This document shows, piece by piece, positions 1 through 64,000 of a stretch of 64,000 nt of DNA; positions within the stretch are counted from its first letter, which is position 1, and every line of letters starts with the position of its first letter. The translations under genes and the position numbers were made by a program. The stretch is from Candidatus Latescibacterota bacterium (GTDB lineage: Bacteria; Latescibacterota; UBA2968; GCA-2709665): contig OZ252100.1 of the NCBI GenBank assembly GCA_965248435.1, forward strand, positions 2,048,001 to 2,112,000, written 5' to 3'. A model generated the notes under the pieces. It saw only the letters and a list, made by a program, of their open reading frames with translations, had not been told where the DNA came from and searched no databases.

Positions 1-1078
1 ACACACCACCTCCAACTCACGCGCTTCGAAGAAGCCGTGGATGGACACCCTAGGCCGCCCACCCCCGAGGACCCGTACTTTGCCTTTCCTAATCAGTGAT
101 CGCAGCACTTCACGTCCGTGCTTAGGCAGCATTCCTTCGTCAAGACTTGCAATGAACACGGCCTTGTCACTCGTAATTTCTCCCCTTAATATCTCGGCTT
201 CGATCTTCTCCTGGAATAGATTAAGCTTTTGAGGTTTGTCCATCTCGGGGAACAGGTGTGGGATTTGCGAGTCGAGATTGTCCTGATCGATATCGAAATT
301 GGCCTCTCCTCGCTGGGGATCTACTTTCCAGCAAAGCCGCAAGAATTTGTCTATCCCAAGTGGATGAGCAGATCCGAAAATTAGGCCGTAGATATTGCTA
401 CCTTTCTTAATCGAGAACGGAGTCAGATAGATGGGCTTCGAGGCGCTGACAAGCCCTCTGTAGTAATCCGTTACTGCGCGATGGGTGTGGTTAAATTTTC
501 GAGCGGAAATCGAACCCTTGGGGATAGGAAGATGCTTTTTGAAGTGGGGGTGCTCTGAGAAGCGCCGGACGAATGATGATGCGATAAAAAAAATAAAGTC
601 GGTTCTGGGAAGCTCTAATCCGAGCGAAGACATCGTCGGAGATGAACTTCATCCCTTGCTGGTCCAGGAATAGAAGATTTGGTCCCTCCACCATTTCTGA
701 GTAGAGAGTGTCGAAAGCCTCATGAAATTTCAGATTGTAGACTCGCCATTCACATAGATCCTTCGGGATTTTCTGGGCCTCCATGACTTCTCGCAAGCTC
801 TTTGCTTTCCATTTCACTGCCTCGTTCAGCTCAAGCCTGATCCTCGTTCCGGTAGTCCGAATCGACGGTGTGTATTTGCGAATCTCATCCAAAATAACGA
901 GGGGGCTGCCACGATTCCCTGCCGAGTCACGGCCTGGCCCCGCGAAGAAGTCCACGATTGTTATCGTCCCACCCTGCTGATTTGAAAGGAATACCGGCAA
1001 CCACTCCTTCGTATAGCTCCTAAACAGATAGAGTTTCTCTAACGTACCTTCATCAAACGGTTTGCGGTGGAAGTTCAT
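1..1078 (-). pseudogene. tcmP: Three-Cys-motif partner (TcmP-like) protein, frameshifted near 617, runs off the window start
   Basis: N-terminus ...TLEKLYLFRSY...IVDFFAGPG...LLFLDQQG. Coding continues in another frame (ELPRTDFIFFIASSFVRRF...YLTPFSIKKGSNIYGLIFGSAHPLG). The shift may be a sequencing error. Confidence 0.65.
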
Positions 1079-1368
1079 CGTCTAATTCCGCATTCACTCG
1101 ACGAAGCCACCAAACGGTGTGGCTCCATCTCTCGATAACCATTTACTCGTAAGCGATGTCGCAACTGCAAGTTCACGGCTCAATCAACTTACAACCAACG
1201 CCATTCACATAAAAGTATAGTCAAAATTCTCCAGCCCGGGAAGGCTCGACATTCAGGAATACTTCGTGAATGTGGTAGCAACCTACGCCCAGATGCATCT
1301 ACAGACATAGTGTCCCACCTTGGGAAGCCAACCAGCACCATTTCATCAACTCTCTTCCTTCACTGATC

Positions 1369-2298
1369 CTATTCAAATTCTTCAACCGAGCCTTTATATA
1401 ATTGCACAAAGTTCTCAAGTGCAGTGGCTTTCAGGTTGAATCGTCGAAAATGTCCCTCTCCGTATTTGGTGCCATCGTAATCTCTGATCGCACAGCCACC
1501 ATTGTCAGATTCAGCGCCTATGTGGACCACATAGTGGTTCATGGTTAGATTGCCCCCGAAACGGTCTCTCAGCTTACTCGCCCATGCTTCAATTAGCAGG
1601 GCTTTGTGCGGTAATGCCTCTGCGTAAGCACCGACAAACTCTTCGAAAGCCTTTGACTCTCGAAATCCTTTGGTTAATTCAACGGGCCTTCTGGGCAAGC
1701 ACGACTCGACAGTTGTCAGGATTGTCGGGATGCCCTCGCTCTCGATTTGAATCAGATACAAGAGAGCCTGTCCGTCTTCCTCAAGCAAGGCTGGAAGCTT
1801 GTTAAGTAGCTGCTCAGCAGAACCGTTTCCATCCACCCCAGCTTCGGAGTGCAGGGCACCAACAACACCTTCAGGTGTGGCGACAAAAGGTGGGTTGGCG
1901 AAGATCGCATCAAACATACCAGAAGACTGAAAGCTGCCGAAATCTGCGACTACCGTGGAAATTCTGTCTAAGGGGAGGTTGTTTCTCTTAATATTCTCCA
2001 GAAGAAAGTCCATTGCCCTGGAATTGATGTCTACGAAGGTGACCCTCTCGGCGCCCAGCGCCAGAGCGACAATACCAAGTGGGCCTGATCCCGAAAATGG
2101 CTCCAAGACATTCTTGCCACGGACAAGCTCCGGGTGACTAGCTATATACTGCATCTGGATACCGCAAGCCGCTCCTAGAGCAATGACTCTGTTTTGATCA
2201 GGTCGATCCAGCTTGTCTGTCTGGAAGACTAGCTCGCCAAATCTATAGACCCAAGAGTCCCCCTCATCTCCTGCGAACGTAAGTGGCGGTTTCATCAT
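1369..2298 (-). CDS. Class I SAM methyltransferase (HemK/PrmC-like)
   Basis: VLEPFSGSG SAM-binding motif and NPPF motif. Confidence 0.75.
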   Translation of the reverse strand: MMKPPLTFAGDEGDSWVYRFGELVFQTDKLDRPDQNRVIALGAACGIQMQYIASHPELVRGKNVLEPFSGSGPLGIVALALGAERVTFVDINSRAMDFLLENIKRNNLPLDRISTVVADFGSFQSSGMFDAIFANPPFVATPEGVVGALHSEAGVDGNGSAEQLLNKLPALLEEDGQALLYLIQIESEGIPTILTTVESCLPRRPVELTKGFRESKAFEEFVGAYAEALPHKALLIEAWASKLRDRFGGNLTMNHYVVHIGAESDNGGCAIRDYDGTKYGEGHFRRFNLKATALENFVQLYKGSVEEFE

Positions 2299-2348
2299 GG
2301 CTGGTCAATGATTCATCCCATTCATACTTTGCTGCCCGGCCCACGGAA

Positions 2349-2789
2349 CTATTGATTCAATACGAGTGTGCCATCATCTCTGATTTCGAACATTGGACCC
2401 CAGGCCACCTCCCACGGGTATCCGTCGGGATCTGCGAAATACCCGCTGTAACCGCCCCAGGATGATTCCCGCGGAGACTTGAGTATCTTCCCTCTGGCGG
2501 CCTCAGCGATGCTGAGGACTTCATCTACGTCTTCACGCGTTCTTGTGTTGTGAGCCAGAGTGATTCCGCCGAATCCGCTCCTACGTCCCTCCGTAGCTGG
2601 CGAAATATCCTTGGCCAGGTGATCGTAGGGATAAAGCGAAAAGCGAGTACCGCTGGTTTTAAAGAGCGCACATCCTGCGTCGTCTTTAGCAGATGTCGGA
2701 AAGCCAAGCCCGTCCCTATAGAACCTGATCGACGTTGCCATATCACTTACACCGAGCGTAATGATGCTAATCCTGGGTTCGAAAGGCAT
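2349..2789 (-). CDS. VOC/glyoxalase family protein
   Basis: ITLGVSD...RFYRDGLG...WGGYSGYFADPDGYPWEVA. Confidence 0.9.
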   Translation of the reverse strand: MPFEPRISIITLGVSDMATSIRFYRDGLGFPTSAKDDAGCALFKTSGTRFSLYPYDHLAKDISPATEGRRSGFGGITLAHNTRTREDVDEVLSIAEAARGKILKSPRESSWGGYSGYFADPDGYPWEVAWGPMFEIRDDGTLVLNQ

Positions 2790-2819
2790 TTTGAATACCT
2801 CCGTCTTATAGGAGCTTAT

Positions 2820-3821
2820 TCACTTCTTGGCAGCCCGCGGTACCTTGGCAAACAGTCCTTCCTCTATCTGGTACGCCTCCTCATCTACTGTGATTTTCCA
2901 GGTCTCGTTCGGTTCCGGCGGGTTCTCAAGCTGCCAGAGCACGGTTTCCCTGAGTGCTTCTTCTACGGCCACAACGTCACGGACGCCCAGATCCCTTGAA
3001 ACGCGGGAAAGGTCATACTGGCACAGCGGTCCACTATATATATCTCCCTCCCAAACGTCGTCTGGTATTTCGATGATTTCCCATTCGTGGCCCAACGTCT
3101 TCGCGATCTCCTTTGCAATCTGGGGAAGCGTTTGACACTCCACATCGGCGAGATTGTAGACCTTGCCCACAGCCGCATCTGACTCTAGAGCTGATACGAC
3201 ACCCGCTGCCAGATTCTTGTGGTAGCCTCGCGCGGCTGGTATTCGAAACGCCTTCCCTGGGAGGGCCAATCTATCCCGGCTGTCCAAGACTCGCCTGATG
3301 AGAGCCCACTCGCGGTATCCACCGGATCGGCCGGGACCATAGATGACCGGATAGCGGATCACGGTCGCAGGAAAGTCCCCTTCTTGACAGGCTGCCAGCA
3401 CTGCCCTCTCCATCAAAACCTTGTCGTAGTTCCTTGGCTCTTCCTCATAGGTCGGAGGATCTCTTAAAGGCGCATCCTCCGAAATCGGTTCTTCTCCGAA
3501 GTCCGGAGCGTCCGCGTACACATCGCCAGAACTGATGTGTACTGATGCCCTGATTCGACCTCTGAAAGCTTCGATCACCGGCTCAGAGTCTGCATCGATC
3601 ATACTCAGCATGTCGATCACAGCATCTGCCTTGATCCTCTTCAGCGCCTCCCCGAACGTATCGCGATCTTTCCGATCACCGTGAATGTGCTCACAATCCG
3701 GCATAAACGGGCTCTCGTGCTCCCCACGATGGTAGACCACTACCTCGTGACCACGGTTCTGTAGTTCATGCGCAATAAAAGGACCACTAAATCCGGTTCC
3801 CCCCAGTAAAAGCACTCGCAT
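2820..3821 (-). CDS. NAD-dependent epimerase/dehydratase family protein
   Basis: GGTGFSG Rossmann motif, ISSGDVY, IYGPG. Confidence 0.85.
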   Translation of the reverse strand: MRVLLLGGTGFSGPFIAHELQNRGHEVVVYHRGEHESPFMPDCEHIHGDRKDRDTFGEALKRIKADAVIDMLSMIDADSEPVIEAFRGRIRASVHISSGDVYADAPDFGEEPISEDAPLRDPPTYEEEPRNYDKVLMERAVLAACQEGDFPATVIRYPVIYGPGRSGGYREWALIRRVLDSRDRLALPGKAFRIPAARGYHKNLAAGVVSALESDAAVGKVYNLADVECQTLPQIAKEIAKTLGHEWEIIEIPDDVWEGDIYSGPLCQYDLSRVSRDLGVRDVVAVEEALRETVLWQLENPPEPNETWKITVDEEAYQIEEGLFAKVPRAAKK

Positions 3822-3959
3822 CCGTCACCCCTCAGAAATGCTATGGTGGTACCTGCCGTTGCCAATCTAAGAAATTTTGAACCTTTTCAGCGCTTACGTG
3901 TATGACTATGTGATAGCGGTTCCGACTCAATGCAAAAGGTGATCTGAGAGATAGGAGAT

Positions 3960-5120
3960 TTGGAGATGAAAGCGTTAGCCACGTCCCTTGTTATCCTGGT
4001 ATCTACGCTGTGCGCCACCTGCATTGCCAAGGCAGAGTCACTGAAGCCGGAAAAGGTGCATCGACTTACGAGAGTAAATCAACCCAGGGAATGGTATACG
4101 ACACAGGCCGGCCTCTGGAAGGGAGAGATAGAAAACGACCCAAAGAATTCAGGAGCCTGGTACAACTATTACTTTGCTAGTCGTTATTCCCTGAACAAGC
4201 GAACCAAGTCGGGCAGAGCCACATTGGACAGGATCATCTCAGATATGGGAAAGGCAATCCCAGATAGCTATCAATATCTCTACACGAAGTTTTTGAACGA
4301 TGATCTTAAGGATATCACGTTGCTAGAAAGGGCCCATCAACTTCGCCCTGACAATCCTGAACATTACGAAAATTTCGTTCACATTTATGAACTGAGTAAT
4401 GAAAGGGAAAAAGCAAAAATATACTGGGAGAAACTCTATCGAAGCGGGTACATACCGGCAGCCTGGCTAAATTACAACTATAACACATTGATGTCTACTG
4501 AAGAAGACGCAATCCTATTTACGAACGGCGATAACGACACTTATCCCGCCTGGATGCTCCAGCGTGCGAAGGGGGTCCGGTCAGATGTTACCATTCTGAA
4601 TGTATTCCTATGCAGGAAGAAGCCTTACCTGCTTCGCGTACTGCAAGAGAAAGGAATCAAGATCAGCCCCGAGGAGTTGCCAGACAGTGATGCCGAGAAC
4701 TGGCTACTTGAGCTTTGCAACACTCTGATTGCAAACAATCCCAATATTCCCATCTACTTCGGTATTACCTTACCTCGAAGGTACATCGGGCCCTTGCAGG
4801 ATAACCTCTATCTTGTCGGACTTGCCCATCAATACAGCCCCAAAAGAGTAGATAACATGGCCTTGCTGGCCAAGAACCTAGAAAAACGCTTCAGGTTGAA
4901 CTATCTTCGACACGATTGGTACAGCGAAGCACACGTCTCCGAAAAATCCATTAGAGAAAACCACAATCTCAATTATATCATCCCATTCATGATGCTATAC
5001 GAACACTACAAAGCTGGCGGAGAAAGAGAAAGAGCCGATTATTGGAGGGAACTTTCGCTGGATCTTGCCCAGAAAGGGAACAGTAAAGGAATGCTGAACT
5101 ACATCAAGAAAAGAGGGTAA
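3960..5120 (+). CDS. Secreted TPR-like protein with DUF2723-like motif
   Basis: N-terminal signal peptide, helical repeats, ILFTNGDNDTYPAW motif; first gene of the ECF operon. Confidence 0.55.
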   Translation: MEMKALATSLVILVSTLCATCIAKAESLKPEKVHRLTRVNQPREWYTTQAGLWKGEIENDPKNSGAWYNYYFASRYSLNKRTKSGRATLDRIISDMGKAIPDSYQYLYTKFLNDDLKDITLLERAHQLRPDNPEHYENFVHIYELSNEREKAKIYWEKLYRSGYIPAAWLNYNYNTLMSTEEDAILFTNGDNDTYPAWMLQRAKGVRSDVTILNVFLCRKKPYLLRVLQEKGIKISPEELPDSDAENWLLELCNTLIANNPNIPIYFGITLPRRYIGPLQDNLYLVGLAHQYSPKRVDNMALLAKNLEKRFRLNYLRHDWYSEAHVSEKSIRENHNLNYIIPFMMLYEHYKAGGERERADYWRELSLDLAQKGNSKGMLNYIKKRG

Positions 5121-5142
5121 CCATCGGCGTGAGTGTTCTCGG

Positions 5143-5742
5143 ATGAACGCTTCCAAGAAGAGATACCAACAATTCCCTGACGAAGAATTGATGGATTTGA
5201 TTAGCAAAGGAGACACATCCGCTTTTGACGACCTCTATGCACGCTATAGCACGCGTTTGTTGCACTATTTCTTACGGATGCTTAAGGGAAACGAAGAGAA
5301 GGCACAGGACTTCTTGCAGGATATCTTTCTAAAGATCATTGAACACCCTACTAGGTTCGACACAGGACGGTCCTTCTCAAATTGGGTATTCAGCGTTGCT
5401 CACAATATGTGCAAAAACGAATACAGGGATCTGGAGACAAGAAAACTTCGGGCGAATGAACCGGAACTGAATTCAACCAGCCACTCTGACATCGACTACC
5501 TTCCTCTGGAAAGAAAGCTGGACCAGTCCGAATTCAAAGCAGCGCTACTAAAGGAGTTGGAAGATTTTGACGAAGACCAGCGAAGCACCTTTCTCTTGCG
5601 TTATCAGGAGAACCTATCAATCAAAGAAATCAGTGAGGTATTAGAGTGTTCAGAGGGAACGGTAAAATCTCGTCTTTTTTACACATCCAGGAAGCTATCT
5701 AGAAAGCTCAGAAAGCTGAATCCGCAAGAATCTGAGAGGTGA
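5143..5742 (+). CDS. ECF RNA polymerase sigma factor
   Basis: AQDFLQDIFLK...FSNWVFSVAHN (region 2); LSIKEISEVLECSEGTVKSRL (region 4). Confidence 0.92.
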   Translation: MNASKKRYQQFPDEELMDLISKGDTSAFDDLYARYSTRLLHYFLRMLKGNEEKAQDFLQDIFLKIIEHPTRFDTGRSFSNWVFSVAHNMCKNEYRDLETRKLRANEPELNSTSHSDIDYLPLERKLDQSEFKAALLKELEDFDEDQRSTFLLRYQENLSIKEISEVLECSEGTVKSRLFYTSRKLSRKLRKLNPQESER

Positions 5743-5749
5743 CAGGGCC

Positions 5750-6322
5750 ATGGAAAGATCAACGGACAACAACTGTACCCATTTCGAAGATCTCTTGGTG
5801 AGGAAAAGCCTGGGGCAAATCACACAAGGTGAGACCTTGCTACTGACTGAACATCTCAAAGGATGCAAGCAGTGCCAGGCTTACAGCGATACATTGGCGG
5901 AAATCGCCAGTTCGATGCAAATTTCCGAGACTGATCTAACTCCGAATCCGGAGATCTATGAACACCTGAAAAGTCGCCTACAAACTGCAAAGACGGTTGA
6001 ACTTCGTATACTGAGAACACTGGGGAACCGGTTGTTCAGAATATTCAATATTAGGATCCCTCTCTACCAGGCGGTGTTGGGAACGGCGGCAATTCTTATC
6101 ACCGCGTTTGCCCTAGAGAATGTCAGTCTTTCCAATCTGGATCTGCCTGAAAGTTCTCAAACGAAAGAACCAGCGATCGTCCCGGACAGACTACTCCATC
6201 ATCTCAAGATTACCGAAGCGCAAAGGATCGGGCAGACTGTCGGGGAAGATAGTCTTTTGACAAAGCACATAGTTGAGCTGCACGATACATTCCTTGCGAA
6301 AAGTATTTTGGAGGGCATTTAA
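5750..6322 (+). CDS. Zinc-finger (HxxxCxxC) transmembrane anti-sigma factor
   Basis: HLKGCKQC motif, one TM segment, directly downstream of the ECF sigma gene. Confidence 0.8.
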   Translation: MERSTDNNCTHFEDLLVRKSLGQITQGETLLLTEHLKGCKQCQAYSDTLAEIASSMQISETDLTPNPEIYEHLKSRLQTAKTVELRILRTLGNRLFRIFNIRIPLYQAVLGTAAILITAFALENVSLSNLDLPESSQTKEPAIVPDRLLHHLKITEAQRIGQTVGEDSLLTKHIVELHDTFLAKSILEGI

Positions 6323-6426
6323 CTTCCAAGTCGTCCTCCCCAACTAGATTTCCTTCTCCCCTCTCCACTGCCGCGGGCAAGTTGGGCGGAATGCCCTTCA
6401 CTGAAACAGAAAATGGGGGTTCAAAA

Positions 6427-7386
6427 TCATGAAAATATTGGAAGAATGTCTTTGGCGAAAACCTCCATCGACTGAACAGCTTCCTGATAGGATAGATCTC
6501 CCCATTTGAAACTACACAGTATCTCATCAACCCCGAGTGCTTGGAGTTCCTTTAGCTCTTTGATCATATCGGAAGAGGACTCATAAAGGCCGAAAACATT
6601 CTGGAAAGTATCAATTGTTTTCTTATGAATGTTCTCCTTGCCTGTAAGAAGCTCTCCGAATGAATTGACTGCACTACGAACCCTGCCCTGATCTATCGTA
6701 TCCTCTCTTACATAGATATTTCGAAGATAGCCAACATGCCCATAGAAATTGGGAGAACAAGATTCTCGATAAGCCTGGATGACTTCCCTCAACTTGGAAG
6801 AGTTCCCAGCTAGGTTGATATTGAGTCCAAGTTTCCCCATGGCAGAAGCTCCTTCCTTAGAGCCAACTGACACACAAATAGGCGGGTGGGGACTTTGGAA
6901 AGGTTTGATCGCTAACCTTACGTCTTTCAGAGAATGGTAGTCACCTTCAACTGAAACAGCTTCGCCGGACCACAAACTCATTATGATTTCAAGAGATTCT
7001 TTGGCCATCTCCCGTCTTTGTGCAAAGTCGAGACCGAATATATCGAAGTCTCTTTCTTGATTGCCCGACCCAAATCCTGCAATTAGTCTGCCGTTACTCA
7101 AATGATCTACCAATAGTAACTCTTCAGCCAATTTCACGGGATGGTAGAAAGGTAATACATTGACTGCATATCCAATTCCTAGGCGATGCGTTTTTACGGC
7201 GATAGCAGCTGCAATGACGGATGGAGATCCATTTATGCAATAAGAAGTATGGTGTTCGGCCAACCATACATTTGAAAAGTTTAGTTGCTCAGATCTACAC
7301 ACAAATTCTACAGTTTCATGTATGATCTGATTGCAATCGCCGCCCTTCAGCAGGTGCATTATTTGGAAAGTACTGAATATCATCAC
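6427..7386 (-). CDS. LLM-class flavin-dependent oxidoreductase
   Basis: VWLAEHH, HPVKLAEE, DHLSNGRL, KPFQSPHPP. Confidence 0.9.
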   Translation of the reverse strand: MMIFSTFQIMHLLKGGDCNQIIHETVEFVCRSEQLNFSNVWLAEHHTSYCINGSPSVIAAAIAVKTHRLGIGYAVNVLPFYHPVKLAEELLLVDHLSNGRLIAGFGSGNQERDFDIFGLDFAQRREMAKESLEIIMSLWSGEAVSVEGDYHSLKDVRLAIKPFQSPHPPICVSVGSKEGASAMGKLGLNINLAGNSSKLREVIQAYRESCSPNFYGHVGYLRNIYVREDTIDQGRVRSAVNSFGELLTGKENIHKKTIDTFQNVFGLYESSSDMIKELKELQALGVDEILCSFKWGDLSYQEAVQSMEVFAKDILPIFS

Positions 7387-7447
7387 CAGGTTTCTCTAGT
7401 TTTCGGTGTGTTGCTACTTTTTTTGCGTGCGAGGCTGGCATTTCCTA

Positions 7448-7570
7448 TAACGTTCTCGGGCTTTTGCAAACCTTGCCGACCCGTCAGGGCTGGAGTGTTG
7501 GTTGCCCCGACGCTCTCCCTCTCAACGATCGGCTAAAGCAATTCCGGGCACGAAATTGCCCTCTTTGTTA
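7448..7570. repeat. Degenerate attC-like cassette site
   Basis: TAACGTTCTCGGGC...AACC start matches the repeat family; the right half is decayed. Confidence 0.5.
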
Positions 7571-7576
7571 TTGAAA

Positions 7577-8362
7577 TCATCCGCGCTTGCGGCGGACCGA
7601 GATGATGCTTGGGCTATCAGCAGTCAGCGATTCCAGATTCCAATCGCCATACTGCCGTACGATGCTGAAGCCATTGTAGAATAGCAGTGCTGCAAGCTCC
7701 TGCGGGAAGGTGTAACGCAGCGCGATGCGAGTGACCTTGGTGTGATCCTCCTCACCCTCGTGCCAGCGTTTGTAGGTCGTCCAGTGGTGGATCTGAGCCA
7801 TATGGTCATATACGTACGTTCTCGATACACGCACTTCGCTCCCGCTGGTATCGCTAAAAGAAGGCCAATCTTGCTCTTCTTCGTTCGTCTCAAGGGGTAC
7901 AAATAGCCCTTCTGGGGTCTGGGAGTGGGGGAAAAGTGGGTTGCGCGTTTCGAAGGCAAACAATCCCTCGTCGTGTAAATGTGCATGCACGCGTTGCAAC
8001 AGTGCTTCTTGATCTGCGTTTGTCAGAAAACTCTGGAAGGCGTTGCCAGTCAAGAAGATGAGTCGAAATTGTTCGCCAAGGTCAAATGTGCGTGCGTCAC
8101 CCGCAATCCAGCGCGTAGGGAGGCCAACAGATTTGCTACGCGCCTGATCTATCATTCCAGGGACAATATCCAAGCCAGTTACAGAAAAGCCCAAGCGGGC
8201 AATCGGGATGCTGACGCGACCCGTGCCACAGGCAATTTCGAATACAGAACCACCCGTTTCTTGCGCCAGGGCTGCGTAGAAGGCGATGCCTGTATCGCTG
8301 GCATCCCCCATGTCATAGTTGGCTGGATCGGAGAACTCCTCGAGATTGTCGTGATCAATCAA
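7577..8362 (-). CDS. Class I SAM methyltransferase
   Basis: EIACGTGR, GLDIVPGM, GDARTF. Confidence 0.9.
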   Translation of the reverse strand: MIDHDNLEEFSDPANYDMGDASDTGIAFYAALAQETGGSVFEIACGTGRVSIPIARLGFSVTGLDIVPGMIDQARSKSVGLPTRWIAGDARTFDLGEQFRLIFLTGNAFQSFLTNADQEALLQRVHAHLHDEGLFAFETRNPLFPHSQTPEGLFVPLETNEEEQDWPSFSDTSGSEVRVSRTYVYDHMAQIHHWTTYKRWHEGEEDHTKVTRIALRYTFPQELAALLFYNGFSIVRQYGDWNLESLTADSPSIISVRRKRG

Positions 8363-8407
8363 TTCGCTGCTTCCTATTTCTTCAAGCGAAAACCCTGGGT
8401 AGTGTGC

Positions 8408-8905
8408 TCATTGCTCGGCCTGCTCAATTGCATTACGAAGCTTCTCCGCAAATTTTGCCATTTCGTCTGGCGTAGTTTCAATGACGCCATTCTCATGCAT
8501 TAGCGCATAGTATTGCTGTTGCTCAAGCGGAACCCCCTTTGGAAGCGGCGCCACATGCCAATGGACATGTGAATTGGCGGCTTGGCTTCCTAGGCTTAGA
8601 ATGTAGATGCGTTCTGGTTCAAGCAATTGTCTCATTGCTTCCGAAATTTTGTATATGAAACGCTGTAGATCCAGATATTCCTTCTTATCGAAGTCACCTG
8701 TGACCTGTTCGTGGTGTTTCTTCGGGGCAACTAAGACATATCCAAAGAGAGTTGGGAACCTGTTAAGAAAGGCAACTGCAGTGTCGGTTTCAGCAACGAC
8801 TAAATGCTCATAACGGGGGTTACCCGCTAGGAATTCGCAAATAAAGCAATTCGTATCTTTCTTTGTAAGACGAGACATATCGAATGGTACGCGCGTTCTA
8901 TCCAT
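8408..8905 (-). CDS. HIT family protein
   Basis: CFIC and HVHWHV motif. Confidence 0.88.
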   Translation of the reverse strand: MDRTRVPFDMSRLTKKDTNCFICEFLAGNPRYEHLVVAETDTAVAFLNRFPTLFGYVLVAPKKHHEQVTGDFDKKEYLDLQRFIYKISEAMRQLLEPERIYILSLGSQAANSHVHWHVAPLPKGVPLEQQQYYALMHENGVIETTPDEMAKFAEKLRNAIEQAEQ

Positions 8906-9419
8906 GGGGGTGACTGTTCTCCCAGTCCTCCCGTCTAATCTCCATATTCAAGATCAGTATCTCTTCTTGCAGAAGTCTAGAGTGGGATTGCCTTTTAGTT
9001 TTTGATGTGAATCCGGCTGCCTTGTAACACCGGATTGCGGGATGATTCGTGTCAAAGACTCCAAGCCCGACCTTGACGAAGTCCATTTCCTCAAATCCCA
9101 CCCGCAGCGCTTCAGCCAGGATTCTTCTTCCAATCCCCTTCGACCTCGCATCTGGTTTCACTATGACTCGGAATAGCCGACCCTCTTTCGGGTGTAACTC
9201 TCTAATCTCGAAGTATCCAAGAAGGTTTCCTAGGGAATCAATTGCCGAGAATCCGGTATGATCCGTCTCGCTGTGATGCTGGTTAAATGGCCCTTTCTCC
9301 AGGGGAAAATCAAACCAGGCACCACCCCAATATGCGAACTCCTTCTTGTCACTCACCCAGGTAGCGAGTCTGTCAAAATCGTTTTCTTGATATGGGCGTA
9401 TGGATACAGACTCTTCCAC
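8898..9419 (-). CDS. GNAT acetyltransferase
   Basis: RSKGIG, NHPAIRCYKAAGF. Confidence 0.88.
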   Translation of the reverse strand: MEESVSIRPYQENDFDRLATWVSDKKEFAYWGGAWFDFPLEKGPFNQHHSETDHTGFSAIDSLGNLLGYFEIRELHPKEGRLFRVIVKPDARSKGIGRRILAEALRVGFEEMDFVKVGLGVFDTNHPAIRCYKAAGFTSKTKRQSHSRLLQEEILILNMEIRREDWENSHPHG

Positions 9420-9424
9420 GGTGT

Positions 9425-9562
9425 TCAGATCCTGTTAACCCATCTGTGCCACGGATATTTGTTGGTGCTGTATCGCTCATGAAGTTCAAACCGAGCATAC
9501 AGGTTGCTGGCGTCCTTGTACTGTTCGGTAAGCAGGTAGTTTTGATCTGAAAGCCTCGACAT
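9425..9562 (-). pseudogene. Truncated N-terminal fragment of a methyltransferase
   Basis: MSRLSDQNYLLTEQYKDASNLYARFELHERYSTNKYPWHRWV* aligns with the N-terminus of 43714..44544 (HLLTHQYKDATNLKDR...WNRWI). Confidence 0.7.
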
Positions 9563-9590
9563 GGAATCCCTATGAGCCGGAGGTGCCGTA

Positions 9591-10100
9591 TTAAATGTTG
9601 TCATGCCCCCCAGCTTCTGGGAGTTCTAAGAAACGTTCGAACCAGTGCCTGGTGCTAGGGTGCATCTTGTAGTTCCTTGCCCAATTAGCATATGACTTCC
9701 TTGCGTTCTCTCTAACTCCTTTCAGGGAAAGTGCAAGACCCTGGAAGGCGGCCCAGTCGCAGACTGTCTCTCTTCTGGCTGACTCTGGAATCTCAATGCA
9801 ACTGCCGTCTTTGTTATACCAGTGGGGCAGTTCGTGATCATTCCTCGCAATGTGGTGGGCGTTGGCTTTTTTAAACAGACCCATATTTCGCTCTTTCTCG
9901 GTCGGGTTGCTAGGATGGAAATGTCGGCCAATCCCGAAGTACTCGATGGGGGTAATCTTGCTATAGTCGTGCAAAAAACCTCGTAAGGGCACGCCCAGCA
10001 TTACTGAGTGAACGAAGACCCGAAGCTTGTGCTTGACCAGATATGCTATGGTTGGAAGATGCCTCATGATCAATTCGATATTTCTCAGACTTTCCCACAT
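9591..10100 (-). CDS. DUF5662-like HD-type hypothetical protein
   Basis: HDYSK...HHIARNDH...CDW pattern. Start trimmed because the longer ORF runs into a repeat remnant. Confidence 0.55.
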   Translation of the reverse strand: MWESLRNIELIMRHLPTIAYLVKHKLRVFVHSVMLGVPLRGFLHDYSKITPIEYFGIGRHFHPSNPTEKERNMGLFKKANAHHIARNDHELPHWYNKDGSCIEIPESARRETVCDWAAFQGLALSLKGVRENARKSYANWARNYKMHPSTRHWFERFLELPEAGGHDNI

Positions 10101-10107
10101 CGAATCT

Positions 10108-10155
10108 GAACCTGCCGCAGGTTTACGCGTAGGCGCGAATGCACCGGAGCCGTGC
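10108..10155. repeat. Remnant of attC-like site (central part)
   Basis: GAACCTGCCGCAGGTT...GGCGCGAATGCACCGGAGCCGTG. Confidence 0.6.
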
Positions 10156-10199
10156 CTGATTCGCCTGCAGCAACAGGATCTCTGGCCGCCCATATGTGG

Positions 10200-10751
10200 T
10201 CATCGTCTTTCCGTCGAATAGAGTATTAGGTCAATGTCCCGTCCGTGGATCCTGTCGGCCTTTTCGAGCAGCTTTTCCCGAGTAAACCCGAGGCGCTCGA
10301 GCAATAGGGCGCTACCGGTGTTACCGACAGCTGAGCAGGCCACGACCCGCTCGCGATCGAGCACATCGAATGCATAGTCGATCAGGCGACGACCGCAAAT
10401 GGCCGCGACCCATCTGCCCTGGTACGCCGCACCGACCCAACATTCGAGTTCGATTGCATGTGGCTGCCCCGCCACTCCGACGAAGGAAACCCAACCGGCG
10501 ATCATCCCCTTGTGTAGCATGCAGAATGCCGGGCCCTTGCCGTCTTTGCCCTGTTCGCGGTCCTCGATGATCGACCGCATCTCGTCCGGCGAGCGGATCG
10601 CGCTAACCCATGGTATCCACTCGTCGAGGTAAGCCCGGTCAGCTTCGACCAGCGCGAAAAGCCCCACCGCGTCCTCTGGCAGGGCTGAGCGTAGGCGGAT
10701 TCGGGGCGTCAACTGTTCGTCCACTCGGACTGGAGGCATCGAAGGGTCCAT
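10200..10751 (-). CDS. GNAT acetyltransferase (RimJ/RimL type)
   Basis: YLDEWIPW, YQGRW, NTGSALLLERLGF. Confidence 0.85.
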   Translation of the reverse strand: MDPSMPPVRVDEQLTPRIRLRSALPEDAVGLFALVEADRAYLDEWIPWVSAIRSPDEMRSIIEDREQGKDGKGPAFCMLHKGMIAGWVSFVGVAGQPHAIELECWVGAAYQGRWVAAICGRRLIDYAFDVLDRERVVACSAVGNTGSALLLERLGFTREKLLEKADRIHGRDIDLILYSTERR

Positions 10752-10788
10752 CTTGTTACTTTCAATCAGGACTGGCTGTCATTTCATA

Positions 10789-10917
10789 TAACGGTCTCGG
10801 CACCCACGAACCTGCCGAGCGGGCGCGGCGGTTGCCACAAGTTGTGATTTAAAGCAAGCGCCGTGAACGAGGTTTGGCGAAGGCGCGAATGCGCCGGAGC
10901 CGGGGGTGCGCGTGTTA
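10789..10917. repeat. attC-like site, long variant
   Basis: TAAC GGTCT CG GCACCCACG AACCT...AGGTT...CGGGGGTGC G CG T GTTA. Confidence 0.85.
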
Positions 10918-11093
10918 CACGCTGTGTTGTCCTTTGTCATCGAGAAAGGAATAAAGGAGCGACCATAACGCTCTTTGTCTTTTACGATTTTCTGTTCTTT
11001 AAAAAGGAGATAGCTATTGCAGAGAATCCCCGCCAGATAATTTATCTCACGGGGATCTCATATTACATAACATGCTTGAAAGGTTAAATCGAA

Positions 11094-11158
11094 TATTAAC
11101 GGCTCGCGTCCACCGGTAAAATGCGAGCGCAGCGAGTAGTTTAAACGCTTTGTTAGAT
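11094..11158 (-). repeat. Classical-looking integron attC (different family, possibly damaged)
   Basis: Minus strand ATCTAAC AAAGC GTTTAAAC...TCGCTGCGCTCG...GTTAATA, with the canonical 5-nt spacer and an L-box. Confidence 0.5.
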
Positions 11159-11212
11159 TTATGTGCTCGACGATACTCCGTGCTTATCATACCCTAACGA
11201 CCGCATACCTTA

Positions 11213-11671
11213 TTAAAAACGGCGCACAGCTAGAAAAACGCCAATAGCCATAAATACCAGCCCAACGAAACGTTGAACAGATATTGGGTGATGAGGAGCA
11301 CCCAATAGACTGTAGTGATCAATGATTGCCATTGAAATGAGCTGGCCTAACAATACCAAAGCGACAGCATTTCCAACACCAAACCTGGGCGCAACCCAAG
11401 TTATGCTGAGAATATAAAATATTACAAATAGCCCACCTAGATAGAAATAGATGGGGATTGAAGTTTGAGGGTTAAACTTAGGCATACCTTCGAAGATGAA
11501 CAAGAACCCAAGGGAAACTACGATGCCCACCGTAAATAGGATTGTTGTAGCTAATGCTGGGCTTTGGAGTTTTTCGCCTAACCCTCCGTTCAACGCGGCC
11601 ATTACTGGAATTCCTAGGCCTGCAATCAACATTAAAACTGCGTAAAAGATTGAATGATGCAGTCCGTTCAT
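11213..11671 (-). CDS. DMT family transporter (YdcZ-like)
   Basis: AGLGIPVMAALNG...YLGGL...GQL...IIDHY; hydrophobic, AT-rich. Confidence 0.85.
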   Translation of the reverse strand: MNGLHHSIFYAVLMLIAGLGIPVMAALNGGLGEKLQSPALATTILFTVGIVVSLGFLFIFEGMPKFNPQTSIPIYFYLGGLFVIFYILSITWVAPRFGVGNAVALVLLGQLISMAIIDHYSLLGAPHHPISVQRFVGLVFMAIGVFLAVRRF

Positions 11672-11748
11672 TGAGGTATCCTCATATGGGTAGGGTTTGT
11701 TTTTGCTCCCTTATGCTTTTCCCATCACACAAAAAATAACATTGCGTG

Positions 11749-11827
11749 TAACGTTCTTTGTGTGTGCGAACCTGCGAAGCAGGTTTTCAGTGAGGGGCGG
11801 ATGCCCCGAACGGCACACACAATGTTA
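11749..11827. repeat. attC-like site
   Basis: TAAC GTTCT TTGTGTGTGC...AACCTGC/GCAGGTT...GGGGC/GCCCC...GCACACACAA T GTTA. Confidence 0.9.
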
Positions 11828-11848
11828 CCTGCCGTGGCAGTTCTCGCG

Positions 11849-12787
11849 CTATCCTGATAGGTCTTTGGTCCAAGCCTCATACAGTTCGTAGTCGGGCCCC
11901 ATAACAGACTCATAGAATGCGTTAGCTCCTGAATTTCCACCGTGAACAGAGGCAACAGTCGCTCCCATTCGCCGCAGTCTTCTGAGGCCCTCCGTCATCA
12001 CTGCTCTGCCTAGTCCCTTCTTCTGATGAGCTGGGACGGTCGCCACAGGCTCGACATATCCGCTACGAGTCACATCATCGAACCAAATCGTACAGAACGC
12101 AGCGATTGAGCCGTCTTGTGCGGCAGCAACAAGATCTAAGTCTCGGCGGTAGAGAGGGGCAGTCTGGATACTACGATACCAGGTGGGGTCGTCTCGGTTG
12201 TCCACGGCTACCTTGATGTCACCTTTATGGAACCCAAGCCCCGACGCATAGCAGCGCTCCAGTAGCTCCAACCCTTCGCCGACAGATCGAATCGTATATC
12301 CCTCAGGGAGATGGATACAGGGCAAATCGTCTTGTAGTTGCCGACGCCATTGGTGGAATCCATTACCCCTGCTATAACCCTTCTCTCCAAGAATATCTTC
12401 GCGCATCACATCTTGATTCGTTGCCCATATTTCCAGCCGCTTTGAGCCGTCTAGATCCACACACGGGAGGCAGCTCTCAGCAACGTCGATCATCTCCTCC
12501 TCTAAATCGGGAGTCCGAAAGTCAGGATGGACACACAAATGTGCTTCTCCTGGACCTCCATCCGCTATCAGAAGGGCGATGATTCTGCTTTCAGCCTCCC
12601 ACAAGAAGACGACTTCCCCGAATGGCACGCCGGTGCAGTTTGGACAGACGTGCCACCTTGTGTAGTCGAGCCGAGCGACGTGCCAGCTACGTTCCAGACG
12701 TTTGTTCAGCAAGAACACTTCGCGAAGAAAGTCGCGCAAGCGCCAGTAGTCATCCTCTGATTCGTAGGCGCGAAATACGTGACTCAT
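11849..12787 (-). CDS. GNAT acetyltransferase (two-domain)
   Basis: VEPVATVPAHQKKGLG; start taken at MSHVF. Confidence 0.85.
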   Translation of the reverse strand: MSHVFRAYESEDDYWRLRDFLREVFLLNKRLERSWHVARLDYTRWHVCPNCTGVPFGEVVFLWEAESRIIALLIADGGPGEAHLCVHPDFRTPDLEEEMIDVAESCLPCVDLDGSKRLEIWATNQDVMREDILGEKGYSRGNGFHQWRRQLQDDLPCIHLPEGYTIRSVGEGLELLERCYASGLGFHKGDIKVAVDNRDDPTWYRSIQTAPLYRRDLDLVAAAQDGSIAAFCTIWFDDVTRSGYVEPVATVPAHQKKGLGRAVMTEGLRRLRRMGATVASVHGGNSGANAFYESVMGPDYELYEAWTKDLSG

Positions 12788-12876
12788 TGGATCGCCTCCC
12801 CAGATTTCCATCTGACGTAACGCCAACACTCATTACTCTATTTCTCACAGGCTGATCTTGACACTGCCATGGCAGG

Positions 12877-12956
12877 TAACGTTCTCGCGGGCTGCGAACC
12901 TGCGTCAGCAGGTTGGGCGAAGTGGCGAATGCCACGAGCCGCAGCCCGCCGTGTTA
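12877..12956. repeat. attC-like site
   Basis: TAAC GTTCT CG CGGGCTGCG AACCTGC/GCAGGTT GTGGC/GCCAC CGCAGCCCG C CG T GTTA. Confidence 0.92.
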
Positions 12957-13028
12957 TGTGCTTTGCCAGCCTGGGGCGGATGGCTCTGGCGGTGCCGTCC
13001 CCGAAACGCCGAGGTATTTTCAACCCAA

Positions 13029-13712
13029 TTAAGAATTAAGTTCACTCAAGGAAGGACCATCTCCTTCAGTTTCGTATAGCCAAGCTTCCAAGTTTCTCTT
13101 GATTGCAGGCCACTCGTCGTCCATCATCGCATACCAGGCAGTATCCCGGTTTTTGCCCTTGATAATCATATGCTGTCTGAAGATCCCCTCAAACTTGAAT
13201 CCCAGTCGAATTGCTGCGGACCGCGATCGCTCATTCACGGCGTCACACTTCCACTCTACTCGTCGATAGGCCAGGCGATCGAACGCCTCAGAAAGCATCA
13301 AGTAGACACATTCAGTATTGACTTTCGTTCTCTGAGCTTCCGGACCGTACCAGATATGTCCGAGTTCGAGCCTTCTCATGTCTGCGACTACGTTCAGGAA
13401 GGCAACCATGCCCACTCGTTTCTGAGATTCCTCCTGGTGAACAGTAAGAAACAGGGGGTCATCCGAGTTCTCGGTGCTTTCCAGCCAAGAGGCCATTGAA
13501 TCTTGGCTTGCAAACGGTCCGTACCCCATATAGGTCCAGAGTAATTCTCCATCCACCGTCCCGTGCGAGCACTCGTAAAGCTCTTGCGCGTCCTGCTTTG
13601 CCTCGACTGGTGCGAGAGTCACGAACTTTCCAGAATAAACTCTTCTCTCTGGAAGATCCTGTGGACTTCCCACGTTAGCAGGCTCTCCAGCGAGCAAGGA
13701 ATTCGAACTCAC
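13029..13712 (-). CDS. GNAT acetyltransferase (RimL/YdaF-like)
   Basis: ELGHIW, YRRVEWKCD, RLGFKFEGIFRQH, NRDTAWY. Confidence 0.9.
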   Translation of the reverse strand: MSSNSLLAGEPANVGSPQDLPERRVYSGKFVTLAPVEAKQDAQELYECSHGTVDGELLWTYMGYGPFASQDSMASWLESTENSDDPLFLTVHQEESQKRVGMVAFLNVVADMRRLELGHIWYGPEAQRTKVNTECVYLMLSEAFDRLAYRRVEWKCDAVNERSRSAAIRLGFKFEGIFRQHMIIKGKNRDTAWYAMMDDEWPAIKRNLEAWLYETEGDGPSLSELNS

Positions 13713-13795
13713 ACAGTATCTCCTGTAGGTAGATTGCGGGTAAACCTACGGCGCTAGGGATAGCGGCGTTCGTTTGGTTAGGCTGGCATTGCATA

Positions 13796-13875
13796 TAACG
13801 GTCCCAGGCCTTGCGAACCTGCCGCAGGCGGGTTGCAGTGAGGGCCGTCAGGCTCGAACCGCAAGGCCTGTGTTA
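13796..13875. repeat. attC-like site
   Basis: TAAC GGTCC CAGGCCTTGCG...CGCAAGGCCTG T GTTA. Confidence 0.92.
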
Positions 13876-13942
13876 AGCGCTGCCCCGGTCGTGATCTCAT
13901 AGGCAGATGCTGACAGGACAAGAACGCGTCAGTCGGTGCTGC

Positions 13943-14728
13943 CTATTCAGAGCGTATTGTGCCCCAAGCAATCTGAGTACGCACCGGGTACGAGATCTTT
14001 CCATCGGAGGCATACGGTGCCAAGATTTCCTTGAGTTCTTGATCAAACTCAGCTAACCAAGGTCCGAGTCTAGATGGTGCAAAGGTGTTGCGAGAGTGCT
14101 GGCAGAGCACAAAGTCGTCTATCGTCTGCGATACTGGATCCGACAAGATGGATGTTTCGCCAGAGATGTTGATGAATTGCCTGTATTGGTTGATGAAATC
14201 CTGATAAGGAAGATCTCCTCGGAGTTCGTATTTACCGGCTTCTTTCAGTCTTCTAACCCAGCGCTCTACCAGGTCACGCCATTTGCCTTCCCAGGGGGGA
14301 TCAAACGCCCCATCTCCATCCACCACCGCGAGAACGTGCTCTTCGGACACGGCACGGTGGAGGCGAGGAAATAGAGCAGCGTGATCCATCCAATGAATGC
14401 TGGCCGCAGCTACCACAAGATCATAGGGTATCCCCACGAGAGGGAACGATTCCGCGGTATCCTCTACCCAGGTGACATTTGATGTCGTGTCTTCTGCCAG
14501 GGATTTCGCGACGGAAAGCATCGCACTCGAAGGATCAACTGCAGTAGCTCTATTGAAAGAGTGACAGAGGCGGCGTACGATCTTCCCCGTCCCGCATCCT
14601 ATATCCAGAAGGGAATCATAGCGAGGACTGACTTCCAAGAGCTTCGCGTAGACTCCATCGCAGTACGGCGCCCGATACGCGTAGTTCCGAACAACGTCTT
14701 CATCCTCAAAGGCTCTACCTATCTTCAT
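13943..14728 (-). CDS. Class I SAM methyltransferase
   Basis: LDIGCGTG, VDPSSAML, AASIHWMD. Confidence 0.9.
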   Translation of the reverse strand: MKIGRAFEDEDVVRNYAYRAPYCDGVYAKLLEVSPRYDSLLDIGCGTGKIVRRLCHSFNRATAVDPSSAMLSVAKSLAEDTTSNVTWVEDTAESFPLVGIPYDLVVAAASIHWMDHAALFPRLHRAVSEEHVLAVVDGDGAFDPPWEGKWRDLVERWVRRLKEAGKYELRGDLPYQDFINQYRQFINISGETSILSDPVSQTIDDFVLCQHSRNTFAPSRLGPWLAEFDQELKEILAPYASDGKISYPVRTQIAWGTIRSE

Positions 14729-14783
14729 GCTGCCCCCGCTGAAATCGAGCGACGGATGTCTTTCCTTCGACCGGGGTTGCGCT

Positions 14784-14861
14784 TAACGTTCTCGGCACCC
14801 ACGAACCTGCGAAGCAGGTTGGAGCGGAGGCCGAATGGCCGGAGCCGAGGGTGCCGTGTTA
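14784..14861. repeat. attC-like site
   Basis: TAAC GTTCT CGGCACCCACG...CGAGGGTGCCG T GTTA. Confidence 0.92.
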
Positions 14862-14880
14862 ACCGCTGTGCCGGTTTATT

Positions 14881-15342
14881 TCACGACTCAAGTAGTGCAC
14901 GCATATCTGCGATGATCTTTTGGTATTCATCAGGATCTAGATGAACAATCTGTTCATTGATTTCCGTAAACAAGTACGGCGCAGCCTCATATGACTGAAC
15001 AATAATGTGGCAGTGTATGTGAGGGCAGCCGTTGCCGTATACGGCATAGTTTATCTTGGGTGATGAATAGAGCTTGTTCAGTGCCTGGGCAACTGACGCA
15101 ACATCCTGCCAGAACTCTGAGAGTTCTTGAGGAGATAGATCGAAAAGCTCACATACATGCCGCTTGAAAGCAACAATAGTCCAGCCGCGTAAGTATTGAT
15201 TGCGCGGCAGCCTGACGAAGCTTTGCTTGAGTTCGACCACGAGAAAACCATGTGGATTTTCCTCAAGGTGGATGTCGGCGCACATCGGGCAGCCGATGCC
15301 CTTTCTTAGTCGTTCCCACTCTTCCCAAGAAGGCCAAGCCAT
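14881..15342 (-). CDS. HIT family protein
   Basis: CPMC, KINY, PHIHCH. Confidence 0.88.
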   Translation of the reverse strand: MAWPSWEEWERLRKGIGCPMCADIHLEENPHGFLVVELKQSFVRLPRNQYLRGWTIVAFKRHVCELFDLSPQELSEFWQDVASVAQALNKLYSSPKINYAVYGNGCPHIHCHIIVQSYEAAPYLFTEINEQIVHLDPDEYQKIIADMRALLES

Positions 15343-15399
15343 AGAAAACGCTCCAAATCACTTATGAATATGCCCGAAGCCCCAAACCGGCATTGCGGT

Positions 15400-15531
15400 T
15401 AACGTTCTCGCGGGCTGCGAACCTGCCAAGCTGGCGCGGCGCTTGCAAACGAGGTTTCAAAGCAAGCGCCGTGACAGCGACAGGCAGGTTGCGCGAGGGG
15501 CGAATGCCACGAGCCGCAGCCCGGCGTGTTA
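15400..15531. repeat. attC-like site, long variant
   Basis: Family ends plus an inserted hairpin GGCGCTTGC-loop-GCAAGCGCC. Confidence 0.92.
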
Positions 15532-16425
15532 GCCGCCGGCCGGCTCTTCAGAGGTTTCCCACCCGGGCAGTCGAGATTCAATGTAGTCCACCAGCAATTT
15601 GTACCTGATAGCCAGCTTGGTGTTCTTCGCTTCTCGGTACTCCTGGAGTTTCTCCTGCGCAAACTGAAGTGCCTGCTCGGGGAGCTCGGGATCTCCGCCT
15701 ACGTACGTTCGGAATCCTTCACCTAAATAGTCGAGAATTGTGTTACCATCGATGTCCCTTGCGATGAGACTGAGGCACAACCCAGACATCTCCTGGTTGA
15801 ACGAATCGAATTCGTCTTTGGGATCGAGATTCCTTTCTTGGAGAAGGTAGTTAACCATCTCTGTGCCTATTGTGATTCTCGGGTATTGGGCAACCTTGCT
15901 CTCTAGGTTGTATGCCCTAGCCACCGCAGGTCCGTATAGTTCACCTTCCCGCATTTCCATGCCGATTCCTACATCTAAGCCTCCTCGGAGAGGATGTTTG
16001 CTGGCTAGAGAGATCAGCATAACCGAGGCGCACGCGGAGAGAAGTCCCCATACTGATCGAAACGGCATCCTCCCGGCGCTTTCCGAGAGCGCGACAAAGA
16101 CAACAATCCCATCAGAATAGCGTTGAAACTTTATCTTGCTTCCAGTAAGAGCCTTGTACAAATCTGGATTCTGGGTTTTAAGTCCCTCAGGAATCCTTCT
16201 CTTTTCCATAATTCCGCCAAAGAACTCTTCAAACATCTTGTGAAGGCCATCCACAACGCCAAATGTACGCTTCAGCTGGTCGATAAACGCGCGCATCTCC
16301 TCTTCATTGTCTACGTCGGGCAGAGAATCGAGTCGAGATAGCTCCTCCTGTTGTCCCAGAAGATCGATGAACCCGACCAAATGAAAACAAACTTCGTAGC
16401 GATCATCATTCTCTTCAGTAGACAT
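15529..16425 (-). CDS. Hypothetical protein with nucleotidyl-cyclase-like motifs
   Basis: FIDLLG, YSDGIV, LRGGLDVG, GPAVARAYNLES...YPRI. The TAA stop lies within the site core. Start trimmed to MSTEE. Confidence 0.6.
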   Translation of the reverse strand: MSTEENDDRYEVCFHLVGFIDLLGQQEELSRLDSLPDVDNEEEMRAFIDQLKRTFGVVDGLHKMFEEFFGGIMEKRRIPEGLKTQNPDLYKALTGSKIKFQRYSDGIVVFVALSESAGRMPFRSVWGLLSACASVMLISLASKHPLRGGLDVGIGMEMREGELYGPAVARAYNLESKVAQYPRITIGTEMVNYLLQERNLDPKDEFDSFNQEMSGLCLSLIARDIDGNTILDYLGEGFRTYVGGDPELPEQALQFAQEKLQEYREAKNTKLAIRYKLLVDYIESRLPGWETSEEPAGG

Positions 16426-16454
16426 GATCAGCCTCGGATTTTCCGGCTGGCGGC

Positions 16455-16532
16455 TAACGTTCTCGGCACCCACGAACCCGCGTAGCGAGTTGGGCGGAGG
16501 CCGGATGGCCGGAGCCGTGGGTGCTCGTGTTA
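16455..16532. repeat. attC-like site
   Basis: TAAC GTTCT CG GCACCCACG...CGTGGGTGC T CG T GTTA. Confidence 0.92.
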
Positions 16533-16630
16533 TAGGATGCCCGACCCAATTGATTGAATCGCACCAGAGTTTATCCGGAAGATCATCTGGAATCGGACTC
16601 AGCGTGAGAACGAAGGTCACGAATCTGCCA

Positions 16631-17233
16631 TCAATGGGACCCGGGAAAGGGACAGTGATAGGGAATCGTGAGGAAGTCAGCGACGGCCTGGTCGCCCAGA
16701 TTGACAGGATCGCCCTTCTCCAAACGTTGTGTGATATTCGATCCGCAAATATTGAACGCGTCGACAAGCTTTGGGATGTCGCCGTCGAATAGGACGTTAT
16801 CGGGATTCCAGTCCATTCCGGCGAAGTAGGGAAGATTGTCAGCCTGCCGAAGCCCTTTTCTAAGAATGCAACCGAGCTGGTCTATTTCGGGGTCTGCTGT
16901 CTTGTCTTCCTCCAGCGTAGCCTTCAGCACGTCAAGGAACCCCTGCTGCTTTTCCCTCTCACGTTTGAAATACCTGGGCGTCTCGACAACAAAGCCATTT
17001 CGCTGCAACGAGATTATGGACCGGATTTGTGGCAGATTCGTATGTGGGTTTTCTCTGCATAGTCTTGCAAATATGAGGTAGGCGGGATCGAACGGGGTGA
17101 GCTTGACGACATGGTCTGCATGAGGCGTCAGGAAGACGAGAGACCAGTCACCAGAGGCGAGCTGCGTGTATCCAGCATCAAGGAAAGCATATGCCGCCTG
17201 CCGGTAAGTTAGTGACTCAAGATCCAATATCAT
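16631..17233 (-). CDS. Hypothetical kinase-like protein
   Basis: VVKL, DWNPDNVLF, LVDAF resemble kinase/phosphotransferase motifs. Confidence 0.5.
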   Translation of the reverse strand: MILDLESLTYRQAAYAFLDAGYTQLASGDWSLVFLTPHADHVVKLTPFDPAYLIFARLCRENPHTNLPQIRSIISLQRNGFVVETPRYFKREREKQQGFLDVLKATLEEDKTADPEIDQLGCILRKGLRQADNLPYFAGMDWNPDNVLFDGDIPKLVDAFNICGSNITQRLEKGDPVNLGDQAVADFLTIPYHCPFPGSH

Positions 17234-17282
17234 AACGTCCGGAATCTCGTGATAAATAGGATTTCAGGGAGGGCATTTCCTA

Positions 17283-17417
17283 TAACGTTCTCGCGGGCTG
17301 CGAACCTGCCAAGCTGGCGTGGCGCTTGCAATCAACGTCTATCAAAGCAAGCGCCGTGACAGCGACAGGCAGGTTGGGCGAAGTGGCGAATGCCACGAGC
17401 CGCAGCCCGTCGTGTTA
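17283..17417. repeat. attC-like site, long variant
   Basis: Family ends plus the inserted hairpin. Confidence 0.92.
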
Positions 17418-17444
17418 TGCGCTTGTGCTGCGAATGCGTGTCCG

Positions 17445-18242
17445 TTAGAAGGGAATGCGCAGCCCATCATATGCCATTTTGAGCCCTGGATTCTCCCTGA
17501 GAACGTCGGTGCGCCTGTCCTCGTCGAATCCTGCAATTAGTGCCCCGTCCCTCCAACTGTGAAAAGACATGTGTGTCAGGATACACTCTCTGCTTCCTAT
17601 CTCCTTCCAGACTTCGATCGCTCCCGCGATATCAAGGTTGTGCCAACCTTCTGCATCAAGCTCATCCATTGTAGCCTCCAGAATGAGCAAGTCCACACCG
17701 CTAAGTAACTCTAATGTGTCATCCGGCGGCCGGACGCCATCGCCCAGATAGGCGATTCGTCGCTTACCCTCAATGATGAAACCAACACTATCTTTGAAAT
17801 GAGACGTCTTGACCGGAATATAGCGCAGTAAGCCAATATTCAAGGTCATCCCTGCTTCAATCACACGTAAATCGCAGGTTTTCTTCATATAACTCAGTTC
17901 CTGCTCCAAATGGACCAATCCCGACGCAGGAGTGTATAATGGGAGCTTTTCCCATTTGTGAATAAATGCGGCTTCGTGAAACTCCCCAAGCCCCGCGATG
18001 TGGTCAAAATGCCAGTGAGTGATGAGGATCGCATCCACCTTCTGGATTGACTCCCTTTCAAGCTGTTCGGCTATGTCGGGTCCCGCATCGATAAGTGTCG
18101 TCTGGCTATCTATGATTGCAAGAGCAGATCGCGTTCGTCTAGCAATGGCACCTTGGCGAGTTGCCTCGCAAATGGCGCAGGAGCAATGAAAGGAAGGGAG
18201 CCGCAGGGCAGCAGCAGTTCCAAGGAAGGCTATCTCAGGCAA
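17445..18242 (-). CDS. MBL-fold metallohydrolase (PhnP-like)
   Basis: FLGT, CSCAIC, IDAGPD, THWHFDH. Confidence 0.9.
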   Translation of the reverse strand: MPEIAFLGTAAALRLPSFHCSCAICEATRQGAIARRTRSALAIIDSQTTLIDAGPDIAEQLERESIQKVDAILITHWHFDHIAGLGEFHEAAFIHKWEKLPLYTPASGLVHLEQELSYMKKTCDLRVIEAGMTLNIGLLRYIPVKTSHFKDSVGFIIEGKRRIAYLGDGVRPPDDTLELLSGVDLLILEATMDELDAEGWHNLDIAGAIEVWKEIGSRECILTHMSFHSWRDGALIAGFDEDRRTDVLRENPGLKMAYDGLRIPF

Positions 18243-18319
18243 GTCAAATTCCTTTAGTCATTCCGCAGTTGAGGCTCGCAGCACTGCGCATTGTATCTTG
18301 AAAATATGATCTATTTGTA

Positions 18320-18490
18320 GATTATCTTGGTTCGAAGAAGACCTCTGGGGAGGCCGGATTGCGCATGAAGGCATTGACCTTGGACGTTAGATAGGCCCCC
18401 CGCCTTCTTGGCCCATGCCGAGGAGTATCCGAGACCCGAGAGTCTGTATCACAAGGCTGGTAGGCCAGGTGCAAGGTCGGGGGACCAGAG
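18320..18490 (+). ncRNA. Predicted IS110 bridge RNA (boundaries approximate)
   Basis: Two stem-enclosed loops. ATTGCGCAT (18358-18366) and ACGTTAG (18384-18390) match the target; GGAGTATC (18422-18429) and ACAAG (18451-18455) match the donor. Confidence 0.8.
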
Positions 18491-18513
18491 GTACAAATAA
18501 GGAGGGAGAGATC

Positions 18514-19506
18514 ATGAAGCAAGAGAATCTGTTGGGGGTAGATGTCTCAGCCCGGGAGCTGGTGGTCGCGATCCGTCGCTCAGGGAAAGCGTATCCACTG
18601 GCAAGATTTCCCAACACAGGCGAAGGGCACCGTCGATTGATCAAGTGGGCGACAAAGTGGGGAAAGCCGGCTCGAGTGGGAGTCGAGGCCACAGGCATCT
18701 ATAGTTTTGAGGTGGCGTTGGCGTTGTATCGGCATCCGAAGACTCAGGTGATGGTAATCAACCCCAGAGCGCTGAGGAATTTCTCTCAGGCTTTGATGAA
18801 ACGGGGGAAAACCGACCCGATCGATGCGGAAGTGGCATTGGAGTATGTGCAGCGGATGCCCTTCCAGACGTGGCAGGCACCCCGTGATGAAGTACTTGAC
18901 CTGCAGGCGATTACACGCCGGATCGCGCAGATCAAAGTCGAGATCAACCGGGAAGGAAACCGGCTTCACGCTTCCACGCAACGCCCATCGGTCGCGTCTG
19001 CGGTCGCCTTGGACATCGAAGAGCATGTTGAACATCTCAAAGCGCGTGTGCAGCAGCTGAAAGCGCGGGCTCTGGAGCTCATTGAGGGGGAAGCCACTCT
19101 GCGCGAGAAGTTCGCGCGATTGACTTCCGTTCACGGGATCGCAGCAACCAGCGCGATGGGCATTCTGGCAGAGATTTCGATGTTGCCTGCCGACATGAAG
19201 CCTGCCCAATGGGTGGCCTACGCAGGCCTGGATCCACGACCCCACGAATCGGGAGACACGATTCAGAAGCGCCGAGTGATCTCCAAAGCGGGGAATAAGT
19301 ACTTACGAACCGCCTTATATATGCCAGCGCTGGTGGCCATTCAACAGCAGCCCAATGTGAAGGCGTTCTACGAAAAACTCATCAGTCGAGGCAAGAAGCC
19401 CATGCAGGGGGTCATCGCGGTGATGCGAAAGCTGCTTCACTCCATCTGGGGTATTCTCCAACACAACCAGGACTTCGACGGAGAAAAGTTCTACAAAATG
19501 GCTTGA
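18514..19506 (+). CDS. IS110 family DEDD recombinase
   Basis: GVDVS, VEATG, KTDPIDA, ESG, ISKAGNKYLR, AVMRKL; RBS GGAGG before ATG 18514. Confidence 0.95.
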   Translation: MKQENLLGVDVSARELVVAIRRSGKAYPLARFPNTGEGHRRLIKWATKWGKPARVGVEATGIYSFEVALALYRHPKTQVMVINPRALRNFSQALMKRGKTDPIDAEVALEYVQRMPFQTWQAPRDEVLDLQAITRRIAQIKVEINREGNRLHASTQRPSVASAVALDIEEHVEHLKARVQQLKARALELIEGEATLREKFARLTSVHGIAATSAMGILAEISMLPADMKPAQWVAYAGLDPRPHESGDTIQKRRVISKAGNKYLRTALYMPALVAIQQQPNVKAFYEKLISRGKKPMQGVIAVMRKLLHSIWGILQHNQDFDGEKFYKMA

Positions 19507-19522
19507 CCACCAAGAGAGTATC

Positions 19523-19609
19523 TAACGTTCCCGCCACTTGCGAACCCGCCCCCAGGCGGGTTGCCGCAGGCCAAGGCGCGGATGCGCCGCAGCGCAAGTG
19601 GACGTGTTA
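19523..19609. repeat. attC-like site (IS110 target)
   Basis: TAAC GTTCC CG CCACTTGCG...CGCAAGTGG A CG T GTTA. Confidence 0.9.
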
Positions 19610-19678
19610 TGGGCTTGTGCCAGTTTGGAATTGGGCAAGAACATACAGTGGACGGCTATTACCTAGATTCCCAGGTCT

Positions 19679-20560
19679 TTAGTCGAACCTCTTCTGATAA
19701 CCACTGGCTTGGAGAAATTGTTCGAAGTCGTCAATGATAAGCATATTTCGGACTGCCTGACTCTTGTCAGAAGTAAGGTGATAGTACGATTCACAGATCT
19801 TGTAACCAATGAAGTACCCAAGATCGGCTGGGCGGCCCTTTGCCTTATCCGCATTGTATAGCCAATCGCTATGATCATTTCCGTTCATCTTCTCACGAAA
19901 GTCAATCCATAACTCACGCTCATGTAAGTTGCCATACTCATGGATATGTTCGTTGATATGTATGCCTGCAACAAGCTCTCCCAAGAAATCCGCTGAGCCT
20001 TCATCGATTGACTTCCTAAGAAGTGTCATCTCACCGTTTGGAAATCTCTGCTGACAATGAATCAGTTCGTGCATGACGATAAACGGAATGTCTTCCACTG
20101 GCTTTAAGACCTGTTTGTGCCAGTCACCCAGTTCTTCAAGAGGCGTCTCCCGCGTCCTGCCGTACATCTCCGCCCCGATTAAGAGGCCATTGTCCGAGGT
20201 TGTGCCTCCAGTGCGCATCCTTCCAATCACGAAAAAGACATCTGGAAACACCGAATCAGGATAGAGATGGTTCAACCTTAGGAAGTAGCTCCTAATTTCG
20301 TCCGTCATTTCGGCGATCCGAAGCGTACTCTCTCTCACTGATCGATAATAGCCAGGATGATGATCAATCGCTTTGACCAGGGCTTCGGGATTCTCAATGC
20401 GCATTCTGATGAAGTCTTCGAGTCCCTTCGTCCCCTTGTCGAGATACTCCGTCGCGAAGATCCGGATGCGCTCTTCACCTGTCACATCCCGTGCTAAGTC
20501 AAAAGCCCTCCAGAAATTATCGATGTCTGAAGTGATAAGTCGTGCTTCATCAGATTCCAT
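19679..20560 (-). CDS. Putative Zn-dependent protease (DUF2268-like)
   Basis: HELIH, EGSADF, DLGYFIGY. Confidence 0.75.
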   Translation of the reverse strand: MESDEARLITSDIDNFWRAFDLARDVTGEERIRIFATEYLDKGTKGLEDFIRMRIENPEALVKAIDHHPGYYRSVRESTLRIAEMTDEIRSYFLRLNHLYPDSVFPDVFFVIGRMRTGGTTSDNGLLIGAEMYGRTRETPLEELGDWHKQVLKPVEDIPFIVMHELIHCQQRFPNGEMTLLRKSIDEGSADFLGELVAGIHINEHIHEYGNLHERELWIDFREKMNGNDHSDWLYNADKAKGRPADLGYFIGYKICESYYHLTSDKSQAVRNMLIIDDFEQFLQASGYQKRFD

Positions 20561-20631
20561 TGTATGATCCTAGCCTGTCTGCCTTTGTCCCACTCTCAGT
20601 TTCGCTTTGGCTCCAAAACTGGCATGGCCCA

Positions 20632-20769
20632 TAACGTTCTCGCGGGCTGCGAACCTGCCAAGCTGGCGCGGCGCTTGCCACCCACGATTGTCTTAAGCAA
20701 GCGCCGTGACAGCGATAGGCAGGTTAGGCCGGAGGCGCAAATGCGCCGGAGCCGCAGCCCGGCGTGTTA
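20632..20769. repeat. attC-like site, long variant
   Basis: Family ends plus the inserted hairpin. Confidence 0.92.
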
Positions 20770-20808
20770 GCCGCAGTCGATTGAATTCACTACTACAACC
20801 GTAGGCCG

Positions 20809-21213
20809 TTACAGGGGAGCAGCATGATCAGCCTCTGTAAGACTGACGATCTCGAATCTCGTACCCTCGGGGCCTCGAAAGAATACTGCATAGTAGTCAC
20901 CACCATATTCAGGACACTCCTCCGGTCCATCGGTAATCACGATGCTTCGATCTTCCGCCCAGACCGCAAATCTATCGACCTCCTCCCGGCTGCGCGCTGT
21001 GAACGCAAGGTGCTGGAGGGCCCCCGGAGGTGAGCCAGACTCCACATCTTTCAAATAGATGCGTGATCCTCTGCCCTTCCAGCCCGCGAGGGCTTCATGA
21101 GTTTTCTCCTTAGTCATACCGAGAAAGCCAACCAACAACTCGTCGAAAAACGCCTCAGCCTCTGCTGGCTCCTGAAGTCCGAGTCCGATATGGTGAATCA
21201 CAGAATTTATCAT
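20809..21213 (-). CDS. VOC family protein
   Basis: IHHIGL, HLAF, YYAVFFRGPEG. Confidence 0.88.
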   Translation of the reverse strand: MINSVIHHIGLGLQEPAEAEAFFDELLVGFLGMTKEKTHEALAGWKGRGSRIYLKDVESGSPPGALQHLAFTARSREEVDRFAVWAEDRSIVITDGPEECPEYGGDYYAVFFRGPEGTRFEIVSLTEADHAAPL

Positions 21214-21246
21214 GGCGTCCCTTCATTGACGTGCATCGATTGCGGC

Positions 21247-21325
21247 TAACGTTCTCGCGGGCTGCGAACCTGCGCAGCAGGTTGGACGAAGTGGCGAATG
21301 CCACAAGCCGCAGCCCGGCGTGTTA
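21247..21325. repeat. attC-like site
   Basis: TAAC GTTCT CG CGGGCTGCG...CGCAGCCCG G CG T GTTA. Confidence 0.92.
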
Positions 21326-21365
21326 GCGGCAGTCGCCTAAGGGGTCTACTCTCCAAACCGTTGCT

Positions 21366-22451
21366 CTATCTCAGGCTAACGAGCCAATCTCCGATGGCTC
21401 GGAGTGCGTCCTGCGAAATCTTCGCGTCCAGAGAAGCGTACTCCTCAGGAGATCCTGTTTCAGCCCTTTGCAAATGGTGATTCAACCCATCCATCAACTT
21501 AACGTCGTAGTCAGCCTTCCCCCTCCTGTTCAGCACTCCCTCCATTGCGTCCATGTTCCCGCTCGGGGGCACTTGCCAGTCCTTCTCACAAAAGATAGCC
21601 AGGATTGGGCAGTGAACCTCAGTCAGTGGTTTGGTTGGGTCATACCCAAGTAGCCATTCCAACCAAGGGGTAATCAGTTCGGGGAGGCTCTCCTTGAGAA
21701 TCTGAAGTGAATTGAGCCCAAGCTTTTCATACTCCGTGCTAAGTTCTGTTGACCGACCTGAGACAAGAGCAGCAGCAGTCCTCTCGATTTCGGTGTTGGG
21801 TTTGCGTCGTCTGACTAGAGCAAAGACCCGCGTCCAAAACAAACGCTCGGACTCGACCAAATCATCGCTCGCTCCATGGGAGATGAGACGTATTTTTCGC
21901 TGGAGGTGCAGATTCTCCTCGATGCCCGCGGTGGGGTGAGCCATCAGGACGATGAACGCCGTATCCGGAATCCGTGACGCGACCATCGACGCAATCAGCG
22001 CCCCTTCACTGTGGCCGATTATACCGATTTGCTTAGGTGCTATCCTCTTATGTTTCCGTAAGAAGGCGAATGCAGCAGTCACATCCCCAGAGAGGTCTGC
22101 CGTTGTTGCTCCAGATAAGCTTCCCGAGGACCGACCTACACCCCGTTTGTCGGAACGCAGGACGGCAAAGCCAATTGATGTAAGATATTGTGAAAGTTGC
22201 ACAAGACTTGGATCGTCGCGAGCCGTGGGCCCATCCCCAGGTACAAGGATGGCTGCAGGAACTGACGATTCGGAGTCCGGCATATCTAAAATGCCAGAGA
22301 TAATAACTCCCGCATTTTTGAACTCCACGGATTCCGAGCTGGATTCCGCCTTGGAGGCACCAACCAGCAGTAGTACACCCAGCGACAGGAATAGCCTGGC
22401 GAATAGATGCCTTGCCATTACTTCGACTTTCTTTGGAGATTGATCACTCAT
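21366..22451 (-). CDS. Secreted alpha/beta hydrolase
   Basis: DKRGVGRS, GHSEG, DWQV, LNH; start trimmed to lie inside the cassette. Confidence 0.85.
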   Translation of the reverse strand: MSDQSPKKVEVMARHLFARLFLSLGVLLLVGASKAESSSESVEFKNAGVIISGILDMPDSESSVPAAILVPGDGPTARDDPSLVQLSQYLTSIGFAVLRSDKRGVGRSSGSLSGATTADLSGDVTAAFAFLRKHKRIAPKQIGIIGHSEGALIASMVASRIPDTAFIVLMAHPTAGIEENLHLQRKIRLISHGASDDLVESERLFWTRVFALVRRRKPNTEIERTAAALVSGRSTELSTEYEKLGLNSLQILKESLPELITPWLEWLLGYDPTKPLTEVHCPILAIFCEKDWQVPPSGNMDAMEGVLNRRGKADYDVKLMDGLNHHLQRAETGSPEEYASLDAKISQDALRAIGDWLVSLR

Positions 22452-22465
22452 ACGGCGATTGCCGC

Positions 22466-22533
22466 TAACGATTAAGCGTGTATCCGGAGTCGGAGAAGCG
22501 TGGACGGGAGCGGGATTCCGGATACACGGTGTT
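22466..22533. repeat. Divergent att-like hairpin abutting the recombinase/IS91 element
   Basis: TAAC GATTAAG CGTGTATCCGGAGTC...GATTCCGGATACACG GT GTT. Confidence 0.75.
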
Positions 22534-22742
22534 GAACGAAGCCGCTTCACCTGCCTATGGGGATTGGATGAGTGATTCTTGTGTAAGGACCGCTGGGCTG
22601 GCCCAGTCATCGGACCGTATTTGAAGCTGTTTGGAGGGGCCGATGTCGCAGGATCCCATAGTCGCTCTACCAAGCTCAAAGAGTGGACAGACTACTGCCG
22701 TGTTGGGTGGTTGGGCTTGCGGACAAGGGATGGTGTAGGAGC

Positions 22743-23933
22743 TCAAGCTACGGCAACATGTGCCGGAGGCGCTCGCAGAGGCGCGAGGGTTCCGACTGTG
22801 AGCATAGGGCCTCCGCACTGCGCACAGACCTGAAGATCGATGCCTGTTACCCGGAACAGAAGGTCCTGCCAGGTCGCCTTTGTGGCTGCGGAAGCCGTCG
22901 TGCATACAGTGCCCAGGAGCCTACGGCATCGTGCGAGCTTTTTCCGGCGACCCCGATTGCTGAGCAGTCCGTAGTGCCGGATCTTCACGAAGCCATCCGG
23001 CAGGATGTGAAGCAGGAACCGCCGGATGAACTCGTAGGCATCGACGGTCATCAGCTTCCGTCGGTTGCCGGCCTGGCGGTCCCGGTAGTGGAATGAGACC
23101 CGGTCGCCCTCACAGGCGACCAGCCGGTGGTTGGAGATGGCGATCCGGTGCGTGTATCGTCCCAGATAGGCCACGATGCGTTCTGGACCCGCAAAAGTCG
23201 GCTTGACGTAAACGGTCCATTCCCTCTGGTAAAGACCCCGAAGCAGATCGAAGAACGCATCTTCCAGTGGAGCACTCAATCCCGGGAACGCCAGAAGGCC
23301 TTCCTGGTGCGCGTCCTTCAGGAACGCAAGGAACTTCCCCCGGAACAGTCGGGACAGAACTTTTACGGGTAGAAAGAAGCCCCGTCGCGCCGCCTTCCAT
23401 TCCTGACCGTCGTGGGTCAGCCCACCTCCAGTTACGATACAGTGCAGATGCGGGTGGTCGATGAGTGTCTGAGACCACGTATGAAGCACGGCGGTAAAGC
23501 CGATCTGCGCTCCAAGATACTTCCGTTCCCGCGCCAGCTCCAGAAGACTCTGCGATGCGGCTTTAAACACCAGGTTGTAGATCAGCTTCTGGTTCCGCAG
23601 AGCAAGCGGCCGCAGGGGCTCGGGCAACGTGAAGACGACGTGGAAGTATGGGATCGGAAGGAGATCCTCTTTACGAGCGTCGATCCATCGTTCGGTCGTC
23701 AGGAACTGGCACTTCGTACAGTGCCGGTTGCGGCAGGAGTTGTAGGCGATCCGCTTCGTTCCGCACTGCCCGCACACTTCCACGTGTCCGCCCAGCGCAG
23801 CTGTTCGGCAGATCTGGATGGCTCGCATGGCCCGCTTCTGCCGAAGCGGCATGTGATCACCGTAGTGTGCTTGATACCCATCTCCGTGGACTCGGAAGAT
23901 GTCGGCGACTTCGAGAGGCTGTGACATGGCCAA
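22743..23933 (-). CDS. IS91-family (Y2 HUH) transposase with Zn-binding domain
   Basis: CRTAALGG...CGQC...SCRNRHCTKC, HPHLH, YLGRY, FVKIRHYG. Confidence 0.93.
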   Translation of the reverse strand: MAMSQPLEVADIFRVHGDGYQAHYGDHMPLRQKRAMRAIQICRTAALGGHVEVCGQCGTKRIAYNSCRNRHCTKCQFLTTERWIDARKEDLLPIPYFHVVFTLPEPLRPLALRNQKLIYNLVFKAASQSLLELARERKYLGAQIGFTAVLHTWSQTLIDHPHLHCIVTGGGLTHDGQEWKAARRGFFLPVKVLSRLFRGKFLAFLKDAHQEGLLAFPGLSAPLEDAFFDLLRGLYQREWTVYVKPTFAGPERIVAYLGRYTHRIAISNHRLVACEGDRVSFHYRDRQAGNRRKLMTVDAYEFIRRFLLHILPDGFVKIRHYGLLSNRGRRKKLARCRRLLGTVCTTASAATKATWQDLLFRVTGIDLQVCAQCGGPMLTVGTLAPLRAPPAHVAVA

Positions 23934-23939
23934 CCTCTG

Positions 23940-24791
23940 CTACAAGGTCGGCTTGTCTTCATCTCCCAAAAGGTCCAGGGGGCTTCTGATACGCGTGAGA
24001 TCGCGAGTGGTGACGTGGAGGTAGACGGTGGTGGTTCGCAGGCTCGTGTGACCCAACAGTTGTTGGACGAAACGGACGTCCACTCCGTTGTCCAGAAGAT
24101 GTGTGGCGAAGCTGTGACGCAGAGAATGGACACTCGCACGCTTTTGTATCTCGGCGCGTCGGCAGGCCTGCTCGAAGACTTTCTGGACACTGCGGGCGTG
24201 GAGCGGTGCATCCGGTCTTTCGCCAGGGAACAGCCAATCGCGAGGCTGGTAGCTGCGCCAGTAGACGCGGAGTGCCTTTAACGCCTCCTGGGCCAGAAGC
24301 GTCTCTCGCTCTTTTTGGCCTTTGCCCCGCACACGGATCAGCATCCGGTCACTGTCGATATCGGAAAGCTTTAGCCCGATGGCCTCACTCAGTCTGAGCC
24401 CACCAGAGTAAATGACCATCAGCAGCGTACGGTGTTTCAGGTTGTTGGTCCTGTCGATCAGCCGCTGCACTTCCTCTGTGGAGAGTACCACCGGGAGCTT
24501 CTTTGCCTTCTTCGCACGAGGGATGCCCCACTCGACCCAGTCACGCTTCAACGTCGTTTGGAACAGAAACTTCAGTCCGCTGTATACCTGGTTGACATAG
24601 CTTTGGGACAGCTTCCGCTCAGTGATCAGATAGTGCAGATAGGCGCGGATCTCTTCTTCGCTGAGCCGGTCGGGCGGTGTCTTGCAGTAACGACACAGCC
24701 CGGCCACTCCGCTCACGTACGCCTTCTGCGTATCCGGATCTAAACCTTTCAACTGCATGTCCCGGATCATTCGCTTCCGATGCTTGGTCAT
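23940..24791 (-). CDS. Tyrosine recombinase, IntI-related but lacking the IntI-specific insertion
   Basis: LPVVLS, GLRLSE, GKGQKER, HSLRHSFATHLL, LLGH, TTVY, SPLD; only a short segment between WLFP and box II. Confidence 0.92.
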   Translation of the reverse strand: MTKHRKRMIRDMQLKGLDPDTQKAYVSGVAGLCRYCKTPPDRLSEEEIRAYLHYLITERKLSQSYVNQVYSGLKFLFQTTLKRDWVEWGIPRAKKAKKLPVVLSTEEVQRLIDRTNNLKHRTLLMVIYSGGLRLSEAIGLKLSDIDSDRMLIRVRGKGQKERETLLAQEALKALRVYWRSYQPRDWLFPGERPDAPLHARSVQKVFEQACRRAEIQKRASVHSLRHSFATHLLDNGVDVRFVQQLLGHTSLRTTTVYLHVTTRDLTRIRSPLDLLGDEDKPTL

Positions 24792-25099
24792 GGCTCTCTC
24801 CTTCTGCTGATGGTGGACGTTGTTAGCAGAAGGAGGATGCGAAGCACAGAGCCATTTGCAAAGTGGCTCCGGACTTGCACGGTATCATATCCTGGTTGTC
24901 AAAGAGCAAAGGCCTTGCAGCAGGCCACCGCGAAGCGGTTTAGTTCAACTTCTGCATTCGCGTACTTCGTGGATTCCACCAAGGTACGAGTATCTGCGCC
25001 CTACGCCTATCCCGGTTAAACGTACTTAACACGCCCTTGTTCGTGAATCCCTTTCTATAGAGACACGTGAATTTGACAACCGAGTGCCGCGTAATACGG

Positions 25100-25160
25100 C
25101 CGATCCCGCGAAGGATGTTGGGCCAAAGAGCGAAGCGACCGAAGCGCAAAGCCCGTGTTA
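25100..25160. repeat. Right half of a decayed attC-like site
   Basis: ...GTTGGGCC...GAAGCGCAAAGCCCGTGTTA. Confidence 0.6.
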
Positions 25161-25181
25161 CACGCTGGGCAATGATTACCT

Positions 25182-25664
25182 CTAGTCATCATGAGCAAGC
25201 ATAGGCACATTCGAGGTGAAATACTGCCGAAGTAGAGATGCATACCTTCGTCTCTGATCGGCGGGCGCAATTGAAAATTCCGATCTATACAGGTTGTCTC
25301 CCTCGAAGCGCGGAAGTACGTGCAAATGATAGTGCCACACATCTTGACCCCCTGCCGGCTCATTGTTCTGGCGGGTAGTAACACCATCACAGTCGTGAAC
25401 AGATTTCAGCGCTAGGGCAAGATGTCGAGAAAAGCGGTGTATTCGGTCGGAGAGGCGGCCCGGTAGTTCGTAAAGGTTCTCAACATGCCTCTTTGGAATT
25501 ACGAGTGCATGCCCAGGATTATTAGCCCACCAATGCAGACTAATGATCGAGAAAATCAGATTATCCTCATATACCAAATATGGGTTATCAATGTGAGAAT
25601 CATCACCCATCATTCCGCAGAAGGGACAAGGATACCCATCAGGTTCGTGGCTAAACAAAGGCAT
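25182..25664 (-). CDS. HIT family protein
   Basis: CPFC, GHALVIPKRH, QDVWHYHLHV. Confidence 0.92.
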   Translation of the reverse strand: MPLFSHEPDGYPCPFCGMMGDDSHIDNPYLVYEDNLIFSIISLHWWANNPGHALVIPKRHVENLYELPGRLSDRIHRFSRHLALALKSVHDCDGVTTRQNNEPAGGQDVWHYHLHVLPRFEGDNLYRSEFSIAPADQRRRYASLLRQYFTSNVPMLAHDD

Positions 25665-25700
25665 TCAGGAGCTCTCCTCTTGTATCTAGTGCCTTGCGCA

Positions 25701-25782
25701 TAACGGTCCCGCCGTGCGCGAACCGCCGCAGGCAAGTTAGGTCGGAGGCCCGAAAGGGCCGAAGCCGCAGCCCGGCGTGTTA
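25701..25782. repeat. attC-like site (arms mismatched)
   Basis: TAAC GGTCC CG CCGTGCGCG...CGCAGCCCGG CG T GTTA. Confidence 0.85.
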
Positions 25783-25848
25783 TGCGTCCGCACAGGTTCT
25801 GAGCTCGTCTCTATCCATCACGGCACACCATCCGACTATTCGACTCCC

Positions 25849-26891
25849 GAGTTCAATAAGGAAGTGCAACACTTAGGGTAGCAACTGTCCTATCCTAAGT
25901 GTATGGGAAACAATTACAAGCATCTTACGATAGACGAACGCGAGCAGATTGCGCTTTGTCGAGCCACTGGTGCAAGCCTTAGAGATATTGCCAAGGCCCT
26001 TGACCGGAGCGCCAGCACGATTTCAAGAGAGTTGAAACGTAATCCGTCCCCGATAGCTGAGAGTTACTCGGGCCTCCAGGCTCACAGAAGGGCTGAGAAA
26101 CGTAAGCGGGAGGCCGGCAAGCGGAAACGGCTGAAGAATCCGGTTATCCGGCGATATGTCGAGACCAAACTCAAGCAAGGATGGTCTCCCGAGTTGATCG
26201 CTGGGAGGCTTCCCGAGGAGCGTCCGAGCGCGGGTATCAGCCACGAAGCCATCTACCAGTATATCTACGATCCAAAGGTGCACAAGCAGCGGGATCTGGT
26301 TGCTTGCTTATCCCGAGCTCACAAAAAACGAAAGCCGCGGTGGCATACCCGAAAACACCGGGAAAGCCACATTCCAGGCCGTATTTCGATCGATCGACGT
26401 TACATCGAAAAACGGAAACAACCTGGCCACTGGGAATCCGACACCATCATCTCTCGTGAGAGCAAACAGGCCGTTGGCGCTTGTCTTGAGCGATCGTCGA
26501 GATACCTACACCTGGCTAAGCTGGCAAAGAACGGACCCTCGGAGGTCGCCGAAGCGATTAATCGACGCCTTGGGCGACATCCTCCCCACATGAGGAAGAG
26601 CATCACATATGACAACGGATCCGAAAACGGCCAACATCAACGGGTCAACGAGGTGCTTGGCACCAAATCCTATTTCTGCAAACCGTTCCACAGCTGGGAG
26701 CGAGGCGCTGTGGAAAACGCTATCGGTCTGGTCCGCAGATACCTCCCCAAGAAGACAGACTTCTCAAAGGTCAGCAAACACGAGTTAAAGAAAATTCAGA
26801 ACCGGATCAACAACCGACCAAGAAAATGTCTTAACTTCAAAACACCAGCTGAAGTCTTCAAGTCCAAGTGTTGCACTTAGTCATTGAATCC
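25849..26891 (+). mobile_element. IS30-family insertion sequence
   Basis: ~26-bp imperfect IRs GAGTTCAATAAGGAAGTGCAACACTT / AAGTGTTGCACTTAGTCATTGAATCC. Confidence 0.85.
25903..26880 (+). CDS. IS30 family transposase
   Basis: YKHLT...STISRELKRN, WSPELI, GHWESD, TYDNGSE, WERGAVEN, NNRPRKCL. Confidence 0.95.
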   Translation: MGNNYKHLTIDEREQIALCRATGASLRDIAKALDRSASTISRELKRNPSPIAESYSGLQAHRRAEKRKREAGKRKRLKNPVIRRYVETKLKQGWSPELIAGRLPEERPSAGISHEAIYQYIYDPKVHKQRDLVACLSRAHKKRKPRWHTRKHRESHIPGRISIDRRYIEKRKQPGHWESDTIISRESKQAVGACLERSSRYLHLAKLAKNGPSEVAEAINRRLGRHPPHMRKSITYDNGSENGQHQRVNEVLGTKSYFCKPFHSWERGAVENAIGLVRRYLPKKTDFSKVSKHELKKIQNRINNRPRKCLNFKTPAEVFKSKCCT

Positions 26892-27430
26892 AGCACTTCG
26901 ATTTTCTGTCCTTCAGGTCCTATTTCAGCAAAATGATCCCAGTAGAATTGCGCCCTGGGTTTCTCCCCTCTGCCAAGGATCTCTCGCCAGTCCGCAAGTC
27001 TCACGTCTGGTTCAAATGGCCAGACCTTGTCCTGGAGCCTTGCGATTCCCTTCTTCCCATCATAGGCGTCAGCAATCCTCTGCCGGTCCCACCACATAGT
27101 GGGCTCGGGTAGCTCGGAGACCTCGAAGTAGGCCGCATCCGCGATCTCATCTGGACAGATCGCGATCCGATGGTTCAGAGGTTCTCCTGCGAAAACCACG
27201 ACATTGTCGCCACCGTTGTGCCACCGTGGGCTAGAATAGATCCCAACCATTCTGGTTAATTCCGTCTCGATGCCCGTTTCTTCGGTAGTCTCACGGATGG
27301 CAGCTTGGGCGACGGTCTCTCCAGGGTCTACCATTCCTCCAGGTAATCCCCAGACTTCAAGATCTTGCCTCTGAACCAAGAGAACTTTGTCAGAGTCAAA
27401 GACAGCGACACTTGCAGAGAGGTTTGGCAA
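26858..27430 (-). CDS. NUDIX hydrolase with its last codons replaced by IS30 sequence
   Basis: Nudix box GGMVDPGETVAQAAIRETTEETG. Confidence 0.88.
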   Translation of the reverse strand: MPNLSASVAVFDSDKVLLVQRQDLEVWGLPGGMVDPGETVAQAAIRETTEETGIETELTRMVGIYSSPRWHNGGDNVVVFAGEPLNHRIAICPDEIADAAYFEVSELPEPTMWWDRQRIADAYDGKKGIARLQDKVWPFEPDVRLADWREILGRGEKPRAQFYWDHFAEIGPEGQKIEVLDSMTKCNTWT

Positions 27431-27514
27431 GTTTCCTCCAGAGAGAGCATAACAGATTTAGGGTTCTGTGCTTCCGATTGTACGGGTATTGCATCTTGGA
27501 ACCTATGTGGCGCA

Positions 27515-27595
27515 TAACGGTCTCGACACCCACGAACACGCTGCAGGCAGGTTGAGCGCCAGGCCGAATGGCCGGAGCCGTGCGTGCACGTGTTA
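27515..27595. repeat. attC-like site
   Basis: TAAC GGTCT CG ACACCCACG...CGTGCGTGC A CG T GTTA. Confidence 0.88.
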
Positions 27596-27622
27596 GGCGT
27601 AGCCGTGGCGGCCACTTATTGC

Positions 27623-28354
27623 TTAGGCCAAATGGTCCTCAGCCTCTGTGACAATGGTGCCTGGCTCGAAACCCCGACAAATGTCAAGCATTGCCCCTTC
27701 CGCATCGAAGTCGAATACGTGGATCGGCAAACCACACTTTTGAGCCTTGACTATCGCTGGGAGGTCCATGACTTCCAACTCCTGCGAAATCGCAGTGTGA
27801 TATGACAGAGTCTGGTATCGTCTCGCCTCCACGTCAGTCTTCGGATCCGAAGTGTACACCCCATCGACGCCGCATTTAGCTGCCAACACCGCCTCAGCAT
27901 GGAGCTCCCGGGCTCGTAGGACCGACGGAAGATCTGTGGTGACATACGGATTCGCCGTTCCTCCCGCTAAAAGCAAGATGGCACCTTGTTCAAGGTATTT
28001 GACTGCGTTGTGTTTCAAAAAGGGCTCTGCAACGCTGTCTGCGCCAATAGATGACATGACTTTGACAGTAGTAGTAGTTTTGCTCTCGATTACTCCCTTG
28101 AGAAGGAGAGAGTTCATCAGAGTCGCCATCATACCGATGTTGTCCGCGTCGGGTCGCTCGATACCCCAGCGTTCCCCGAGTTCTCCGCGAAAGATGTTAC
28201 CTCCGCCAACCATCGCGGCAACTTCTATCCCTATGTCGCTCAGTCTAAGTAACTCATCGGCGATATGCTCGAGACAGGAAGGGTCGAAGCCCGCCTCTTT
28301 CGATCCAGCGATTGCTCCGCCACTTAGCTTTAGCATGACTCGTTTATATCGCAT
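27623..28354 (-). CDS. pyrH: UMP kinase-like protein
   Basis: YKRVMLKLSG, VGGGNIFRG, DNIGMMAT, PYVTTD, VDGVYTSDP. Confidence 0.8.
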   Translation of the reverse strand: MRYKRVMLKLSGGAIAGSKEAGFDPSCLEHIADELLRLSDIGIEVAAMVGGGNIFRGELGERWGIERPDADNIGMMATLMNSLLLKGVIESKTTTTVKVMSSIGADSVAEPFLKHNAVKYLEQGAILLLAGGTANPYVTTDLPSVLRARELHAEAVLAAKCGVDGVYTSDPKTDVEARRYQTLSYHTAISQELEVMDLPAIVKAQKCGLPIHVFDFDAEGAMLDICRGFEPGTIVTEAEDHLA

Positions 28355-28415
28355 CTTGGTAGCCTCGTGATTCTGAGTTGCTTTAGATGTCGCCCCTCAA
28401 ATTTGCGTTAGCCTA

Positions 28416-28958
28416 TTAACCAGATTCCCAATCGGCACGAGATAGCAGAAAAACAGACCTCTCAGGCCATTGGTAACCACCCCTGCCTAGTCCTGGCGGT
28501 ATCCGCTCCACTTTCCTGAACGCCAACCTGCTCAAAACCTGTATAGAGCGCTGGTTTGCGGTAACGGTTCTGGCTTCGAGTTCGTCAAGATTTAGAGCCT
28601 CAAACCCGAATTGAACCATGGCCGCTACAGCTTCGGTTGCAAGGCCCTGCCTCCAGTGTTGGGGGGATAATTCATATCCGATGTCTCCTCGTGCAACCTC
28701 AATGGATTCGCACCTTATCCCGCAATTTCCCAAGAGTACACCGTCGTCCTTCAGGGTAATTGCCAACTGATACTTGCAACGTGGTTTCTCCGAAGCCCAC
28801 CGCATGCACTTTGCGACAAACTCCTCGCATTCCGACCTCGAATACGCAGAACGAGGATAATGTTCCAAGTACTTCGGATCTGTTCTATACGAGGCAACGA
28901 CATTAACATCTGCCGTAGTCATCTCTCTTAAAAGCAGTCGTTCAGTTAGTAATTCCAT
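28416..28958 (-). CDS. GNAT acetyltransferase (RimJ type)
   Basis: TERLLLR, IGYEL, WRQGLATEA, NQRSIQVL. Confidence 0.9.
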   Translation of the reverse strand: MELLTERLLLREMTTADVNVVASYRTDPKYLEHYPRSAYSRSECEEFVAKCMRWASEKPRCKYQLAITLKDDGVLLGNCGIRCESIEVARGDIGYELSPQHWRQGLATEAVAAMVQFGFEALNLDELEARTVTANQRSIQVLSRLAFRKVERIPPGLGRGGYQWPERSVFLLSRADWESG

Positions 28959-29023
28959 GCTCCCTGCAGTCCATTATGAACTGCAATATTCATGACTCGG
29001 ATTCGGAAATACCCTGTCGCGTA

Positions 29024-29118
29024 TAACGTTCTCGGCCGGTTTTCTTAAGCAAGCGTCGTGACAGCGATAGGCAGGTTGGGCGAGGGACGGATGCCCCAAG
29101 CCGCAGCCCGTCGTGTTA
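29024..29118. repeat. attC-like site, long variant with internal deletion
   Basis: TAACGTTCTCG joined to ...GCAAGCGTCGTGACAGCG...CGCAGCCCGTCGTGTTA. Confidence 0.85.
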
Positions 29119-29152
29119 GGCGTTGCCCTCCCCGGCCACATTGCCAAGAGGA

Positions 29153-29935
29153 TCAGAACATCACATCCAGAAGAAGGAAATACTCAATCTTGTCCCAATC
29201 CGGTTTCTCTCCAAGACGCTCCAGAAGCAGAGCTACGTGCTGCTCTCCGAGGTCCTCTCTGACGCTCCTTATGCACATGGCAATGTCAAACCATTTGTCT
29301 CCGACACCTCCGCGTCCCCAGTCGATGATCCCAGAAATGCGCTGACCATCGAGGAAGAAGTTCCCGTCACTCATGTCACCATGAGAGAGCGTGGGCTCCT
29401 GATCTGGAATATTGTCCTTTAGATGCTTGACCAGCGCTGAGGGCGATGGGAAACCTGTATTCTCAGAGTAAAAGTCCTCTTCGGCGGCCAGTCCACTTTC
29501 CAGGAGGTACTCCAGTTCAGTCAGTCTTCTTTCAACGGGAATGGCAAATGGGCATTCGACATGATCAATTGATTGAATGAGCCTCAAAGCTTCCAGGTAG
29601 GTGTCTATTACTTCTGGAGGACCATGGTCCTTCCTTTCGTACAGCGATACGCCATCCACTTCCGATATGAGCAGATACTCACGATCGGCATCAGAAGCAA
29701 AATGCATAACCCGGGGAACGGCAAGCTTACCATCGAGCCATCGTAGGACACACTTCTCTCGTCCGACTCCGTATGTTGTGTTCGCATACCGCTTGTCGCT
29801 GACCTTCAAGAACATGACATCCTTGTCTCTGGAGAGGCTGTACACATCGCAGGGTGACATACTACCCGCTTGAGATGAAAGCGAATAGTCAGAAACGATC
29901 GACTGGAGACTGTCAGGTAGTGAGTGTAGTTCCAT
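29153..29935 (-). CDS. APH(3')-family aminoglycoside phosphotransferase-like
   Basis: MSPCDVY, WLDGKLAVP, SHGDMSDGN, IDWGRGG, YFLLLD. Confidence 0.85.
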   Translation of the reverse strand: MELHSLPDSLQSIVSDYSLSSQAGSMSPCDVYSLSRDKDVMFLKVSDKRYANTTYGVGREKCVLRWLDGKLAVPRVMHFASDADREYLLISEVDGVSLYERKDHGPPEVIDTYLEALRLIQSIDHVECPFAIPVERRLTELEYLLESGLAAEEDFYSENTGFPSPSALVKHLKDNIPDQEPTLSHGDMSDGNFFLDGQRISGIIDWGRGGVGDKWFDIAMCIRSVREDLGEQHVALLLERLGEKPDWDKIEYFLLLDVMF

Positions 29936-29954
29936 TCCTCAAATGGTTTCCGCC

Positions 29955-30033
29955 TAACATTCTCGCCGGCTGCGAACTGCCGCAGGCAATTGGGCGAAGG
30001 CGCGTATGCGCCGCAGCGCAAGTGGACGTGTTA
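29955..30033. repeat. attC-like site (arms mismatched)
   Basis: TAAC ATTCT CG CCGGCTGCG...CGCAAGTGG A CG T GTTA. Confidence 0.85.
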
Positions 30034-30114
30034 CACGCTGGCGGCGCGGGCTTCGTCATGGCGAAGCCCCCCACAGGCCGGGAGTACAGTGCACGCCACA
30101 AACAGGGGTGGCAG

Positions 30115-30794
30115 TTACACACTCGGGTTCACGACCTGGCAGGAGCACCCAGGAGCAACGTACTCGCTGGCCCCCTCGCCAAATCGGACGACACCATCAT
30201 AGCCAAGAGCGATGATCTCCGTACCGGCAACCACGATCGCGGACCGTTCTGAGATGGCAAGTACAGGGTGCGAATGGTCCCCGACCAGCCGTGATATCAT
30301 TGGGTCGTCTGAAGTCTTGTAGTGACACCATATCGTGAAGCCGTGGACGACCCCGAGACCAGTCGTGTCCGTCAGCCCTACGTCATTGGGATCCGCATGT
30401 TCGCAACTTCTGATGTCGCACCCCATTATGATCGCGCCGGCACTTCCGCCGAAGACTGGTCCGCCCGCTTCGATGAAGCGTCGCAGAGCGGGCTCCATCT
30501 TCTTCGAGCGCAAGTGGCAAGCATTGAGAAGGTGTTGCCCCCTCCGATATACACTCCGCCAAACTCCCCAAGACGATCCGGATTGTAGTCTCCAGGGCCC
30601 GCCCACATCTGGATGGAGGTGACCCCGAAGGGGGACATTGTCGCACAGATCCATCTGTAGGAATCCTCTGCCGGAAAGGCATCACCGGGCATATATAGCA
30701 GAGGTTTCCTGCCTGCGATCCAGGCCGCAAAGAGTTCGTGGTGAAGACGGGTTTCGTTCTCGTCTCCGCCTCCAGATAGCACGAGTCTCATCAT
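30115..30794 (-). pseudogene. Peptidase S51 (dipeptidase E-like), frameshifted near 30515
   Basis: LSGGG...YIGGGNTF in one frame, GGSAGAI...WCHY in the next. Confidence 0.75.
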
Positions 30795-30898
30795 TGGGTC
30801 GATCCCTTGTCTGTCGTCCAATGGAGGGGTTTGGCTTCCTGCTCTTGTGCACGTCTTTCCGGGGTGGGGTGGCTGGGCAGTCCTGTGCCGCTTGCGTG

Positions 30899-30985
30899 TA
30901 ACGTTCTCGGCACCCACGAACTTGCCAAGCGGTGTTGGGCGAATGCCCGTTAGGGCTGAGCCACGCAGCGTGAATTGCCGTGACG
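30899..30985. repeat. attC-like site, right end decayed
   Basis: TAACGTTCTCGGCACCCACGAAC...GTTGGGCGAA. Confidence 0.7.
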
Positions 30986-31005
30986 TATGAAGTGGGATAC
31001 TTTTC

Positions 31006-31587
31006 TCATTTGCACGCAGCCATTCTTTGGAATGCGGTAGGGCGGCGGCGCGACTTCCAAGCATCAATTAACGTATCTACGTTGTCTTGGTTTGGTTGCA
31101 TCGAATCAACTTCCAGATCGTACTCAGTGAAACGGTGAACTTGCTGATAGTCTGTTCGAGCCTCCCCAACTCGCCGGTTTCCCCTTTCGTGCTCCCTTCG
31201 CTCTAGCTCACGAAGCGGACAGTGCACGCCGACAAAGAATACGTCAAGATCAGCGAGAAGTTTCAGCAGATCCGACATCCAGCTCTCATTCTCTATAATG
31301 TGATCGACGATGAGATTGTTGCCCGCCTCAGCCAACGCCGGCAGACACCTATGAAACCCATCGAAAACGGCGGGCCGCATGGCTGACCAATCAATATCGC
31401 CACTGCGGATACGCGCCATCGGCAGGGCGTTGGAATCTCGCAGGTGGTCAAACGAAAAGTGCCAGAATGGTTCTGGTAACGTCTGCTGTAACTCGCGTGC
31501 AAGCGTCGACTTTCCCGCGCTCGACGCCCCATTAAGGAGAATGATCTTTCCTGGCTCGCGATTGTTATCCATGGGTCTCCGGCCCAA
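31006..31587 (-). CDS. Chloramphenicol phosphotransferase-like P-loop kinase
   Basis: IILLNGASSAGKS, VGVHCPL, RRE..RGNR, YDLEVD. Confidence 0.85.
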   Translation of the reverse strand: MGRRPMDNNREPGKIILLNGASSAGKSTLARELQQTLPEPFWHFSFDHLRDSNALPMARIRSGDIDWSAMRPAVFDGFHRCLPALAEAGNNLIVDHIIENESWMSDLLKLLADLDVFFVGVHCPLRELERREHERGNRRVGEARTDYQQVHRFTEYDLEVDSMQPNQDNVDTLIDAWKSRRRPTAFQRMAACK

Positions 31588-31588
31588 T

Positions 31589-32230
31589 CTACTTGCGAAT
31601 CAGACTTACGAGAGTATCAGGAGCGTCAGCAATCGCTTGCGCAAAGGATAACTCCTCAATCGATCCATAGCCCCAGGAAACACCGATGGCGTAAATGCCC
31701 AAAGCGCGAGCCGCCTCGATGTCGTGGTTACGGTCACCGACCATGGTTGCATCGGACGACGGAATGCCTTCGGCCTGAAGCCCAAATAGCAGTATTTCCT
31801 CCTTCGTCGCAATGCCCCGCTCAAACTGTGCTCCGAACACACCGCGAAAGAACGAATCGAGTCCGAACTGGTGGACGACTCTTTCTGCAACGTCCTGACC
31901 CTTTAGGGTCGCCACATATAAATCACAGCCTTCTTGTCTGAGAGCTTCGAGCGCCTCAAGAATGCCCGGAAACACAGAGTTCTCACGGATTCCAACTCGG
32001 TCGAATCGATCAATATACGCAGCGACAGCGTCGTCGATCTTGGCCGCATCAGCTTCCGGAAGGAGCGCCTGGAAAACCTCGCTCAATGGGGTGCCGATGA
32101 ACGGTCGGAGAGAGTGCAGTGCTGGTGGGGTACCCCCCATAGCACGAACTGCGTATGCGAGGCAACGAGTGATGCCTGGCGCGGAGTCTGTAAGTGTGCC
32201 ATCGAGATCGAACATGACGTGTTGCTTCAT
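31589..32230 (-). CDS. HAD hydrolase (phosphoglycolate phosphatase-like)
   Basis: FDLDGTL, VGDRNHD, WGYG. Confidence 0.9.
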   Translation of the reverse strand: MKQHVMFDLDGTLTDSAPGITRCLAYAVRAMGGTPPALHSLRPFIGTPLSEVFQALLPEADAAKIDDAVAAYIDRFDRVGIRENSVFPGILEALEALRQEGCDLYVATLKGQDVAERVVHQFGLDSFFRGVFGAQFERGIATKEEILLFGLQAEGIPSSDATMVGDRNHDIEAARALGIYAIGVSWGYGSIEELSFAQAIADAPDTLVSLIRK

Positions 32231-32242
32231 CTCGGACCGCCT

Positions 32243-32962
32243 CTACGTTTTAGTCACCCGCCGCGGAAGTCCCTCAACTCCATCGATCAGATCAGACATT
32301 GTCGTGAGTCGAGGGAATCCACCAGACCTCTCTTTGAGAGCATTCTCCAAATTCCAGTGGGGCCATCTTTCGAGATACCAGCTCGCCCAATAGGGCTTCA
32401 TACCTGCTCCGTGCGCTCCCGATAGTTCGTCGTTTGCTCCGTCCCCGACGAAAAGACACTCACCAGGATTCACCCCGAGTCGCTGGCAACCCTCGTGATA
32501 GATCTCGACACCAGGCTTTAGTAGCCCGACGTCACAGGAAAACACTGTAGCATCTACATGCTGTGCTAATCGGCACGCAGGCCAGGCGGCGACTTCCTCC
32601 CGACGCGCGTTGCTTATCAAACCAATCAGTATGTTTTGATTTTTCAGAGTCTGGATAACATCAAGCACTTCGCACTCGATACTCTGAAAAGGAAGAGCCT
32701 TAAGTGCGATCCTCTCAGACTCAAGGTGCACAAGGAGTTCCTCGTCAATATCTCTCCCCACAGCAATACATATTTCGCGAAGCAAACTCCGATAGTCTGG
32801 AATCTCACCCAGCAGGCTTGGCCCTCTACGCTTGTCCCATTCGTGCATTACCGCTGAGATATCTACGCCGAGCCGTCTCGCAAGATCAGGTTTAGGGCTC
32901 TTGTTGGTCTCGTGCTCCGTTATGAGCGTCTCGTAGAGATCAAAGACAACAGCTCTAACCAA
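32243..32962 (-). CDS. HAD family hydrolase
   Basis: FDLYETL, LISN, KP, FVGDG. Confidence 0.88.
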   Translation of the reverse strand: MVRAVVFDLYETLITEHETNKSPKPDLARRLGVDISAVMHEWDKRRGPSLLGEIPDYRSLLREICIAVGRDIDEELLVHLESERIALKALPFQSIECEVLDVIQTLKNQNILIGLISNARREEVAAWPACRLAQHVDATVFSCDVGLLKPGVEIYHEGCQRLGVNPGECLFVGDGANDELSGAHGAGMKPYWASWYLERWPHWNLENALKERSGGFPRLTTMSDLIDGVEGLPRRVTKT

Positions 32963-33020
32963 CGGGCAGTGCCTCCAAGCTGTCTCGGTTCATGGGCCTC
33001 AATTCTTTACGGGTGGCGGC

Positions 33021-33070
33021 TAACGTTCTCCCCGTGCGCGACCTGCGAAGCAGGTTTATAGCGAGGGGCT
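33021..33070. repeat. Truncated attC-like site (left half)
   Basis: TAACGTTCTCCCCGTGCGCGACCTGCGAAGCAGGTT. Confidence 0.7.
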
Positions 33071-33073
33071 TTG

Positions 33074-33457
33074 CTATTCCACAACGTTCTTATGCCGGTC
33101 CACCCGCAGCAATCCCCTAGATGTATCGAGGATAACGATATGATTTCCCCACGGATCTTTTAGGACCGCACACTTGCCGATAGCAATGTCAAAAGGACCA
33201 GAGACTACTGCCCCACCGGCTGCCTTGAATTTCTCGGCGGCATCGGTAACAGAATCAACAAGGAGATCTGTTTCTACTGGTCGAGTATCGGTATGAAGAA
33301 CAAGCTCCGAGTCCGATTCTGGGAAACGGAGTCCCGCTGCTTCTCCACTGCGCCAGATTAGCTCATGTCCCAGTTTATCTTGATAGAACTCAATAGCAGA
33401 ATCGAGATTTGCTACTGGCAAACTGTGACAATCAATTTTTCGGAATAGTCCAGACAT
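33074..33457 (-). CDS. VOC family protein
   Basis: FYQDKLG, GPFDIAIG, DPWGN. Confidence 0.88.
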   Translation of the reverse strand: MSGLFRKIDCHSLPVANLDSAIEFYQDKLGHELIWRSGEAAGLRFPESDSELVLHTDTRPVETDLLVDSVTDAAEKFKAAGGAVVSGPFDIAIGKCAVLKDPWGNHIVILDTSRGLLRVDRHKNVVE

Positions 33458-33545
33458 TGAATACCTTCACGCCTAACTTGTGATGGGGTTCTTGTGCGCG
33501 ACTTTTCGGGGTAGAGCTGTTGGGACTCCCTGCGCCGCTCGCGTG

Positions 33546-33624
33546 TAACGTTCTCGCGGGCAGCGAAGCTGCGAAGTAGGTTGGGCGAAAGAGCGAAAGC
33601 CCCGAGCCGCAGCCGGGCGTGTTA
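33546..33624. repeat. attC-like site
   Basis: TAAC GTTCT CG CGGGCAGCG...CGCAGCCGG G CG T GTTA. Confidence 0.85.
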
Positions 33625-33669
33625 AATGCTGTCGTGGCCTGAGGTGGTTTGGGCAAGACGAAAAGGGTG

Positions 33670-34473
33670 TCAGTTTGGCTTTATGTACTGTGTCCTATAG
33701 CTGATCTTTCCATTCTTGAATTCATATATTCTGAAAGTTGCTTGTCGTCCCCAATAGCCTGCAACGGGGGAGCAGACGTACAGCGGGACGTTTCCCAACC
33801 AATGATGTTCATCTCTGTGAAAGTGCCCAGCGATTACCGCTTTCACATTGTGGGTGTTGATGAACTTTTCCCATTTATCTCGGAATTTCCTCTTCCAGCC
33901 CTCATGGATTTTGTTCCTGTAGAAATCTTCAACTGATGGGGTGTGATGAAAGAGCAAAACCGGACGTCCATCTGCTCTTTGGAGGTATCCTTCAAGTTCC
34001 TTTAGGGGTTCAAATCCTTCAAGAATGAACGATTGCGCTAAAGGCTCAGTGCAGATAAAGATAAAGACTACGCCCTTATATTCTGCCTTTGAAATCAATG
34101 TTCCAAAGTTGCTCTCGTATGTGCGTCTAGTCTCCTCAAGCAGTTTTGGAAGGAAATCATGATTCCCGGGAACATAGTGGATTGGAACCTGGAGGTCGCC
34201 TAAAACAGACCTGGCATTGGTGAGAGTAGCTTCATCAAGAATTTTATTCATTGTTATGTCGCCAGTGTGAACAACGCATTCGATTTTCATAGGCAAGTTA
34301 TTTATACGATCCACAACTCTAGCGACACGCTTAGCATGATCGCCGTCTCCGAAGTGGGTATCAGAAATCTGAACGAAGTAGAAATGAACATCATCGGACT
34401 CGTCTGCACAGATCGGATAGGCTCTGAAGAAAGCGAGAGCAACAAGCAAACAAATGTGATATCTCTTTAGCAT
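33670..34473 (-). CDS. Secreted metallophosphoesterase
   Basis: SDTH, TGD, GNHD, HH, GHFH; signal peptide. Confidence 0.9.
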   Translation of the reverse strand: MLKRYHICLLVALAFFRAYPICADESDDVHFYFVQISDTHFGDGDHAKRVARVVDRINNLPMKIECVVHTGDITMNKILDEATLTNARSVLGDLQVPIHYVPGNHDFLPKLLEETRRTYESNFGTLISKAEYKGVVFIFICTEPLAQSFILEGFEPLKELEGYLQRADGRPVLLFHHTPSVEDFYRNKIHEGWKRKFRDKWEKFINTHNVKAVIAGHFHRDEHHWLGNVPLYVCSPVAGYWGRQATFRIYEFKNGKISYRTQYIKPN

Positions 34474-34533
34474 TGTTATTTCCTTCTGGGGCTTCCCAGG
34501 GCATGAGGTTTTGGGATAGGCCACGACTGCGTG

Positions 34534-34608
34534 TAACGTTCCAGACACTTGCGAACCCCGAAGGGGTTTGCCGAGGGCCGAAAGGCCTTAGGCGCAAGTG
34601 CCATGTTA
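34534..34608. repeat. attC-like site
   Basis: TAACGTTCC...CACTTGCG AACCCC/GGGGTT GGCC/GGCC CGCAAGTG...T GTTA. Confidence 0.85.
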
Positions 34609-34626
34609 TCGGAAGTGTGCGACCAA

Positions 34627-35199
34627 TCAAAGCTCCGGGTGGGTAAGTCTGTATCGTGTGACCAGCCTTTCACCACTGTGAACTGAATTTTCTAGAATTC
34701 CGCGTTCGTGGACTTGAAAGTCTAATTTCTCCAAAACTTTGATTGATGCAACGTTGTCTTCAATAGGACTCGCCTGGATTGTCTCAATTTCAAGGTCGTT
34801 GAAAGCAAACTCGACTACTCTATTTGCAGCTTCCGTGGCGTATCCTTTGTTCCACTCTTCCGGAATGATCGAGAACCCGAGGATCGCCAGATCCCGAAAC
34901 TTACTAAGCGAGACAAAGCCAACATCAACATGATTATCCTTTCTCTCGATTATCATGGAGAGAGCTTCTCCAACTTCATTTCCCGACATCACCCTTGAGA
35001 CAAATTCCTCTGCATGCTGGTGCTTAAAGGGAAATGTGACCTTTGATAAGTGCCTAGAAACCTCCCAATTCGAATACAGCTTGAACACAAAGTCAACGTC
35101 GCCAAGATCAAGCCGCCTGAAATAAAGACGTCTTGTTCCGGTTGACGGTGTCCGCCAATGCTTACTAGACGCCACTAATTGACTCCTGGACTTACGCAC
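34627..35199 (-). CDS. GNAT acetyltransferase (RimJ type)
   Basis: WNKGYATEA, NVASIKVLEK. Confidence 0.88.
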   Translation of the reverse strand: MRKSRSQLVASSKHWRTPSTGTRRLYFRRLDLGDVDFVFKLYSNWEVSRHLSKVTFPFKHQHAEEFVSRVMSGNEVGEALSMIIERKDNHVDVGFVSLSKFRDLAILGFSIIPEEWNKGYATEAANRVVEFAFNDLEIETIQASPIEDNVASIKVLEKLDFQVHERGILENSVHSGERLVTRYRLTHPEL

Positions 35200-35207
35200 A
35201 TTCCCGA

Positions 35208-35275
35208 TAACGGTTGCGCCACGCGCGAGCCCCGCTAAGCGGCGAAGCCGTGAAAGGGCCTGCGTGGATAATTGA
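35208..35275. repeat. Decayed attC-like site
   Basis: TAACGGTTGCGCCACGCGCG; the cassette IR to its left matches 34605-34621. Confidence 0.55.
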
Positions 35276-35280
35276 GCGCG

Positions 35281-35889
35281 CTAAAACGGTATTACGCCCA
35301 AAGCACCAAGGCGATAACGCCCATCGTCGTACTCGATAGTCGTAAGAGAACACCCAGGTATGACATCGCTGCTGTAAGGGTGCACGCGGAACTCAGGGCG
35401 GATAGGATCAAGTTCCTCCGATGAGAAGACATTGAGGAGGAAATCGGCCAGTACACCCCCGTGAGTCACCGCGACAACGGAGCCGAATGACTGAGTATGG
35501 CAATTCGAGACGAAGGCCTCGATGCGTCGGCCCGCCTCAATACTGGAGTCACCCGTGCTCGGCCGGTAGGCACGTTCACGGCTACAACGGTCCCAATCGG
35601 CTACAAACTCGTCGAATGATTGGCCCTCAACATCGCCCCAATTCATCCGCTCACGCAGACGTAAATCCTCTACAACTTCGAGGTCCAAGGCCGTGGCGAT
35701 AACCTCTGCCGTCTCTCTTGCTCGTGCGAGAGGGCTACTGAAGACCCCTGAGTTGCTCGACGACAGCTCGGTGGCGACCAAGTGAGCCTCTTCTCGCCCT
35801 TCGGGCGTCAATGAAGGATCTCCGACATGTCGGCCTCGTTTGCCATGTCGGATGAAGTGGACTCGAGTCATAGCTGATCCTTTCGCCAA
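35281..35889 (-). CDS. Histidine phosphatase family protein
   Basis: FIRHG, SSPLARARETA, VTHGG. Confidence 0.9.
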   Translation of the reverse strand: MAKGSAMTRVHFIRHGKRGRHVGDPSLTPEGREEAHLVATELSSSNSGVFSSPLARARETAEVIATALDLEVVEDLRLRERMNWGDVEGQSFDEFVADWDRCSRERAYRPSTGDSSIEAGRRIEAFVSNCHTQSFGSVVAVTHGGVLADFLLNVFSSEELDPIRPEFRVHPYSSDVIPGCSLTTIEYDDGRYRLGALGVIPF

Positions 35890-36006
35890 TTCTGCCGAAT
35901 GGGCTTGTTGGACGAGAACAACCTCTCTCTGACCTACAGACTCGCGAGGAACGGGATTAGTCCACTTGCACGAAAAGTCTGCTCCTGCTTTTGCGCCAGT
36001 TTCGCC

Positions 36007-36060
36007 TAAGGTTCTCGGTACCCGCGAATCCGCGCAGTAGGATGAGCCGAAGCGAGCGCT
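36007..36060. repeat. Decayed attC-like site
   Basis: TAAGGTTCTCGGTACCCGCGAATCCGC. Confidence 0.55.
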
Positions 36061-36073
36061 TGCAGGCTTGATC

Positions 36074-36673
36074 CTATCCTGATGAACGTAGTTCCTTGAA
36101 CCAAACCAACTGAACTTCGTCGGGAAACTCTGTGTATGCGTACTGGTGAAAAATACCTAGTCTACATCCCTGCGCGACATAGAACCGGCAAGCGGGAACG
36201 TTGATATTCTGTGTCTCGATCTTCAGCAGGGTACAATCTCGACTTCTTGCCCAATTTTCTATACTTCTGAAAAGCAGTTTTCCAACCCCTTTCCTACGGT
36301 AATCAGGATGCACACGAATGTCCCACAAGGCAGCCATGTCGGTGCGCCCTTCTAAGAAGTTGACGCCGGGAGTATTATATGCCACGGTCGCAGCACCGAT
36401 ACGGTGGACCCCTTCGAATACTGAAAGGAATCCCCAGTTGGACAAGTCCCAGCGTTCGCGCCAGCGAGTAGGCGTCTCCCCGGCGTCTTCGTCGTATGCT
36501 TTGACGTAGGGAGGAACGACAGCCTCTTCAGTCAAGCGGATGCCACCAAGCCCATCTTCAATGAGTTCAACACTGAGCTTGGACTTGACCTCGAAGGCTA
36601 TTGAAATCTCGCCGTATTCTTCGAGTTTCTCTAGACTCTCTTCTTCTACTCTGAAATCCATGGATTTTACCAC
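36074..36673 (-). CDS. GNAT, streptothricin-acetyltransferase-like
   Basis: DIRVHPDYRRKGVG, IETQNINVPACRFY. Confidence 0.85.
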   Translation of the reverse strand: MVKSMDFRVEEESLEKLEEYGEISIAFEVKSKLSVELIEDGLGGIRLTEEAVVPPYVKAYDEDAGETPTRWRERWDLSNWGFLSVFEGVHRIGAATVAYNTPGVNFLEGRTDMAALWDIRVHPDYRRKGVGKLLFRSIENWARSRDCTLLKIETQNINVPACRFYVAQGCRLGIFHQYAYTEFPDEVQLVWFKELRSSG

Positions 36674-36693
36674 ATGCCCAGAAAATTGCCGCC

Positions 36694-36775
36694 GAACGTT
36701 CCCGGCACTCCCCGAACCTGCCGCAGGCTGGTTAGGCAGAGGCCCTCATGGGCCGGAGCCGTGGGTGCCGTGTTA
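36694..36775. repeat. attC-like site
   Basis: GAAC GTTCC CGGCACTCCCCG...CGTGGGTGCCG T GTTA. Confidence 0.85.
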
Positions 36776-36801
36776 TGAGGGGTTAGGGTGTCTACAGTTT
36801 T

Positions 36802-37634
36802 TCACTTCTTTTTGCCAACTGTCAAAAGATGCAGACTCACGCCTAGAAGGGCTGACTCTTCCTCTATCAAGCGAAGCGCTTCAAGAATAACCTGTTTCTG
36901 TTCTGGATCTGACCACCGCTCGTCGAAATCCCCCAAGAGCCATCCTGGTCTCTCCAGGCCCATCGTTTTTAAATGGATAAATCCAGCTTCTTCGATTTCC
37001 TCTTGTAACTCTTCTGGCCTGTGAAAGTATGCAGTGGTGAAATAATGGGGGGTTTCCTTCGGATTGAGGTGTTTCCCAACTTTCAAGTCTCTTTGGACAA
37101 TTTCACGGAACTCTGGATCGGACAGAAAACCCCGTTTCAATCCACTAGAAGGGATGCGAACCGTGAAATGGCACCACAAAAAACGAAGCCACCCTTCTTT
37201 AGGACTCGGCGAGCTTCCTTCAGCGACTGGATCCGATCCGAGCGATCTGGAAGGTGATAGAGCGGCCCGAGCAGGAGCACCACATCCATCGATTCAGACT
37301 CGAAGTCAAGCTCTCTGGCCTCTCCTTGGCCGATGCTGGCAAGAAGGGTACTACCTTCCCTGGTCTTGGCCTGCTCCAGGTGGAGGGGCACAATGTCAAT
37401 CAGGTGCACATTGTACGACTTTTCTGCCAGCCAGAAGGCGTAAGCACCCGCCCCGCCTCCAACGTCGAGAACTTGAGCTGGGGGAGGCGGTAAATATCTC
37501 AGTAAAACCTCCTTCGTCCGTTCGAACTCGAGGCGGGAAACTCCCTCGGCTAGGCGAGTTGCCTCGTCTTTGACTGTCTCGTAATGTCTGATCACCTTCG
37601 AATCCATCATTGCTCCCATACTGGACGTTCGCAT
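36802..37634 (-). pseudogene. Class I SAM methyltransferase, frameshifted near 37150-37180
   Basis: LDVGGGAG...LGPLYHL...AISRFASL continues in another frame as FLSDPEF...FTTAYFHRPEEL. Confidence 0.75.
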
Positions 37635-37654
37635 ACTGATAGCTTCTCTGAAAC

Positions 37655-38182
37655 TCAGTCTGGAGAGCCCATCGCTTCCCTAACTACGCGACGAATGAAC
37701 GAACCCTTTGCCCCACCGTACGCCTCACGGTCAAAACGAAAGCGTCGAGCCAGTTCGCCCTTTAAAGCAGCATACTCCTGTGCAGTATTGGGGTGCGAGC
37801 GCAAGTAATCGCGGAATGCTATTCGCTTGTTCCAGCAATTACTTCCATACGGAATAAGCTGAAGGTTATAAGGCTGCTTACCTTGCACCCTTTTGTCGAA
37901 GAAATGCATGTCATGCGGGCAAACAGAATCATAGCAGTATCTAACTGCCTCAAGAGACCCAAGAGCCGGTCGAGTTTCGTCGAGGCCAGCCACCCCAACT
38001 TGAATGTCGACTATAGGTTTTGCGGCAAGCCCGGGAACTGAAGTACTGCCAACGTGTTCAATGCTGCCAACCACGTACTCGCCGATCGCAGTGACGAGCA
38101 CTTCACGTTCTCTCTGGAATGCGGCGGGCCATGATTCGTCATAATCAACGATTTCAACTCTCTCCACTTCACGGGCAACCAT
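37655..38182 (-). CDS. GrpB family protein
   Basis: IEHVGSTSVPGLAAKPIVDI, FRDYLR, YAALK. Confidence 0.92.
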   Translation of the reverse strand: MVAREVERVEIVDYDESWPAAFQREREVLVTAIGEYVVGSIEHVGSTSVPGLAAKPIVDIQVGVAGLDETRPALGSLEAVRYCYDSVCPHDMHFFDKRVQGKQPYNLQLIPYGSNCWNKRIAFRDYLRSHPNTAQEYAALKGELARRFRFDREAYGGAKGSFIRRVVREAMGSPD

Positions 38183-38271
38183 GCTGACTCCTGATAGGGA
38201 TCACATTCAAGATAAGTTTGATATAAGCTGGGCCGCCGTAAACGTAGTGACTACTCGACTTCTGCTCAGAA

Positions 38272-38907
38272 TTAATCCCCAAATAGGACGACCCCAACAG
38301 CGCCGAGTCCATAACGGTTCCCGTCATACGAAACGGTTGTAATCGAGCACTCACGCATGACTTCACCACTGTATGGGTCATCACAGAATTTCGAACTCAC
38401 GCGACCCAGTTCTTCAGATGAGAAAACGTTGAGAAGGAAGTCTGCCAGGACGCCGCCATGGGTCACCGCGATCACAGTGCCTTTGAATACCTGGTGGTAG
38501 CAATCGGAAACAAAAGCCTCAATGCGTCTGCCAGCCTCCATGCTTGAATCGCCAACACTGGGTCGGTAATCTCGTTCGCGGCTGCAACGCTCCCACTGCG
38601 CTACGAATTCGTCGAAAGATTGGCCTTCGATGTCGCCCCAGTTCATGCGTTCGCGCAGCCGTGAATCTTCGGTCATTTCAAGGTTCAAGATTGCAGCGAT
38701 GATCTCCGCTGTCTCTCTCGCTCGTGCCGGTGAACTGCTGAAAATTCGTGTGATGTCGTTTGAAGCTAACCTCTTGGCGAGCAGTCCAGCATCTTCTCGC
38801 CCCTCTGATGTCAATGATGGATCGCCCATCTTGCGGTCTCTCTTACCGTGGCGAATAAAGTGAAAGCGCATTAAGTCTACCTGCCTTCCGATCTTTCTTG
38901 TGCACAA
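38272..38907 (-). CDS. Histidine phosphatase family protein (paralog of 35281..35889)
   Basis: FIRHG, RLRERMNWGD.EGQSFDEFVA shared with the paralog. Confidence 0.9.
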   Translation of the reverse strand: MCTRKIGRQVDLMRFHFIRHGKRDRKMGDPSLTSEGREDAGLLAKRLASNDITRIFSSSPARARETAEIIAAILNLEMTEDSRLRERMNWGDIEGQSFDEFVAQWERCSRERDYRPSVGDSSMEAGRRIEAFVSDCYHQVFKGTVIAVTHGGVLADFLLNVFSSEELGRVSSKFCDDPYSGEVMRECSITTVSYDGNRYGLGAVGVVLFGD

Positions 38908-38945
38908 TTTGTCGGAGTGGGGGGAACTTTTGCGCCGCTTGCCGC

Positions 38946-39024
38946 TAACGTTTTCGCCGTGTGCGAACTGCCGCAGGCAGTTGAGCGAAGTCCCTTGCGG
39001 CCTGAGCCGCGCACGGACGTGTTA
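38946..39024. repeat. attC-like site
   Basis: TAAC GTTTT CG CCGTGTGCG...CGCGCACGG A CG T GTTA. Confidence 0.9.
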
Positions 39025-39038
39025 TGTGCAGTGGACGA

Positions 39039-40142
39039 TCAGTCCGAAATTTCAGCCTTTCCGTACCATAGTCTCAAAACCTTCTCGGCAGGCTTCCCTT
39101 GGGGAGTAAAAGGCGCTTGAAATCGCCGCACTGCTTCATTGGACCGTGGGTGCCACTTCCAGATATACATCCCAGAAAGCCATTCGGCACGTGAAACTGC
39201 TTGGAAGAACGCTTCGTAGCAGTTGGCCTGCGTCTGTAAGCCCTCTTTTGTAAAACCGACCGTACTTGTCTTCAAACCCCGTTTTGGCTTCTCCCAATGC
39301 CAAGGGCGAATCGCAGCATTTGACTCGCTTCGATACCCAACTTCGGTAAACAGAATGGACTTTCCGTATGTTCGATGTACAGTCTGTATACGTTTGAGAT
39401 GGTTCTTCCACCCCTTTAGAAGTTCTGGAATCGATGGATTGTCATGCTCGGCTACTGGAAAATACGCCTGAATACCGATAAAATCGAGAGCGTCCCAAAA
39501 CCTGACTTGCTCAATTTCACTGTCCCAATTGGCCCCGTAAACTAACAAGCCTTTATACACTTTCCTGATAGCAGCGATAATTTTCCTCCAGTCACTTTCC
39601 CGCGTCGTCGTTCCCTGCAATTCCGTACCAATGCACAATGCTTCAATATCCGCCTCTTCAGCCAGCCGAGCGTAATGAAGTATGAAACGTTTGTAATTAT
39701 CGAACCACTGACGCCATTCAGCATCGTTGTCCATTTCTATGTCACCGCTCCAATGGCGGCCCCAAACTTGAGGCTTCAAAAGGGTTTTGATGCCCACCTG
39801 TCGGGCCAACTTCGCAGTTTTGGCGATTCCTAGATCATTCTCTCCCCACCAATCTGAATCAGCGTTAAGTTCGATTTCAGGTGAATGAGCATCGTGATGC
39901 CAGCCAAAGGTAGTCTGGGAGATCCAGTTGACATGATTGCGCAATAGTGGCTTGAGGTCATCCAACTCAACGGGTTCCGTTGCTGCGACCCAACAGACGC
40001 CTCGCTGCATGGTATCGGCTCTGGGGGAAGTGGAGACAGATGACACCAACACACAGGCCAATACGAAAATGCCATAGCGCGAGAACATCGCATTGCCGTT
40101 CAAAAGACTGCTCATCTTATCCGAGGTACAGTATTTGCCCAT
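39039..40142 (-). CDS. Secreted glycoside hydrolase (GH113-like TIM barrel)
   Basis: LLKPQ, IGTEL, YGANWD, IGIQAYFP, FTEVGY; signal peptide. Confidence 0.8.
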   Translation of the reverse strand: MGKYCTSDKMSSLLNGNAMFSRYGIFVLACVLVSSVSTSPRADTMQRGVCWVAATEPVELDDLKPLLRNHVNWISQTTFGWHHDAHSPEIELNADSDWWGENDLGIAKTAKLARQVGIKTLLKPQVWGRHWSGDIEMDNDAEWRQWFDNYKRFILHYARLAEEADIEALCIGTELQGTTTRESDWRKIIAAIRKVYKGLLVYGANWDSEIEQVRFWDALDFIGIQAYFPVAEHDNPSIPELLKGWKNHLKRIQTVHRTYGKSILFTEVGYRSESNAAIRPWHWEKPKRGLKTSTVGFTKEGLQTQANCYEAFFQAVSRAEWLSGMYIWKWHPRSNEAVRRFQAPFTPQGKPAEKVLRLWYGKAEISD

Positions 40143-40148
40143 TGCAGG

Positions 40149-40177
40149 TATCGTTCTCGCCGTGCACGGACGTGTTA
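40149..40177. repeat. Collapsed 29-bp mini attC-like site
   Basis: TATC GTTCT CG CCGTGCACGG A CG T GTTA. Confidence 0.75.
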
Positions 40178-40186
40178 GGCGATGTT

Positions 40187-40699
40187 TTACTCTCGCTGAA
40201 AATATGGTGCGCTCGATGCGTACGAGATCCTAGTGTGGTTCTCATCGAACACGCTAATACCAGAATAGAAGAATTTGCTGTCTTGGAGCATCTCTGGGAG
40301 GAACGCTCTTTGATAGCTGGTCAAATCTTCAAGGTCCGAAACGGACTCAATGTCGTGCCACGCGAGCGTTCCTTCGTTTGACTCCTCGAAAATCGTGCCT
40401 GTGTGCGATTTGGCGGTAATGAGGTGGGAAATCCCAGCTGAGCCAGACTCGATAAACCAGGCAAAAGTCCCTTGGAAATGCAGGTCACTAATGGATAAAC
40501 CAGTCTCCTCCAGAAACTCTCGCCTTGCGGCCTCAAACAGATCTTCGCCTGGCTCGATTTTCCCCCCGATCCCGATCCACTCATTAGGCAGCATCCTCGC
40601 GTCGTGTGGCTTCCGGAGTAGCAACACTTTTTCATCATCGACGAGATACACGACCGTAAAAGGCTGAATCGAGCAATTGAAAAGTTCGGGACTGAACAT
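40187..40699 (-). CDS. NUDIX hydrolase (8-oxo-dGTPase-like)
   Basis: GGKIEPGEDLFEAARREFLEETGL, EGTLAW. Confidence 0.88.
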   Translation of the reverse strand: MFSPELFNCSIQPFTVVYLVDDEKVLLLRKPHDARMLPNEWIGIGGKIEPGEDLFEAARREFLEETGLSISDLHFQGTFAWFIESGSAGISHLITAKSHTGTIFEESNEGTLAWHDIESVSDLEDLTSYQRAFLPEMLQDSKFFYSGISVFDENHTRISYASSAPYFQRE

Positions 40700-40722
40700 T
40701 AAGACTCTCGAAGAATGTCGCC

Positions 40723-40801
40723 TAACGCTCTCGGCACCCACGAACCCGCGCAGCAGATTGGGCGAAGGGGCGAATGCACCGAGCCGTGGGTGCTCGTGTT
40801 A
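40723..40801. repeat. attC-like site (last intact copy)
   Basis: TAAC GCTCT CG GCACCCACG...CGTGGGTGC T CG T GTTA. Confidence 0.9.
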
Positions 40802-40838
40802 GCCGTTGCCGGGGCCAGTAAGCTTCTTCACTTGAGAA

Positions 40839-41720
40839 TTATGTAGCCCCATTCTCCGCACACTCCACAGTATTGCGCAGAAGCATCGCGACGGTGGTCG
40901 GACCAACCCCACCACGTCTGGGCGTTATCCATCCGGCCACCTCGGAGACTGATTCCTCAACATCGGGCACAAGCCGCTTACCCTTCCAGGTGATTCCTCC
41001 GCTGATCACAACTGCCCCGGGCTTCACCATCTCTTTCTTAACGATACCAGGAACCCCTGCCGCAGCTATCACCATGTCGGCTCGTCTTGTGAATTTCCCA
41101 ATGTCAGGTACAGCACTATGCACGACAGTCACAGCCGCATTCGCCCCAGGACGTTTGAGGGATAAGAGAAGTGCTAAGGGACGTCCAAGAGTGGGTCCGC
41201 GGCCAACGATAGCGACTTCTCGACCCTCAATGGGAATCTGATAGTGTATTAGCATTGCCTGTATTCCCGCTGGAGTTGCGGGAACGGGGCCAGGTTCCTG
41301 CAATACTAATTTTCCGAGGTTCGATGGATGTAATCCGTCAGCATCTTTTTTTGGATCAATAGACCTGACCGCTTCTCCAAAATCGAAACCTTTAGGTACA
41401 GGAAACTGGATCAAGAATCCATGCACTTCCGGTCTCTCATTAAACTCCCTGACGACGTCTAGCAAATCTGCTTGTGTAGCATTCGCCGGGATGTGTTCGT
41501 CAAATGACCCAAAGCCCATCTTCTTGCAAGTCTCGTGTTTTTTTTGGATGTACCCAGCACTTTCGGCACTATCTCCAACCAAGATCGTACCTAGACCAGG
41601 GACAATTCCTTTGTCTTTTAGCCTCTTCACACGCTCGGAGACATCTGCCAAAACCGCATCTGCAACCGGCTTCCCTTCCAGCAATTGTGCTGACATATCT
41701 CCTTCTCCGATACTAACCAA
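40839..41720 (-). CDS. folD: Methylenetetrahydrofolate dehydrogenase/cyclohydrolase
   Basis: ILVGD, KDADGLHPSNLG, PATPAG, ITPRRGGVGPTT. Confidence 0.92.
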   Translation of the reverse strand: MVSIGEGDMSAQLLEGKPVADAVLADVSERVKRLKDKGIVPGLGTILVGDSAESAGYIQKKHETCKKMGFGSFDEHIPANATQADLLDVVREFNERPEVHGFLIQFPVPKGFDFGEAVRSIDPKKDADGLHPSNLGKLVLQEPGPVPATPAGIQAMLIHYQIPIEGREVAIVGRGPTLGRPLALLLSLKRPGANAAVTVVHSAVPDIGKFTRRADMVIAAAGVPGIVKKEMVKPGAVVISGGITWKGKRLVPDVEESVSEVAGWITPRRGGVGPTTVAMLLRNTVECAENGAT

Positions 41721-41729
41721 TACGATCTG

Positions 41730-42167
41730 TTAGGCTCTTCGTCCTTCGTCAAAGTCATAGTAATCGAAGAGAGTTTGAATCTCTTCGCGATCTCCTAAGC
41801 CAATGCTATCTTTTTCGCGTTGAACAAGCTCACTATCATCGTCTCGCCAACCGCGTTTCTCCATGAAAAGGTTCCAAATAAGTACCTCCTCATCGTTTGG
41901 TCTTCGACCATTGGAGTAACACCAGTCTAGGACCTCCAAATCCGTTTTCCCCTCAGAAATGAGCCTTCTGATCTCCTGGTAGTCAACGTGAAGGAAACGA
42001 CAGCAACGCCTATCAAAGCCTACGCCAACAAATTCATGGTAGGCTTCTGGTAAGACACCGCGTTGCATTAACCTGGCCTTGCTGCACATTCTGGCAAAAT
42101 AGACTAGTCGCTCAGTCTTTTCGTAGCCGCTAGCTGGTAGATCATCGCTCATAATCTTCCGCTCCAT
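41730..42167 (-). CDS. DUF5069-like protein
   Basis: VYFARMCSKAR, FDRRCCRFL, DFDEGR. Confidence 0.65.
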   Translation of the reverse strand: MERKIMSDDLPASGYEKTERLVYFARMCSKARLMQRGVLPEAYHEFVGVGFDRRCCRFLHVDYQEIRRLISEGKTDLEVLDWCYSNGRRPNDEEVLIWNLFMEKRGWRDDDSELVQREKDSIGLGDREEIQTLFDYYDFDEGRRA

Positions 42168-42254
42168 TTGATTTCTAGATTCTACAAAGCCGCGAGCACA
42201 ATGTCAGCTGGCCCAGCGAGTTCCTGTCCGAAATGCAGAATATCTCTGCTGTCG

Positions 42255-42848
42255 TCACTTGCCTCCCGGCGATCTCGTCATAATGGTATATGGTGCCACC
42301 TCGAAACCGCAGCGCCGGTATGCCCGGAGTGCGCGTTCGTTCGCATTGTGTGCATAAAGCCGGACATCTAATGCACCGTGCGCTTTTGCTACCACTGTTA
42401 TGTGATCCAACAAGAGTCTAACAAGCCCTGTGCCGCGGTGTTCGGGTAGGATAAAGAGACTCTGGATCCACCAGTAGTGTCCGCCGCGAAAGTCGCTCCA
42501 CTCGGTCACCACGGAAGTGCTCCCTGCGACGCAGTTGTTCGGCGCCTCGGCTACCCAGTAAGCAGCCAGCGGTGGATCCTCAAACGCCGCCTGTACACCA
42601 CGTCCCACGGCCACTGGGTCCAATTCGGTACCCTCGGCTTCGCGAGCTTCCTCCAGTGTGAAAGTGACAAGCGTGTCGATGTCTTCCTTGACTGCCTCGC
42701 GTATGATGTAAGTAGGTGCCACAGAAGTTTCCCCGGATCGAGCTACTTCGCGGCTAACGCGACAATTTCGATCAACGTATCTCCCTCCAATTTCACTTCG
42801 ACGCAAGCCCGTTGTGGCCAGTGGTCCGGGCCGATCCAAGGTTCCCAT
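42255..42848 (-). CDS. GNAT acetyltransferase (start uncertain, probably ~42720)
   Basis: TEWSDFR, WWIQSLF, HRGTG, NERALRAY. Confidence 0.85.
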   Translation of the reverse strand: MGTLDRPGPLATTGLRRSEIGGRYVDRNCRVSREVARSGETSVAPTYIIREAVKEDIDTLVTFTLEEAREAEGTELDPVAVGRGVQAAFEDPPLAAYWVAEAPNNCVAGSTSVVTEWSDFRGGHYWWIQSLFILPEHRGTGLVRLLLDHITVVAKAHGALDVRLYAHNANERALRAYRRCGFEVAPYTIMTRSPGGK

Positions 42849-43087
42849 ATCTCGTTGACAATAGGTTTCTTCTCAATTTCTGTGATGTAGATGGTTGCGG
42901 AAATCAACCGGGTTTTGTCCGTGCCTGCCTCTGCTAGATTGTTATCCAACTGCGCAAGCGCCTGCTCGGTCTGGCTCCTCAGATCTCCTGACAAATCCAG
43001 TGCAATTACAGCCGTGTAGATCAATCCTTTGTGTTCGACTGACTCACTGCGGCCAACAGCCTTGCCAGGATATCGCTTGATTGTCAC
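42743..43087 (-). CDS. RidA family protein
   Basis: AGTDKTRLISATIY, NEIW, PQRACV, IEIVALA. Confidence 0.9.
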   Translation of the reverse strand: MTIKRYPGKAVGRSESVEHKGLIYTAVIALDLSGDLRSQTEQALAQLDNNLAEAGTDKTRLISATIYITEIEKKPIVNEIWEPWIGPDHWPQRACVEVKLEGDTLIEIVALAAK

Positions 43088-43124
43088 GATCTACTCCTCA
43101 GCTCGCACGAGCAAGTTCAACATC

Positions 43125-43730
43125 TTAGAGATCTTCTGGCACATTCGTCTTCAGTTCCTCCATCGTCCTGCTGCTTTGAAGCGCCTGAAGCACACTCTCG
43201 TTAGGGTTCGTGAACACAACGGGGTAGTCCTTACCACCTCTCCTCTTGTCTATCTCGAATGCCAATCTCTCTTCGTCAACCGAGAACTGAGCATCTATTC
43301 CCGGTTTATTGCCACGCGCATCGACCCTGATCCATTTACCAGTCCCCTTGAGATATATGCCGTTCAAGCCGTGAAGAAACCTCCAAGGAGTCGTCTCAGA
43401 CCCACTTGCCAGAACCTGATAGCAGAATCCCGCAGGAATTCCTTGGGCACGAAGAATAGCGGCCAAAAGGTGAGACTTTGCCCAACAGATTCCTTCCTTC
43501 CTTTGCAGCACATCAGATGCCCTGCATGTGACTGTCTTTCCAACAATATCAAGCGAATGGCTGATACGGTCCCTCACGAACTCATATGCAGATCGGGCGA
43601 ACTCTCCATCAGAGCCTGCACTCTGCGCCAGTTCACGAGCAACGGTTTGAACCTCGGGATGCTCAAAGTCTATGACTTCTGAGCTTACCAGATAATCGTT
43701 GATGTCGTTTGATTCAGAACACAGATTCAT
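43125..43730 (-). CDS. Transglutaminase-like protein
   Basis: GICWAKSHLLAA, HGLN, DARGNK. Confidence 0.88.
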   Translation of the reverse strand: MNLCSESNDINDYLVSSEVIDFEHPEVQTVARELAQSAGSDGEFARSAYEFVRDRISHSLDIVGKTVTCRASDVLQRKEGICWAKSHLLAAILRAQGIPAGFCYQVLASGSETTPWRFLHGLNGIYLKGTGKWIRVDARGNKPGIDAQFSVDEERLAFEIDKRRGGKDYPVVFTNPNESVLQALQSSRTMEELKTNVPEDL

Positions 43731-44544
43731 TTGTGCCTATTCTTCTCTTCCTGGCCTCAAATATTCCCGCAGCCTTGGTAATGTGGATAGGACCTCGTGA
43801 GGCAATTTCTGCTTCCAGGATCCTTCTGAACTCTGGCAACTTTGCTTCGTCAAGCCTGTTGCTCGAAAGAACGTAGGTTACTAAAGGTTCGACCTCTGGA
43901 ACGATCAAAGCGTCATCACGCAGGTGAACTTTGACTTCGTCAAACCATTCCGAAAGCTGTTCTGTTCCACTCTCAAGGTCAAAATGGAAGCCCGGCCTAA
44001 TCGGGTAGGCAGCCGGATCGGCCCTTTTGGCAAGATCGATAAGCTCCTTCATATGACCTTTCCCAACAGTCGATGCGAAAAAACGCCCGTTCGCCTTCAA
44101 GACTCGCCACATTTCCGAGAGTGCTTTGGGCCTATCGGGCACGTGATAGAGCATATGATTTGCAATCACTGTATCAAATGTCTCATCTGTAAAAGGAATT
44201 GCCTGAGCATCGATAAGTTTGAAATCGAATTTGCGTTGGCTCTCTCTAAGATTGTCCTGGGCTTCCTGAAGCATCCCCGATGAGAAGTCTGAAACCGTTA
44301 TGTCCCACCCATTAGGAAGACGGTCCAAATTCTTCCCCCACAACCAGGCAGGTCCGCAGCCCAGTTCGAGTATGCGATTGCTGGGAGGGAGCCTCAGATG
44401 ATCGAAGATCCATCGATTCCAACTACCCTTGTTTACACTGAATAGCCCATGTAGTTGCGAACGATCTTTGAGGTTGGTAGCATCTTTGTATTGATGCGTA
44501 AGAAGATGCTCTCGATCCGTTTTCTTATCCATAAGATCTATCAA
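43714..44544 (-). CDS. Class I SAM methyltransferase
   Basis: LELGCG, ANHMLYHV. Confidence 0.9.
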   Translation of the reverse strand: MIDLMDKKTDREHLLTHQYKDATNLKDRSQLHGLFSVNKGSWNRWIFDHLRLPPSNRILELGCGPAWLWGKNLDRLPNGWDITVSDFSSGMLQEAQDNLRESQRKFDFKLIDAQAIPFTDETFDTVIANHMLYHVPDRPKALSEMWRVLKANGRFFASTVGKGHMKELIDLAKRADPAAYPIRPGFHFDLESGTEQLSEWFDEVKVHLRDDALIVPEVEPLVTYVLSSNRLDEAKLPEFRRILEAEIASRGPIHITKAAGIFEARKRRIGTNESVF

Positions 44545-44575
44545 TGCTTGTAATGCTCACGCACAACTGATTGCA

Positions 44576-45313
44576 CTAGATTGTGACTATCTCCAATACC
44601 TCATCGAGTGAATCGATCTGATGCATCGGTTCAGGTTGCTCAGACGGCCAAGTATGATAGCCGCACTTCCATATAGGGGTCATTCGAACGGCGGCGGCTC
44701 CCAAGACATCGTTAACTGGATGATCCCCCACAAACCATGCCTCCTTCGCCGAAACTCCTACCTCGGAAAGACCAACTTCGAATATCCTAGCTTCAGGCTT
44801 TTTCACTCCAATGGCTTCTGATACTATGACACAAGACATCTGATCCCTAATGCCGAGGACGTCTATTTTCAAGTTCTGCCCAAATTCAGACCCGTTTGTT
44901 ATGATCCCAACCTTCAACCCTAGTCCTTTCAGACCCTTCAACGTCGTGCCGACTCCGGGAATAGGCTTGGCACATTTCGGAAATCTGGTCCTCCAGAAGT
45001 CACTTATCTCCTCAGCGGATGGACTAGGCTCCCAAGGAAGGATCCTTGTGAGTTCGGTGAAGAATTCATCTTTCGGCCTATAGCCGCCCTGGTCCGCATT
45101 GCGAATACTATTGAAAACTTCCTCATAGTCAGTCGAATCAAAGAGGTGCGAGAAGTGATCGTAGAAGACTTCCGCAAATGCCACTAAGGTGCCCTCTCTG
45201 TCTACCAGAGTGTTATCTAAATCAAAGAATACGCATCCATGACCAACAAGAGACATCACCATCCATCCTGTTCCTTTGTACCGCCAAATATCGCGTGACC
45301 GGCCTTCATCCAA
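44576..45313 (-). CDS. HAD family hydrolase (start probably ~45260)
   Basis: FDLDNTL, ITNG, KP, VGDHPVND. Confidence 0.88.
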   Translation of the reverse strand: MDEGRSRDIWRYKGTGWMVMSLVGHGCVFFDLDNTLVDREGTLVAFAEVFYDHFSHLFDSTDYEEVFNSIRNADQGGYRPKDEFFTELTRILPWEPSPSAEEISDFWRTRFPKCAKPIPGVGTTLKGLKGLGLKVGIITNGSEFGQNLKIDVLGIRDQMSCVIVSEAIGVKKPEARIFEVGLSEVGVSAKEAWFVGDHPVNDVLGAAAVRMTPIWKCGYHTWPSEQPEPMHQIDSLDEVLEIVTI

Positions 45314-45984
45314 TAGACGTCAACATTCTCGAACCCTGCTTCCTCCAGCCACTTCAGCTGATCGAGCAGACTGGAGGGCTTATCAACGGGATCGGGATAC
45401 CGATAGAAATTCCATTTCATTTTCCTAAAAGCGTCGAAGGCCTTCTGATCGCCGTCAAACCTAAGGGCGCGCTCAAGCACAGCGTCATCCCAGGCCTTTG
45501 CTGCGTATTCGATTGCAGTTTTATCGACGGGCTGAATCAAGTCTGCAATCAGAAAATCGCCTCCCGGATCCAGAACTCTGCAAATGTCTTGAAAGAGCTG
45601 CTTCTTCTGCTCTCCATCCAAATGATGAATGCCTAGCGAGGAGACCACTACCCTAACAGAGAAGTCAACGGTTCGCCAAGAGCGATCTGCTAGCTCAAAG
45701 ATCCTCGTTTTGTATCGGCCTTTATACTGAGCAAGATTAGCCTCAGCACGTTTCAACATATCGGGCGAACCGTCGAATCCGCATACACTACAGTGTGAAA
45801 ATTTCTCAAGTAAAGCTCCTGCCAGGGTTCCATCTCCGCAGCAGATATCGAGTATGTTGATTTGCTCCTCACACTCTGGAATCAAAGCACAAATAGTCTC
45901 AATTTGTTCCTCACGATCAGGCACGAAGTATCGGCCGAAATCCATGAAAGTTTCAGAGTCTTGTTCGGTCCAGGTCTCTTCCAT
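45256..45984 (-). CDS. Class I SAM methyltransferase
   Basis: LDICCGDG, SSLGIHHL. Confidence 0.88.
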   Translation of the reverse strand: MEETWTEQDSETFMDFGRYFVPDREEQIETICALIPECEEQINILDICCGDGTLAGALLEKFSHCSVCGFDGSPDMLKRAEANLAQYKGRYKTRIFELADRSWRTVDFSVRVVVSSLGIHHLDGEQKKQLFQDICRVLDPGGDFLIADLIQPVDKTAIEYAAKAWDDAVLERALRFDGDQKAFDAFRKMKWNFYRYPDPVDKPSSLLDQLKWLEEAGFENVDVYWMKAGHAIFGGTKEQDGW

Positions 45985-46004
45985 TGCAGAAATCTGCCCT
46001 TGGC

Positions 46005-46469
46005 TTATAGATCCAAGTGCATCCTCTGAGTCTCAGGCTCGAAGCCCTGGGATCTGAAGAGGCTTTGCGCCTCCTGATTGAAGCACCATACTTCGAGGTC
46101 CAACCGATGTATCCCTTTTTCTCTGGCTATCGCCTTCGCTTCTTCTACAAGCTTAGCCGCGAGTCCACGTCGACGGAAATCTCTAGCCACAGCAATCTGC
46201 TCGATATACAACGACTTGAAAGCAAACCGGAGTTGATTCTCCGGCCTCTCCCTCACGATGGCAACCATATACCCCACTAATTCGCTCTCTTCTGCAATAA
46301 GGATCACCGATTTCTCATCCTTTAGACGTTCTGCAAAATTCTCCCTTGAGGCTTCGGACACAAGAGGCTTGAAAAAGTCTGGTCGTGCCTCAACGTGGAT
46401 GTCGTGAACCCATCGCCTGAGATCAGCAAGAGCATCCAGATCCTTCTCTGTGGCCCGCCTGATTTCCAC
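46005..46469 (-). CDS. GNAT acetyltransferase
   Basis: IAVARDFRRRGLA, FNQEA. Confidence 0.88.
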   Translation of the reverse strand: MEIRRATEKDLDALADLRRWVHDIHVEARPDFFKPLVSEASRENFAERLKDEKSVILIAEESELVGYMVAIVRERPENQLRFAFKSLYIEQIAVARDFRRRGLAAKLVEEAKAIAREKGIHRLDLEVWCFNQEAQSLFRSQGFEPETQRMHLDL

Positions 46470-46496
46470 TGTGGTTTCCCTTTATAATCCTCTTAG

Positions 46497-47285
46497 CTAC
46501 TGTGCAATTAGTCCGCCATCTACGACCATGGCGTGACCAGTAACAAAGGAGGCTGCGTCTGAACAGAGCCATACCACCGCTTCGGCAACCTCCTCAGGGG
46601 TCCCTATTCTACCGCTCGGCTCCTTCCGAATGTTATCTCTTTCTAGTTCTATTCTCGCTTCGGGACTACCGCCTGCAATGACTTCGCCTAATCGCTCATA
46701 CATCGGTGTCCGAATCGTGCCTGGGCACACGGCATTGACCCGAATGCCTGCCTGAGCAAATTCCAACGCTGCGGTCTTGGTCAGCCCAACAACACCATGC
46801 TTACTGGCAATATACGCTGGTAAACCCAGGTCATTTCCCACCAGCCCCATTGTCGAGGAGGTGTTCACAACCGCGCCACTCCCCTGCTCAAGCATCTGTT
46901 GGAGTTCATATTTCATGCACAGCCACACCCCTTTGAGGTTGACGCCAATGACTTGATCCCAATTCTCCTCTGAACATTTGTGAGTGCTGGCTTGAACGCC
47001 TTCGATTCCTGCGTTATTGTGTGCGCAGTCTAATCGACCGAACATCCCGATGGCGCTCTTGAATAGTATTTCTACATCTGAGCGTTTCGAGACATCGACT
47101 GGCACGAACAGCGCATCGGTTCCGGATTTCGAGATCAGATGCGCTGTCTCTTCTCCGCCTTCAGTGTCTATGTCACCAATGATGACCCTTGCTCCCTCCC
47201 TGGCAAATGCTAGAGCCGAAGCTCTTCCCATTCCAGAGCTCCCTCCGGTTACGAGCGCAACCTTGTCCACCAGGCACCCCGACAT
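46497..47285 (-). CDS. SDR family oxidoreductase
   Basis: TGGSSGMG, NNAG, YIASK. Confidence 0.93.
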   Translation of the reverse strand: MSGCLVDKVALVTGGSSGMGRASALAFAREGARVIIGDIDTEGGEETAHLISKSGTDALFVPVDVSKRSDVEILFKSAIGMFGRLDCAHNNAGIEGVQASTHKCSEENWDQVIGVNLKGVWLCMKYELQQMLEQGSGAVVNTSSTMGLVGNDLGLPAYIASKHGVVGLTKTAALEFAQAGIRVNAVCPGTIRTPMYERLGEVIAGGSPEARIELERDNIRKEPSGRIGTPEEVAEAVVWLCSDAASFVTGHAMVVDGGLIAQ

Positions 47286-48044
47286 CTAGGTCTCTCTCAG
47301 AGTCTTTTTGAACACGAACAGGTCTACGGGCTCGAGGATCGGCCCGTCGGGCTGGAAATCCTCGTCTCTGGCCATCGCTTCCAGTCCCTCTTCGAACTCT
47401 GAATCAGTGATGCTTGCCAGATCCGACAGAGCCCGTTGAGCGATTTTCTCTCTGTATTCACTGAAAGATACCGCAAACGCCTGATTGATCACTGTGTGGT
47501 CAACTAGACTAAATCCATTCGCTTGTATGGTCCCGATAAGCTCCGATTTTCCAGGCAGCATTTTCTTTCCCACACGTCGGGCACTTGGAAAATACTTTAG
47601 ATACGGCACGCGATCATGCAGATCCAAGGTCGAGTTCCGGATACATAGCTTGCCACCTGCTCTGAGCACCCGGAACCACTCACGAGTCGCTTCGATCGGC
47701 TCAGTGAGGTGATGGAACACCATTGAGAGAAAGACTAAGTCAGATGAATCATCTCTGATGGGGACAGCGTGAGTGTCTCCTCTGACAAATCTCACATTAT
47801 TTCCACCCGATCTGGCTTGGCTAAGCATTCTAAAGGAGGGATCGATCCCAATGAGCCTTGCATTGAACCTTTCGGCAAGGGCATCAGAGAAGCGTCCGGT
47901 CCCACATCCAACATCTACAATACACCTCACCGGTCCAACGATCAGATCTGCAATCGCATCCAGCCAGATCCTCAGTGTGGCTTCGGGGAGCTGCCTCGCT
48001 TTTACATAGGTGGCAGGTATGTCAGTGCGGTCGTACTCTAACAT
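47286..48044 (-). CDS. Class I SAM methyltransferase
   Basis: DVGCGTGR, SMVFHHL. Confidence 0.9.
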   Translation of the reverse strand: MLEYDRTDIPATYVKARQLPEATLRIWLDAIADLIVGPVRCIVDVGCGTGRFSDALAERFNARLIGIDPSFRMLSQARSGGNNVRFVRGDTHAVPIRDDSSDLVFLSMVFHHLTEPIEATREWFRVLRAGGKLCIRNSTLDLHDRVPYLKYFPSARRVGKKMLPGKSELIGTIQANGFSLVDHTVINQAFAVSFSEYREKIAQRALSDLASITDSEFEEGLEAMARDEDFQPDGPILEPVDLFVFKKTLRET

Positions 48045-48090
48045 TGGGATCCAGTATGCTTGCGACGCCTACCAAATCTAAGCGCTCACC

Positions 48091-48762
48091 TCATTCGATC
48101 ACATAACTGACTACAATTCTCAGACAATCCGGGAACCGAACGATATCGATCTCGTTCGAGTATGGACGAATAATTTCCCTTAGCTCCCCATCCGAGAGAT
48201 AATGCTTGATCACACGGTAACGTGACCCATCTCGCAGCTCACGCGTCTGTATGTGGTTTCCTGCCTCATCATATAGGCCGGTGATGTTGTGATTGTGGGG
48301 CAACTGATCGCAGAACACCACCCTTGAATTTGGCTTCAGTCGCTCGTGCAGCCCTTGAAGAAATCCGTTAAGGCGTGACTTAGGAACGTGTGCAAACCAG
48401 TCAACGGCAAATGCGGCGTCAAATGATTCACTCACCGATGTGAGATCGTACGCATCCACGGCTTGCAACGAAACCTTGTCCCAATCTAGGGATTTACGTC
48501 GCGCTTGCTCCAAAGCCGACTCATTATAGTCTGTGGCAAGAATGGAATCGGCAACCTTACTAACCAGGGCGGTCCAGAAGCAGGGGCCGCAGGCGACTTC
48601 AAGAACCCTCCTCTCCCTCAGCAGGTCCTGTACTTCCCTAATCACGGGAGCGAGAGCCTTGACCGTTTCTGGCTGGTCATACCCCATAGACTGATCGTAG
48701 CGGGGTGCCCTCTTCCCGTAGTAGGTCTGCATTTCCTCTACAATCGTTTCTTTCAATTTCAT
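48091..48762 (-). CDS. Class I SAM methyltransferase
   Basis: LEVACG, DAY, WFAHVP. Confidence 0.88.
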   Translation of the reverse strand: MKLKETIVEEMQTYYGKRAPRYDQSMGYDQPETVKALAPVIREVQDLLRERRVLEVACGPCFWTALVSKVADSILATDYNESALEQARRKSLDWDKVSLQAVDAYDLTSVSESFDAAFAVDWFAHVPKSRLNGFLQGLHERLKPNSRVVFCDQLPHNHNITGLYDEAGNHIQTRELRDGSRYRVIKHYLSDGELREIIRPYSNEIDIVRFPDCLRIVVSYVIE

Positions 48763-48798
48763 GTTGCCCTTACCCCCTAACTGACCTTTGGGTGACAG

Positions 48799-49161
48799 TT
48801 AAACCACAATTATCATCTCCACTCTATTCCCGAACGGATCACGAAATTCGAAGCGTTCAAAGCCTGGGACAGGTACTGATTCGAATATCTCAACACCTTC
48901 ATCAGTTAGGCGCGACCGCCAAAATGCCAGGTCCGATACCTCATAAGCCAGATGCGCTTTTGTCGCTTGACGATCAACACCATCCTCTGTCCCGATGTGG
49001 ACTTCCCCATCCCCGACCTTGAGCCATAGGCCACCGCGTGCTTTCAGAATATCGGGCTTCTCCAACTCCTTTAGCTGCAGAGTTCCACAATAAAAGCTTC
49101 TCGCTTCCTCTTCAAAGCCTCTTGGGATTGTGATCTGTGCGTGATGAATGCCCTTTATCAT
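48799..49161 (-). CDS. VOC family protein
   Basis: IHHAQI, HLAY, RDPFGNRVE. Confidence 0.88.
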   Translation of the reverse strand: MIKGIHHAQITIPRGFEEEARSFYCGTLQLKELEKPDILKARGGLWLKVGDGEVHIGTEDGVDRQATKAHLAYEVSDLAFWRSRLTDEGVEIFESVPVPGFERFEFRDPFGNRVEMIIVV

Positions 49162-49207
49162 CTTGCTATCTCTTGGCCTTCTACCGCTAAGGCCGTTGAA
49201 ATTTCCT

Positions 49208-49601
49208 TCAGGCATCGCCCTGTCCTCCGGTCAATCTTGCTGCCTTACGCCTCAATTCCTCGGTCTCGGCATCGCACAGCCGCTCCTCCGGGCTGATTTC
49301 AGTGCGCTCAACAAACGCCACGATTAGAGGACGGTTAATGAGCCATTCGAGACGATCCTCGTTGCCGGCAAAATCGGGGCAGTCTACATCATCATCGCTC
49401 TGCTACCTTGTAGAGGAACCCTTCTCCTATCTTGCCATCGTGCTTGACCCCTGAATTGGAAGCAGAAACGATAGTGGGTTTATGAGAGAATGCACGGGCT
49501 GCGTCCCTATTCTGCGTAATAGCACTACCCGGTTTAAGTGTGGTTAGGTCTTTGTAAGGCGACCCATGGTACCACGTGCCGTCATAGTCCCAGTCTTTCA
49601 C
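49208..49601 (-). pseudogene. Frameshifted hypothetical gene (WYHGS motif, weakly ADP-ribosyltransferase-like)
   Basis: A 69-aa ORF stops at 49392; a plausible continuation (DDVDCP...EWLINRPL...) in another frame runs to 49208. Confidence 0.5.
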
Positions 49602-49604
49602 GAT

Positions 49605-50228
49605 CTACTCCCTATAAGGCCGACTTGGTGCAATCCTTTGGCCACTTTTCACCTTTTCAAATTTCTCTCGAGTAAGAATCAGATCATAGCAACTGCGTGC
49701 CTTTCGCCCTGGAGGTTGCGGCACTACTGAGTCCACTTCATATCCGTTCTTCTGAAACGCCTTTAGGCTCCGAGGATTATAATCAGCCACATCGCAAGCG
49801 AAGATCACGTCTGATTGTTCCTCTTCAAATCCCAATTCGCTTAGTAGACCAACGACTCTCGTCCCTATCCCATGCCCCCATAGATCCTTTTCGCCAATCG
49901 TGAGGTCAATTCGACGACAGTCTAGATCTGGATAGCTTTTAAGGATCCTCTCAAGATTCATTTGCTGAAGCCAGCACTCCCCGATCGACCGACCATCATA
50001 CTCCGCAATAAAGCAAAAGGCTGCTTGTGACACAGAGCGATAGATATTGTGAACTTCCTCGAGGGTTCGTCCTGTGACATTATCCCCTTCGGAAAAGTAG
50101 AGCACTTCTGGATCACTATTCCATTTCATTAATAAGTCCCAGTCTGCCTCGGTCATCGGACGCAAGATCAATTCTTCGTCCTCAAGTGTGACATCATGTA
50201 GTCTCAGCTTGTCCACACATATCTCCAC
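49605..50228 (-). CDS. GNAT acetyltransferase (AAC(6')-like fold)
   Basis: LMKWNSDPEV, IDLTIGE, WGHGIG, NPRSLKAFQK. Confidence 0.85.
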   Translation of the reverse strand: MEICVDKLRLHDVTLEDEELILRPMTEADWDLLMKWNSDPEVLYFSEGDNVTGRTLEEVHNIYRSVSQAAFCFIAEYDGRSIGECWLQQMNLERILKSYPDLDCRRIDLTIGEKDLWGHGIGTRVVGLLSELGFEEEQSDVIFACDVADYNPRSLKAFQKNGYEVDSVVPQPPGRKARSCYDLILTREKFEKVKSGQRIAPSRPYRE

Positions 50229-50263
50229 AGGAGGCAGTCGATTGAGCTGCTCAGTTGTCGTCT

Positions 50264-51022
50264 TTACTTCGCTGAGTCGACGGGTTTCCTGGCGACTGCG
50301 ATCAGGCGGTCGGCTTTCCGCCCATATTCGACGCCCTCGAAGTTACCATAGAGCTTCACTTCATTAAAGCCCACATCGGCCAGTCTATCCTTCAACTCTT
50401 GGCCGGAATAGATTGTGTGATGGAAGCTGAAGCTTAACACTTCCGAGCCCTTGACCATCGTCCACTCGTTTCGGATCCGAGTCCATTCGTCAAAGATCTC
50501 ACGGCGGTACACCATCAGAGTCCCGTCATCCAGCTTCTCAGACGTCGTGGACAGAAATATCTTCGCCAATCGTTCCTTCCCAATGATATCGATCACGACG
50601 GCGCCCCCGGGCACGAGATTCGCCAAGACGTTCTGAAGCACTTTGAGGTCTTCTGCTTTGTCATCGAAGTATCCGAATGATGTGTAAGAGTTCAGTACAA
50701 GGTCGAATGCATTGGGCCGAAGGAACTCCCGCATGTCCTCCTGGACCCACTCGATATCTAGCCCCTCATCCGCTGCCCTCGTTTTGGCTTTGTTCAGCAG
50801 AAAGGGAGTTCTATCCACTCCAGTGACACGGAATTCACGTCGTGCGAAAGGGATGCAGAACCGACCGGGACCGCAGCACAAGTCGAGAACCGATCCAGAG
50901 CTTAGATTGACCAACTCCAGCAGCTTGTCGACCAGCTCCTCTGCCGCTTGAAACTTGCTTTCAGGAAATATGAAAGGATATGTTTCGATCCAGAAGGATT
51001 CATCTTCAAACCATTGTGTCAT
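50264..51022 (-). CDS. Class I SAM methyltransferase
   Basis: LDLCCGPGR, DMRE, TSFGYF. Confidence 0.9.
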   Translation of the reverse strand: MTQWFEDESFWIETYPFIFPESKFQAAEELVDKLLELVNLSSGSVLDLCCGPGRFCIPFARREFRVTGVDRTPFLLNKAKTRAADEGLDIEWVQEDMREFLRPNAFDLVLNSYTSFGYFDDKAEDLKVLQNVLANLVPGGAVVIDIIGKERLAKIFLSTTSEKLDDGTLMVYRREIFDEWTRIRNEWTMVKGSEVLSFSFHHTIYSGQELKDRLADVGFNEVKLYGNFEGVEYGRKADRLIAVARKPVDSAK

Positions 51023-51075
51023 TCCTGACCCCTACTGTCTGCTGTTATGAGCCGGCGACTGTGCGAAACTTGATC

Positions 51076-51897
51076 CTATGACCTGTTCTTTTCCATCCAG
51101 CCGGCTGCGAAATCGACCAACTGAGGCTGAGGTATATGTTGGCAATCAGCTTGACCAACTCGGCCACTAAGAACCACTTCCCTACCATCGGTTCGCACAA
51201 AGTCCTCTCCAATCTGCGCGAAGTCGGAACTATCGAGATCGATCTCTTCGAATGTCGTCCACTGCCTCTTGCCGTCCATCCAGACCGGTGCGCCCTCCTC
51301 CAGCACCTTCTTCGACGGGTATGTGGAGCGATATTCCGCCAAGTGCATAGAGGTGTTCCTGGCGTGATCCACACCCAGGAGCAGGACACACCCGTCGAGT
51401 TCATAGATTCGCGCCAAAGGGGATCCCTCGCCCAAACCGTTGGGCAAAGGATGATCTCCTGTTATTCGTCCCGCATATTCGCCCCAGGCACAGAAGGAGT
51501 GGTGTGGGTGTGCGCTTCGAAGTACGCCTGGCTGCTTTCGAAAGGTCTCTGGTATCGCACCTATGGCTCGAGTTGGAGTAAAATCAGGATCGAATGCCGG
51601 CATGCTCTGACGGATAACCTCCCACCAGGACTCCGGAACTGGAGGGTTCTCCCATCTGCTCGGTTCGGTCAAATCCGTTGAGTGTGCTGGCATAACTAAA
51701 GTTCCGGTCGATCCTAAAGCCTCTTCAAGAGCCAGAATCACTGCTACAGCCCCGCCACAGACCCACCCGATGGAACTCAAGGAAGAATGCACCAGGAGCA
51801 CCATGTCTGGCTGTACACCCAGCGCATGTAGATCGGCCTTCAGCGACTCGACAGTCGCTAGCGTTTCGGTCCTTTTGACAGTCTCAGCTTCTGGCAT
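51076..51897 (-). CDS. AAC(3) family N-acetyltransferase
   Basis: LVHSSLSSIGWVCGG, RSAHP, GEGSPL, NTSMHLAE. Confidence 0.92.
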   Translation of the reverse strand: MPEAETVKRTETLATVESLKADLHALGVQPDMVLLVHSSLSSIGWVCGGAVAVILALEEALGSTGTLVMPAHSTDLTEPSRWENPPVPESWWEVIRQSMPAFDPDFTPTRAIGAIPETFRKQPGVLRSAHPHHSFCAWGEYAGRITGDHPLPNGLGEGSPLARIYELDGCVLLLGVDHARNTSMHLAEYRSTYPSKKVLEEGAPVWMDGKRQWTTFEEIDLDSSDFAQIGEDFVRTDGREVVLSGRVGQADCQHIPQPQLVDFAAGWMEKNRS

Positions 51898-51935
51898 AGG
51901 AATCGGCCCTGTAAGAGCGCAGAAACAAGAGGTGG

Positions 51936-52733
51936 TTACACGACAATAACTTTGAACACCGTAATCGCCTTGCCCATGATCACATTGAAGTCCTTATCAA
52001 CCTGTACCCGGACCAAACCAGTCCTCCTCGATATCTGCTTCCCCGTTAGCTCCTTCCTGCCAAGTCTATCTGCCCAATATTGCCCAAGTGTCGAATGAGC
52101 AATGCCAGTCACCGGATCTTCGTCGATTCCTACGGGCGGTGCAAAGAATCTCGAAACGAAATCGATTCTGTTCTCATCAGACTTCGCGGTCACGACGCAG
52201 CTGTGTCCATTTCTCTTCATCCGAGAGAGATCGGGACTGAGGTCGCGTATTCCTGCTGGATCGTTCAACAGAACGATGTGGTAATCGAATCTGCTCCTAA
52301 AAATCTCCTCGCAGCGATCTATTCGCAATTCGTCCAACAACCCACCAGCATCTGTTACGCAGGTAATCTCATCCTTTGGGAACTTCATCGCAATCCAGTC
52401 ATCTTGTTTTCTCACCTTCAGCAGATCGTTTGGCGCTTCAAACAGGATTTCGGAACCTTCCTGCACAATGGCCGATTCGTACAGGATATGCGCCGAGGCC
52501 AGAGTAGCGTGGCCGCACAATGGGACTTCAGTTTCAGGAGTGAAATACCTGATGGCATACCGATCTACTTTGGGGATCACGAACGCTGTCTCTGACAGAT
52601 TCATTTCTCCGGCAATTTGCTGCATCCATTGCTCATCGGCAGGCCCAGGCAACACGCACACCCCCGCCGGATTCCCCTTGAATTTGGTCTCTGCAAATGC
52701 ATCAACCTGATAGAGCATGATCTCTTTGGCCAT
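51936..52733 (-). CDS. PhzF family isomerase
   Basis: VDAF, GNPAGV, NLSETAF, LCGHAT, EDPVTG. Confidence 0.92.
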   Translation of the reverse strand: MAKEIMLYQVDAFAETKFKGNPAGVCVLPGPADEQWMQQIAGEMNLSETAFVIPKVDRYAIRYFTPETEVPLCGHATLASAHILYESAIVQEGSEILFEAPNDLLKVRKQDDWIAMKFPKDEITCVTDAGGLLDELRIDRCEEIFRSRFDYHIVLLNDPAGIRDLSPDLSRMKRNGHSCVVTAKSDENRIDFVSRFFAPPVGIDEDPVTGIAHSTLGQYWADRLGRKELTGKQISRRTGLVRVQVDKDFNVIMGKAITVFKVIVV

Positions 52734-52754
52734 ATTCTTTCCTTGGATTACCGT

Positions 52755-53501
52755 TCACGGCTTCCTGGCTACAAAAAACATCCTGCCCTCGTGCCTTGAG
52801 AGTCCTTCTGCAATCGGATCCTTCCCATCAAACGTCAGAATCGCATCAAAGCCTGCCTTCTGAAACGCTGATTTCACCTCGCTCTCTGAATACCATCTCT
52901 GGAGCAGGGTTGAATCGCTCCGGTTCCAATTTCCTCGATCCAGTTCAAAGATCGTAAATTCAGTCTTCCCAATCCGTTGCTTTTCATCCCTGCTTGTACG
53001 TACCACAAACACGTGGTCATCTTCGACATGGCCACGCGATCCGCCCCACCTGGCCAGGTAAGCGTCCTCCATGTTCAAATCGAACTCGAAGTATCCCCCA
53101 CCTTCGAGGGCTTCGTATACGCTTCGGAAAACCCTCTCTAACTCCTCCAAAGTCATGACATGGTTCAAGCTGTCAAAGGTTGAGAAGGCGGCATTGAATT
53201 TCTTGGGCACAGAGAACTCACGGGCGTCTGAGACAAGAAACTCTGCATCTGGTGCCTTCTTGCGCGCAATCTCAATCATCTGCTCAGAGCCATCGATCCC
53301 CGTTATCTTGTATCCCTGCTCTACCAGTCTTGCGGCCAGCTGCCCTGTGCCGCAGCAGAGGTCAAGCACAGCACAATTCCTGGGCAGATGTCTCAGCACC
53401 AGGTGATCTGCGATCGCATACGCTTTGGTTGCAAAGAAGCTCCAATGCCGGTTATACACTTTGGCAAAAGGGTCATAGTCACTGTAACGAGTCACTGACA
53501 T
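52755..53501 (-). CDS. Class I SAM methyltransferase
   Basis: LDLCCGTG, FDSLNH. Confidence 0.9.
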   Translation of the reverse strand: MSVTRYSDYDPFAKVYNRHWSFFATKAYAIADHLVLRHLPRNCAVLDLCCGTGQLAARLVEQGYKITGIDGSEQMIEIARKKAPDAEFLVSDAREFSVPKKFNAAFSTFDSLNHVMTLEELERVFRSVYEALEGGGYFEFDLNMEDAYLARWGGSRGHVEDDHVFVVRTSRDEKQRIGKTEFTIFELDRGNWNRSDSTLLQRWYSESEVKSAFQKAGFDAILTFDGKDPIAEGLSRHEGRMFFVARKP

Positions 53502-54126
53502 GGAACTCCCCTGCTGAATGTTTGCAACATGTCGGACTTTCGTTCATTTGATCGTGGGGCCGACTTTCTGCAACAGCCTTGGAAATGATACTCCCTACAT
53601 TGATATTCCCACCCTTCAAGATTCTCGCATATACCCCTCGTAAGTGCAATCCTTGTCTATCGGCCGCGTTGACGAAGTTAGAGGCTTCCTTTCCATAACG
53701 CGCTAGGAACTTCCTGCAACCATTGTGCGCCAAATCGGTGACTTCCAGAATTACATCATCAATAGCGAGCAATTGCCCTGCAGGCAAATTCTCTTCTCTG
53801 AGATCTAAATCAACAATCAGATTATCCCCTGCCAGGGACCATCTCTCTTTAGTTACAGTTATGAGGTCGAGCATGCGCACGTTTATGAGAGAGACCTGGT
53901 TACGAGTGCCATACTTACTGGAGGTAGTCCACCTATCACCTTGAATTCCTTCTTCTGGGGACAGATAGGCGCTCTCGAGTAATTCGCGTTCGCCCTCTTT
54001 TGGACGAATGAGTATGGCTTCCAGCGTTCCCCGATCCTCTGGAGACTGAAGAACTTGAGAAAGTCCACTTTCAATATCTGACTCGGTAACGAACAATTCT
54101 CCCATGTCATTTCTCCAGGAACGCAA
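53479..54126 (-). CDS. MOSC domain protein
   Basis: GDRW, AGDNLIVD, HNGCRKF, LRGVYA. Confidence 0.8.
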   Translation of the reverse strand: MRSWRNDMGELFVTESDIESGLSQVLQSPEDRGTLEAILIRPKEGERELLESAYLSPEEGIQGDRWTTSSKYGTRNQVSLINVRMLDLITVTKERWSLAGDNLIVDLDLREENLPAGQLLAIDDVILEVTDLAHNGCRKFLARYGKEASNFVNAADRQGLHLRGVYARILKGGNINVGSIISKAVAESRPHDQMNESPTCCKHSAGEFHVSDSLQ

Positions 54127-54336
54127 AATTCTCCTAGGTATCTCAGTTAAGCGGCTTCATTTCTTGATTTGTCTAGTCTTCCTGAGGCTCCGCTTGGATC
54201 ACCTGCCTCGTCTCGGTCTCCTCCGGACGCCACTTTTTAAGTGGCTTAGCTCCTCCTTCCGGCTCAATACATCTCTGAAGGTCTGCATCCTGGACTCCTT
54301 TCTGCAATTTCTTGTATGACGACGGAATTTTGGGTA

Positions 54337-54430
54337 AAAGAAAAACCCGCTGTCGAGAGGTCTCAACGGCGGGTTCAGGTTCTGGCGCAAGTTGTCTTGC
54401 TCAAGGCCACAAACGATCCCGCCGCTCCAT
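54337..54430 (-). terminator. Intrinsic terminator with upstream antiterminator (attenuator copy 3)
   Basis: CCCGCCGTTGAGA-CC-TCTCGACAGCGGG followed by TTTTTCTTTT; upstream AGCGGCGGG is complementary to the 5' arm. Confidence 0.75.
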
Positions 54431-54586
54431 CTTAAGGGAATGCCAGTTAATAACGGCGTAGGCTTCTACCCTCTGATGCGAATGGGCAGGTCCCTTAGTT
54501 AGTGCGATTGTGAAGCATGAAGTTCGGCGGGTGATCATTAGATTTTACCTCTTCTGTTCATTAGTAGTGTGCATCCAACTGGTGAG

Positions 54587-54616
54587 AATATATAAACAGG
54601 CACCCTTTGGAGTCAA
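54587..54616 (-). promoter_or_regulatory. Putative sigma70 promoter
   Basis: TTGACT-N18-TATATT on the minus strand, upstream of the attenuator. Confidence 0.5.
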
Positions 54617-54685
54617 GGTTTTTCTCTTTTTTGGACGACCAGCCCTGCTCGAACATCACCCTTGCTGTGTAACGCTGATACGCGA

Positions 54686-57600
54686 TCACTGGATATGCTT
54701 TTCCAGGAAAGCTTCACTGATCCGCCCTGTCTGTAGATACGTCCCGTCTTTGAGAACAAGGATATTCGTCGGCCAGCTCTTGACTTTGAGGGCTCCGATC
54801 AGTGTCGAATCTGCCAATACTTGAGGCCAGTCCATTTCGAACCTCTCGACCACCCGCTTGGCATCGGGGAGTTTGTTGACCTTCACAAAACTCACCATCT
54901 TCAGCTTATCCTTCCGGATCTTCCGATTCATTATCACCAGGGAGGGTATCTCCTGAATACAGGGTGGGCACCACTCGCCCCAGAAATTTAGCAAAGCATA
55001 CTGACCTCGCAGGGATTCTAAGTCGACAGTCTCACCGGAGATGGACTCGTAGTGGCCTTCCCAGAAAGACGCGGGAATCTGTCCAGTTTCCTGGACGGGA
55101 CTCGGCACCTTACTTCGCGCTTCCCGCCTGACTGAATCTCGTTCTGCCATCTCCTTTTGATGATAGAACGTCGGCGCCTCGCCCGTCTTGCTAAGGGTCA
55201 TCCTCTCACCATATGGATGAACGAACGAAAGTTTGTAGTTCTCTTCCCCAATCGTGAAGACGTCGTTCAGCTTAAACACTTCTACCTCCGTGGGTTCCAG
55301 TGACGGACCCCTGGCCCAACGCTTCAAGCCGCCTTCGCGATCTAGGTCGATGATGAGGAAGTCCCCCTCATCGTTGTAAAGTCCATTTCCGCTGAGATCC
55401 CACAGCCCGATCTCGTAGTCGGACTGATTAACCGTAACCCGGCCTCGACGCATGGAGAGATCGCCCCGGAAGTAGTACGTCCCAACCTCGCCGGTGAAGT
55501 CAGGGTAAAGTCTCTTCCAGAACCCCGCTGGACCTGCAAGCAGATCTCCACTAACTGTGTCTATGTACGAAGCCAGCATCTCTGATATTCTCTTGTTAGA
55601 AGGATGGTCATCTGGAAGGTGTCTAAGATGTGGTCTCCGCTGCCAGAGCCTCGCCGTCTTCTGTTTCGGATCTTCTCTGTCAGCTAGCCAGATCACAAAA
55701 TCGTTCTCATCGCGCGGAAAGAATCCCGGACTTCCGTCGTTCGTAAGGTCCTCGTCGTTGTTCAGATCGACATAGAACCGATCCCCATCCTTTTGTGGAA
55801 TCACCATCACGGAAATAATGCGATCTTCTCCAACTGCGGGCCGGTGACCCGTTTCGTAGAAATAGGCGGGGCGATCGGTAGCGGGAAGTTTCAGCTTTTC
55901 CCTCGGTTCCCTGTGGGACCCGACTATACTCACTCCGATACCGTCCAACCCGGTCAAATCAGGAAGCAGGACCTCTATCTCCTTCTTCTCGACAACCACC
56001 GGCTTCTTGCGTTCGCCCACAGGATCACGCGGTGCGCTGAGAACCGTAAGGGTCTTCTCTATGTCCTTCTTACCATCGAGATAGACTTCGAATCTCCACT
56101 TTCCGGGTTTGTCCAACGACCGGTCGAATTCATACTCAAAGATCGTCTCTTTCGGCCAACGCTCACCTTGAAGATCGTGCTCGGCGACTAACCTTCCTGC
56201 GCCGTCGTAGATCTTGCAAGCGATGTCCGCCTCTTCTCTGGGAACACCCCAGTTCACGAAGGCATAGACCTTACCTTTGGCGATCGAGATCTCTTTTATC
56301 TCGTCCATAGGTTTGTTCCCGCCGGGGCCACCCAGTCGAGTCGTGAGAACCGCGTCGCCCCGCCTGATCCTTGTCGGGACAAACCGGAGTCCCTTGATCG
56401 ACTCACCCGCCTCGACTGCGAATTCCAAGGGCTCCACGCCCTCGCCGTACACGACTGAAACTCTGATCTGTCCGGGAAAGACCGGGGCGCGGAAGCTGCC
56501 ATCAATCGACGTGGTCGCGCCCGACCTCGCCCATCCCTCTTCATCCTCGACGCGGATGCCCGCACCGGGCCAGGGCGATCCATCTTCGCGAGTCACCCTG
56601 CCCGAAACGCTGCCCAGGTTGTCCAGACTGGGTCGATAGGGAACCCACCCGACGTATCTGACACCCAGCAGAAGCCTGCCGTCATTCAACTCTCTGATAC
56701 CGTTGACGTGTCCTGCGGGTAGACCATCCTCACTCGTGATGAGCAGCCACCCACCGTCCTGATAGCGCAACAGACCGCCACGGCTTTCGAGGCCGTGATG
56801 GTGGTAAGATGTGCCCATCCAGATCGTGCCGTCCTTTATTTGGCAGATGGCTGAAGCCCCGCCTGCCGGCAGGCCGTGAACCTCGTTCAACGTCTTCCAG
56901 GACGCTCCATCAAACACGGAGATTCCGTTGCGGTACGAGTGCGTCCCCCAGACCTTTCCGTCCTGAGCGACGAGGATCTCGTAGGTCTTTTTGCCACCCA
57001 ACCCGTCCTCTCGAGTGTAGGAGGTCCACTGTTTTCCATCGAAGCGGCTGATCCCCAACCGTGTCCCAACCCAGACCGATCCATCCCTCCCGTCTGCGGC
57101 GCTGTAGACGCGGTTGTGCGAAAGCCCGTCCTCCACTCGAAAGTTTCGCCAGTTCTTTCCATCAAAACGTGTGACGCCGTGACCCTCATCTCCGACCGGG
57201 TGCGCCCTCATCCATATGTTCTCTTTGCTGTCGAAGCACAGTGCGTACACGGCAGGCCCGATGCTCCTGTCGTGGGTGGTGATCTCCCAGTCCTTTCCAT
57301 CGTAGCGCGCGAGCGCAGGATTGGTTCCCGCCTCGTGGCTTCCCGAAAACCACAATGTTCCGTCCTCGGCCTGGAGCATGGATGTAGTCCATCCATCCAT
57401 CAAGCCGTCCGCAGGACCGTAGGTCGTCTTCTCTTTACCGTCGAATCGGATGATCTCTCCATGCATCGAAGACCGGCCCCAGACGCTGCCGTCTTTGGCA
57501 AATAGAGGCAGGAGCAGGCCTCCCATCTCCTGAATCGCGGTATCGATGCTCGCGCTTAACGAAACCGAATCAGTCCCCCTATTTCCGAAAACGGTCGCCT

Positions 57601-58735
57601 TGACCGTTCCAAGGGTCACTGCCGCGAGCACCACGGCAGCTGCGACCGAGATCCACATGCCGCGGCTGATATGCGGAGAGACGCGTTTTCCGATGCTCAC
57701 AATCCGGTCGATGCGATCCATCACACCGCCCTGCCTGGCCATATCCATACCCATCGAAACGGCTGGGATTGGCTGCATCGCGGAAGTTACATCCAACAAG
57801 ACACCCGCGTAACTATCTGAATCGCCCGTGGTCACGATCGACCAGTCGTCGCAAGCCTGTTCCTGCGCTACGGACAGGCGACGACTGGCTATCCACACGA
57901 GTGGATGGAACCAATAAAACGCCAGCGAGAGTGAGGAGATGAACTTGAAAAGGCAGTCAAGGCGGCGGACATGAACTAGCTCGTGAATGAAAATCACATC
58001 AAGGGCTTTCTTCTCGATTAGATTCTCTGGAATCACAATGATCGGGTCCAAAATCCCGATCTGCGTGGGGCTCCCGATTCGATCGCTGCTTGCTAACGCT
58101 ACTTTGCGTCTGATGCCAAGCCGCTGCTTTATCTTATCCATTCGAAGTTTGAGAGACGAATCATTGAGATCGGTCAGGGACCTTCTTAGGGTGAAGACAT
58201 ACAACACTGCTCCGACTAACCGAATCAGCATCACCACTAGACCTGCCAGGTAGATTGACACACCAACAGCCAGAACAATCGGTAATCGATCAGCGGCAAC
58301 AACCGAAGATGCCGGGACATTCCGAGCAGACGGAGGGTAGGCTCTTGTCGACAACGCAGGAGATTGAAGATTCCGGTCTGACGGCCGCATCGGCCTGGTC
58401 GCAGGCGAGACGGTCGTCTCCATCTTGTTTTGACTCAGGGCAGCGGGCGCTTCATCATTTACACCTGACAGTTCTGTGAAGGCCTTCAGAACGAGAACCG
58501 ACGACGGCTTTGGGAGGATGGGGAGACGCAGTGAGGGCATCAACCCAGCAGCCAGCGGGATCAACAACAGACCCACCATGCCGAGGTTCAACAGCAAGTT
58601 CCGCCACGCAGCCCGATTCGCGCTACACAGTCGGACTGCCAGGAGGACGAGTGCGACCAGGACCGTTGCTTTGATTGTAGTATCCAGCAGAAAAAGCCCA
58701 ACAGTTTCCGTGAGATCGAACCATAGCTCTGTCAT
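54686..58735 (-). CDS. M56 (BlaR1-like) peptidase fused to beta-propeller repeats and a C-terminal TlpA-like thioredoxin
   Basis: HELVHVRR.D, WFHPLVW, EQACDD; DGL...DG..W.GT repeats; FWGEWCPPC. Confidence 0.85.
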   Translation of the reverse strand: MTELWFDLTETVGLFLLDTTIKATVLVALVLLAVRLCSANRAAWRNLLLNLGMVGLLLIPLAAGLMPSLRLPILPKPSSVLVLKAFTELSGVNDEAPAALSQNKMETTVSPATRPMRPSDRNLQSPALSTRAYPPSARNVPASSVVAADRLPIVLAVGVSIYLAGLVVMLIRLVGAVLYVFTLRRSLTDLNDSSLKLRMDKIKQRLGIRRKVALASSDRIGSPTQIGILDPIIVIPENLIEKKALDVIFIHELVHVRRLDCLFKFISSLSLAFYWFHPLVWIASRRLSVAQEQACDDWSIVTTGDSDSYAGVLLDVTSAMQPIPAVSMGMDMARQGGVMDRIDRIVSIGKRVSPHISRGMWISVAAAVVLAAVTLGTVKATVFGNRGTDSVSLSASIDTAIQEMGGLLLPLFAKDGSVWGRSSMHGEIIRFDGKEKTTYGPADGLMDGWTTSMLQAEDGTLWFSGSHEAGTNPALARYDGKDWEITTHDRSIGPAVYALCFDSKENIWMRAHPVGDEGHGVTRFDGKNWRNFRVEDGLSHNRVYSAADGRDGSVWVGTRLGISRFDGKQWTSYTREDGLGGKKTYEILVAQDGKVWGTHSYRNGISVFDGASWKTLNEVHGLPAGGASAICQIKDGTIWMGTSYHHHGLESRGGLLRYQDGGWLLITSEDGLPAGHVNGIRELNDGRLLLGVRYVGWVPYRPSLDNLGSVSGRVTREDGSPWPGAGIRVEDEEGWARSGATTSIDGSFRAPVFPGQIRVSVVYGEGVEPLEFAVEAGESIKGLRFVPTRIRRGDAVLTTRLGGPGGNKPMDEIKEISIAKGKVYAFVNWGVPREEADIACKIYDGAGRLVAEHDLQGERWPKETIFEYEFDRSLDKPGKWRFEVYLDGKKDIEKTLTVLSAPRDPVGERKKPVVVEKKEIEVLLPDLTGLDGIGVSIVGSHREPREKLKLPATDRPAYFYETGHRPAVGEDRIISVMVIPQKDGDRFYVDLNNDEDLTNDGSPGFFPRDENDFVIWLADREDPKQKTARLWQRRPHLRHLPDDHPSNKRISEMLASYIDTVSGDLLAGPAGFWKRLYPDFTGEVGTYYFRGDLSMRRGRVTVNQSDYEIGLWDLSGNGLYNDEGDFLIIDLDREGGLKRWARGPSLEPTEVEVFKLNDVFTIGEENYKLSFVHPYGERMTLSKTGEAPTFYHQKEMAERDSVRREARSKVPSPVQETGQIPASFWEGHYESISGETVDLESLRGQYALLNFWGEWCPPCIQEIPSLVIMNRKIRKDKLKMVSFVKVNKLPDAKRVVERFEMDWPQVLADSTLIGALKVKSWPTNILVLKDGTYLQTGRISEAFLEKHIQ

Positions 58736-59130
58736 GACTCCTGCTCCTTCTTTCGCTGCTCCAGTCTTTTTTGAATCTGCTCGAGTTCATCCAAATCCAC
58801 CTGCTCGTCTTCAACCAGACGTGCAAGAAGCATTTCCCCGGACCCGCCAAAAACGCGCTGGATCATCTGCTTCACGGCAGACTTCTGGACTTCCTCGCGT
58901 TTGATCAGGGCGCTGTAGATGTTCGCGCGCCCCTGCTTCCGGCTTGCCACATACTTCTTATCCTCCATGATCTGCAGCATAGTCCGAATCGTGGAATCCA
59001 CGAGCGGATCAGGGAGGGTCTTCTGAACCTGCTCGACACTCGCTTCCCCTTCGTCCCAGACAACCTGCATAATCTGCATCTCCCGGGGAGTCAGTCCATC
59101 CAGACGTGATCTCGCCATACACTCCTCCAA
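58732..59130 (-). CDS. BlaI/MecI/CopY family transcriptional regulator
   Basis: LTPREMQIMQVVW, STIRTML, FGGS; adjacent to the M56 gene. Confidence 0.92.
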   Translation of the reverse strand: MEECMARSRLDGLTPREMQIMQVVWDEGEASVEQVQKTLPDPLVDSTIRTMLQIMEDKKYVASRKQGRANIYSALIKREEVQKSAVKQMIQRVFGGSGEMLLARLVEDEQVDLDELEQIQKRLEQRKKEQES

Positions 59131-59225
59131 CCTCCAAAAAGGGCTTGTCGCCCGGCTCTAAGCAAGACAGGAATGGTTGATGGGCCAATGATTCCGCTTC
59201 GGTTCCACGGAAAGGGTCGCCTATC

Positions 59226-59282
59226 CGCTAAATTTCTAGCGATTTAACGCTAATAAAATAGCGTATAAATTTCGGGTGTCAA
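59226..59282 (-). promoter_or_regulatory. Promoter with two palindromic operators
   Basis: CGCTA-N6-TAGCG at 59226-59241 and 59248-59263; TTGACA-N16-TATTTT on the minus strand overlaps the second. Confidence 0.7.
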
Positions 59283-59363
59283 GCAAAAAGTTCAAAACTA
59301 CATTTTGCCCGGATCGCCCTCAACAGTATGAAGTGGTGGCGCAGGCTTCCCGGACCTATCATT

Positions 59364-60677
59364 TCAAGGATGGAGCCTGTTAGGAGTACGTGGCAGGAAC
59401 GTGGTCTCCCGTATGTTGGGACGATCGAGCAAGACCATGAGGAGGCGGGAGAGACCCAAACCGAAGCCGCCGTGAGGAGGGCACCCGCACTTGAAAAAGT
59501 CTAGGTAGAACTGGATGGAGTCGAGGCTCATGCCAGTTTCTCGGGCCTGAACTACTAACCGCTCCAAGCGGTGTTCTCGCTGGGCGCCTGTGGTGATCTC
59601 AAGACCCTTCCAGAGAAGATCGTAGCTTTTCGTGATGTGCGATGCTTCCTCGTATCGCATGTGGTAGAAGGGACGTACCGATACTGGATAGTCGGTCACA
59701 AATACAAACTCATGGCCGAACCTGCCGTGCACGTGCTCCCCTAATAGCCTTTCTCCTTGAGGATCTAGCTCACCCGAGTAGGGCACCTCGTAGCCTTCCT
59801 GTTCAAGATAGCCGATGGCCTCACTCAAGGTGACCCGCGGAAAGGGAACAGAAGGGACAATCATCTCCAAACCAAAGAGATTAGCGATTTCATGCCCATG
59901 TTTCTCGCTAACAGTCTGAAGCGCATACGACAGCCACCTTTCCTCGAAGGCCATCACATCCTCGTGAGACTCGATCCAGCCGATTTCCACGTCCACGCTT
60001 GTGAACTCGGTGGTGTGCCGCGAAGTGAATGATGGGTCTGCCCGAAAGACGGGTGCGACTTCGAAAACCCGATCCAGGCCCCCAGCAATGGCCATCTGCT
60101 TGTAGAACTGCGGCGACTGAGCCAGGTATGCCCGTTTCTTAAAATACTCAAGTCCGAAAAGCTCGGAACCTGACTCACTAGGGCTACCCATCAGCTTGGG
60201 GGTATGGATCTCGATGAAACCCTCCCTGATCCAGAAGTCCCGCATCGCTTGTTCAAGTGTGGTCTGCACTCGGAACAGAAGATGGTTCTCCGGACGCCGC
60301 AGATCGAGGTAGCGCCAGTCGAGCCTTAGATCCTGACCAGGGAGTGGTGTGGCAAAAGGATCTATCGGTAGAGGAGACACCGCCAGGTTCTCTATCTGAA
60401 GACCGGTCAGGCAAAGTTCGATTCCTCCAAGCTTCACCTGCGGGTTTTCTACCAACTCTCCTGTCACAATCACGGCGGACTCGCGAGTGAGGTCAGACGC
60501 ATGTTCTGCTAGAGAGGGATTTCCCTCCTTTTCTATCACAGCCTGTGCACAACCTGTGTGGTCTCGCAAGATGAGAAAGATCATGTGCTTCTGGTCACGG
60601 ATGGTCTGAACCCACCCCTGCACTGTAACGGTATGACCAGCCTTACTAGGCAGCTCAGAGATTAAAGTGCGTTCCAC
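59364..60677 (-). CDS. aspS: Aspartate--tRNA(Asp/Asn) ligase, short non-discriminating type
   Basis: OB fold (GWV..IRD), LAQSPQFYKQM, FRAD, EITTGAQR, PPHGGFGLG; 437 aa, lacks the GAD insertion. Confidence 0.9.
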   Translation of the reverse strand: MERTLISELPSKAGHTVTVQGWVQTIRDQKHMIFLILRDHTGCAQAVIEKEGNPSLAEHASDLTRESAVIVTGELVENPQVKLGGIELCLTGLQIENLAVSPLPIDPFATPLPGQDLRLDWRYLDLRRPENHLLFRVQTTLEQAMRDFWIREGFIEIHTPKLMGSPSESGSELFGLEYFKKRAYLAQSPQFYKQMAIAGGLDRVFEVAPVFRADPSFTSRHTTEFTSVDVEIGWIESHEDVMAFEERWLSYALQTVSEKHGHEIANLFGLEMIVPSVPFPRVTLSEAIGYLEQEGYEVPYSGELDPQGERLLGEHVHGRFGHEFVFVTDYPVSVRPFYHMRYEEASHITKSYDLLWKGLEITTGAQREHRLERLVVQARETGMSLDSIQFYLDFFKCGCPPHGGFGLGLSRLLMVLLDRPNIRETTFLPRTPNRLHP

Positions 60678-60699
60678 AGTAGTATCCTCCTATCTGAGA

Positions 60700-60740
60700 G
60701 AAAAAAGAAAAAGCCCGTCGCAATGCATCAACGACGGGCT
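60700..60740 (-). terminator. Attenuator terminator proximal to aspS
   Basis: AGCCCGTCG-N11-CGACGGGCT followed by TTTTCTTTTTT. Confidence 0.85.
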
Positions 60741-60761
60741 CTGAAATTGAACGCGGGGTTA

Positions 60762-60851
60762 TTAACTGCCAAACCACGGTCCTGCCCGCCGTTGGATGGG
60801 ATTATTATCGTCGTTCGGATTGGGATTCAGATTCAGGTAGACTTTGGTCAC
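60762..60851 (-). CDS. Asn/Asp-rich leader peptide (proximal)
   Basis: GTG start, MTKVYLNLNPNPNDDNNPIQRRAGPWFGS*, RBS AAGGAG; an in-frame ATG at 60902 is an alternative start. Confidence 0.75.
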   Translation of the reverse strand: MTKVYLNLNPNPNDDNNPIQRRAGPWFGS

Positions 60852-60934
60852 GATCGGCTCCTTCACGATAAGTTGAGAAGCAATTGAATGGATCCTGATC
60901 ATTTCAGTTGATCTCCTTAGGGGGCAATGTTCTG

Positions 60935-60975
60935 AAAAAGAAAAAACCCGCTGTTGATTGGCTCAACGGCGGGTT
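60935..60975 (-). terminator. Attenuator terminator (distal)
   Basis: AACCCGCCGTTGA-GCCAA-TCAACAGCGGGTT followed by a U-tract. Confidence 0.85.
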
Positions 60976-60999
60976 ATTGTTTGCGTGTAGGTTATCTGC

Positions 61000-61080
61000 T
61001 CAGGGCAATACAAGATCCCGCCATTGGATGCCATAATTATTGGGGTTGGAATCAGGATTGAATCCCTTGGCTCCGTTCAT
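61000..61080 (-). CDS. Asn-rich leader peptide (distal)
   Basis: MNGAKGFNPDSNPNNYGIQWRDLVLP*. Confidence 0.7.
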   Translation of the reverse strand: MNGAKGFNPDSNPNNYGIQWRDLVLP

Positions 61081-61331
61081 CAATGCTATCGAAGACAAAC
61101 GGGGTTTACGGCGAGTTATCATCAGTCAGAATCTCCTTTGGATTGATCGGTTACGGTATACGTACAATAATCGACAAAAATTGTGTAGAGTCAAGATTTT
61201 TCTCAGGACGGGTAGGATTTCGGAGCCTCGGCGTTATATTGGGCCCGGTCTTACGCATTATAGTGCAAGTGCACTGAAAGGAAACGCCCGTGATCGATGA
61301 TCGCCAGCTTGTCGAAGCGAGGTGTTTCTGC

Positions 61332-62198
61332 TTACGAGGTGGTTCTCTGCTTGCGTTGTTGCATCCTAGAATACGACCAGTGACTGAATGTACCTACAAA
61401 CTCGAAGCCGAGATGGGGATACAGATACTTCCCTTGGCCGGAAGCGAATAGTGTCGCAATGTGATAGCCCAATTCATAAGCGAAAGAACATGCGGCAAAG
61501 GTCACAGCGGTTCCTATACCTTGGCGTCGTGCCCTCTTTACGACCCCGACCCCGTACAAACCAGCAACCCCGCCACCGATACACAGCGTAGCGACCCCCA
61601 ATGGCTCGCCTCCCATAGAGGCAACAAAATGCCAAATCCGTCGGGGCTTTTGAGCTGCCATCATTTTAAAACTTTGAAGGCGAGCCCTCCGAAGAGGCGT
61701 CGATATTCGACCTATATCCGGATGTTCATAGTGCTCAAAGATTTCAAATTCGTTCTGGACACCAACCTTGAGCTTCTTTGGGAGGTTGTGGTCCATTGCA
61801 AGACGACTCAAGTCACAAATCATCGGCGATGAACGCGAGTAACAATGGAGCCCATAACTTCTCAAACAATCCTCTATATTGTGGGGCCGCGTACTCGGAC
61901 CTAACATGATATTCAGGAACTGCTCCGCCTCAGCATAGCATCTGAGTATTTCATCGAGGCGCTGTTCCGCTGTCTCACGCTTGAATCGAGGCGATACAAT
62001 CTGGTTGGCTCCTCCTGGTTGTGTCGATAATACCCAGGTAGTATCAGATTCTTTATGAACTTGCCCACCTACAGACCGCGCAGTATGGATGGCGAATTGT
62101 TCGCAGTTCACTTCAGTCGCCCTCGCCAGTTTTTGGGGCGATATATCAACTAAGGGCTTAGGTAGCCGGAATCTGCTTCTTGCGGTCTGGGTAGACAT
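61332..62198 (-). CDS. GNAT acetyltransferase
   Basis: AGLYGVGV, ARRQGIG, LYPHLGF. Confidence 0.85.
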   Translation of the reverse strand: MSTQTARSRFRLPKPLVDISPQKLARATEVNCEQFAIHTARSVGGQVHKESDTTWVLSTQPGGANQIVSPRFKRETAEQRLDEILRCYAEAEQFLNIMLGPSTRPHNIEDCLRSYGLHCYSRSSPMICDLSRLAMDHNLPKKLKVGVQNEFEIFEHYEHPDIGRISTPLRRARLQSFKMMAAQKPRRIWHFVASMGGEPLGVATLCIGGGVAGLYGVGVVKRARRQGIGTAVTFAACSFAYELGYHIATLFASGQGKYLYPHLGFEFVGTFSHWSYSRMQQRKQRTTS

Positions 62199-62222
62199 TA
62201 CTTCTCATTCGATAATGACGCC

Positions 62223-62256
62223 TAACGGGCTTCGGCCCAACCTGCTGTCGCAGGTT
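62223..62256. repeat. Possible isolated remnant of the cassette repeat
   Basis: TAAC GGGCTTCGGCCC AACCTGC TGTC GCAGGTT just upstream of a GNAT gene. Confidence 0.45.
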
Positions 62257-62313
62257 CTCTTACATAATATCACCGGCATCTAGAACTTGCCTGTCCAATT
62301 GTCCCATCTATCG

Positions 62314-63759
62314 CTAAGAATTCACTGCAAGTTCCTCAAGCAGCTTGGCTGTTTCCTTCTGGCCAAAGTATAACGCCCAACCCTTCGGGGTGCTATCATG
62401 GGAACCGTCCTTGAGGGTCAAGTCCGCGTCGCATTCCACCAAGAACTTTACGATTTCGTCATGACCGTTTACTGTGGCAATATGAAGAGGCGTGCCGCCG
62501 GCATACATGTCCTTGTCGTGAGGACGTGCTTGGATGAGTGACGGGTCAGATTTGATAAACAGCTTGACCGCTTGGAGGTCGCCAATAAGAGTAGCTGTGA
62601 AAATGTCGTCAACAACCGCGCCATTCCCCAAAAGTAGATCTACCATCGCACGATCCCCTGCTTTCCAAAAGAGGGGTGTGCGTTTGTGAAACTCATCGCG
62701 AGCGTTGACGTCTGCACCTCGCTCGATGAGAAGCTTCGCTATCTCAGTCGTTTTAGCGTAGTGAAGTGGCCGAGCACCTTCAGGGCCTTTCGTATTAACA
62801 GCATTGGGGTCAGCGTCTAGGAAAGCCTTTACCCGATCAAAGTCGCCCATTTGTGCTGCAGCACAGATGTCTATCTCCGCACCCTTCTCGATGAGGTAGT
62901 CGATCAGTTCGGAGTTTCCCGCTATGATCGCCAGCGATAACGGCGTGAGACCTGCGCTACCCTTGACGTTTACATCTGCCCCGCTTTCGACGAGCTTCTT
63001 GACCACCTCCACGTGACCCTTCCCGCAAGCGACGTGTAGCGCCTGGAAATCCTCATGGTACCACTCAGGCACCGGTCCCTCGGCGGTCGCAAGAGACGGA
63101 TCTCTTGCCAAAAGCGAAGTTACTTTTCCGACGTCCCCTTTGTCTGCTGCAGAGATAATATCCATTACGCGATCCGCGAAAGCCTCGTCTCGGGAAGGTC
63201 TACGTTCGTGAAGCGATTCTTTGACCATTCTAATCATCCTTTGTTTCAATCGTTTTCGTCCCACATGAAGCCGGTTCTTTACACTGCTCAATGGAATGTC
63301 TAGGAACGATGCGATGCTTTTCTGCGGGATCTCAGAGATGTAAAAGAGAGTAATGACTTCTCGCTCTTGCACAGGGAGATTGCCGATCTCCATTCGGATC
63401 CTGCTATGGACTTCCTGCCGGATTAACCTCTGTTCGGGATCGAGATTGTTAGCGGCTACAGCATCCGTCTCAGCAAGAGGAACGATATTGAACCGTTTCC
63501 TTCGAGTAATACGGTCGCATTGCTTCAATGTTATCCGCTTAAGCCATCCGGGAAAAGCAGCCGGTTCTCGAAGTGCTGAGAGGTCCAAATAGGCTGCTAA
63601 GAAGGCCTCCTGCGCCGCATCTTCAGCAAGGTGCAAGTCGCCTAGGACCGTGATAGCGTAGCCTACTACAAGGTCTTGGAACTGACGAACCAAGGACTCG
63701 AAGGCCTTGCTGTCACCAGCCTGAGCACGCAGCACAGTTCTACTTATCGATTCTTGCAT
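62314..63759 (-). CDS. ECF sigma factor fused to C-terminal ankyrin repeats
   Basis: AEDAAQEAF, FPGWL, SVKNRL, then TPLH/GADVN ankyrin repeats. Confidence 0.9.
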   Translation of the reverse strand: MQESISRTVLRAQAGDSKAFESLVRQFQDLVVGYAITVLGDLHLAEDAAQEAFLAAYLDLSALREPAAFPGWLKRITLKQCDRITRRKRFNIVPLAETDAVAANNLDPEQRLIRQEVHSRIRMEIGNLPVQEREVITLFYISEIPQKSIASFLDIPLSSVKNRLHVGRKRLKQRMIRMVKESLHERRPSRDEAFADRVMDIISAADKGDVGKVTSLLARDPSLATAEGPVPEWYHEDFQALHVACGKGHVEVVKKLVESGADVNVKGSAGLTPLSLAIIAGNSELIDYLIEKGAEIDICAAAQMGDFDRVKAFLDADPNAVNTKGPEGARPLHYAKTTEIAKLLIERGADVNARDEFHKRTPLFWKAGDRAMVDLLLGNGAVVDDIFTATLIGDLQAVKLFIKSDPSLIQARPHDKDMYAGGTPLHIATVNGHDEIVKFLVECDADLTLKDGSHDSTPKGWALYFGQKETAKLLEELAVNS

Positions 63760-64000
63760 TGGTTATATCTAGAAATCCTTACAAAAGGCGCCTTCACGAA
63801 TATAGCCCCACTTAGAAGCGAAAAGGTTTGCAGAAATGTGCTAATTGAAGATCGAAATTCCTAATCCATAGAGCGAGGCGTTCAGAAGAAGATGGAGGAT
63901 AAATGACATAACAGAACCCCTACTGTCTGGCAAAACAGAAGGGGCAGAGGGGAGATCTGAGTCAATCACGCTTTATTTCGTCGTTTCGCCCCGCAATCTC

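Follow-up and report, generated by a model that had tools for sequence, protein, structure and literature searches.

A probable integron-type gene cassette array built on a lineage-specific attC variant in an IntI-less genome of Candidatus Latescibacterota

A region in the genome of a Candidatus Latescibacterota bacterium (GCA_965248435.1, completeness 97.5%) is probably an array of integron-type gene cassettes, namely a CALIN, a cluster of attC sites that lacks an integron integrase, built on an attC variant specific to this lineage. It lies in the window analysed here, a stretch of 64,000 nt (contig OZ252100.1, forward strand 2,048,001-2,112,000) to which all coordinates refer. Such clusters are known. 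With 21 full-length sites in a genome that encodes no IntI the region falls under the definition of a CALIN, conditional on accepting the sites as attC. The initial annotation had described an integron-like cassette array, and this description is strongly supported by gene polarity, folding of the bottom strand, the core sites, an inverted repeat bracketing each gene segment, the gene content and the targeting by insertion sequences.

Census of sites in the array

We found 21 full-length sites between 10786 and 40804, with long copies (135-144 nt) taken at full length, and ~7 decayed fragments, close to the 21 intact and 8 decayed repeats annotated before. All are on the + strand of the window and separate genes on the - strand. 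The motif AACCTGC-N2-12-GCAGGTT occurs five times in the window and not once in 100 shuffles, and a 34-nt repeat family has 22 copies from 10782 to 40749. The check by covariance model suggested in the initial annotation was run with a model (R1) from 14 copies picked among the well-formed ones, and led to 28 matches at E<=1 in the 64 kb, 27 of them on the + strand and 15 with E<1e-13. Genome-wide, ~80 sites were detected in ~10 clusters, with one orientation per cluster and no scattering. Site length ranges from 68 to 152 nt, with the variation in the first hairpin, and the median interval between sites is 986 nt (60 intervals). The sites and fragments of the array are (model scores in brackets):

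6368-6400, decayed fragment
7447-7570, decayed fragment
10108-10150, decayed fragment
10786-10920, +, long form (135 nt), arms GCACCCACG/CGGGGGTGC
11746-11830, +, site, arms TTGTGTGTG/CACACACAA (79.4 bits)
12874-12959, +, site, arms CGGGCTGCG/CGCAGCCCG, folded (95.9 bits, the top score)
13793-13878, +, site, arms CAGGCCTTG/CAAGGCCTG (75.7 bits)
14781-14864, +, site, GCACCCACG-type arms, without the bulged base (90 bits)
15397-15534, +, long form (138 nt), first hairpin extended
16452-16535, +, site (90.3 bits)
17280-17420, +, long form (141 nt)
19520-19612, +, site, arms CCACTTGCG/CGCAAGTGG (79.6 bits)
20629-20772, +, long form (144 nt)
21244-21328, +, site (95 bits)
25089-25163, +, fragment, hairpin-region remnant of a site broken by an IS91-family element
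25698-25785, +, chimeric site, left CCGTGCGCG-type and right CGCAGCCCG-type arm, unpaired
27512-27598, +, site, arm complementarity 7/9
29021-29121, +, long-form site, decayed
29952-30036, +, chimeric site, left CGGCTGCG-type and right CGCAAGTGG-type arm
30896-30976, +, site, 3' half decayed
33018-33079, decayed fragment
33543-33627, +, site (83.9 bits)
34531-34611, +, site (69.6 bits)
36004-36074, decayed fragment
36691-36778, +, site (65.5 bits)
38943-39027, +, site (78.6 bits)
40146-40180, decayed fragment
40720-40804, +, final full site of the array (91.7 bits)

Anatomy and folding of the sites

Each site is an imperfect palindrome, and the folding strand is the one antisense to the genes (the 'bottom' strand, here +). 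In the R box RYYYAAC is paired with GTTRRRY, typically as GCCTAAC ... GTTAGGC; AAC and GTT stand at the expected ends in 73 of 78 sites, and AAC is followed by G, as in most attC sites (PMC2727003). The R box is followed by an internal loop of 5 x 1 nt, GTTCT opposite T. In 40 sites of the genome an arm is perfectly complementary over 7 nt or more. The form AAC-GTTCYCG-arm...arm'-NCGT-GTT is seen in 20 of these and the form AAC-GTTCT-stem...stem-T-GTT in 9; a spacer of 5 nt (GTTCT) between R' and L' arms and of 1 nt (T) between R'' and L'' arms, as annotated, was therefore observed in 29 of the 40. The L stem has 11 bp, usually with one bulged base on its 3' arm. On a strict count this base lies two pairs above the loop on the R''-L'' arm in 20 of the 40 sites and is absent in 9; about a third of sites lack it. 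It may be T (11 sites), G (6) or A (4), and the lone loop T sits 3 nt from it, whereas canonical attC sites have two or three extrahelical bases on this arm, with a conserved G in L'' and a T 6-8 nt further downstream. The apex is a variable terminal structure with a two-hairpin junction.

That the arms covary, as stated in the initial annotation, was confirmed for the 14 copies chosen from well-formed ones: compensatory changes were found in 15 of 24 predicted pairs, 93.4% of the cells were paired as compared to 76.6% after shuffling (0 of 500 shuffles reached the observed value), and sliding the partners by 1-3 columns reduced pairing to 28-43%. When both strands were folded as single-stranded DNA, the site strand was the more stable one in 66 of the 78 sites and the complement in 8, with no difference in 4; mean fold energies are -26.0 kcal/mol for the site strand and -23.3 kcal/mol for the complement. 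A conserved G.T pair in TAACG/TGTTA forms on the site strand only.

Alignment on class 1 attC bottom strands showed that R box, 5'-side spacer (5 nt here, 6 nt in class 1), L stem and bulge position correspond. The earlier statement that there is no L box has to be withdrawn, as the CG-plus-arm stem with its bulge occupies the class 1 L-box position. With the attC sites of sedentary chromosomal integrons (59-base elements, e.g. VCR of the Vibrio cholerae superintegron) the sites have in common the RYYYAAC/GTTRRRY cores in which AAC precedes a G, folding of the bottom strand, to which the cassette ORF is antisense, the order of R box, internal loop and L stem with a bulge on the R''-L'' arm, a high similarity within one genome and one promoterless gene per site. 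They also share a variable terminal structure that can branch, a branched apex being described for VCR in PMC2727003. The proposal of a distinct class of site thus holds for the asymmetric loop, which departs from the 5 + 5 nt spacers with two pairs that PMC2727003 gives for VCR and from the 6 + 5 nt of class 1 sites, but not for the branched apex or the L stem; the junction itself is conserved in sequence here (CGAAC...GTTG), unlike in chromosomal integrons. The 1-nt R''-L'' spacer and the variable or missing bulged base speak against an integron. A loop geometry unlike that of canonical sites would rather fit a parallel, IntI-independent cassette system, in which these are single-strand recombination sites for another enzyme that makes and moves cassettes, a reading that we consider rather unlikely.

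Short, GC-rich, structured and multi-copy intergenic repeats are also known as REP/BIME elements, which have RAYT transposases, and the sites resemble these in such features. They could accordingly be REP/BIME- or MITE-like palindromes, i.e. transcript-end structures or small non-autonomous elements unrelated to cassette exchange. This is very improbable, as the sites are confined to the ~10 one-orientation clusters of accessory genes instead of being spread over the genome, and folding is better on the strand antisense to the genes, which is not that of the mRNA. Five Y1-transposase (RAYT-type) matches were detected, all far from the arrays, and a search of Rfam gave no family matching the sites.

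Cassette genes and the bracket repeat

The genes between the sites and directly behind the array are:

6427-40741, -, cassette genes, mostly one per interval
40839-41720, -, folD-like gene, itself a cassette

Among the products are five GNAT acetyltransferases, three HIT proteins, two methyltransferases, an MBL-fold hydrolase, a YdcZ exporter, luciferase-like, NUDIX, amino-acid kinase, alpha/beta hydrolase and DUF5662 proteins and a GldB-like/DUF2268 protein. This content is typical of cassettes, and the array is like other CALINs in its mostly uncharacterised accessory functions. Of the 60 intervals between sites, 54 have their longest ORF antisense to the site strand, and four of the six exceptions are IS transposases.

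Each gene segment is flanked by its own 8-nt inverted repeat, GTTA-NNN-G ... C-NNN-TAAC, and the outer R box of a site is therefore divided between two cassettes. When the 5 nt outside GTT of one site were compared with the 5 nt outside AAC of the following site, complementarity was perfect in 33 of 55 intervals of this genome, with a mean of 4.02 out of 5; as controls, both ends of a single site gave a mean of 2.70 and randomly paired ends one of 2.68. In G001, a genome of the same genus, complementarity was perfect in 7 of 15 intervals, with a mean of 3.87 as compared to 3.06 for the same site and 2.91 for random pairs. Cassettes are classically recognised by a start that is complementary to their own inverse core; this feature is shared with chromosomal integrons, and the bracket repeat is what cassettes that once were circles would be expected to carry. 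From REP/BIME repeats the sites differ in their polarity towards the genes and in this R box complementarity, which spans the gene and not the site and is predicted neither by a hairpin element nor by a terminator; between the outer ends of a single site, complementarity does not go beyond chance. For a parallel system, too, it is a difficulty that core sites, polarity and bracket repeat are exactly as in cassettes made by IntI.

The folD-like gene is followed by a collapsed remnant, TAAC-11 nt-GTTA (41697-41715), and a copy with 90-91% identity lies between two sites in the array of G001.

For an integron-type array, cassettes would have been made or moved as circles, with strand exchange within the AAC/GTT triplet of the R box in integron fashion, and the 8-nt inverted repeat around each gene would be the trace left by such an exchange. 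The exchange would have taken place on a folded single strand, putatively by an integron integrase.

Insertion sequences at the core sites

Three insertion sequences were assigned in the array:

18278-19522, +, IS110-family element, transposase 18415-19506, directly 5' of the TAAC of site 19520-19612
22466-25066, -, IS91-family element, Y2 transposase 22743-23933 and tyrosine recombinase 23940-24791
25846-26894, +, IS30-like element (HTH_38 + rve), ~35 copies in the genome

All three genome copies of the IS110-family element and all six of the IS91-family element are inserted exactly at the TAAC end of a site, both with fixed position and orientation. The low-coordinate end of the IS91-family element in the array abuts ...CCGCTAAC, the end of the disrupted site. 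Targeting of attC is known for the IS1111-attC group of IS110-family elements, and insertion at the core-site end likens the two elements to this group and to integron-associated IS91/ISCR elements. An extra tyrosine recombinase gene aboard distinguishes the IS91-family element from IS91/ISCR elements.

Search for an integrase

As the initial annotation had stated for the window, no canonical intI is present, and this holds for the whole 97.5%-complete genome, where a TIGR02249 search gave no match above 265 bits. The top match (104 + 93 bits) was the tyrosine recombinase of the IS91-family element, the closest relative of IntI in the genome, which skips model positions 176-237 and lacks the IntI-specific segment. 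All PF00589 matches in the genome were accounted for, with no other recombinase beside the arrays, and neither IntI, attI or Pc nor an intI pseudogene was found adjoining any array. The arrays thus differ from chromosomal integrons, and the components of a complete integron (intI with the IntI-specific segment, attI and Pc at the array head) are missing. As no IntI is encoded, the arrays are not shuffled by a resident integron integrase.

Among 61 relatives from Candidatus Latescibacterota the site type was present in 37 and IntI in 6, and within the same family in 18 and 1 of 21, respectively. IntI is absent from all ten relatives with 10 or more sites, and no such array accompanies any of the 13 IntI loci examined in the phylum, three of these loci having <3 kb of flank; in G004, IntI adjoins ordinary 60-nt attC sites. 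An integrase is consequently missing where an integron would lead one to expect it, in this genome, in site-rich relatives and at IntI loci, and the same decoupling favours a parallel system. CALINs in IntI-less genomes are a described category (PMC4889954), to which the array is alike in its at least two attC-type sites without nearby intI or intI pseudogene. The CALINs treated in PMC4889954 are mostly small (83% with <6 sites) and show low attC similarity within, in contrast to at least 21 sites in one array and ~80 per genome here, all highly alike; the pattern also recurs across genera of a phylum with rare IntI. Such likeness of sites within a genome is atypical for a CALIN and counts against this assignment, and would fit a parallel system, as it is high in active chromosomal integrons.

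In a parallel system the enzyme might be a tyrosine recombinase, of Xer type or another; a further candidate is the tyrosine recombinase/HUH pair found in the IS91-family element that accompanies the sites. In the search for co-occurring recombinases proposed earlier, homologues of the IS91-associated recombinase with 44-56% identity were located within ~2 kb of sites in six relatives (G001, G003, G044, G060, G038, G004), and in G004 an IS91-family element directly adjoins IntI. However, the site-rich genomes G002, G020, G021, G058 and G012 gave no match to the recombinase at E<=1e-60. As it is often missing, it appears to be parasitic on the sites and not the engine behind them, and the lack of any other array-linked recombinase in this genome also weakens the parallel system.

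Inheritance and erosion of the arrays

Gene order was also compared, as proposed earlier. The array of G001 has only two genes in common with that of the window and lies in a different neighbourhood, and the same cassettes recur in different arrays and neighbourhoods; both observations point to mobile cassettes, in line with an integron-type array. With the two genomes in one genus and without IntI, so small an overlap means that the content has turned over, which also favours a parallel system. The arrays of G003, G018 and G020, from IntI-less species, are near-identical, and precise gain or loss of a single cassette was not seen among these three. Each difference that was traced to the nucleotide was a fusion of paralogous genes, a deletion from one site centre to another, a junction with 7-nt microhomology or a replacement with mixed breakpoints, and inserts of 1.3-1.7 kb that are repeated elsewhere in these stretches look like IS. 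This looks like decay and not like activity, and the missing sign of present-day exchange argues against a parallel system.

Six duplicated cassettes were compared, and in five of them the gene had been inherited without the interior of the site next to it. The single young duplicate (97%) is bounded by TAAC at either end, as recombination by an integron integrase at the R' box of the bottom strand would predict, and the five older ones have not kept the site interior. Such a loss is not expected if exchange takes place at R' alone, and is a point against an integron-type array with simple IntI exchange. It would suit REP- or MITE-like repeats, with site interiors exchanged independently of the flanking genes, and equally a parallel system in which the inherited unit is the gene segment and not gene plus site. 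One specific version, which we regard as unlikely, is that the cassette system of Latescibacterota runs without IntI, with the 5 x 1-loop sites made and exchanged by another recombinase, crossovers possible at both core ends and bare gene segments moving. If true, it would explain why IntI is absent from site-rich genomes, why the sites are absent at IntI loci and why genes and site interiors are not inherited together.

For the preferred assignment, an integron-type CALIN, the arrays are being eroded by recombination between the conserved site centres, which leaves chimeric, non-pairing sites and deletions, and by IS insertion. The arms do not pair in 22 of the 78 sites (~28%; about a quarter, chimeras). 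Pairing is therefore not strictly maintained, as might be expected of REP- or MITE-like repeats, and the chimeric sites with unpaired arms indicate that the arrays are eroding.

Fold and anatomy of the repeats

An ungapped repeat search of the window led to a family of 34-nt repeats, whose 22 copies span 10782 to 40749 and lie on the + strand throughout, and the motif AACCTGC-N2-12-GCAGGTT was found five times compared with no occurrence in 100 shuffles. RNAalifold analysis of 14 aligned copies gave a single consensus fold of 24 pairs with compensatory changes in 15 of them; paired cells amounted to 93.4% versus 76.6% in column shuffles, none of 500 of which reached the observed value, and sliding of the 3' partners by 1-3 columns lowered the pairing to 28-43%, figures that describe the intact class as the aligned copies were chosen among intact ones. 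The covariance model built from these copies (R1) returned 28 matches at E ≤ 1 on the 64 kb, of which 27 fall on the + strand. The resulting total of 21 full-length sites (10786-40804, long copies at full length) and about seven fragments confirmed that the repeats are real and agreed with the count and consensus of the initial annotation. No Rfam family matched the window. A weak solitary R1 match outside the array (62207-62275, - strand, 14.6 bits, E 0.13) contains the AACCTGC...GCAGGTT hairpin and is flanked by a GNAT gene on one side and a sigma-factor/ankyrin gene on the other.

The elements of a typical site, in + strand order, are RYYY-TAAC, GTTCT, CG with a 9-nt arm, a first hairpin CGAAC...GTTG, a second GC hairpin, GAGC, arm', (N), CG, T and GTTA-RRY, with the outer AAC/GTT pairing as R box and CG plus arm as L stem. 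Site length ranges from 68 to 152 nt, the long form having an extended first hairpin. Spacers were counted in those 40 sites of the genome whose arm is perfectly complementary over 7 nt or more: 20 showed 7 nt from AAC to arm and 4 nt from arm to GTT, reflecting a 5-nt loop, the CG pair and, on the 3' side, a single bulged base, and nine showed 5 and 1 nt without bulged base. The bulged base is located on the 3' arm of the model strand and is T (11), G (6) or A (4). Class 1 attC bottom strands from three plasmids served for comparison, with clean sites obtained by a fold rule in 10 of 16 gaps (for example AAC-GCTTGA-GTTAAGCC...GGCTT[G]AAC-GAATT-GTT). Common to both are the R box, the G after AAC, the L stem and the arm bearing the bulged base, and the 5'-side spacer corresponds (5 nt here, 6 nt in class 1), whereas the 3'-side spacer is 1 nt here versus 5 nt, the bulged base differs in identity and a second one is absent. 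Therefore, the unpaired spacers of 5 versus 1 nt had been described correctly, whereas the proposed lack of an L box was wrong, the L stem with its bulged-base arm corresponding to that of class 1 attC. A trial alignment of eight class 1 sites and one site from the relative G004 did not lead to a model; five of the nine were near-identical aadA-type sites, and the L'' sides were misaligned. The passages of Bouvier et al. (2009; PMC2727003) drawn on here locate EHBs on the R''-L'' arm of attC, give a G after the AAC of R' in most attC sites, and describe VCR with a 5-nt spacer on each arm, two nucleotides of which are paired, and terminal structures from 3 nt up to the 'complex branched' form of VCR. 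Branching of the two-hairpin apex is, according to these passages, not new in itself; what holds of the claimed peculiarity is that its sequence is conserved here.

Strand preference and complementarity across genes

For 66 of the 78 sites listed in the genome, the + (model) strand folded better as ssDNA than its complement; 8 sites showed the reverse and 4 no difference. Mean folding energies were -26.0 versus -23.3 kcal/mol, and a conserved G.T pair in TAACG/TGTTA is possible on the model strand only. The longest ORF, which covers a median of 82% of the inter-site interval (median 986 nt), runs antisense to the model strand in 54 of 60 intervals, four of the six exceptions being IS transposases. 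Integron cassettes are arranged in this way, with the ORF on the top strand and the better-folding, recombining bottom strand opposite. The mRNA bears the worse-folding complement, which speaks against a role of the sites in mRNA.

For the bracket test, the 5 nt outside the GTT of a site were compared with the 5 nt outside the AAC of either the same site or the next one across the gene. Across the gene, complementarity was perfect in 33 of 55 intervals of the genome (mean 4.02 of 5), compared with means of 2.70 within the same site (n = 73) and 2.68 for random pairs; the same-genus genome G001 gave perfect complementarity in 7 of 15 intervals (mean 3.87; same site 3.06, random pairs 2.91). Every gene segment has its own 8-nt inverted repeat.

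Bracket pairs of the window (direct reading)
GTTACACG...CGTGTAAC
GTTACCTG...CAGGTAAC
GTTAAGCG...CGCTTAAC
GTTAACCG...CGGTTAAC
GTTAGCCG...CGGCTAAC
GTTATAGG...CCTATAAC

A cassette start complementary to its own inverse core is a classical hallmark of integron cassettes, known from the early literature. Such a repeat is expected from a former circle closed through the paired R box: each gene segment would once have been circularised in this way, and exchange within the AAC/GTT triplet would then have opened the circle. As a terminator, REP or MITE would show its own two ends complementary, the complementarity across the gene speaks against these elements, as do the clustering, strand and polarity of the sites; the five Y1 transposase matches are located elsewhere, and we regard a REP/MITE or terminator as very improbable. 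The sites probably represent integron-type cassettes on a lineage-specific attC variant, now in decaying clusters without integrase (CALIN), a category described in the part of Cury et al. (2016; PMC4889954) consulted.

Distribution of sites and integrases

On the genome itself (GCA_965248435.1; 5.67 Mb, two contigs, 97.5% complete), scoring of 150 of 2053 candidates with R1 gave at least 74 matches at E ≤ 0.01, and a direct search of 280 kb around the other clusters gave 57. With the window included, 78 sites were listed in about 10 clusters, each with one orientation; these counts are lower bounds, as the genome searches score part of the candidates. The absence of a canonical intI, initially stated for the window, extends to the whole genome, in which nothing exceeded the 265-bit cut-off of the integron integrase model TIGR02249. 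The best match, in two pieces of 104 and 93 bits, was an IS91-associated recombinase that skips model positions 176-237, the IntI-specific segment, and the 15 PF00589 matches comprise two Xer-like genes, six IS copies, three other integrase-family genes, one pseudogene and three fragments. A candidate IntI remnant beside the 4.95-Mb array (C1:4954386-4954607) was rejected, as this fragment resembles the IS91-associated recombinase.

R1 matches at E ≤ 1e-6 were detected in 37 of 61 relatives (18 of 21 in the same family) and IntI above cut-off in 6 of 61 (1 of 21), the relatives being non-independent samples. All ten genomes with at least 10 R1 matches lack IntI (G000, the genome under study, G001, G002, G003, G012, G018, G020, G021, G057 and G058). 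A phylum-wide sample showed IntI in 15 of 151 genomes, and no R1 array was found beside IntI at the 13 loci examined (G004, G060, G054, G059, G055, G036, G110, G155, G124, G067, G103, G121 and G074) with flanks of up to 20 kb per side (below 3 kb on the short contigs of G059, G055 and G036); the only real R1 match near these loci, a single site in opposite orientation, is 19 kb away from the G004 intI. Direct-repeat searches beside the IntI of G004 and G110 gave no array. The G004 IntI is canonical (338 aa, IntI segment present), and near it lies an ordinary attC whose spacers measure 5 and 6 nt and whose L'' contains one additional G. In a pattern scan of species genomes, 14 of the 80 listed stretches (113 in all) belonged by title to Candidatus Latescibacterota MAGs, and one of these has four matches within 8 kb; each of the remaining listed stretches has a single match, and most of the 113 are chance single matches. 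Five stretches inspected outside the phylum were rejected (Vibrio and Photobacterium: in a conserved coding gene; Marinobacter: without site).

Insertion sequences at the core ends

The array is broken by three insertion sequences of the IS110, IS91 and IS30-like type.

Insertion sequences in the array
18278-19522: IS110-family element, also at C1:1444276-1445549 and 3860663-3861935 (three copies in the genome)
22466-25066: IS91-family element, also at C1:1447154, 3849846, 4651278, 4841930 and 5171408 (six copies)
25846-26894: IS30-like element (HTH_38 + rve), represented about 35 times in the genome by near-identical copies, with a distance of 61 nt to a site in one case

All three IS110-family copies end at ...GAGAGTATC/TAACGTTC, directly 5' of a site TAAC and in the same orientation. 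The IS91-family element contains a Y2 (HUH) transposase and an upstream tyrosine recombinase; each of the six copies directly adjoins an attC-type site at its ...NNNTAAC/ end, five of them lie within 1.6 kb of a model-detected site, and the flank CCGCTAAC of the window copy is the complement of GTTAGCGG of the previous site. Homologues of its recombinase with 44-56% identity lie about 2 kb or less from sites in G001, G003, G044, G060, G038 and G004, in the latter also twice directly adjoining IntI. The element looks like one specialised on integron core sites.

Turnover and decay of cassettes

The arrays of the window and of G001 have only two genes in common (82% and 91% identity), and the G001 array is located in another neighbourhood. 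One of them, the folD-like gene at 40839-41720, lies between two sites in G001 and is therefore a cassette itself. Several cassettes are present in different arrays of the genome. The youngest duplicate (97%; 1442588-1443351 versus 4654537-4653773) spans TAAC, site and gene up to the next TAAC and is the canonical cassette unit; in one copy, the IS91-family element follows exactly at this last TAAC. In the other five duplicate comparisons, homology extends from GTGTTA to TAAC only, and neither neighbouring site has the same interior in the two copies. One duplicated cassette shows an identical second hairpin next to a differing arm, a combination for which no simple crossover accounts.

Among the 78 sites, 8-9 of the 9 arm positions are complementary in 47, 7 in 9 and at most 6 in 22, a non-pairing share that is a lower bound because the model favours pairing. 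Many of these 22 are chimeras of the four common arm types (e.g. 25698-25785 and 29952-30036), and the combination of left and right arms from different types therefore indicates recombination in the conserved site centre. Site centres would recombine with each other, probably by homologous recombination, which would unlink the interiors from the genes and erode the arrays; exchange at both core ends would explain the unlinked interiors equally.

The arrays of G003, G018 and G020, congeneric species without IntI, are 98-99.8% identical. The array differences traced to the nucleotide were a deletion between paralogous genes, a deletion between two site centres that left a chimera, one replacement with mixed breakpoints and a junction with 7 nt of microhomology (GTTCTCG); none of them was a single cassette cleanly gained or lost. 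At the microhomology (stretch L155 of G018, 10757-10895, compared with G003 and G020), a gene is joined straight to the GTTCTCG of a site without TAAC and with 7-nt identity, reflecting either a secondary-site exchange or a microhomology deletion next to the core. Recurring inserts of 1.3-1.7 kb in these stretches look like IS, judged by their repetition only. In public reads, four runs of one sample in which the stretch is present only as short-read contigs broken at sites, apparent joints between sites were repeat artefacts with sides of 22-30 nt.

A recombinase different from IntI that acts on the same sites would agree with several observations: sites and IntI are completely decoupled in the phylum sample, array content has turned over between IntI-less congeners, the loop is altered, the interiors are unlinked from the genes, and the sites are highly homogeneous, CALINs being reported with low similarity in the part of PMC4889954 consulted. 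We nevertheless consider this reading rather unlikely, as no other recombinase is consistently linked to the sites, the search for the IS91-associated one gave no match in five site-rich genomes and closely related arrays show decay and not exchange.

Known and new features

Integron cassettes, attC folding and CALINs are already known. New are the site geometry (5 x 1 loop, single variable bulged base, conserved two-hairpin junction), its restriction to Latescibacterota within the pattern scan, the scale and homogeneity of the sites in genomes without IntI, and the two IS families aimed at the core end of the site. Full-text searches gave no paper on Latescibacter* with integron and attC, although supplementary tables of surveys, which these searches do not cover, may list such sites, and by title or abstract none of the papers that these searches gave on Latescibacter* and integrons deals with cassettes. 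The origin of cassettes and attC sites and the abundance of integrase-less attC clusters are named as open questions in the part of PMC4889954 consulted. As a homogeneous attC variant is common in this phylum (37 of 61 genomes) and IntI is rare and never adjacent, the question whether IntI or something else makes and moves the cassettes becomes directly testable with defined sites. The shortening of one spacer from 5 to 1 nt is a natural experiment on the loop requirements of integrases, R1 detects sites in relatives, and about 80 accessory genes of an uncultured phylum are marked as cassette-borne by the sites.

Gene content of the array and its surroundings

The cassette genes encode GNAT acetyltransferases, HIT proteins, methyltransferases, an MBL-fold hydrolase, a YdcZ exporter, a NUDIX protein, a luciferase-like oxidoreductase and several proteins without family. 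For the YdcZ-exporter cassette (11258-11645), a second contig variant with 16 listed differences and about one third to one half of the depth was present in all four runs of the one public sample, either from a second strain or from a paralogous copy.

Beyond the array, at higher coordinates, 17 tightly packed, co-oriented small genes with cassette-like functions follow without sites between them (41730-54126): seven methyltransferases, three GNATs, a glyoxalase/bleomycin-resistance-family protein, HAD, SDR, PhzF, MOSC, a transglutaminase-like protein and DUF5069, and among the genes of this stretch an AAC(3)-type aminoglycoside N-acetyltransferase (51076-51897). Four of the 17 have DNA matches of 70-79% in or near the G001 array. 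These genes may be cassettes whose sites were lost; the 18 gene junctions up to 54 kb contain no site remnants except one TAAC-11 nt-GTTA scar. This scar, at 41697-41715 between the folD-like gene and the next one, looks like a site with its whole interior deleted and the two core ends left. At still higher coordinates, 54686-58735 encodes a 1349-aa protein that combines a BlaR1-type M56 peptidase domain with propeller repeats, CarboxypepD_reg and a C-terminal thioredoxin/AhpC-like domain.

Follow-up and report, generated by a model that had tools for sequence, protein, structure and literature searches.

In mobile integrons a gene cassette opens with bases that complement the beginning of the attC site belonging to it, because the R box is divided into an R' and an R'' half by the crossover, which falls between G and TT (AA and C on the bottom strand). 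According to the passages on this point in Bouvier et al. 2009 (PMC2727003), the self-pairing reaches 9-11 consecutive nt in most cassettes, and our own baseline measurement on six class 1 cassettes, of which five are distinct, gave 6-12 nt. A preliminary description of the locus reported here, which placed known complementarity mainly over ~7 bp, therefore set this figure too low. Excerpts of Nivina et al. [quoted passage not shown] As for arrays without an integrase (CALIN), 83% of them hold fewer than six sites and 15 of 279 have an intI remnant nearby in the excerpted text of Cury et al. 2016 (PMC4889954).

We analyzed a window of 64,000 nt from a Candidatus Latescibacterota-like chromosome. 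Junction lists, ORFs, cargo and a profile search identify within it an integron-type cassette array without integrase (CALIN) on the - strand at 7449-40801, with ~25 attC or attC-remnant junctions. Its ORFs are unidirectional on the - strand and each is followed by a conserved palindromic site between AAC and GTT, every junction reading ...TAAC, conserved core of 70-138 nt, GTTA... Of the 53 attCs analyzed, 52 have a core that begins with G and ends with T. Because the cassette ORFs sit on the - strand, the + strand is the bottom strand of these attCs. Pfam matches revealed a cargo usual for integrons (GNAT, methyltransferase, HIT, glyoxalase, MBL-fold and YdcZ proteins). As in sedentary chromosomal integrons, for example those with the Vibrio cholerae VCRs, many cassettes share near-identical lineage-specific attC cores and their functions are mostly unknown or accessory. 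Unlike these, the array has no adjoining integrase, attI or Pc, and its right, promoter-proximal end lies at folD (40839-41720). It resembles CALIN in the insertion sequences within and beside it and in the presence of an IntI C-terminal remnant (72 aa) ~2.6 kb from another array of the same genome. It differs in being larger than most arrays in the PMC4889954 excerpt and in belonging to a genome with ~70 sites of one attC family in ~9 chromosomal clusters. No Rfam match was obtained for this attC, and the family was found on Candidatus Latescibacterota genomes as well as on Gemmatimonadota and Poribacteria contigs. Searching 60 relatives for orthologous cassettes gave none.

The preliminary description had regarded the units of this array as integron cassettes moved as modules, each with its own terminal inverted repeat. 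The array anatomy, the cargo and a duplicated cassette described below bear out the first part, and we consider it highly probable that the units are integron gene cassettes, each with the basal (R''/R') stem of its own attC divided into two halves that had been read as 'terminal inverted repeats'. In such a system the integron integrase would act on the bottom strand in its folded form, cutting 5'-AAC-3' between A and C. On linearisation of the circle into the array, the GTTA... half (R'') would remain by the attC core, on the downstream side of the ORF, and the ...TAAC half (R') would go to the far upstream end of the cassette, beside the core of its neighbour. This splitting of the stem between the cassette ends would be the reason why the arms complement each other inside a unit but not from one unit to the next. 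This stem-splitting principle is already known, and the present family is a stretched version of it, not a new kind of element: its stem is predicted to span ~16-20 bp, with a median of 18 for the predicted outer base pairs, compared with the 7-11 bp described for known cassettes. Further differences from the mobile-integron R'/R'' pairing are a fixed bottom-strand G.T at position 11, often a T.T at position 10, and the conservation of G8 and T12. We found no mention of a long R stem with a fixed wobble in passages of attC-structure papers.

To score the arms we counted matches over the 16 positions 5-20, ungapped and anchored on GTT/AAC. All 14 units named in the preliminary description exist at the positions it gave, all on the - strand, and 11 of them score 11-14 of 16. 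The cassette at 10914-11752, which carries a YdcZ-like ORF (11213-11671, Pfam), has 11/16 matches with a run of 15 and the complementary ends GTTACACGCTGTGTT... and ...AACATTGCGTGTAAC. Three arm pairs that had been quoted in full proved exact. The first belongs to the GNAT cassette 11824-12880 (ORF 11849-12829), whose arms at 11824-11841 and 12863-12880 match at 17/18 positions, the G.T at position 11 being the single non-Watson-Crick pair. The second (18/20) bounds the methyltransferase cassette 13872-14787 (ORF 13943-14728; arms 13872-13891 and 14768-14787), with T.T at position 10 and G.T at position 11, and the third (also 18/20) the HIT cassette 14858-15403 (ORF 14881-15342; arms 14858-14877 and 15384-15403). 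Another GNAT cassette, 12953-13799 (ORF 13029-13712), pairs its arms 12953-12971 and 13781-13799 with 13/16 matches, also seen in the fold. Pairing over 16 nt was found at 15528-16458, where position 11 is G.T and the TAA within GTTA serves as the ORF stop codon, at 20766-21250 (glyoxalase-fold ORF 20809-21213), again with G.T at position 11, at 21322-22469 and at 30030-30902. The last of these has a paralogue of 91.7% identity at C1:1441729, which carries a long-type attC. In 33621-34537 the arms match at 13/16 positions, with mismatches at 5, 7 and 10, and 34605-35211, flanked on its right by a degenerate attC, shows 17 nt of arm pairing. On the right of 21322-22469 the attC core is replaced by an IS91-family element (22470-24962, - strand; transposase 22743-23933 and Xer-like tyrosine recombinase 23940-24884), which sits directly past the TAAC of an attC and interrupts the array without being part of the feature.

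The other three named units, starting at 16529, 19606 and 25779, score just 7-8 of 16 because the two sides of their internal loop are unequal. The arms of 16529-17286 (8/16 ungapped) pair given a loop of 0 versus 2 nt, and those of 19606-20635 around one of 3 versus 2 nt with an outer stem longer than 20 bp; both units still form long outer stems in the fold. The weakest named pair is that of 25779-27518, a cassette with an IS30-family insertion, whose arms show 8 paired nt, a 7 versus 6 nt loop and 6 paired nt, and in which circularising gains 6.8 kcal/mol. Four further units of the window, at 17414, 27592, 29115 and 39021, showed no arm match. For the MBL-fold cassette 17414-19526 (- strand; ORF 17445-18242) the reason is an IS110-family insertion that splits the left arm: once this element is ignored, the outer part of the left arm, ending at ~18290, complements the right arm at 17414.

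We then extended the comparison to 50 cassettes genome-wide. True pairs averaged 10.36 of 16 matches, whereas 2450 mismatched pairs gave a mean of 5.53 (sd 1.93), and none of 20000 shuffles reached the observed mean, either genome-wide or in the window alone (n=18). The comparison of true and shuffled end pairs suggested in the preliminary description thus favors true partners, and this is also the case for positions 13-20 alone (4.9 versus 2.4 of 8). In the 35 well-paired cassettes, Watson-Crick pairs occupy positions 5-9 and 12-16 in 31-35 cases, with 3-4 pair types at most positions; pairing fades gradually from position 16 and is at background by positions 20-22. The long ungapped stem is absent in 15 of the 50 cassettes; IS110 insertions account for three of these and unequal loops for some.

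Counted outward from the crossover, the arms start with GTTA/TAAC over positions 1-4, followed by free Watson-Crick pairs at 5-7, G.C at 8, a free pair at 9, a pair or T.T at 10, G.T at 11, T.A at 12 and free Watson-Crick pairs up to 16-20. Mismatches had been noted about 10-11 nt from the GTT, and this is where they fall: position 11 is G on the right arm opposite T on the left in 41/50 cassettes (bottom-strand G.T, equivalent to A.C on the top strand), and position 10 is T.T in 12/50. Among 27 distinct cassettes of other genomes, 20 likewise have the G.T at position 11, and the same stem architecture is present in several genera, other Latescibacterota genomes included. The arms had been called unique to each unit. 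Their pairing is indeed partner-specific, but conservation between cassettes is seen at positions 1-4 (GTTA), 8 (G), 11 and 12. At positions 13-26, by comparison, almost no sequence information is left (0.0-0.4 bit each).

The structural statements that follow are single-strand energy predictions obtained with DNA parameters. The predicted folds comprise an R box, an unpaired spacer, an L stem and a VTS. A short-type example at 12878-12955, read on the bottom strand (+), folds at -27.3 kcal/mol (z -5.07) with L-box covariation, and consists of TAAC (R'), a G.T wobble, a 4-nt bulge TTCT, an L stem of 11 bp whose 3' side has one extrahelical base, a two-hairpin VTS, a T and GTT (R''). The long type, exemplified by 15401-15530 (+ strand, core of 124 nt), has short-type ends and L box with a ~55-nt VTS insert. 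L boxes fall into six covarying sequence types, with at least 10 of 11 positions paired in 34/53 attCs, and the single extrahelical base of the L stem lies on the 3' arm of the + strand. All three features named by Nivina et al. 2016 are therefore found in these predicted folds, and the bottom strand is likewise predicted to be the stabler one (-43.1 versus -38.0 kcal/mol for the top strand, ~5 kcal/mol, in 37/40 junctions). The spacer however is a one-sided 4-nt bulge TTCT instead of the 5-6 nt on each arm given in the PMC5027507 excerpts, and two conserved G.T wobbles, one adjacent to the cleavage site and one at position 11, add an R-stem strand asymmetry to the three features named there. 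G.T pairs number 2.67 per hairpin on the bottom strand versus 0.68 on the top strand. When circular and array junctions were modelled (n=40), as the preliminary description had proposed, the circular form was stabler in 35/40 (-43.1 versus -34.5 kcal/mol, a difference of 8.6 kcal/mol). For the predicted outer (basal) stem the circle gives a median of 18 bp, the array 6 bp and pairing with a random partner 7 bp, in agreement with the stem of ~20 bp with a positioned internal loop that had been expected for the circle; 4/40 folded junctions have two outer pairs or fewer.

A duplicated cassette helps to locate the crossover. C1:1442727 (753 nt) has a second copy elsewhere at 97.5% identity, and the homology includes the core and ends 3 nt outside the predicted left point between AA and C and 2 nt past the right one. 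This supports the junction between TAAC and G as the probable crossover. Placing the crossover at the core, as had been done earlier, is thus upheld, except that only one end of the unit is a crossover; the other (GTT..., the R'' box) stays on its own attC core. Since this R'' end remains attached to the core, the mobile unit is core, right arm, ORF and left arm.

It is possible, though we think it the less likely view, that the long stem, specific to each cassette, is itself functionless and that selection acts on the inner 12 positions and the wobble only. This view is compatible with the identification of the units as cassettes and disputes function alone. Quasi-palindrome template switching is an established mutational process, and replication switching template in the hairpin could 'correct' one flank by copying it from the other; alternatively the stem could be a relic of the cassette's origin, when a gene was joined to a complete long hairpin. 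An outer sequence that is essentially random yet complementary within each cassette, a stem end that is ragged over positions 16-22 and the decay of arrays without integrase would all agree with this, as would the paralogues C1:1441729 and 30030, in which, by eye, single outer-stem changes are left unpaired and none is compensatory. Against it, the architecture is kept in several genera and seen on contigs of two other phyla, the position-11 wobble persists though template-switch correction would erase it, and no such extension is seen in class 1 cassettes, which go through a hairpin and a circle as well.

The preliminary description had suggested that the outer stem may be a second recombinase-binding box. 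On this reading positions ~13-20 of each attC would be occupied by an accessory protein or by an integrase monomer additional to the usual two. One tyrosine-recombinase arm site takes 11-13 bp in Xer and Cre. The stem exceeds the length that one such site needs, the loop at 10-11 splits it into two helical segments and its positions 13-20 pair specifically with the true partner. Nevertheless we judge this proposal improbable. The 0.0-0.4 bit per position beyond position 12 means that a sequence box is absent, the length of the outer segment is variable, its pairing fading gradually, and in the array, where excision would start, it is unpaired. PMC11641012 describes, in the part concerned with integrase-binding sites, just the R and L boxes. 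The conserved G8, G.T at 11 and T12 all lie within ~12 bp of the cleavage site and, by analogy with Xer and Cre, would fit within the reach of a single arm site. The remaining alternative, that every unit is a transposable element in its own right (MITE-like or a cargo transposon), an ORF bounded by TIRs and inserted between the copies of a repeated target, is very hard to credit: it has a superficial appeal in ORFs lying between 16-22 bp inverted repeats that open with a common GTT...AAC, but the repeats differ between units save at 7 conserved positions, no single transposase could recognise them, the units encode no transposase, target-site duplications are absent, the supposed 'target' shows every predicted attC feature, and the boundary of C1:1442727, which takes the core along and ends between TAAC and G, not at the inverted repeats, contradicts it.

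No IntI above the TIGR02249 cut-off was found in the genome by profile search, and ongoing recombination therefore cannot be assumed there; 11/53 attCs have non-complementary L boxes, which points to an array in decay. Out of 61 genomes scored for IntI (the present one, without it, and the 60 relatives) six carry the gene, and no attC array of the present family was found beside IntI genes in the three relatives checked. We only infer a function for the long stem. Positions 8, 11 and 12 would contact the integrase monomer bound at the R box, and the two G.T wobbles, the one at position 11 and the other just inside the cleavage site, would tilt both folding and recognition towards the bottom strand. 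The full stem would be possible just in the excised circle, which would fold much better than a resident attC, and this would favor the insertion of free cassettes over the excision of resident ones.

On the + strand of the window, from about 7449 to 40801, a left arm ending in ...TAAC is repeatedly followed by a conserved element of 70-138 nt, which starts with G(T/G)TC(T/C)CG and finishes with ...CGT, and then by a right arm starting with GTTA. Successive conserved elements are separated by one ORF, at times two, on the - strand; all the cassette ORFs are in this orientation and, as the ORF and junction lists concordantly indicate, the attC site sits 3' of the cassette ORF. Out of ten cassette ORFs analyzed with Pfam, eight matched families of the type carried as integron cargo (a YdcZ-type exporter, two GNAT acetyltransferases, a methyltransferase, a HIT protein, an MBL-fold hydrolase, a GldB/DUF2268-like protein and a glyoxalase-fold protein) and two matched no family. 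The right end of the array abuts folD. Outside the array we observed two unusual multidomain ORFs, one of 1349 aa (54686-58735, - strand) combining a BlaR1-type M56 peptidase, propeller repeats and a thioredoxin/AhpC-like end, and one of 481 aa (62314-63759, - strand) in which sigma-70 regions 2 and 4 are fused to ankyrin repeats.

About 70 attC sites of the family seen in the window are present in the 5.67 Mb Latescibacterota genome, in about nine clusters. No match to the integron integrase model TIGR02249 over its cut-off was obtained anywhere in this genome, and the combination of intI, attI and Pc at the first cassette that defines a complete integron was not found for the window array. 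According to Cury et al. (2016, PMC4889954) at least two attC sites without an integron integrase nearby make up a CALIN, and by this definition the window array is a CALIN. An Rfam scan of the window returned no match at all, to an attC family or otherwise, which carries no information here, as Rfam is not known to include an attC family. A 72-aa remnant of an IntI C-terminus, 50% identical to the IntI of the relative G004, was detected outside the window (C1:4954386-4954601, - strand), about 2.6 kb beyond another attC cluster (4947928-4951756).

The preliminary description proposed that many of these cassettes carry their own terminal inverted repeats of 16-22 bp. To quantify this we anchored right arms on GTT and left arms on AAC and paired each with the next arm across the ORF, which gave 50 cassettes genome-wide. 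Over positions 5-20, counted outward from the crossover, the two arms of one cassette matched at 10.36 of 16 positions (n=50) against 5.53 of 16 (sd 1.93, n=2450) for arms taken from different cassettes. The comparison of true with shuffled end pairs on which the original claim depended thus came out clearly in favour of the true pairs: in 20000 shuffles the observed mean was never attained, whether all 50 cassettes of the genome or only the 18 of the window were used. The excess persisted when the conserved positions were excluded (8.6/13 versus 4.1/13) and when only positions 13-20 were counted (4.9/8 versus 2.4/8). All 14 units originally named as having complementary ends were recovered, and the three arm pairs quoted as examples are exact. 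Eleven of the 14 match at 11-14 of 16 positions without gaps, and the arms of the units at 16529, 19606 and 25779 pair once an internal loop with unequal sides is allowed. Four window units gave no arm match; one of them, at 17414, is accounted for by an IS110-family element within its left arm. Two further copies of this element elsewhere split arms in the same way, and all the arms restored by removing the insertions show the usual pairing pattern.

The paired arms share a regular layout of 9-10 paired nt, a fixed loop at positions 10-11 and then 5-10 further bp. Among the 35 well-paired cassettes, Watson-Crick pairs were present in 31-35 at each of positions 5-9 and 12-16, and background was reached between positions 17 and 22. 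The mismatch noticed earlier about 10-11 nt from the GTT is reproducible, since at position 11 a G in the right arm faces a T in the left arm in 41/50 cassettes and at position 10 a T.T pair occurs in 12 (A.T in 14, C.G in 13). The arms had also been described as unique to each unit. This holds for positions 13-26, which carry 0.0-0.4 bit each, and does not hold for GTTA (positions 1-4), G8, position 11 and T12, which are conserved.

We used 71 left and 67 right site ends, each anchored on AAC or GTT, and discarded HMM matches without these triplets; TAAC/GTTA was present at 64-66 of the ends. The core is predicted to fold as single-stranded DNA far more stably than shuffles (z -3.8 to -5.1). 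In order, the fold comprises AAC:GTT (the R box), a G.T pair, a bulge of 4 nt on one side, an L stem of 11 bp and a two-hairpin terminal structure. The L stem exists in six sequence versions with covarying halves and is paired at 10 or more of 11 positions in 34/53 complete sites. Its 3' half counts 12 nt and its 5' half 11 nt, leaving one unpaired base when the + strand folds. This single extrahelical base, predicted for the R''-L'' arm in the bottom strand, is not a conserved G or T. In a standard attC site about 5-6 nt are unpaired in each arm of the spacer, whereas the spacer of the window family is one-sided, with a 4-nt bulge (TTCT, TTCC or GTCT) on the 5' arm and 0-1 nt on the 3' arm. 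In its predicted fold the conserved element, an imperfect palindrome, has the anatomy of an attC site, with R box, spacer, L box and variable terminal structure. Three observations identify the + strand as the recombinogenic bottom strand: the cassette ORFs run on the - strand, the attC site follows the 3' end of the ORF, and the extra base falls on the + strand's 3' arm.

Two forms of the core were distinguished, a short one of 67-87 nt (for example 12878-12955) and a long one of 114-138 nt (15401-15530, 17284-17416 and 20633-20768), whose terminal structure contains about 55 additional nt; the paralogous cassettes at window 30030 and C1:1441729, which are 91.7% identical, differ in core form. 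In 11 of the 53 complete sites the two L-stem halves are of different covarying types, pair at no more than 8 of 11 positions and leave the L box unable to pair (29956-30030 and 25702-25779 in the window, C1:3871848, C1:3868423, C1:1439408 and others). These chimeric sites suggest that, in an array lacking an integrase, attC cores have recombined by homology and caused deletions.

The arrangement has the geometry of an integron crossover: an integron integrase would cut the bottom strand between A and C of the AAC at the left edge of the core, so that the mobile unit would comprise core, right arm, ORF and left arm. Seven duplicate-cassette alignments were inspected for the limits of this unit; in six the flanking cores are too alike or of different length type, and one is informative. 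A copy of the 753-nt cassette at C1:1442727, 97.5% identical and set among other neighbours, lies at 4654531-4653773; the homology overshoots the predicted crossover by 3 nt on the left and by 2 nt on the right, the surplus being a shared TAAC and G. This duplicate bears out the earlier proposal that crossover takes place at the core, and the proposal that each unit moved as a module is also supported. In the excised circle the left arm would join the core and oppose the right arm across the hairpin; what had been called terminal inverted repeats make up, half each, one R''/R' stem in the attC that belongs to the cassette itself. A transposon or MITE with terminal repeats does not account for them, as the repeats vary by unit, the units contain no transposase and the duplicated unit ends at the attC crossover and not at the repeats. 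An origin as terminator stems into which a core was inserted is disfavoured by the constraint on 12 arm positions and by the lack of an A/T run beside the arms on inspection by eye. Nor does the conserved A-T-G at positions 11-13 of the cassette 5' arm look like a start codon: in the cassettes checked by coordinates the ORF begins well inside the arm (for example ORF 11849-12829 with its arm at 12863-12880).

We then built the circular junction of each cassette by script and folded it with DNA parameters. The predicted outer stem has a median length of 18 bp when the junction is circular; the median is 6 bp if it is folded as it stands in the array and 7 bp if the partner arm is chosen at random. 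This modelling agrees with the expectation of a stem extending about 20 bp outward in the circle with a positioned internal loop, here at positions 10-11. The mean predicted energy is -43.1 kcal/mol in the circle versus -34.5 kcal/mol in the array, the circle being more stable in 35/40 cases. The bottom strand is also predicted to be more stable than the top strand (-43.1 versus -38.0 kcal/mol; 37/40 cases) and contains 2.67 G.T pairs per hairpin against 0.68 for the top strand, on which the bottom-strand G.T pairs become A.C, explaining part of the difference in stability. In 52/53 sites the core opens with G and closes with T, which places a second wobble, besides that at position 11, immediately inside the cleavage site.

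Pairing between the arms of a cassette is itself known, and Bouvier et al. (2009, PMC2727003) describe self-pairing past the 7-nt boxes to 9-11 consecutive nt in most cassettes. As a baseline we located the attC hairpins of two class 1 arrays from plasmid records and of one cyanobacterial plasmid integron and determined their arm pairing in the same way. It extended over 6-12 consecutive nt and no further in six class 1 cassettes, five of them distinct, and in one cyanobacterial cassette. The feature found in the window is therefore the known core/inverse-core relationship at about twice its described length, plus a conserved strand-specific wobble. Our literature search, which was not exhaustive and covered part of the text of some sources, found no published description of an R stem longer than 11 nt or of an R-stem wobble, and among the matches listed none combined 'Latescibacter' with integron or attC.

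The left-end motif was detected in 24 of 61 genomes (the genome under study and 60 relatives). In 27 distinct cassettes from other Latescibacterota genomes the true arms match at 8.1/16 positions versus 5.2 for mismatched pairs, and 20 of the 27 have the G/T arrangement at position 11. Single sites of the family were also observed on Gemmatimonadota and Poribacteria MAG contigs (loci L050, L073, L079 and L080), which agree with the window in the ends of the core, the types of L box and positions 8, 10 and 11 of the arms; the attC family therefore crosses phylum boundaries. A same-family relative, G004, encodes a full-length IntI (locus L011, G004:C1:2493564-2494508) that shares 52.8% identity with class 1 IntI1, over 92% of its length, and 57% with a cyanobacterial plasmid IntI. 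No attC array of the window family was found within 20 kb of this gene. Beside the IntI of G004 and of a second relative, G060, there was no HMM match to the family, and a motif regular expression gave a few isolated candidates and no array; hairpin scans beside the IntI of G004, G054 (a third relative) and G060 gave 0, 1 and 0 weak candidates, respectively.

Several insertion sequences are associated with the arrays. Six copies were identified of an IS91-family element of about 2.49 kb (window 22470-24962; C1:4841930, 5173892, 3852355, 1447154 and 4653791), which encodes a 396-aa transposase and a 314-aa Xer-like tyrosine recombinase. All six start directly behind the TAAC of an attC-type left arm, taking the place of the attC core, and a weakly conserved motif, GTTCGTGAAT...TCTATAGA, is found 85-100 nt past their high-identity right end; the element looks like one with a site preference for the attC crossover point. 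Its 314-aa recombinase was considered as a substitute integron integrase and rejected, because it is part of this element and the middle segment specific to IntI is missing from it; in NCBIfam it matches an archaeal XerA model best (214 bits), and all the named families scored under their cut-offs. An IS110-family element of the RNA-guided type lies within the R' box, 3-4 nt 5' of the AAC, in three different cassettes (window about 18287-19523, with an ORF at 18415-19506 on the + strand; C1:1444284-1445524; C1:3860687-3861922), and its right junction, ...GAGTATCT followed by AAC, is identical in all three. The element resembles the attC-targeting IS1111 group. Finally, an IS30-family element of about 1.06 kb (window about 25845-26900, ORF 25903-26880 on the + strand) is inserted in the cassette at 25779-27518 and occurs at 33 other places in the genome with 98-99% identity. 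The presence of several insertion sequences, the missing integrase and the mismatched L boxes count against the window array currently working.

Recognition of attC sites depends on shape and not on sequence and, to our knowledge, its rules derive from few sites, those of class 1 cassettes and the Vibrio VCRs. In the mechanism that we consider probable, the full stem would be confined to the excised circle, and the site of a free cassette should fold much better than that of a resident one, favouring capture over excision. The G.T wobbles would bias folding, and perhaps recognition too, to the bottom strand. We think it rather unlikely, yet worth stating, that the long cassette-specific stem and its fixed bottom-strand G.T wobble, one helical turn from the cleavage site, constitute a fourth structural determinant of attC recognition, to be counted with extrahelical bases, spacer and terminal structure. 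The integrase would then distinguish free from resident cassettes, and the system would be biased to capture and retention, with the choice of the bottom strand reinforced. On this reading the unique outer part may also record the birth or maturation of a cassette through template-switching hairpin extension while circular.

The suggestion that the outer stem is a second recombinase-binding box found no support, because its outer segment has no sequence conservation, ends raggedly and is unpaired in the array. One arm site of a tyrosine recombinase such as Xer or Cre reaches about 12 bp; G8, the G.T pair at position 11 and T12 are no farther than this from the cleavage site, which makes contacts with the R-box monomer more likely than a separate box. 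Another explanation to be taken seriously is that no selection acts on the outer stem, which could have arisen by template switching within the hairpin or as a relic of cassette formation. Among the 60 relatives no orthologous cassette spanning both coding region and arms was found, only partial coding or IS matches of 66-91%, and in a paralogue within the genome (79%) the attC is degraded.

Whatever its origin, the arm complementarity has practical use. It can by itself call true cassette boundaries as well as IS-interrupted or chimeric sites, and attC detection models that end at the 7-nt boxes lose this usable signal. This widespread environmental attC family has three unusual traits: its R stem is roughly double the length known so far, arm positions 8, 11 and 12 are conserved, and it has a strand-specific wobble. 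If the outer stem is merely a by-product, it is still informative on how cassettes are generated. If these traits are functional, the list of attC structural determinants grows and there would be a simple physical explanation for the rare excision of cassettes from large sedentary arrays, where resident sites are without most of the stem, and for the efficient insertion of free ones.

Follow-up and report, generated by a model that had tools for sequence, protein, structure and literature searches.

The Element and Its Recombinase

The window (the whole 64,000-nucleotide stretch of DNA analyzed here, from contig OZ252100.1 of a Candidatus Latescibacterota genome) contains, within an array of gene cassettes, an intact IS621-like mobile element that encodes a recombinase.

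18292..19523, + strand: IS110-group insertion sequence (IS), 1232 bp, TGTATC...GAGTAT-CT, including the right-hand copy of the core
18514..19506, + strand: recombinase gene, 330 aa, DEDD/Tnp, with the ribosome-binding site AAGGAGG upstream

The left junction reads ...TCGCAGCACTGCGCAT|TGTATCTTG, with the first base of the IS at 18292, and the right junction reads ...AGAGAGTATCT|AACGTTCCCGCC, where CT occupies 19522-19523 and AACGTT follows at 19524-19529. The left border is placed where the sequences of three copies, a remnant, and contigs from other runs begin to differ; the right border is set by a family-wide conserved end (...GAGTAT-CT), after which the flanks are lineage-specific. Every motif reported in a preliminary description of this DNA is present where that description had placed it, and its junction strings stand; its IS end at 19520 does not, the sequence putting the end at 19523. 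The core dinucleotide is found at both junctions with no target duplication, and its second base, T, is common to all copies. The non-coding left end spans 222 nt (18292-18513) and the right end only 17 nt (19507-19523). A search for terminal or subterminal inverted repeats found none, as 0 of 12 inverted pairs connected the two ends of the IS.

The recombinase combines an N-terminal DEDD RuvC-like domain (Pfam PF01548) with a C-terminal Tnp domain carrying the catalytic serine (PF02371), and it matches the NCBIfam model NF033542, "IS110 family RNA-guided transposase," at 200.5 bits (cut-off 140). In a search of the PDB, the recombinase aligns over its full length (residues 5-325) with the ISCro4 (E 2.9e-40) and IS621 (E 2.1e-38) transposases of solved structure, at 135-141 bits. 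The catalytic residues D10, E58, D101, D104, and S246 are in register with those of IS621; among 20 homologues, D10, E58, D101, and S246-G247 are invariant and D104 is nearly so. Proteins in plasmid records have at most 47% identity to the recombinase, and most have 31% or less.

Copies and the attC Sites They Occupy

The DNA on either side of the element can be read as parts of attC, the recombination site of gene cassettes, and a comparable site elsewhere in the window is empty.

18283..18291, + strand: left target ACTGCGC plus core AT (ACTGCGCAT), the distal half of an attC R' box and first bases of a cassette encoding an MBL-fold protein
19524..19530, + strand: right target AACGTTC, the R' GTT triplet and the start of L', read on the + strand
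19524..19614, - strand: attC of the upstream cassette (R'' GCCCATAAC ... L'' ... L' ... AACGTT), separated by the IS from the distal bases of R'
25693..25708, + strand: unoccupied attC R' end, CTTGCGC-AT|AACGGTC, scoring 13/16 against the guides described below

There are three full copies in the genome (100, 100, and 98% identity) and one left-end remnant. All three full copies lie at ...NT|AACGTTC, in a single orientation, at the R' end of an attC in cassette arrays; the core at the left junction is AT, AT, and CT, respectively, and that at the right junction is CT in all. Contigs of two runs from other studies (X5 and X7) carry an IS that is about 98% identical, the likeness beginning at 18291 and extending to 19530 and 19534, and both continue with AACGTTC; the comparison covers AACGTTC at all five sites and attC status at the three genomic ones. 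The preliminary description had named the targets of further copies as a check on its reading: three of three genomic copies and both contig copies precede AACGTTC. Contigs of four runs contained neither the circle junction (19523 joined to 18292) nor a bridge across an empty site, although such contigs cannot show the absence of either. Separately, a contig of X6 joins 19537 to 18289 at a depth of 2.

The flank at 19524..19614 forms a hairpin with a z-score of -4.5, and the flanks of the three copies fold with z-scores from -3.6 to -4.5. An adjacent intact attC (17262-17428) folds as single-stranded DNA with a z-score of -5.2, TAAC pairing with GTTA. These z-scores took the place of a requirement for a terminal AAC/GTT pair in the minimum free energy (MFE) fold, which found almost nothing even among the genome's own attC sites; a crude inverted-repeat score of the flanks did not discriminate either (own sites 18-19, control mean 14). 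The sequence GTTATGCGCTTGTGCTGCGA at 17414-17433 is the inverted partner of restored TCGCAGCACTGCGCAT plus AAC, which bears out the proposal that removal of the IS restores both the site and the inverted repeat of the cassette. The further match that had been noted as unoccupied, TTGCGCATAACG at 25694-25705, proved to lie within the unoccupied attC end with the 13/16 score.

The consensus of the attC R' box is GTTRRRY; the R' boxes here read GTTATGC or GTTATAG, a slight departure. Sites with the attC pattern number 14 in the window and 69 in the genome, and they are clustered; a loose form of the pattern gave 385 matches, mostly not attC, of which only the top ranks were taken and judged by eye. 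Between 14.9 and 24.8 kb, all open reading frames (ORFs) taken as genes lie on the minus strand, including four with Pfam or NCBIfam families, and the plus-strand ORFs are short and overlap minus-strand genes. On the strand opposite the cassettes, NT|AACGTTC preceded by GC-rich sequence is how the attC family of this genome reads at its R' (crossover) end; the element therefore lands in attC, always antisense to the cassettes and 2 bp inside the downstream cassette. No integron integrase was recognized beside the array by a TIGR02249 match above cut-off, and the recombinase inside the array is part of a 6-copy IS91-type element; the arrays may have no integrase or a divergent one.

A Putative Bridge RNA

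The long non-coding left end encodes a predicted RNA with the following elements.

[quoted passage not shown]
18347..18401, + strand: target-binding loop, closed by the stem GGGGAGGCC (18347-18355)/GGCCCCCC (18394-18401)
18368-18371 and 18378-18381, + strand: inner hairpin of the target loop, AAGG/CCTT
18407..18469, + strand: donor-binding loop, closed by the stem CUUGGCC/GGCCAGG
18432-18435 and 18442-18445, + strand: inner hairpin of the donor loop, AGAC/GUCU

Covariance model R1 matches the left end at 148.7 bits (E 7.6e-40), upstream of the recombinase gene, and a conserved two-loop RNA is likewise found upstream of recombinases with 51-70% identity. In an alignment of 33 distinct sequences that had itself been fitted to the covariance model (A3), 96.7% of cells at the 24 consensus pairs are paired, compared with 86.2% in shuffles and 31-58% with the partners slid. 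Compensatory changes on both sides occur in 15 of the 24 pairs, and in helices 5 and 7, which belong to the donor loop, all nine pairs show them. Among 40 related genomes, the model gave full matches in only four and remnants in a same-genus genome, and a metagenome scan gave one locus only. A scan of 17000-21000 against Rfam (E <=10) identified no family, its sole match being a chance microRNA. Folded as a single sequence, the whole left end has an MFE that does not beat shuffles (z -0.67), although the target loop does appear in that fold. Our analysis supports the assignment of the left end as a bridge RNA, a claim of the preliminary description that is now backed by covariation in the structure and by covariation of guides with flanks.

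Target Guides Follow the Flanking DNA

Two segments of the target-binding loop are candidate guides.

18358..18366, + strand: left target guide AUUGCGC plus core AU (ATTGCGCAT), a hypervariable patch that follows the left flank
18382..18393, + strand: right target guide GGACGUU plus core complement AG and handshake bases AUA (a concept from a passage of PMC11208158), complementary to the right-junction TATCT-AACGT(T)C

The left guide ATTGCGCAT is identical to the left flank ACTGCGCAT at 8 of 9 positions, and ACGTTAG at 18384-18390 is the reverse complement of CTAACGT. Across relatives, the proposed guides are the sole hypervariable patches of an otherwise conserved RNA, and they match the flanks of their own lineage at 224 of 322 non-core positions; in a permutation test the mean was 117.9 (sd 9.8, maximum 165), and none of 20000 permutations reached 224. 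The nearest relative (L086; 70% identity) has the left guide AUUGCGU-GU beside the flank ATTGCAT-GT and the right guide GAACGUU-AG.

The statement that the RNA is programmed against this site holds exactly for one guide and approximately for the other. The right guide matches AACGTTC at all five sites; the left guide is identical to the left target at 6, 5, and 5 of 7 positions in the genomic copies and, by manual count, at 4/7 and 4/7 in X5 and X7. A T18360G variant of the left guide is seen in other runs. A guide that matches the recombination end of the cassette sites explains why the copies sit there. We consider it very probable that this is an active IS621-like element of the IS110 group whose bridge RNA pairs with the R' end of attC and that it inserts there, a reading that draws on element anatomy, both kinds of covariation, the insertion sites, and the conservation of catalytic residues.

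An RNA-guided element need not be specialized on attC, and a hairpin beginning with AACG could instead be the ancestral target of the clade, the association with attC being inherited and the left guide amounting to a loosely GC-rich consensus. The right targets of 13 of the 24 relatives with a visible flank do start with AACG and are scattered over the recombinase tree; AACG right flanks form long hairpins (z -1.0 to -5.8, with 13 of 17 at -2.1 or below), most other lineages differ, and the left-guide match of 4-6/7 is weak. However, AUUGCGC-AU is near the consensus of the left sides of this genome's own attC sites; the left-guide core is AU or GU, not CU as in relatives, in agreement with the NT cores of these sites; and relatives that carry other guides occupy quite different sequences. 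An inherited association of this kind thus strikes us as unlikely, though deserving of serious consideration.

How Far Guide Pairing Explains Site Choice

A strict scan with the guides at a threshold of at least 13/16 gave 42 sites in 11.3 million positions, 11 of them flagged as attC-like and two more recognized as such by eye; attC ends make up only some tens of sites among those 11.3 million positions. At 12/16 the strict scan gave 356 sites, 20 of them flagged as attC-like. Allowing G:U/G:T wobble at 14/16 or better was too permissive (771 sites, 14 flagged as attC-like among the matches listed). About 28 non-attC sites score at least 13/16, equal to or above two of the three occupied sites, and none has a copy. 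Simple complementarity therefore does not fully explain the exclusive use of attC, and position weights or another determinant must add to guide pairing.

This specificity beyond mismatch counting alone, together with insertion sites that all lie at the foot of long imperfect palindromes, is what would be expected if the protein or the folded attC picked the site, as for group IIC-attC introns, and the RNA matches were incidental. That explanation seems to us very improbable: guides and flanks change together among relatives, even where the target is no hairpin (heptamer repeats, for example), and in the homologous IS621 the RNA is described as necessary and sufficient for site choice in a passage of PMC11208160.

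Donor Loop, Joined Ends, and a Proposed Mechanism

The second loop and the two ends of the element contain sequences that could act on the excised form.

18422..18429, + strand: left donor guide GGAGUAUC (GGAGTATC); the right end of the IS is AGAGTATC-T
18446..18457, + strand: right donor guide GUAUCACAAG plus handshake bases GC, pairing discontiguously with the left-end CT-TGTAT
19503..19508, + strand: putative -35 hexamer TTGACC in the right end, with a 17-nt spacer across the circle junction to the -10 TATCTT at 18294-18299

The second loop had been described as matching the donor junction, and both motifs, GGAGTATC and ACAAG (18451-18455), are indeed there. Discontiguous pairing of a donor guide is described for IS621 in part of PMC11208160. 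A compensatory case is found in L019, where the IS end GAAAAC-CT accompanies the guide GGAAAACC. The joined ends are predicted from sequence to form a promoter of the sigma-70 type, and the arrangement TTGACx, 17 nt, TATNTT is present in 16 of the 16 lineages listed.

These features suggest the following mechanism, in which expression of the RNA, formation of the circle, the chemical steps, and whatever influence the insertion has on how cassettes move or are expressed are what we infer. In the excised circle, the right-end -35 and the left-end -10 would join into a promoter driving the bridge RNA of about 155 nt and the recombinase gene. The left guide AUUGCGC-AU would pair with the bottom strand of ...ATTGCGC-AT and the right guide GGACGUU-AG with the top strand of AACGTTC, while the donor-binding loop would hold the element's own joined ends, GAGTAT-CT-TGTAT. 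The DEDD/Ser recombinase would then exchange strands immediately 3' of the core dinucleotide. The junctions of two of the three copies, with AT on the left and CT on the right, fit top-strand cleavage after the core, and AT cores are reported to support IS621 recombination (PMC11208158, in part).

Taken together, the data are about evenly balanced on a broader reading: that the element represents an undescribed IS621-like lineage with an upstream RNA, which converged with the IS1111-attC elements on attC and in addition shows split-core programming and repeated retargeting. By split-core we mean that the left guide would follow the first core base of the target (AU here, GU in L086) and the donor would keep CT; the AT...CT junctions would be a record of strand exchange 3' of the core, and retargeting between attC and non-attC sites would have been repeated within the clade. 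The lineage could also differ in where it inserts: at the other end of attC (R', crossover), within cassette arrays on the chromosomes of environmental bacteria that are uncultured.

Significance and Relation to Known Systems

Here the bridge RNA of an IS110-group element reveals what the element targets, in nature and with several copies to compare. The locus also shows that two or more distinct branches of the IS110 superfamily insert into integron recombination sites. The insertion lies 2 bp from the crossover point of the integrase; the distal R' bases are replaced by the IS, which may therefore freeze or polarise cassettes in environmental arrays. For the engineering of bridge recombinases, the family alignment supplies some two dozen guide/target pairs that occur in nature on a single scaffold, among them pairs with a non-CT target core and with variant handshake bases.

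The mechanism and an attC-type target are both already known from related elements. RNA-guided targeting of attC has been published for elements of the IS1111 family (PMC11187229, in part), and the idea is therefore less new than the preliminary description implied. No report of an IS110-group element with an upstream RNA at attC was found in the literature, within those parts of the papers that were available; the target motifs of natural IS110 elements in Supplementary Data 2 of PMC11208160 and the supplementary figures of PMC11187229 could already cover this lineage.

The closest likeness in layout is to IS621 and ISCro4. In these as here, a long left end carries the RNA, whose two internal loops have a left and a right guide apiece; the guides include the core, the right donor guide pairs discontiguously, handshake bases are present, the donor core is CT, and a promoter spans the circle junction. 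The element described here belongs to a distant lineage (135-141 bits); its target is the R' end of attC, its left-guide core is AU instead of CU, and two of its three insertions have AT on the left and CT on the right. ISEc21, an IS110-family element with an upstream seekRNA, also has an upstream non-coding region and a bottom-strand match 5' of the top-strand match; it differs in its target, which lies inside IS3-family transposase genes, and in having a larger recombinase (358 aa). Group IIC-attC introns are mobile and insert in attC antisense to cassettes (a passage of PMC3001079), but as retroelements that use a ribozyme and a reverse transcriptase they work by an unrelated mechanism.

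The IS1111-attC elements (ISPa21, ISPst6, ISKpn4, and ISPa25, with seekRNA) resemble this one in belonging to the IS110 superfamily and in being site- and orientation-specific in attC; the RNAs of ISKpn4 and ISPst6 match both target strands (a passage of PMC11187229). That the element is simply a member of this known group, as ISPa21, ISPst6, and ISKpn4 are, would account for the target family and for the antisense orientation (PMC3001079, in part), yet we find it scarcely credible. Those elements have their RNA downstream of the gene, subterminal inverted repeats, and insertions near the 5' end of attC (the last according to one secondary passage of PMC3001079). Here a long non-coding region with the RNA precedes the gene, the right end spans just 17 nt, no subterminal inverted repeats were found, and the element sits at the 3' (R') end of attC; its best relatives in the PDB are IS621 and ISCro4, and identity to plasmid records is low.

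Element Structure and Recombinase

The borders of the insertion sequence were read directly from the window (slashes mark junctions): ...TCGCAGCACTGCGCAT/TGTATCTTGAAAAT on the left and ...CCAAGAGAGTATCT/AACGTTCCCGCC on the right. The right end lies at 19523, with CT at 19522-19523, and not at 19520 as given in the preliminary description.

Features of the element
18292-19523: IS110-group insertion sequence, 1232 bp
18514-19506, plus strand: recombinase gene, 330 aa, preceded by AAGGAGG; sole gene of the element

The non-coding ends measure 222 nt (left) and 17 nt (right), and no inverted repeat linking the two was found; the layout is of the IS110-group rather than the IS1111-group type, as described in PMC11208160 and PMC11187229. 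The recombinase carries the Pfam domains DEDD_Tnp_IS110 and Transposase_20 and scores 200.5 bits against NCBIfam NF033542 ("IS110 family RNA-guided transposase"); residues 5-325 align with the solved transposases of ISCro4 (9t56, E 2.9e-40) and IS621 (8wt6, E 2.1e-38), with D10, E58, D101, D104, and S246 opposite the IS621 active-site residues named in PMC11208158.

The right end contains TTGACC (19503-19508, overlapping the stop codon) and the left end TATCTT (18294-18299), 17 nt from TTGACC once the ends are joined; arrangements of this type occur in 16 of the 16 lineages listed. The joined ends of an excised circle would thus form a promoter; a promoter search of the integrated state returned one weak promoter-like site, not above chance. 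In a relative, L013, the right end and its -35 hexamer fall within a ~44-nt duplication at ~2490-2560.

A Predicted Bridge RNA in the Left End

An Rfam search of the left end gave no match, and its single-sequence fold is unremarkable; the question was settled by relatives. Recombinase homologues numbered 1989 (best non-self identity, 70%), and a genome scan yielded 538 relatives, from which the 80 best loci were taken forward. The regions upstream of these loci, 42 of them distinct, share conserved sequence and two hypervariable patches, which coincide exactly with the target-guide positions proposed in the preliminary description. RNAalifold, applied to 22 sequences, gives 24 pairs that make up an outer stem, a target loop, and a donor loop, each loop having a closing stem and an inner hairpin. 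The covariance model derived from this alignment found 35 matches in 36 sources, the unmatched locus (L053) containing Ns. Across 33 distinct rows, whose fitting to the covariance model favours the model, 96.7% of cells pair (86.2% when shuffled; 31-58% with partners slid), and 15 of the 24 pairs change on both sides. These data support a putative bridge RNA in the left end.

Guides Compared with Flanks and Ends

Guides and flanks could be parsed at 77 of 83 loci (six unparsed); after exclusion of L078-L080 (wrong left end detected) and L040 (contig without flanks), 73 copies in 23 guide lineages were counted. Outside the core dinucleotide, the left guide and the left flank of the same copy agree on average at 4.30 of 7 positions, versus 2.25 for flanks of other lineages; for the right guide the values are 4.75 of 7 and 2.67. 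With one copy per lineage, 224 of 322 positions match, a value reached in none of 20000 permutations (mean, 117.9; sd, 9.8; maximum, 165). One multi-copy family with the guide CUCGCCU-CU is inserted in CTCGCCT-type heptamer repeats, and another, with CCCCU-CU, after CCCCT-CT.

Donor guides track the element's own ends as target guides track flanks: GGAGUAUC lies opposite the conserved end GAGTAT-CT, and the relative L019 combines an altered end, GAAAAC-CT, with the donor guide GGAAAACC. The bases after the AG of the right guide (AUA in this element) are complementary to the donor-end TAT, and the GC that follows the right donor guide is complementary to positions 6-7 of the target, which are GC in the copy of the window. 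Handshake guides are described at these positions for IS621 (PMC11208158).

Two related IS lineages from two Latescibacterota MAG records (L026-L052 and L056-L085; 17 and 23 fetched copies) insert into tandem heptamer repeats of the CTCGCCT or CCCCTCT type, with solo TTGTATCTTCGG...hairpin units nearby; genome G034 gave 60 matches to the RNA model. At ~2470-2520 of one copy, L073, a right end, 7 nt of target, and a new left end mark two tandem copies.

Insertion at attC Ends

A search of the organism's own genome with the element gave five matches: three full copies (100, 100, and 98% identity), a 256-bp left-end remnant, and a 26-nt fragment.

Flanks of the full copies
Copy 1: ACTGCGC-AT, IS, AACGTTCC
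Copy 2: ATGGCTC-AT, IS, AACGTTCC
Copy 3: ATTGCAT-CT, IS, AACGTTCT

Genome-wide there are 69 occurrences of TAACGTTYBC, grouped in clusters (14 in the window), and empty sites of this type read ...NT/AACGTTC.... An intact neighbouring site (17262-17428), folded as single-stranded DNA, forms one long imperfect hairpin (z -5.2) with TAAC and GTTA paired. Between 14.9 and 24.8 kb, all ORFs taken as genes, including four with family hits, are on the minus strand; plus-strand ORFs there are short and overlap them. On these observations, AACGTT marks the 3' (R') end of every attC. The "cassette inverted repeat" noted earlier (17414-17433 versus the restored junction) proved to be real: it pairs R'' with R' in the attC that belongs to the MBL-fold cassette.

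The element separates the GTT triplet from the remainder of the R' box. It is oriented antisense to the cassettes, and the MBL-fold gene has its start codon 49 nt downstream of the insertion. Integron integrases usually cross over between G and TT; taken so, the insertion point falls 2 bp into the downstream cassette.

Cassettes flanking the element
17445-18242, minus strand: MBL-fold hydrolase (PF12706), a family assignment that does not imply a beta-lactamase
19679-20560, minus strand: GldB-like/DUF2268 protein

The first left-end bases of the element, with one preceding T, recur as TTGTATCT at 25681-25688, 6 nt upstream of an unoccupied attC end at 25693; with ~8 7-mer matches expected by chance in 64 kb, this match may mean nothing. 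Truncated remnants of this IS family occur in the organism's own genome (L004, C1:4835981-4836236, guide variant GCGCUU) and, as the only form, in a same-genus genome, G001 (L091 and L103); they consist of the left end and first codons, or of the donor loop and a broken gene.

Target Programme and Specificity

The left guide is AUUGCGC with core AU, and the right guide GGACGUU with AG. AACGTTC, the right target, is present at all sites and pairs with the guide through one G:T; agreement with the left target is 6, 5, and 5 of 7 bases in the three genomic copies. In two of the three the left junction is AT and the right junction CT, as expected if top-strand cleavage follows the core; such cleavage is reported for IS621, for which AT, GT, and TT cores reportedly still work (PMC11208158).

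The nearest relative with DNA (L086; 70% identity), sister to the element in the tree (support 99/98), has the left guide AUUGCGU-GU beside the flank ATTGCAT-GT and a right guide, GAACGUU-AG, that predicts the target AACGTTC. Within this small clade, the first core base of the guide is A or G in keeping with the target, whereas CU is found in all other relatives.

A ~98% identical element is carried by contigs of two further studies (sequencing runs X5 and X6; X7), the likeness beginning at 18291 and extending to 19530 and 19534. The left flanks are GTAGCGT-CT and ATAGCCG-CT (left-guide match 4 of 7 each, counted manually). All contigs covering the position have T18360G in the left guide (AUUGCGC to AUGGCGC), a natural guide polymorphism between hosts. 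One X6 contig (depth 2) joins 19537 to 18289 (14 nt of right flank, CAT, IS left end); it could represent an assembly artefact or a pair of copies separated by 17 nt, and is not the circle junction.

By strict identity to a 16-nt composite of the targets, 42 genome sites score at least 13; an independent downstream pattern marks 11 of them as attC-like, and two more look so by eye. At score 12, 20 of 356 sites were flagged. The best matches are thus hugely enriched in attC ends. Some 28 non-attC sites equal the occupied ones in their match yet hold no copy, so evenly counted complementarity is insufficient: either the core-proximal right target must weigh more, or some other factor must contribute. 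A wobble-tolerant scan lost specificity. On the other strand the attC R'' end begins AACAC, not AACGT (17414 region), which would explain the use of one attC end in one orientation only.

attC-Like Targets and Integrases

Of 24 relatives whose flank is visible, 13 have a right target starting with AACG, and these are scattered over the tree. Such flanks fold as long hairpins (z -1.0 to -5.8; 13 of 17 at -2.1 or below), whereas most lineages with other targets give z -0.3 to -2.6 (exceptions: L023, -3.7; L022, -5.7); L007, L019, and L054/L055 are attC-like by eye. The clade may often target attC-like hairpins, a lead from candidate attC sites rather than a result.

No integron integrase above the NCBIfam TIGR02249 cut-off was found in the genome despite ~8 attC-like clusters; the integrase of the cassette arrays may be absent or divergent. 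A tyrosine recombinase inside the array, partnered with an IS91-family transposase, occurs six times in the genome. At 22743-24791 (minus strand) the transposase (NF033538, 449.6 bits) adjoins the 283/314-aa recombinase, which is of XerA/integron-integrase type but under every curated cut-off; three of the six copies lie beside arrays with IS110 copies.

Comparison with Known Systems

The preliminary observation of an IS with guide motifs for the cassette core site is confirmed, and its proposal of an RNA-guided recombinase specialised on this site family is supported, with the qualification that the left guide matches at 4-6 of 7 positions and ~28 non-attC sites match equally.

The two-loop logic of IS110 bridge RNAs is published (PMC11208160 and PMC11208158), as is RNA-guided attC targeting by the IS1111-family elements ISKpn4, ISPst6, and ISPa25 (PMC11187229). 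The literature search found no IS621-like element with an upstream RNA at attC, and supplementary tables may already list such elements. According to one secondary passage (PMC3001079), IS1111-attC elements insert near the attC 5' end, in contrast to the 3' end used here. The element has its mechanism in common with IS621 and its target family in common with the IS1111-attC group.
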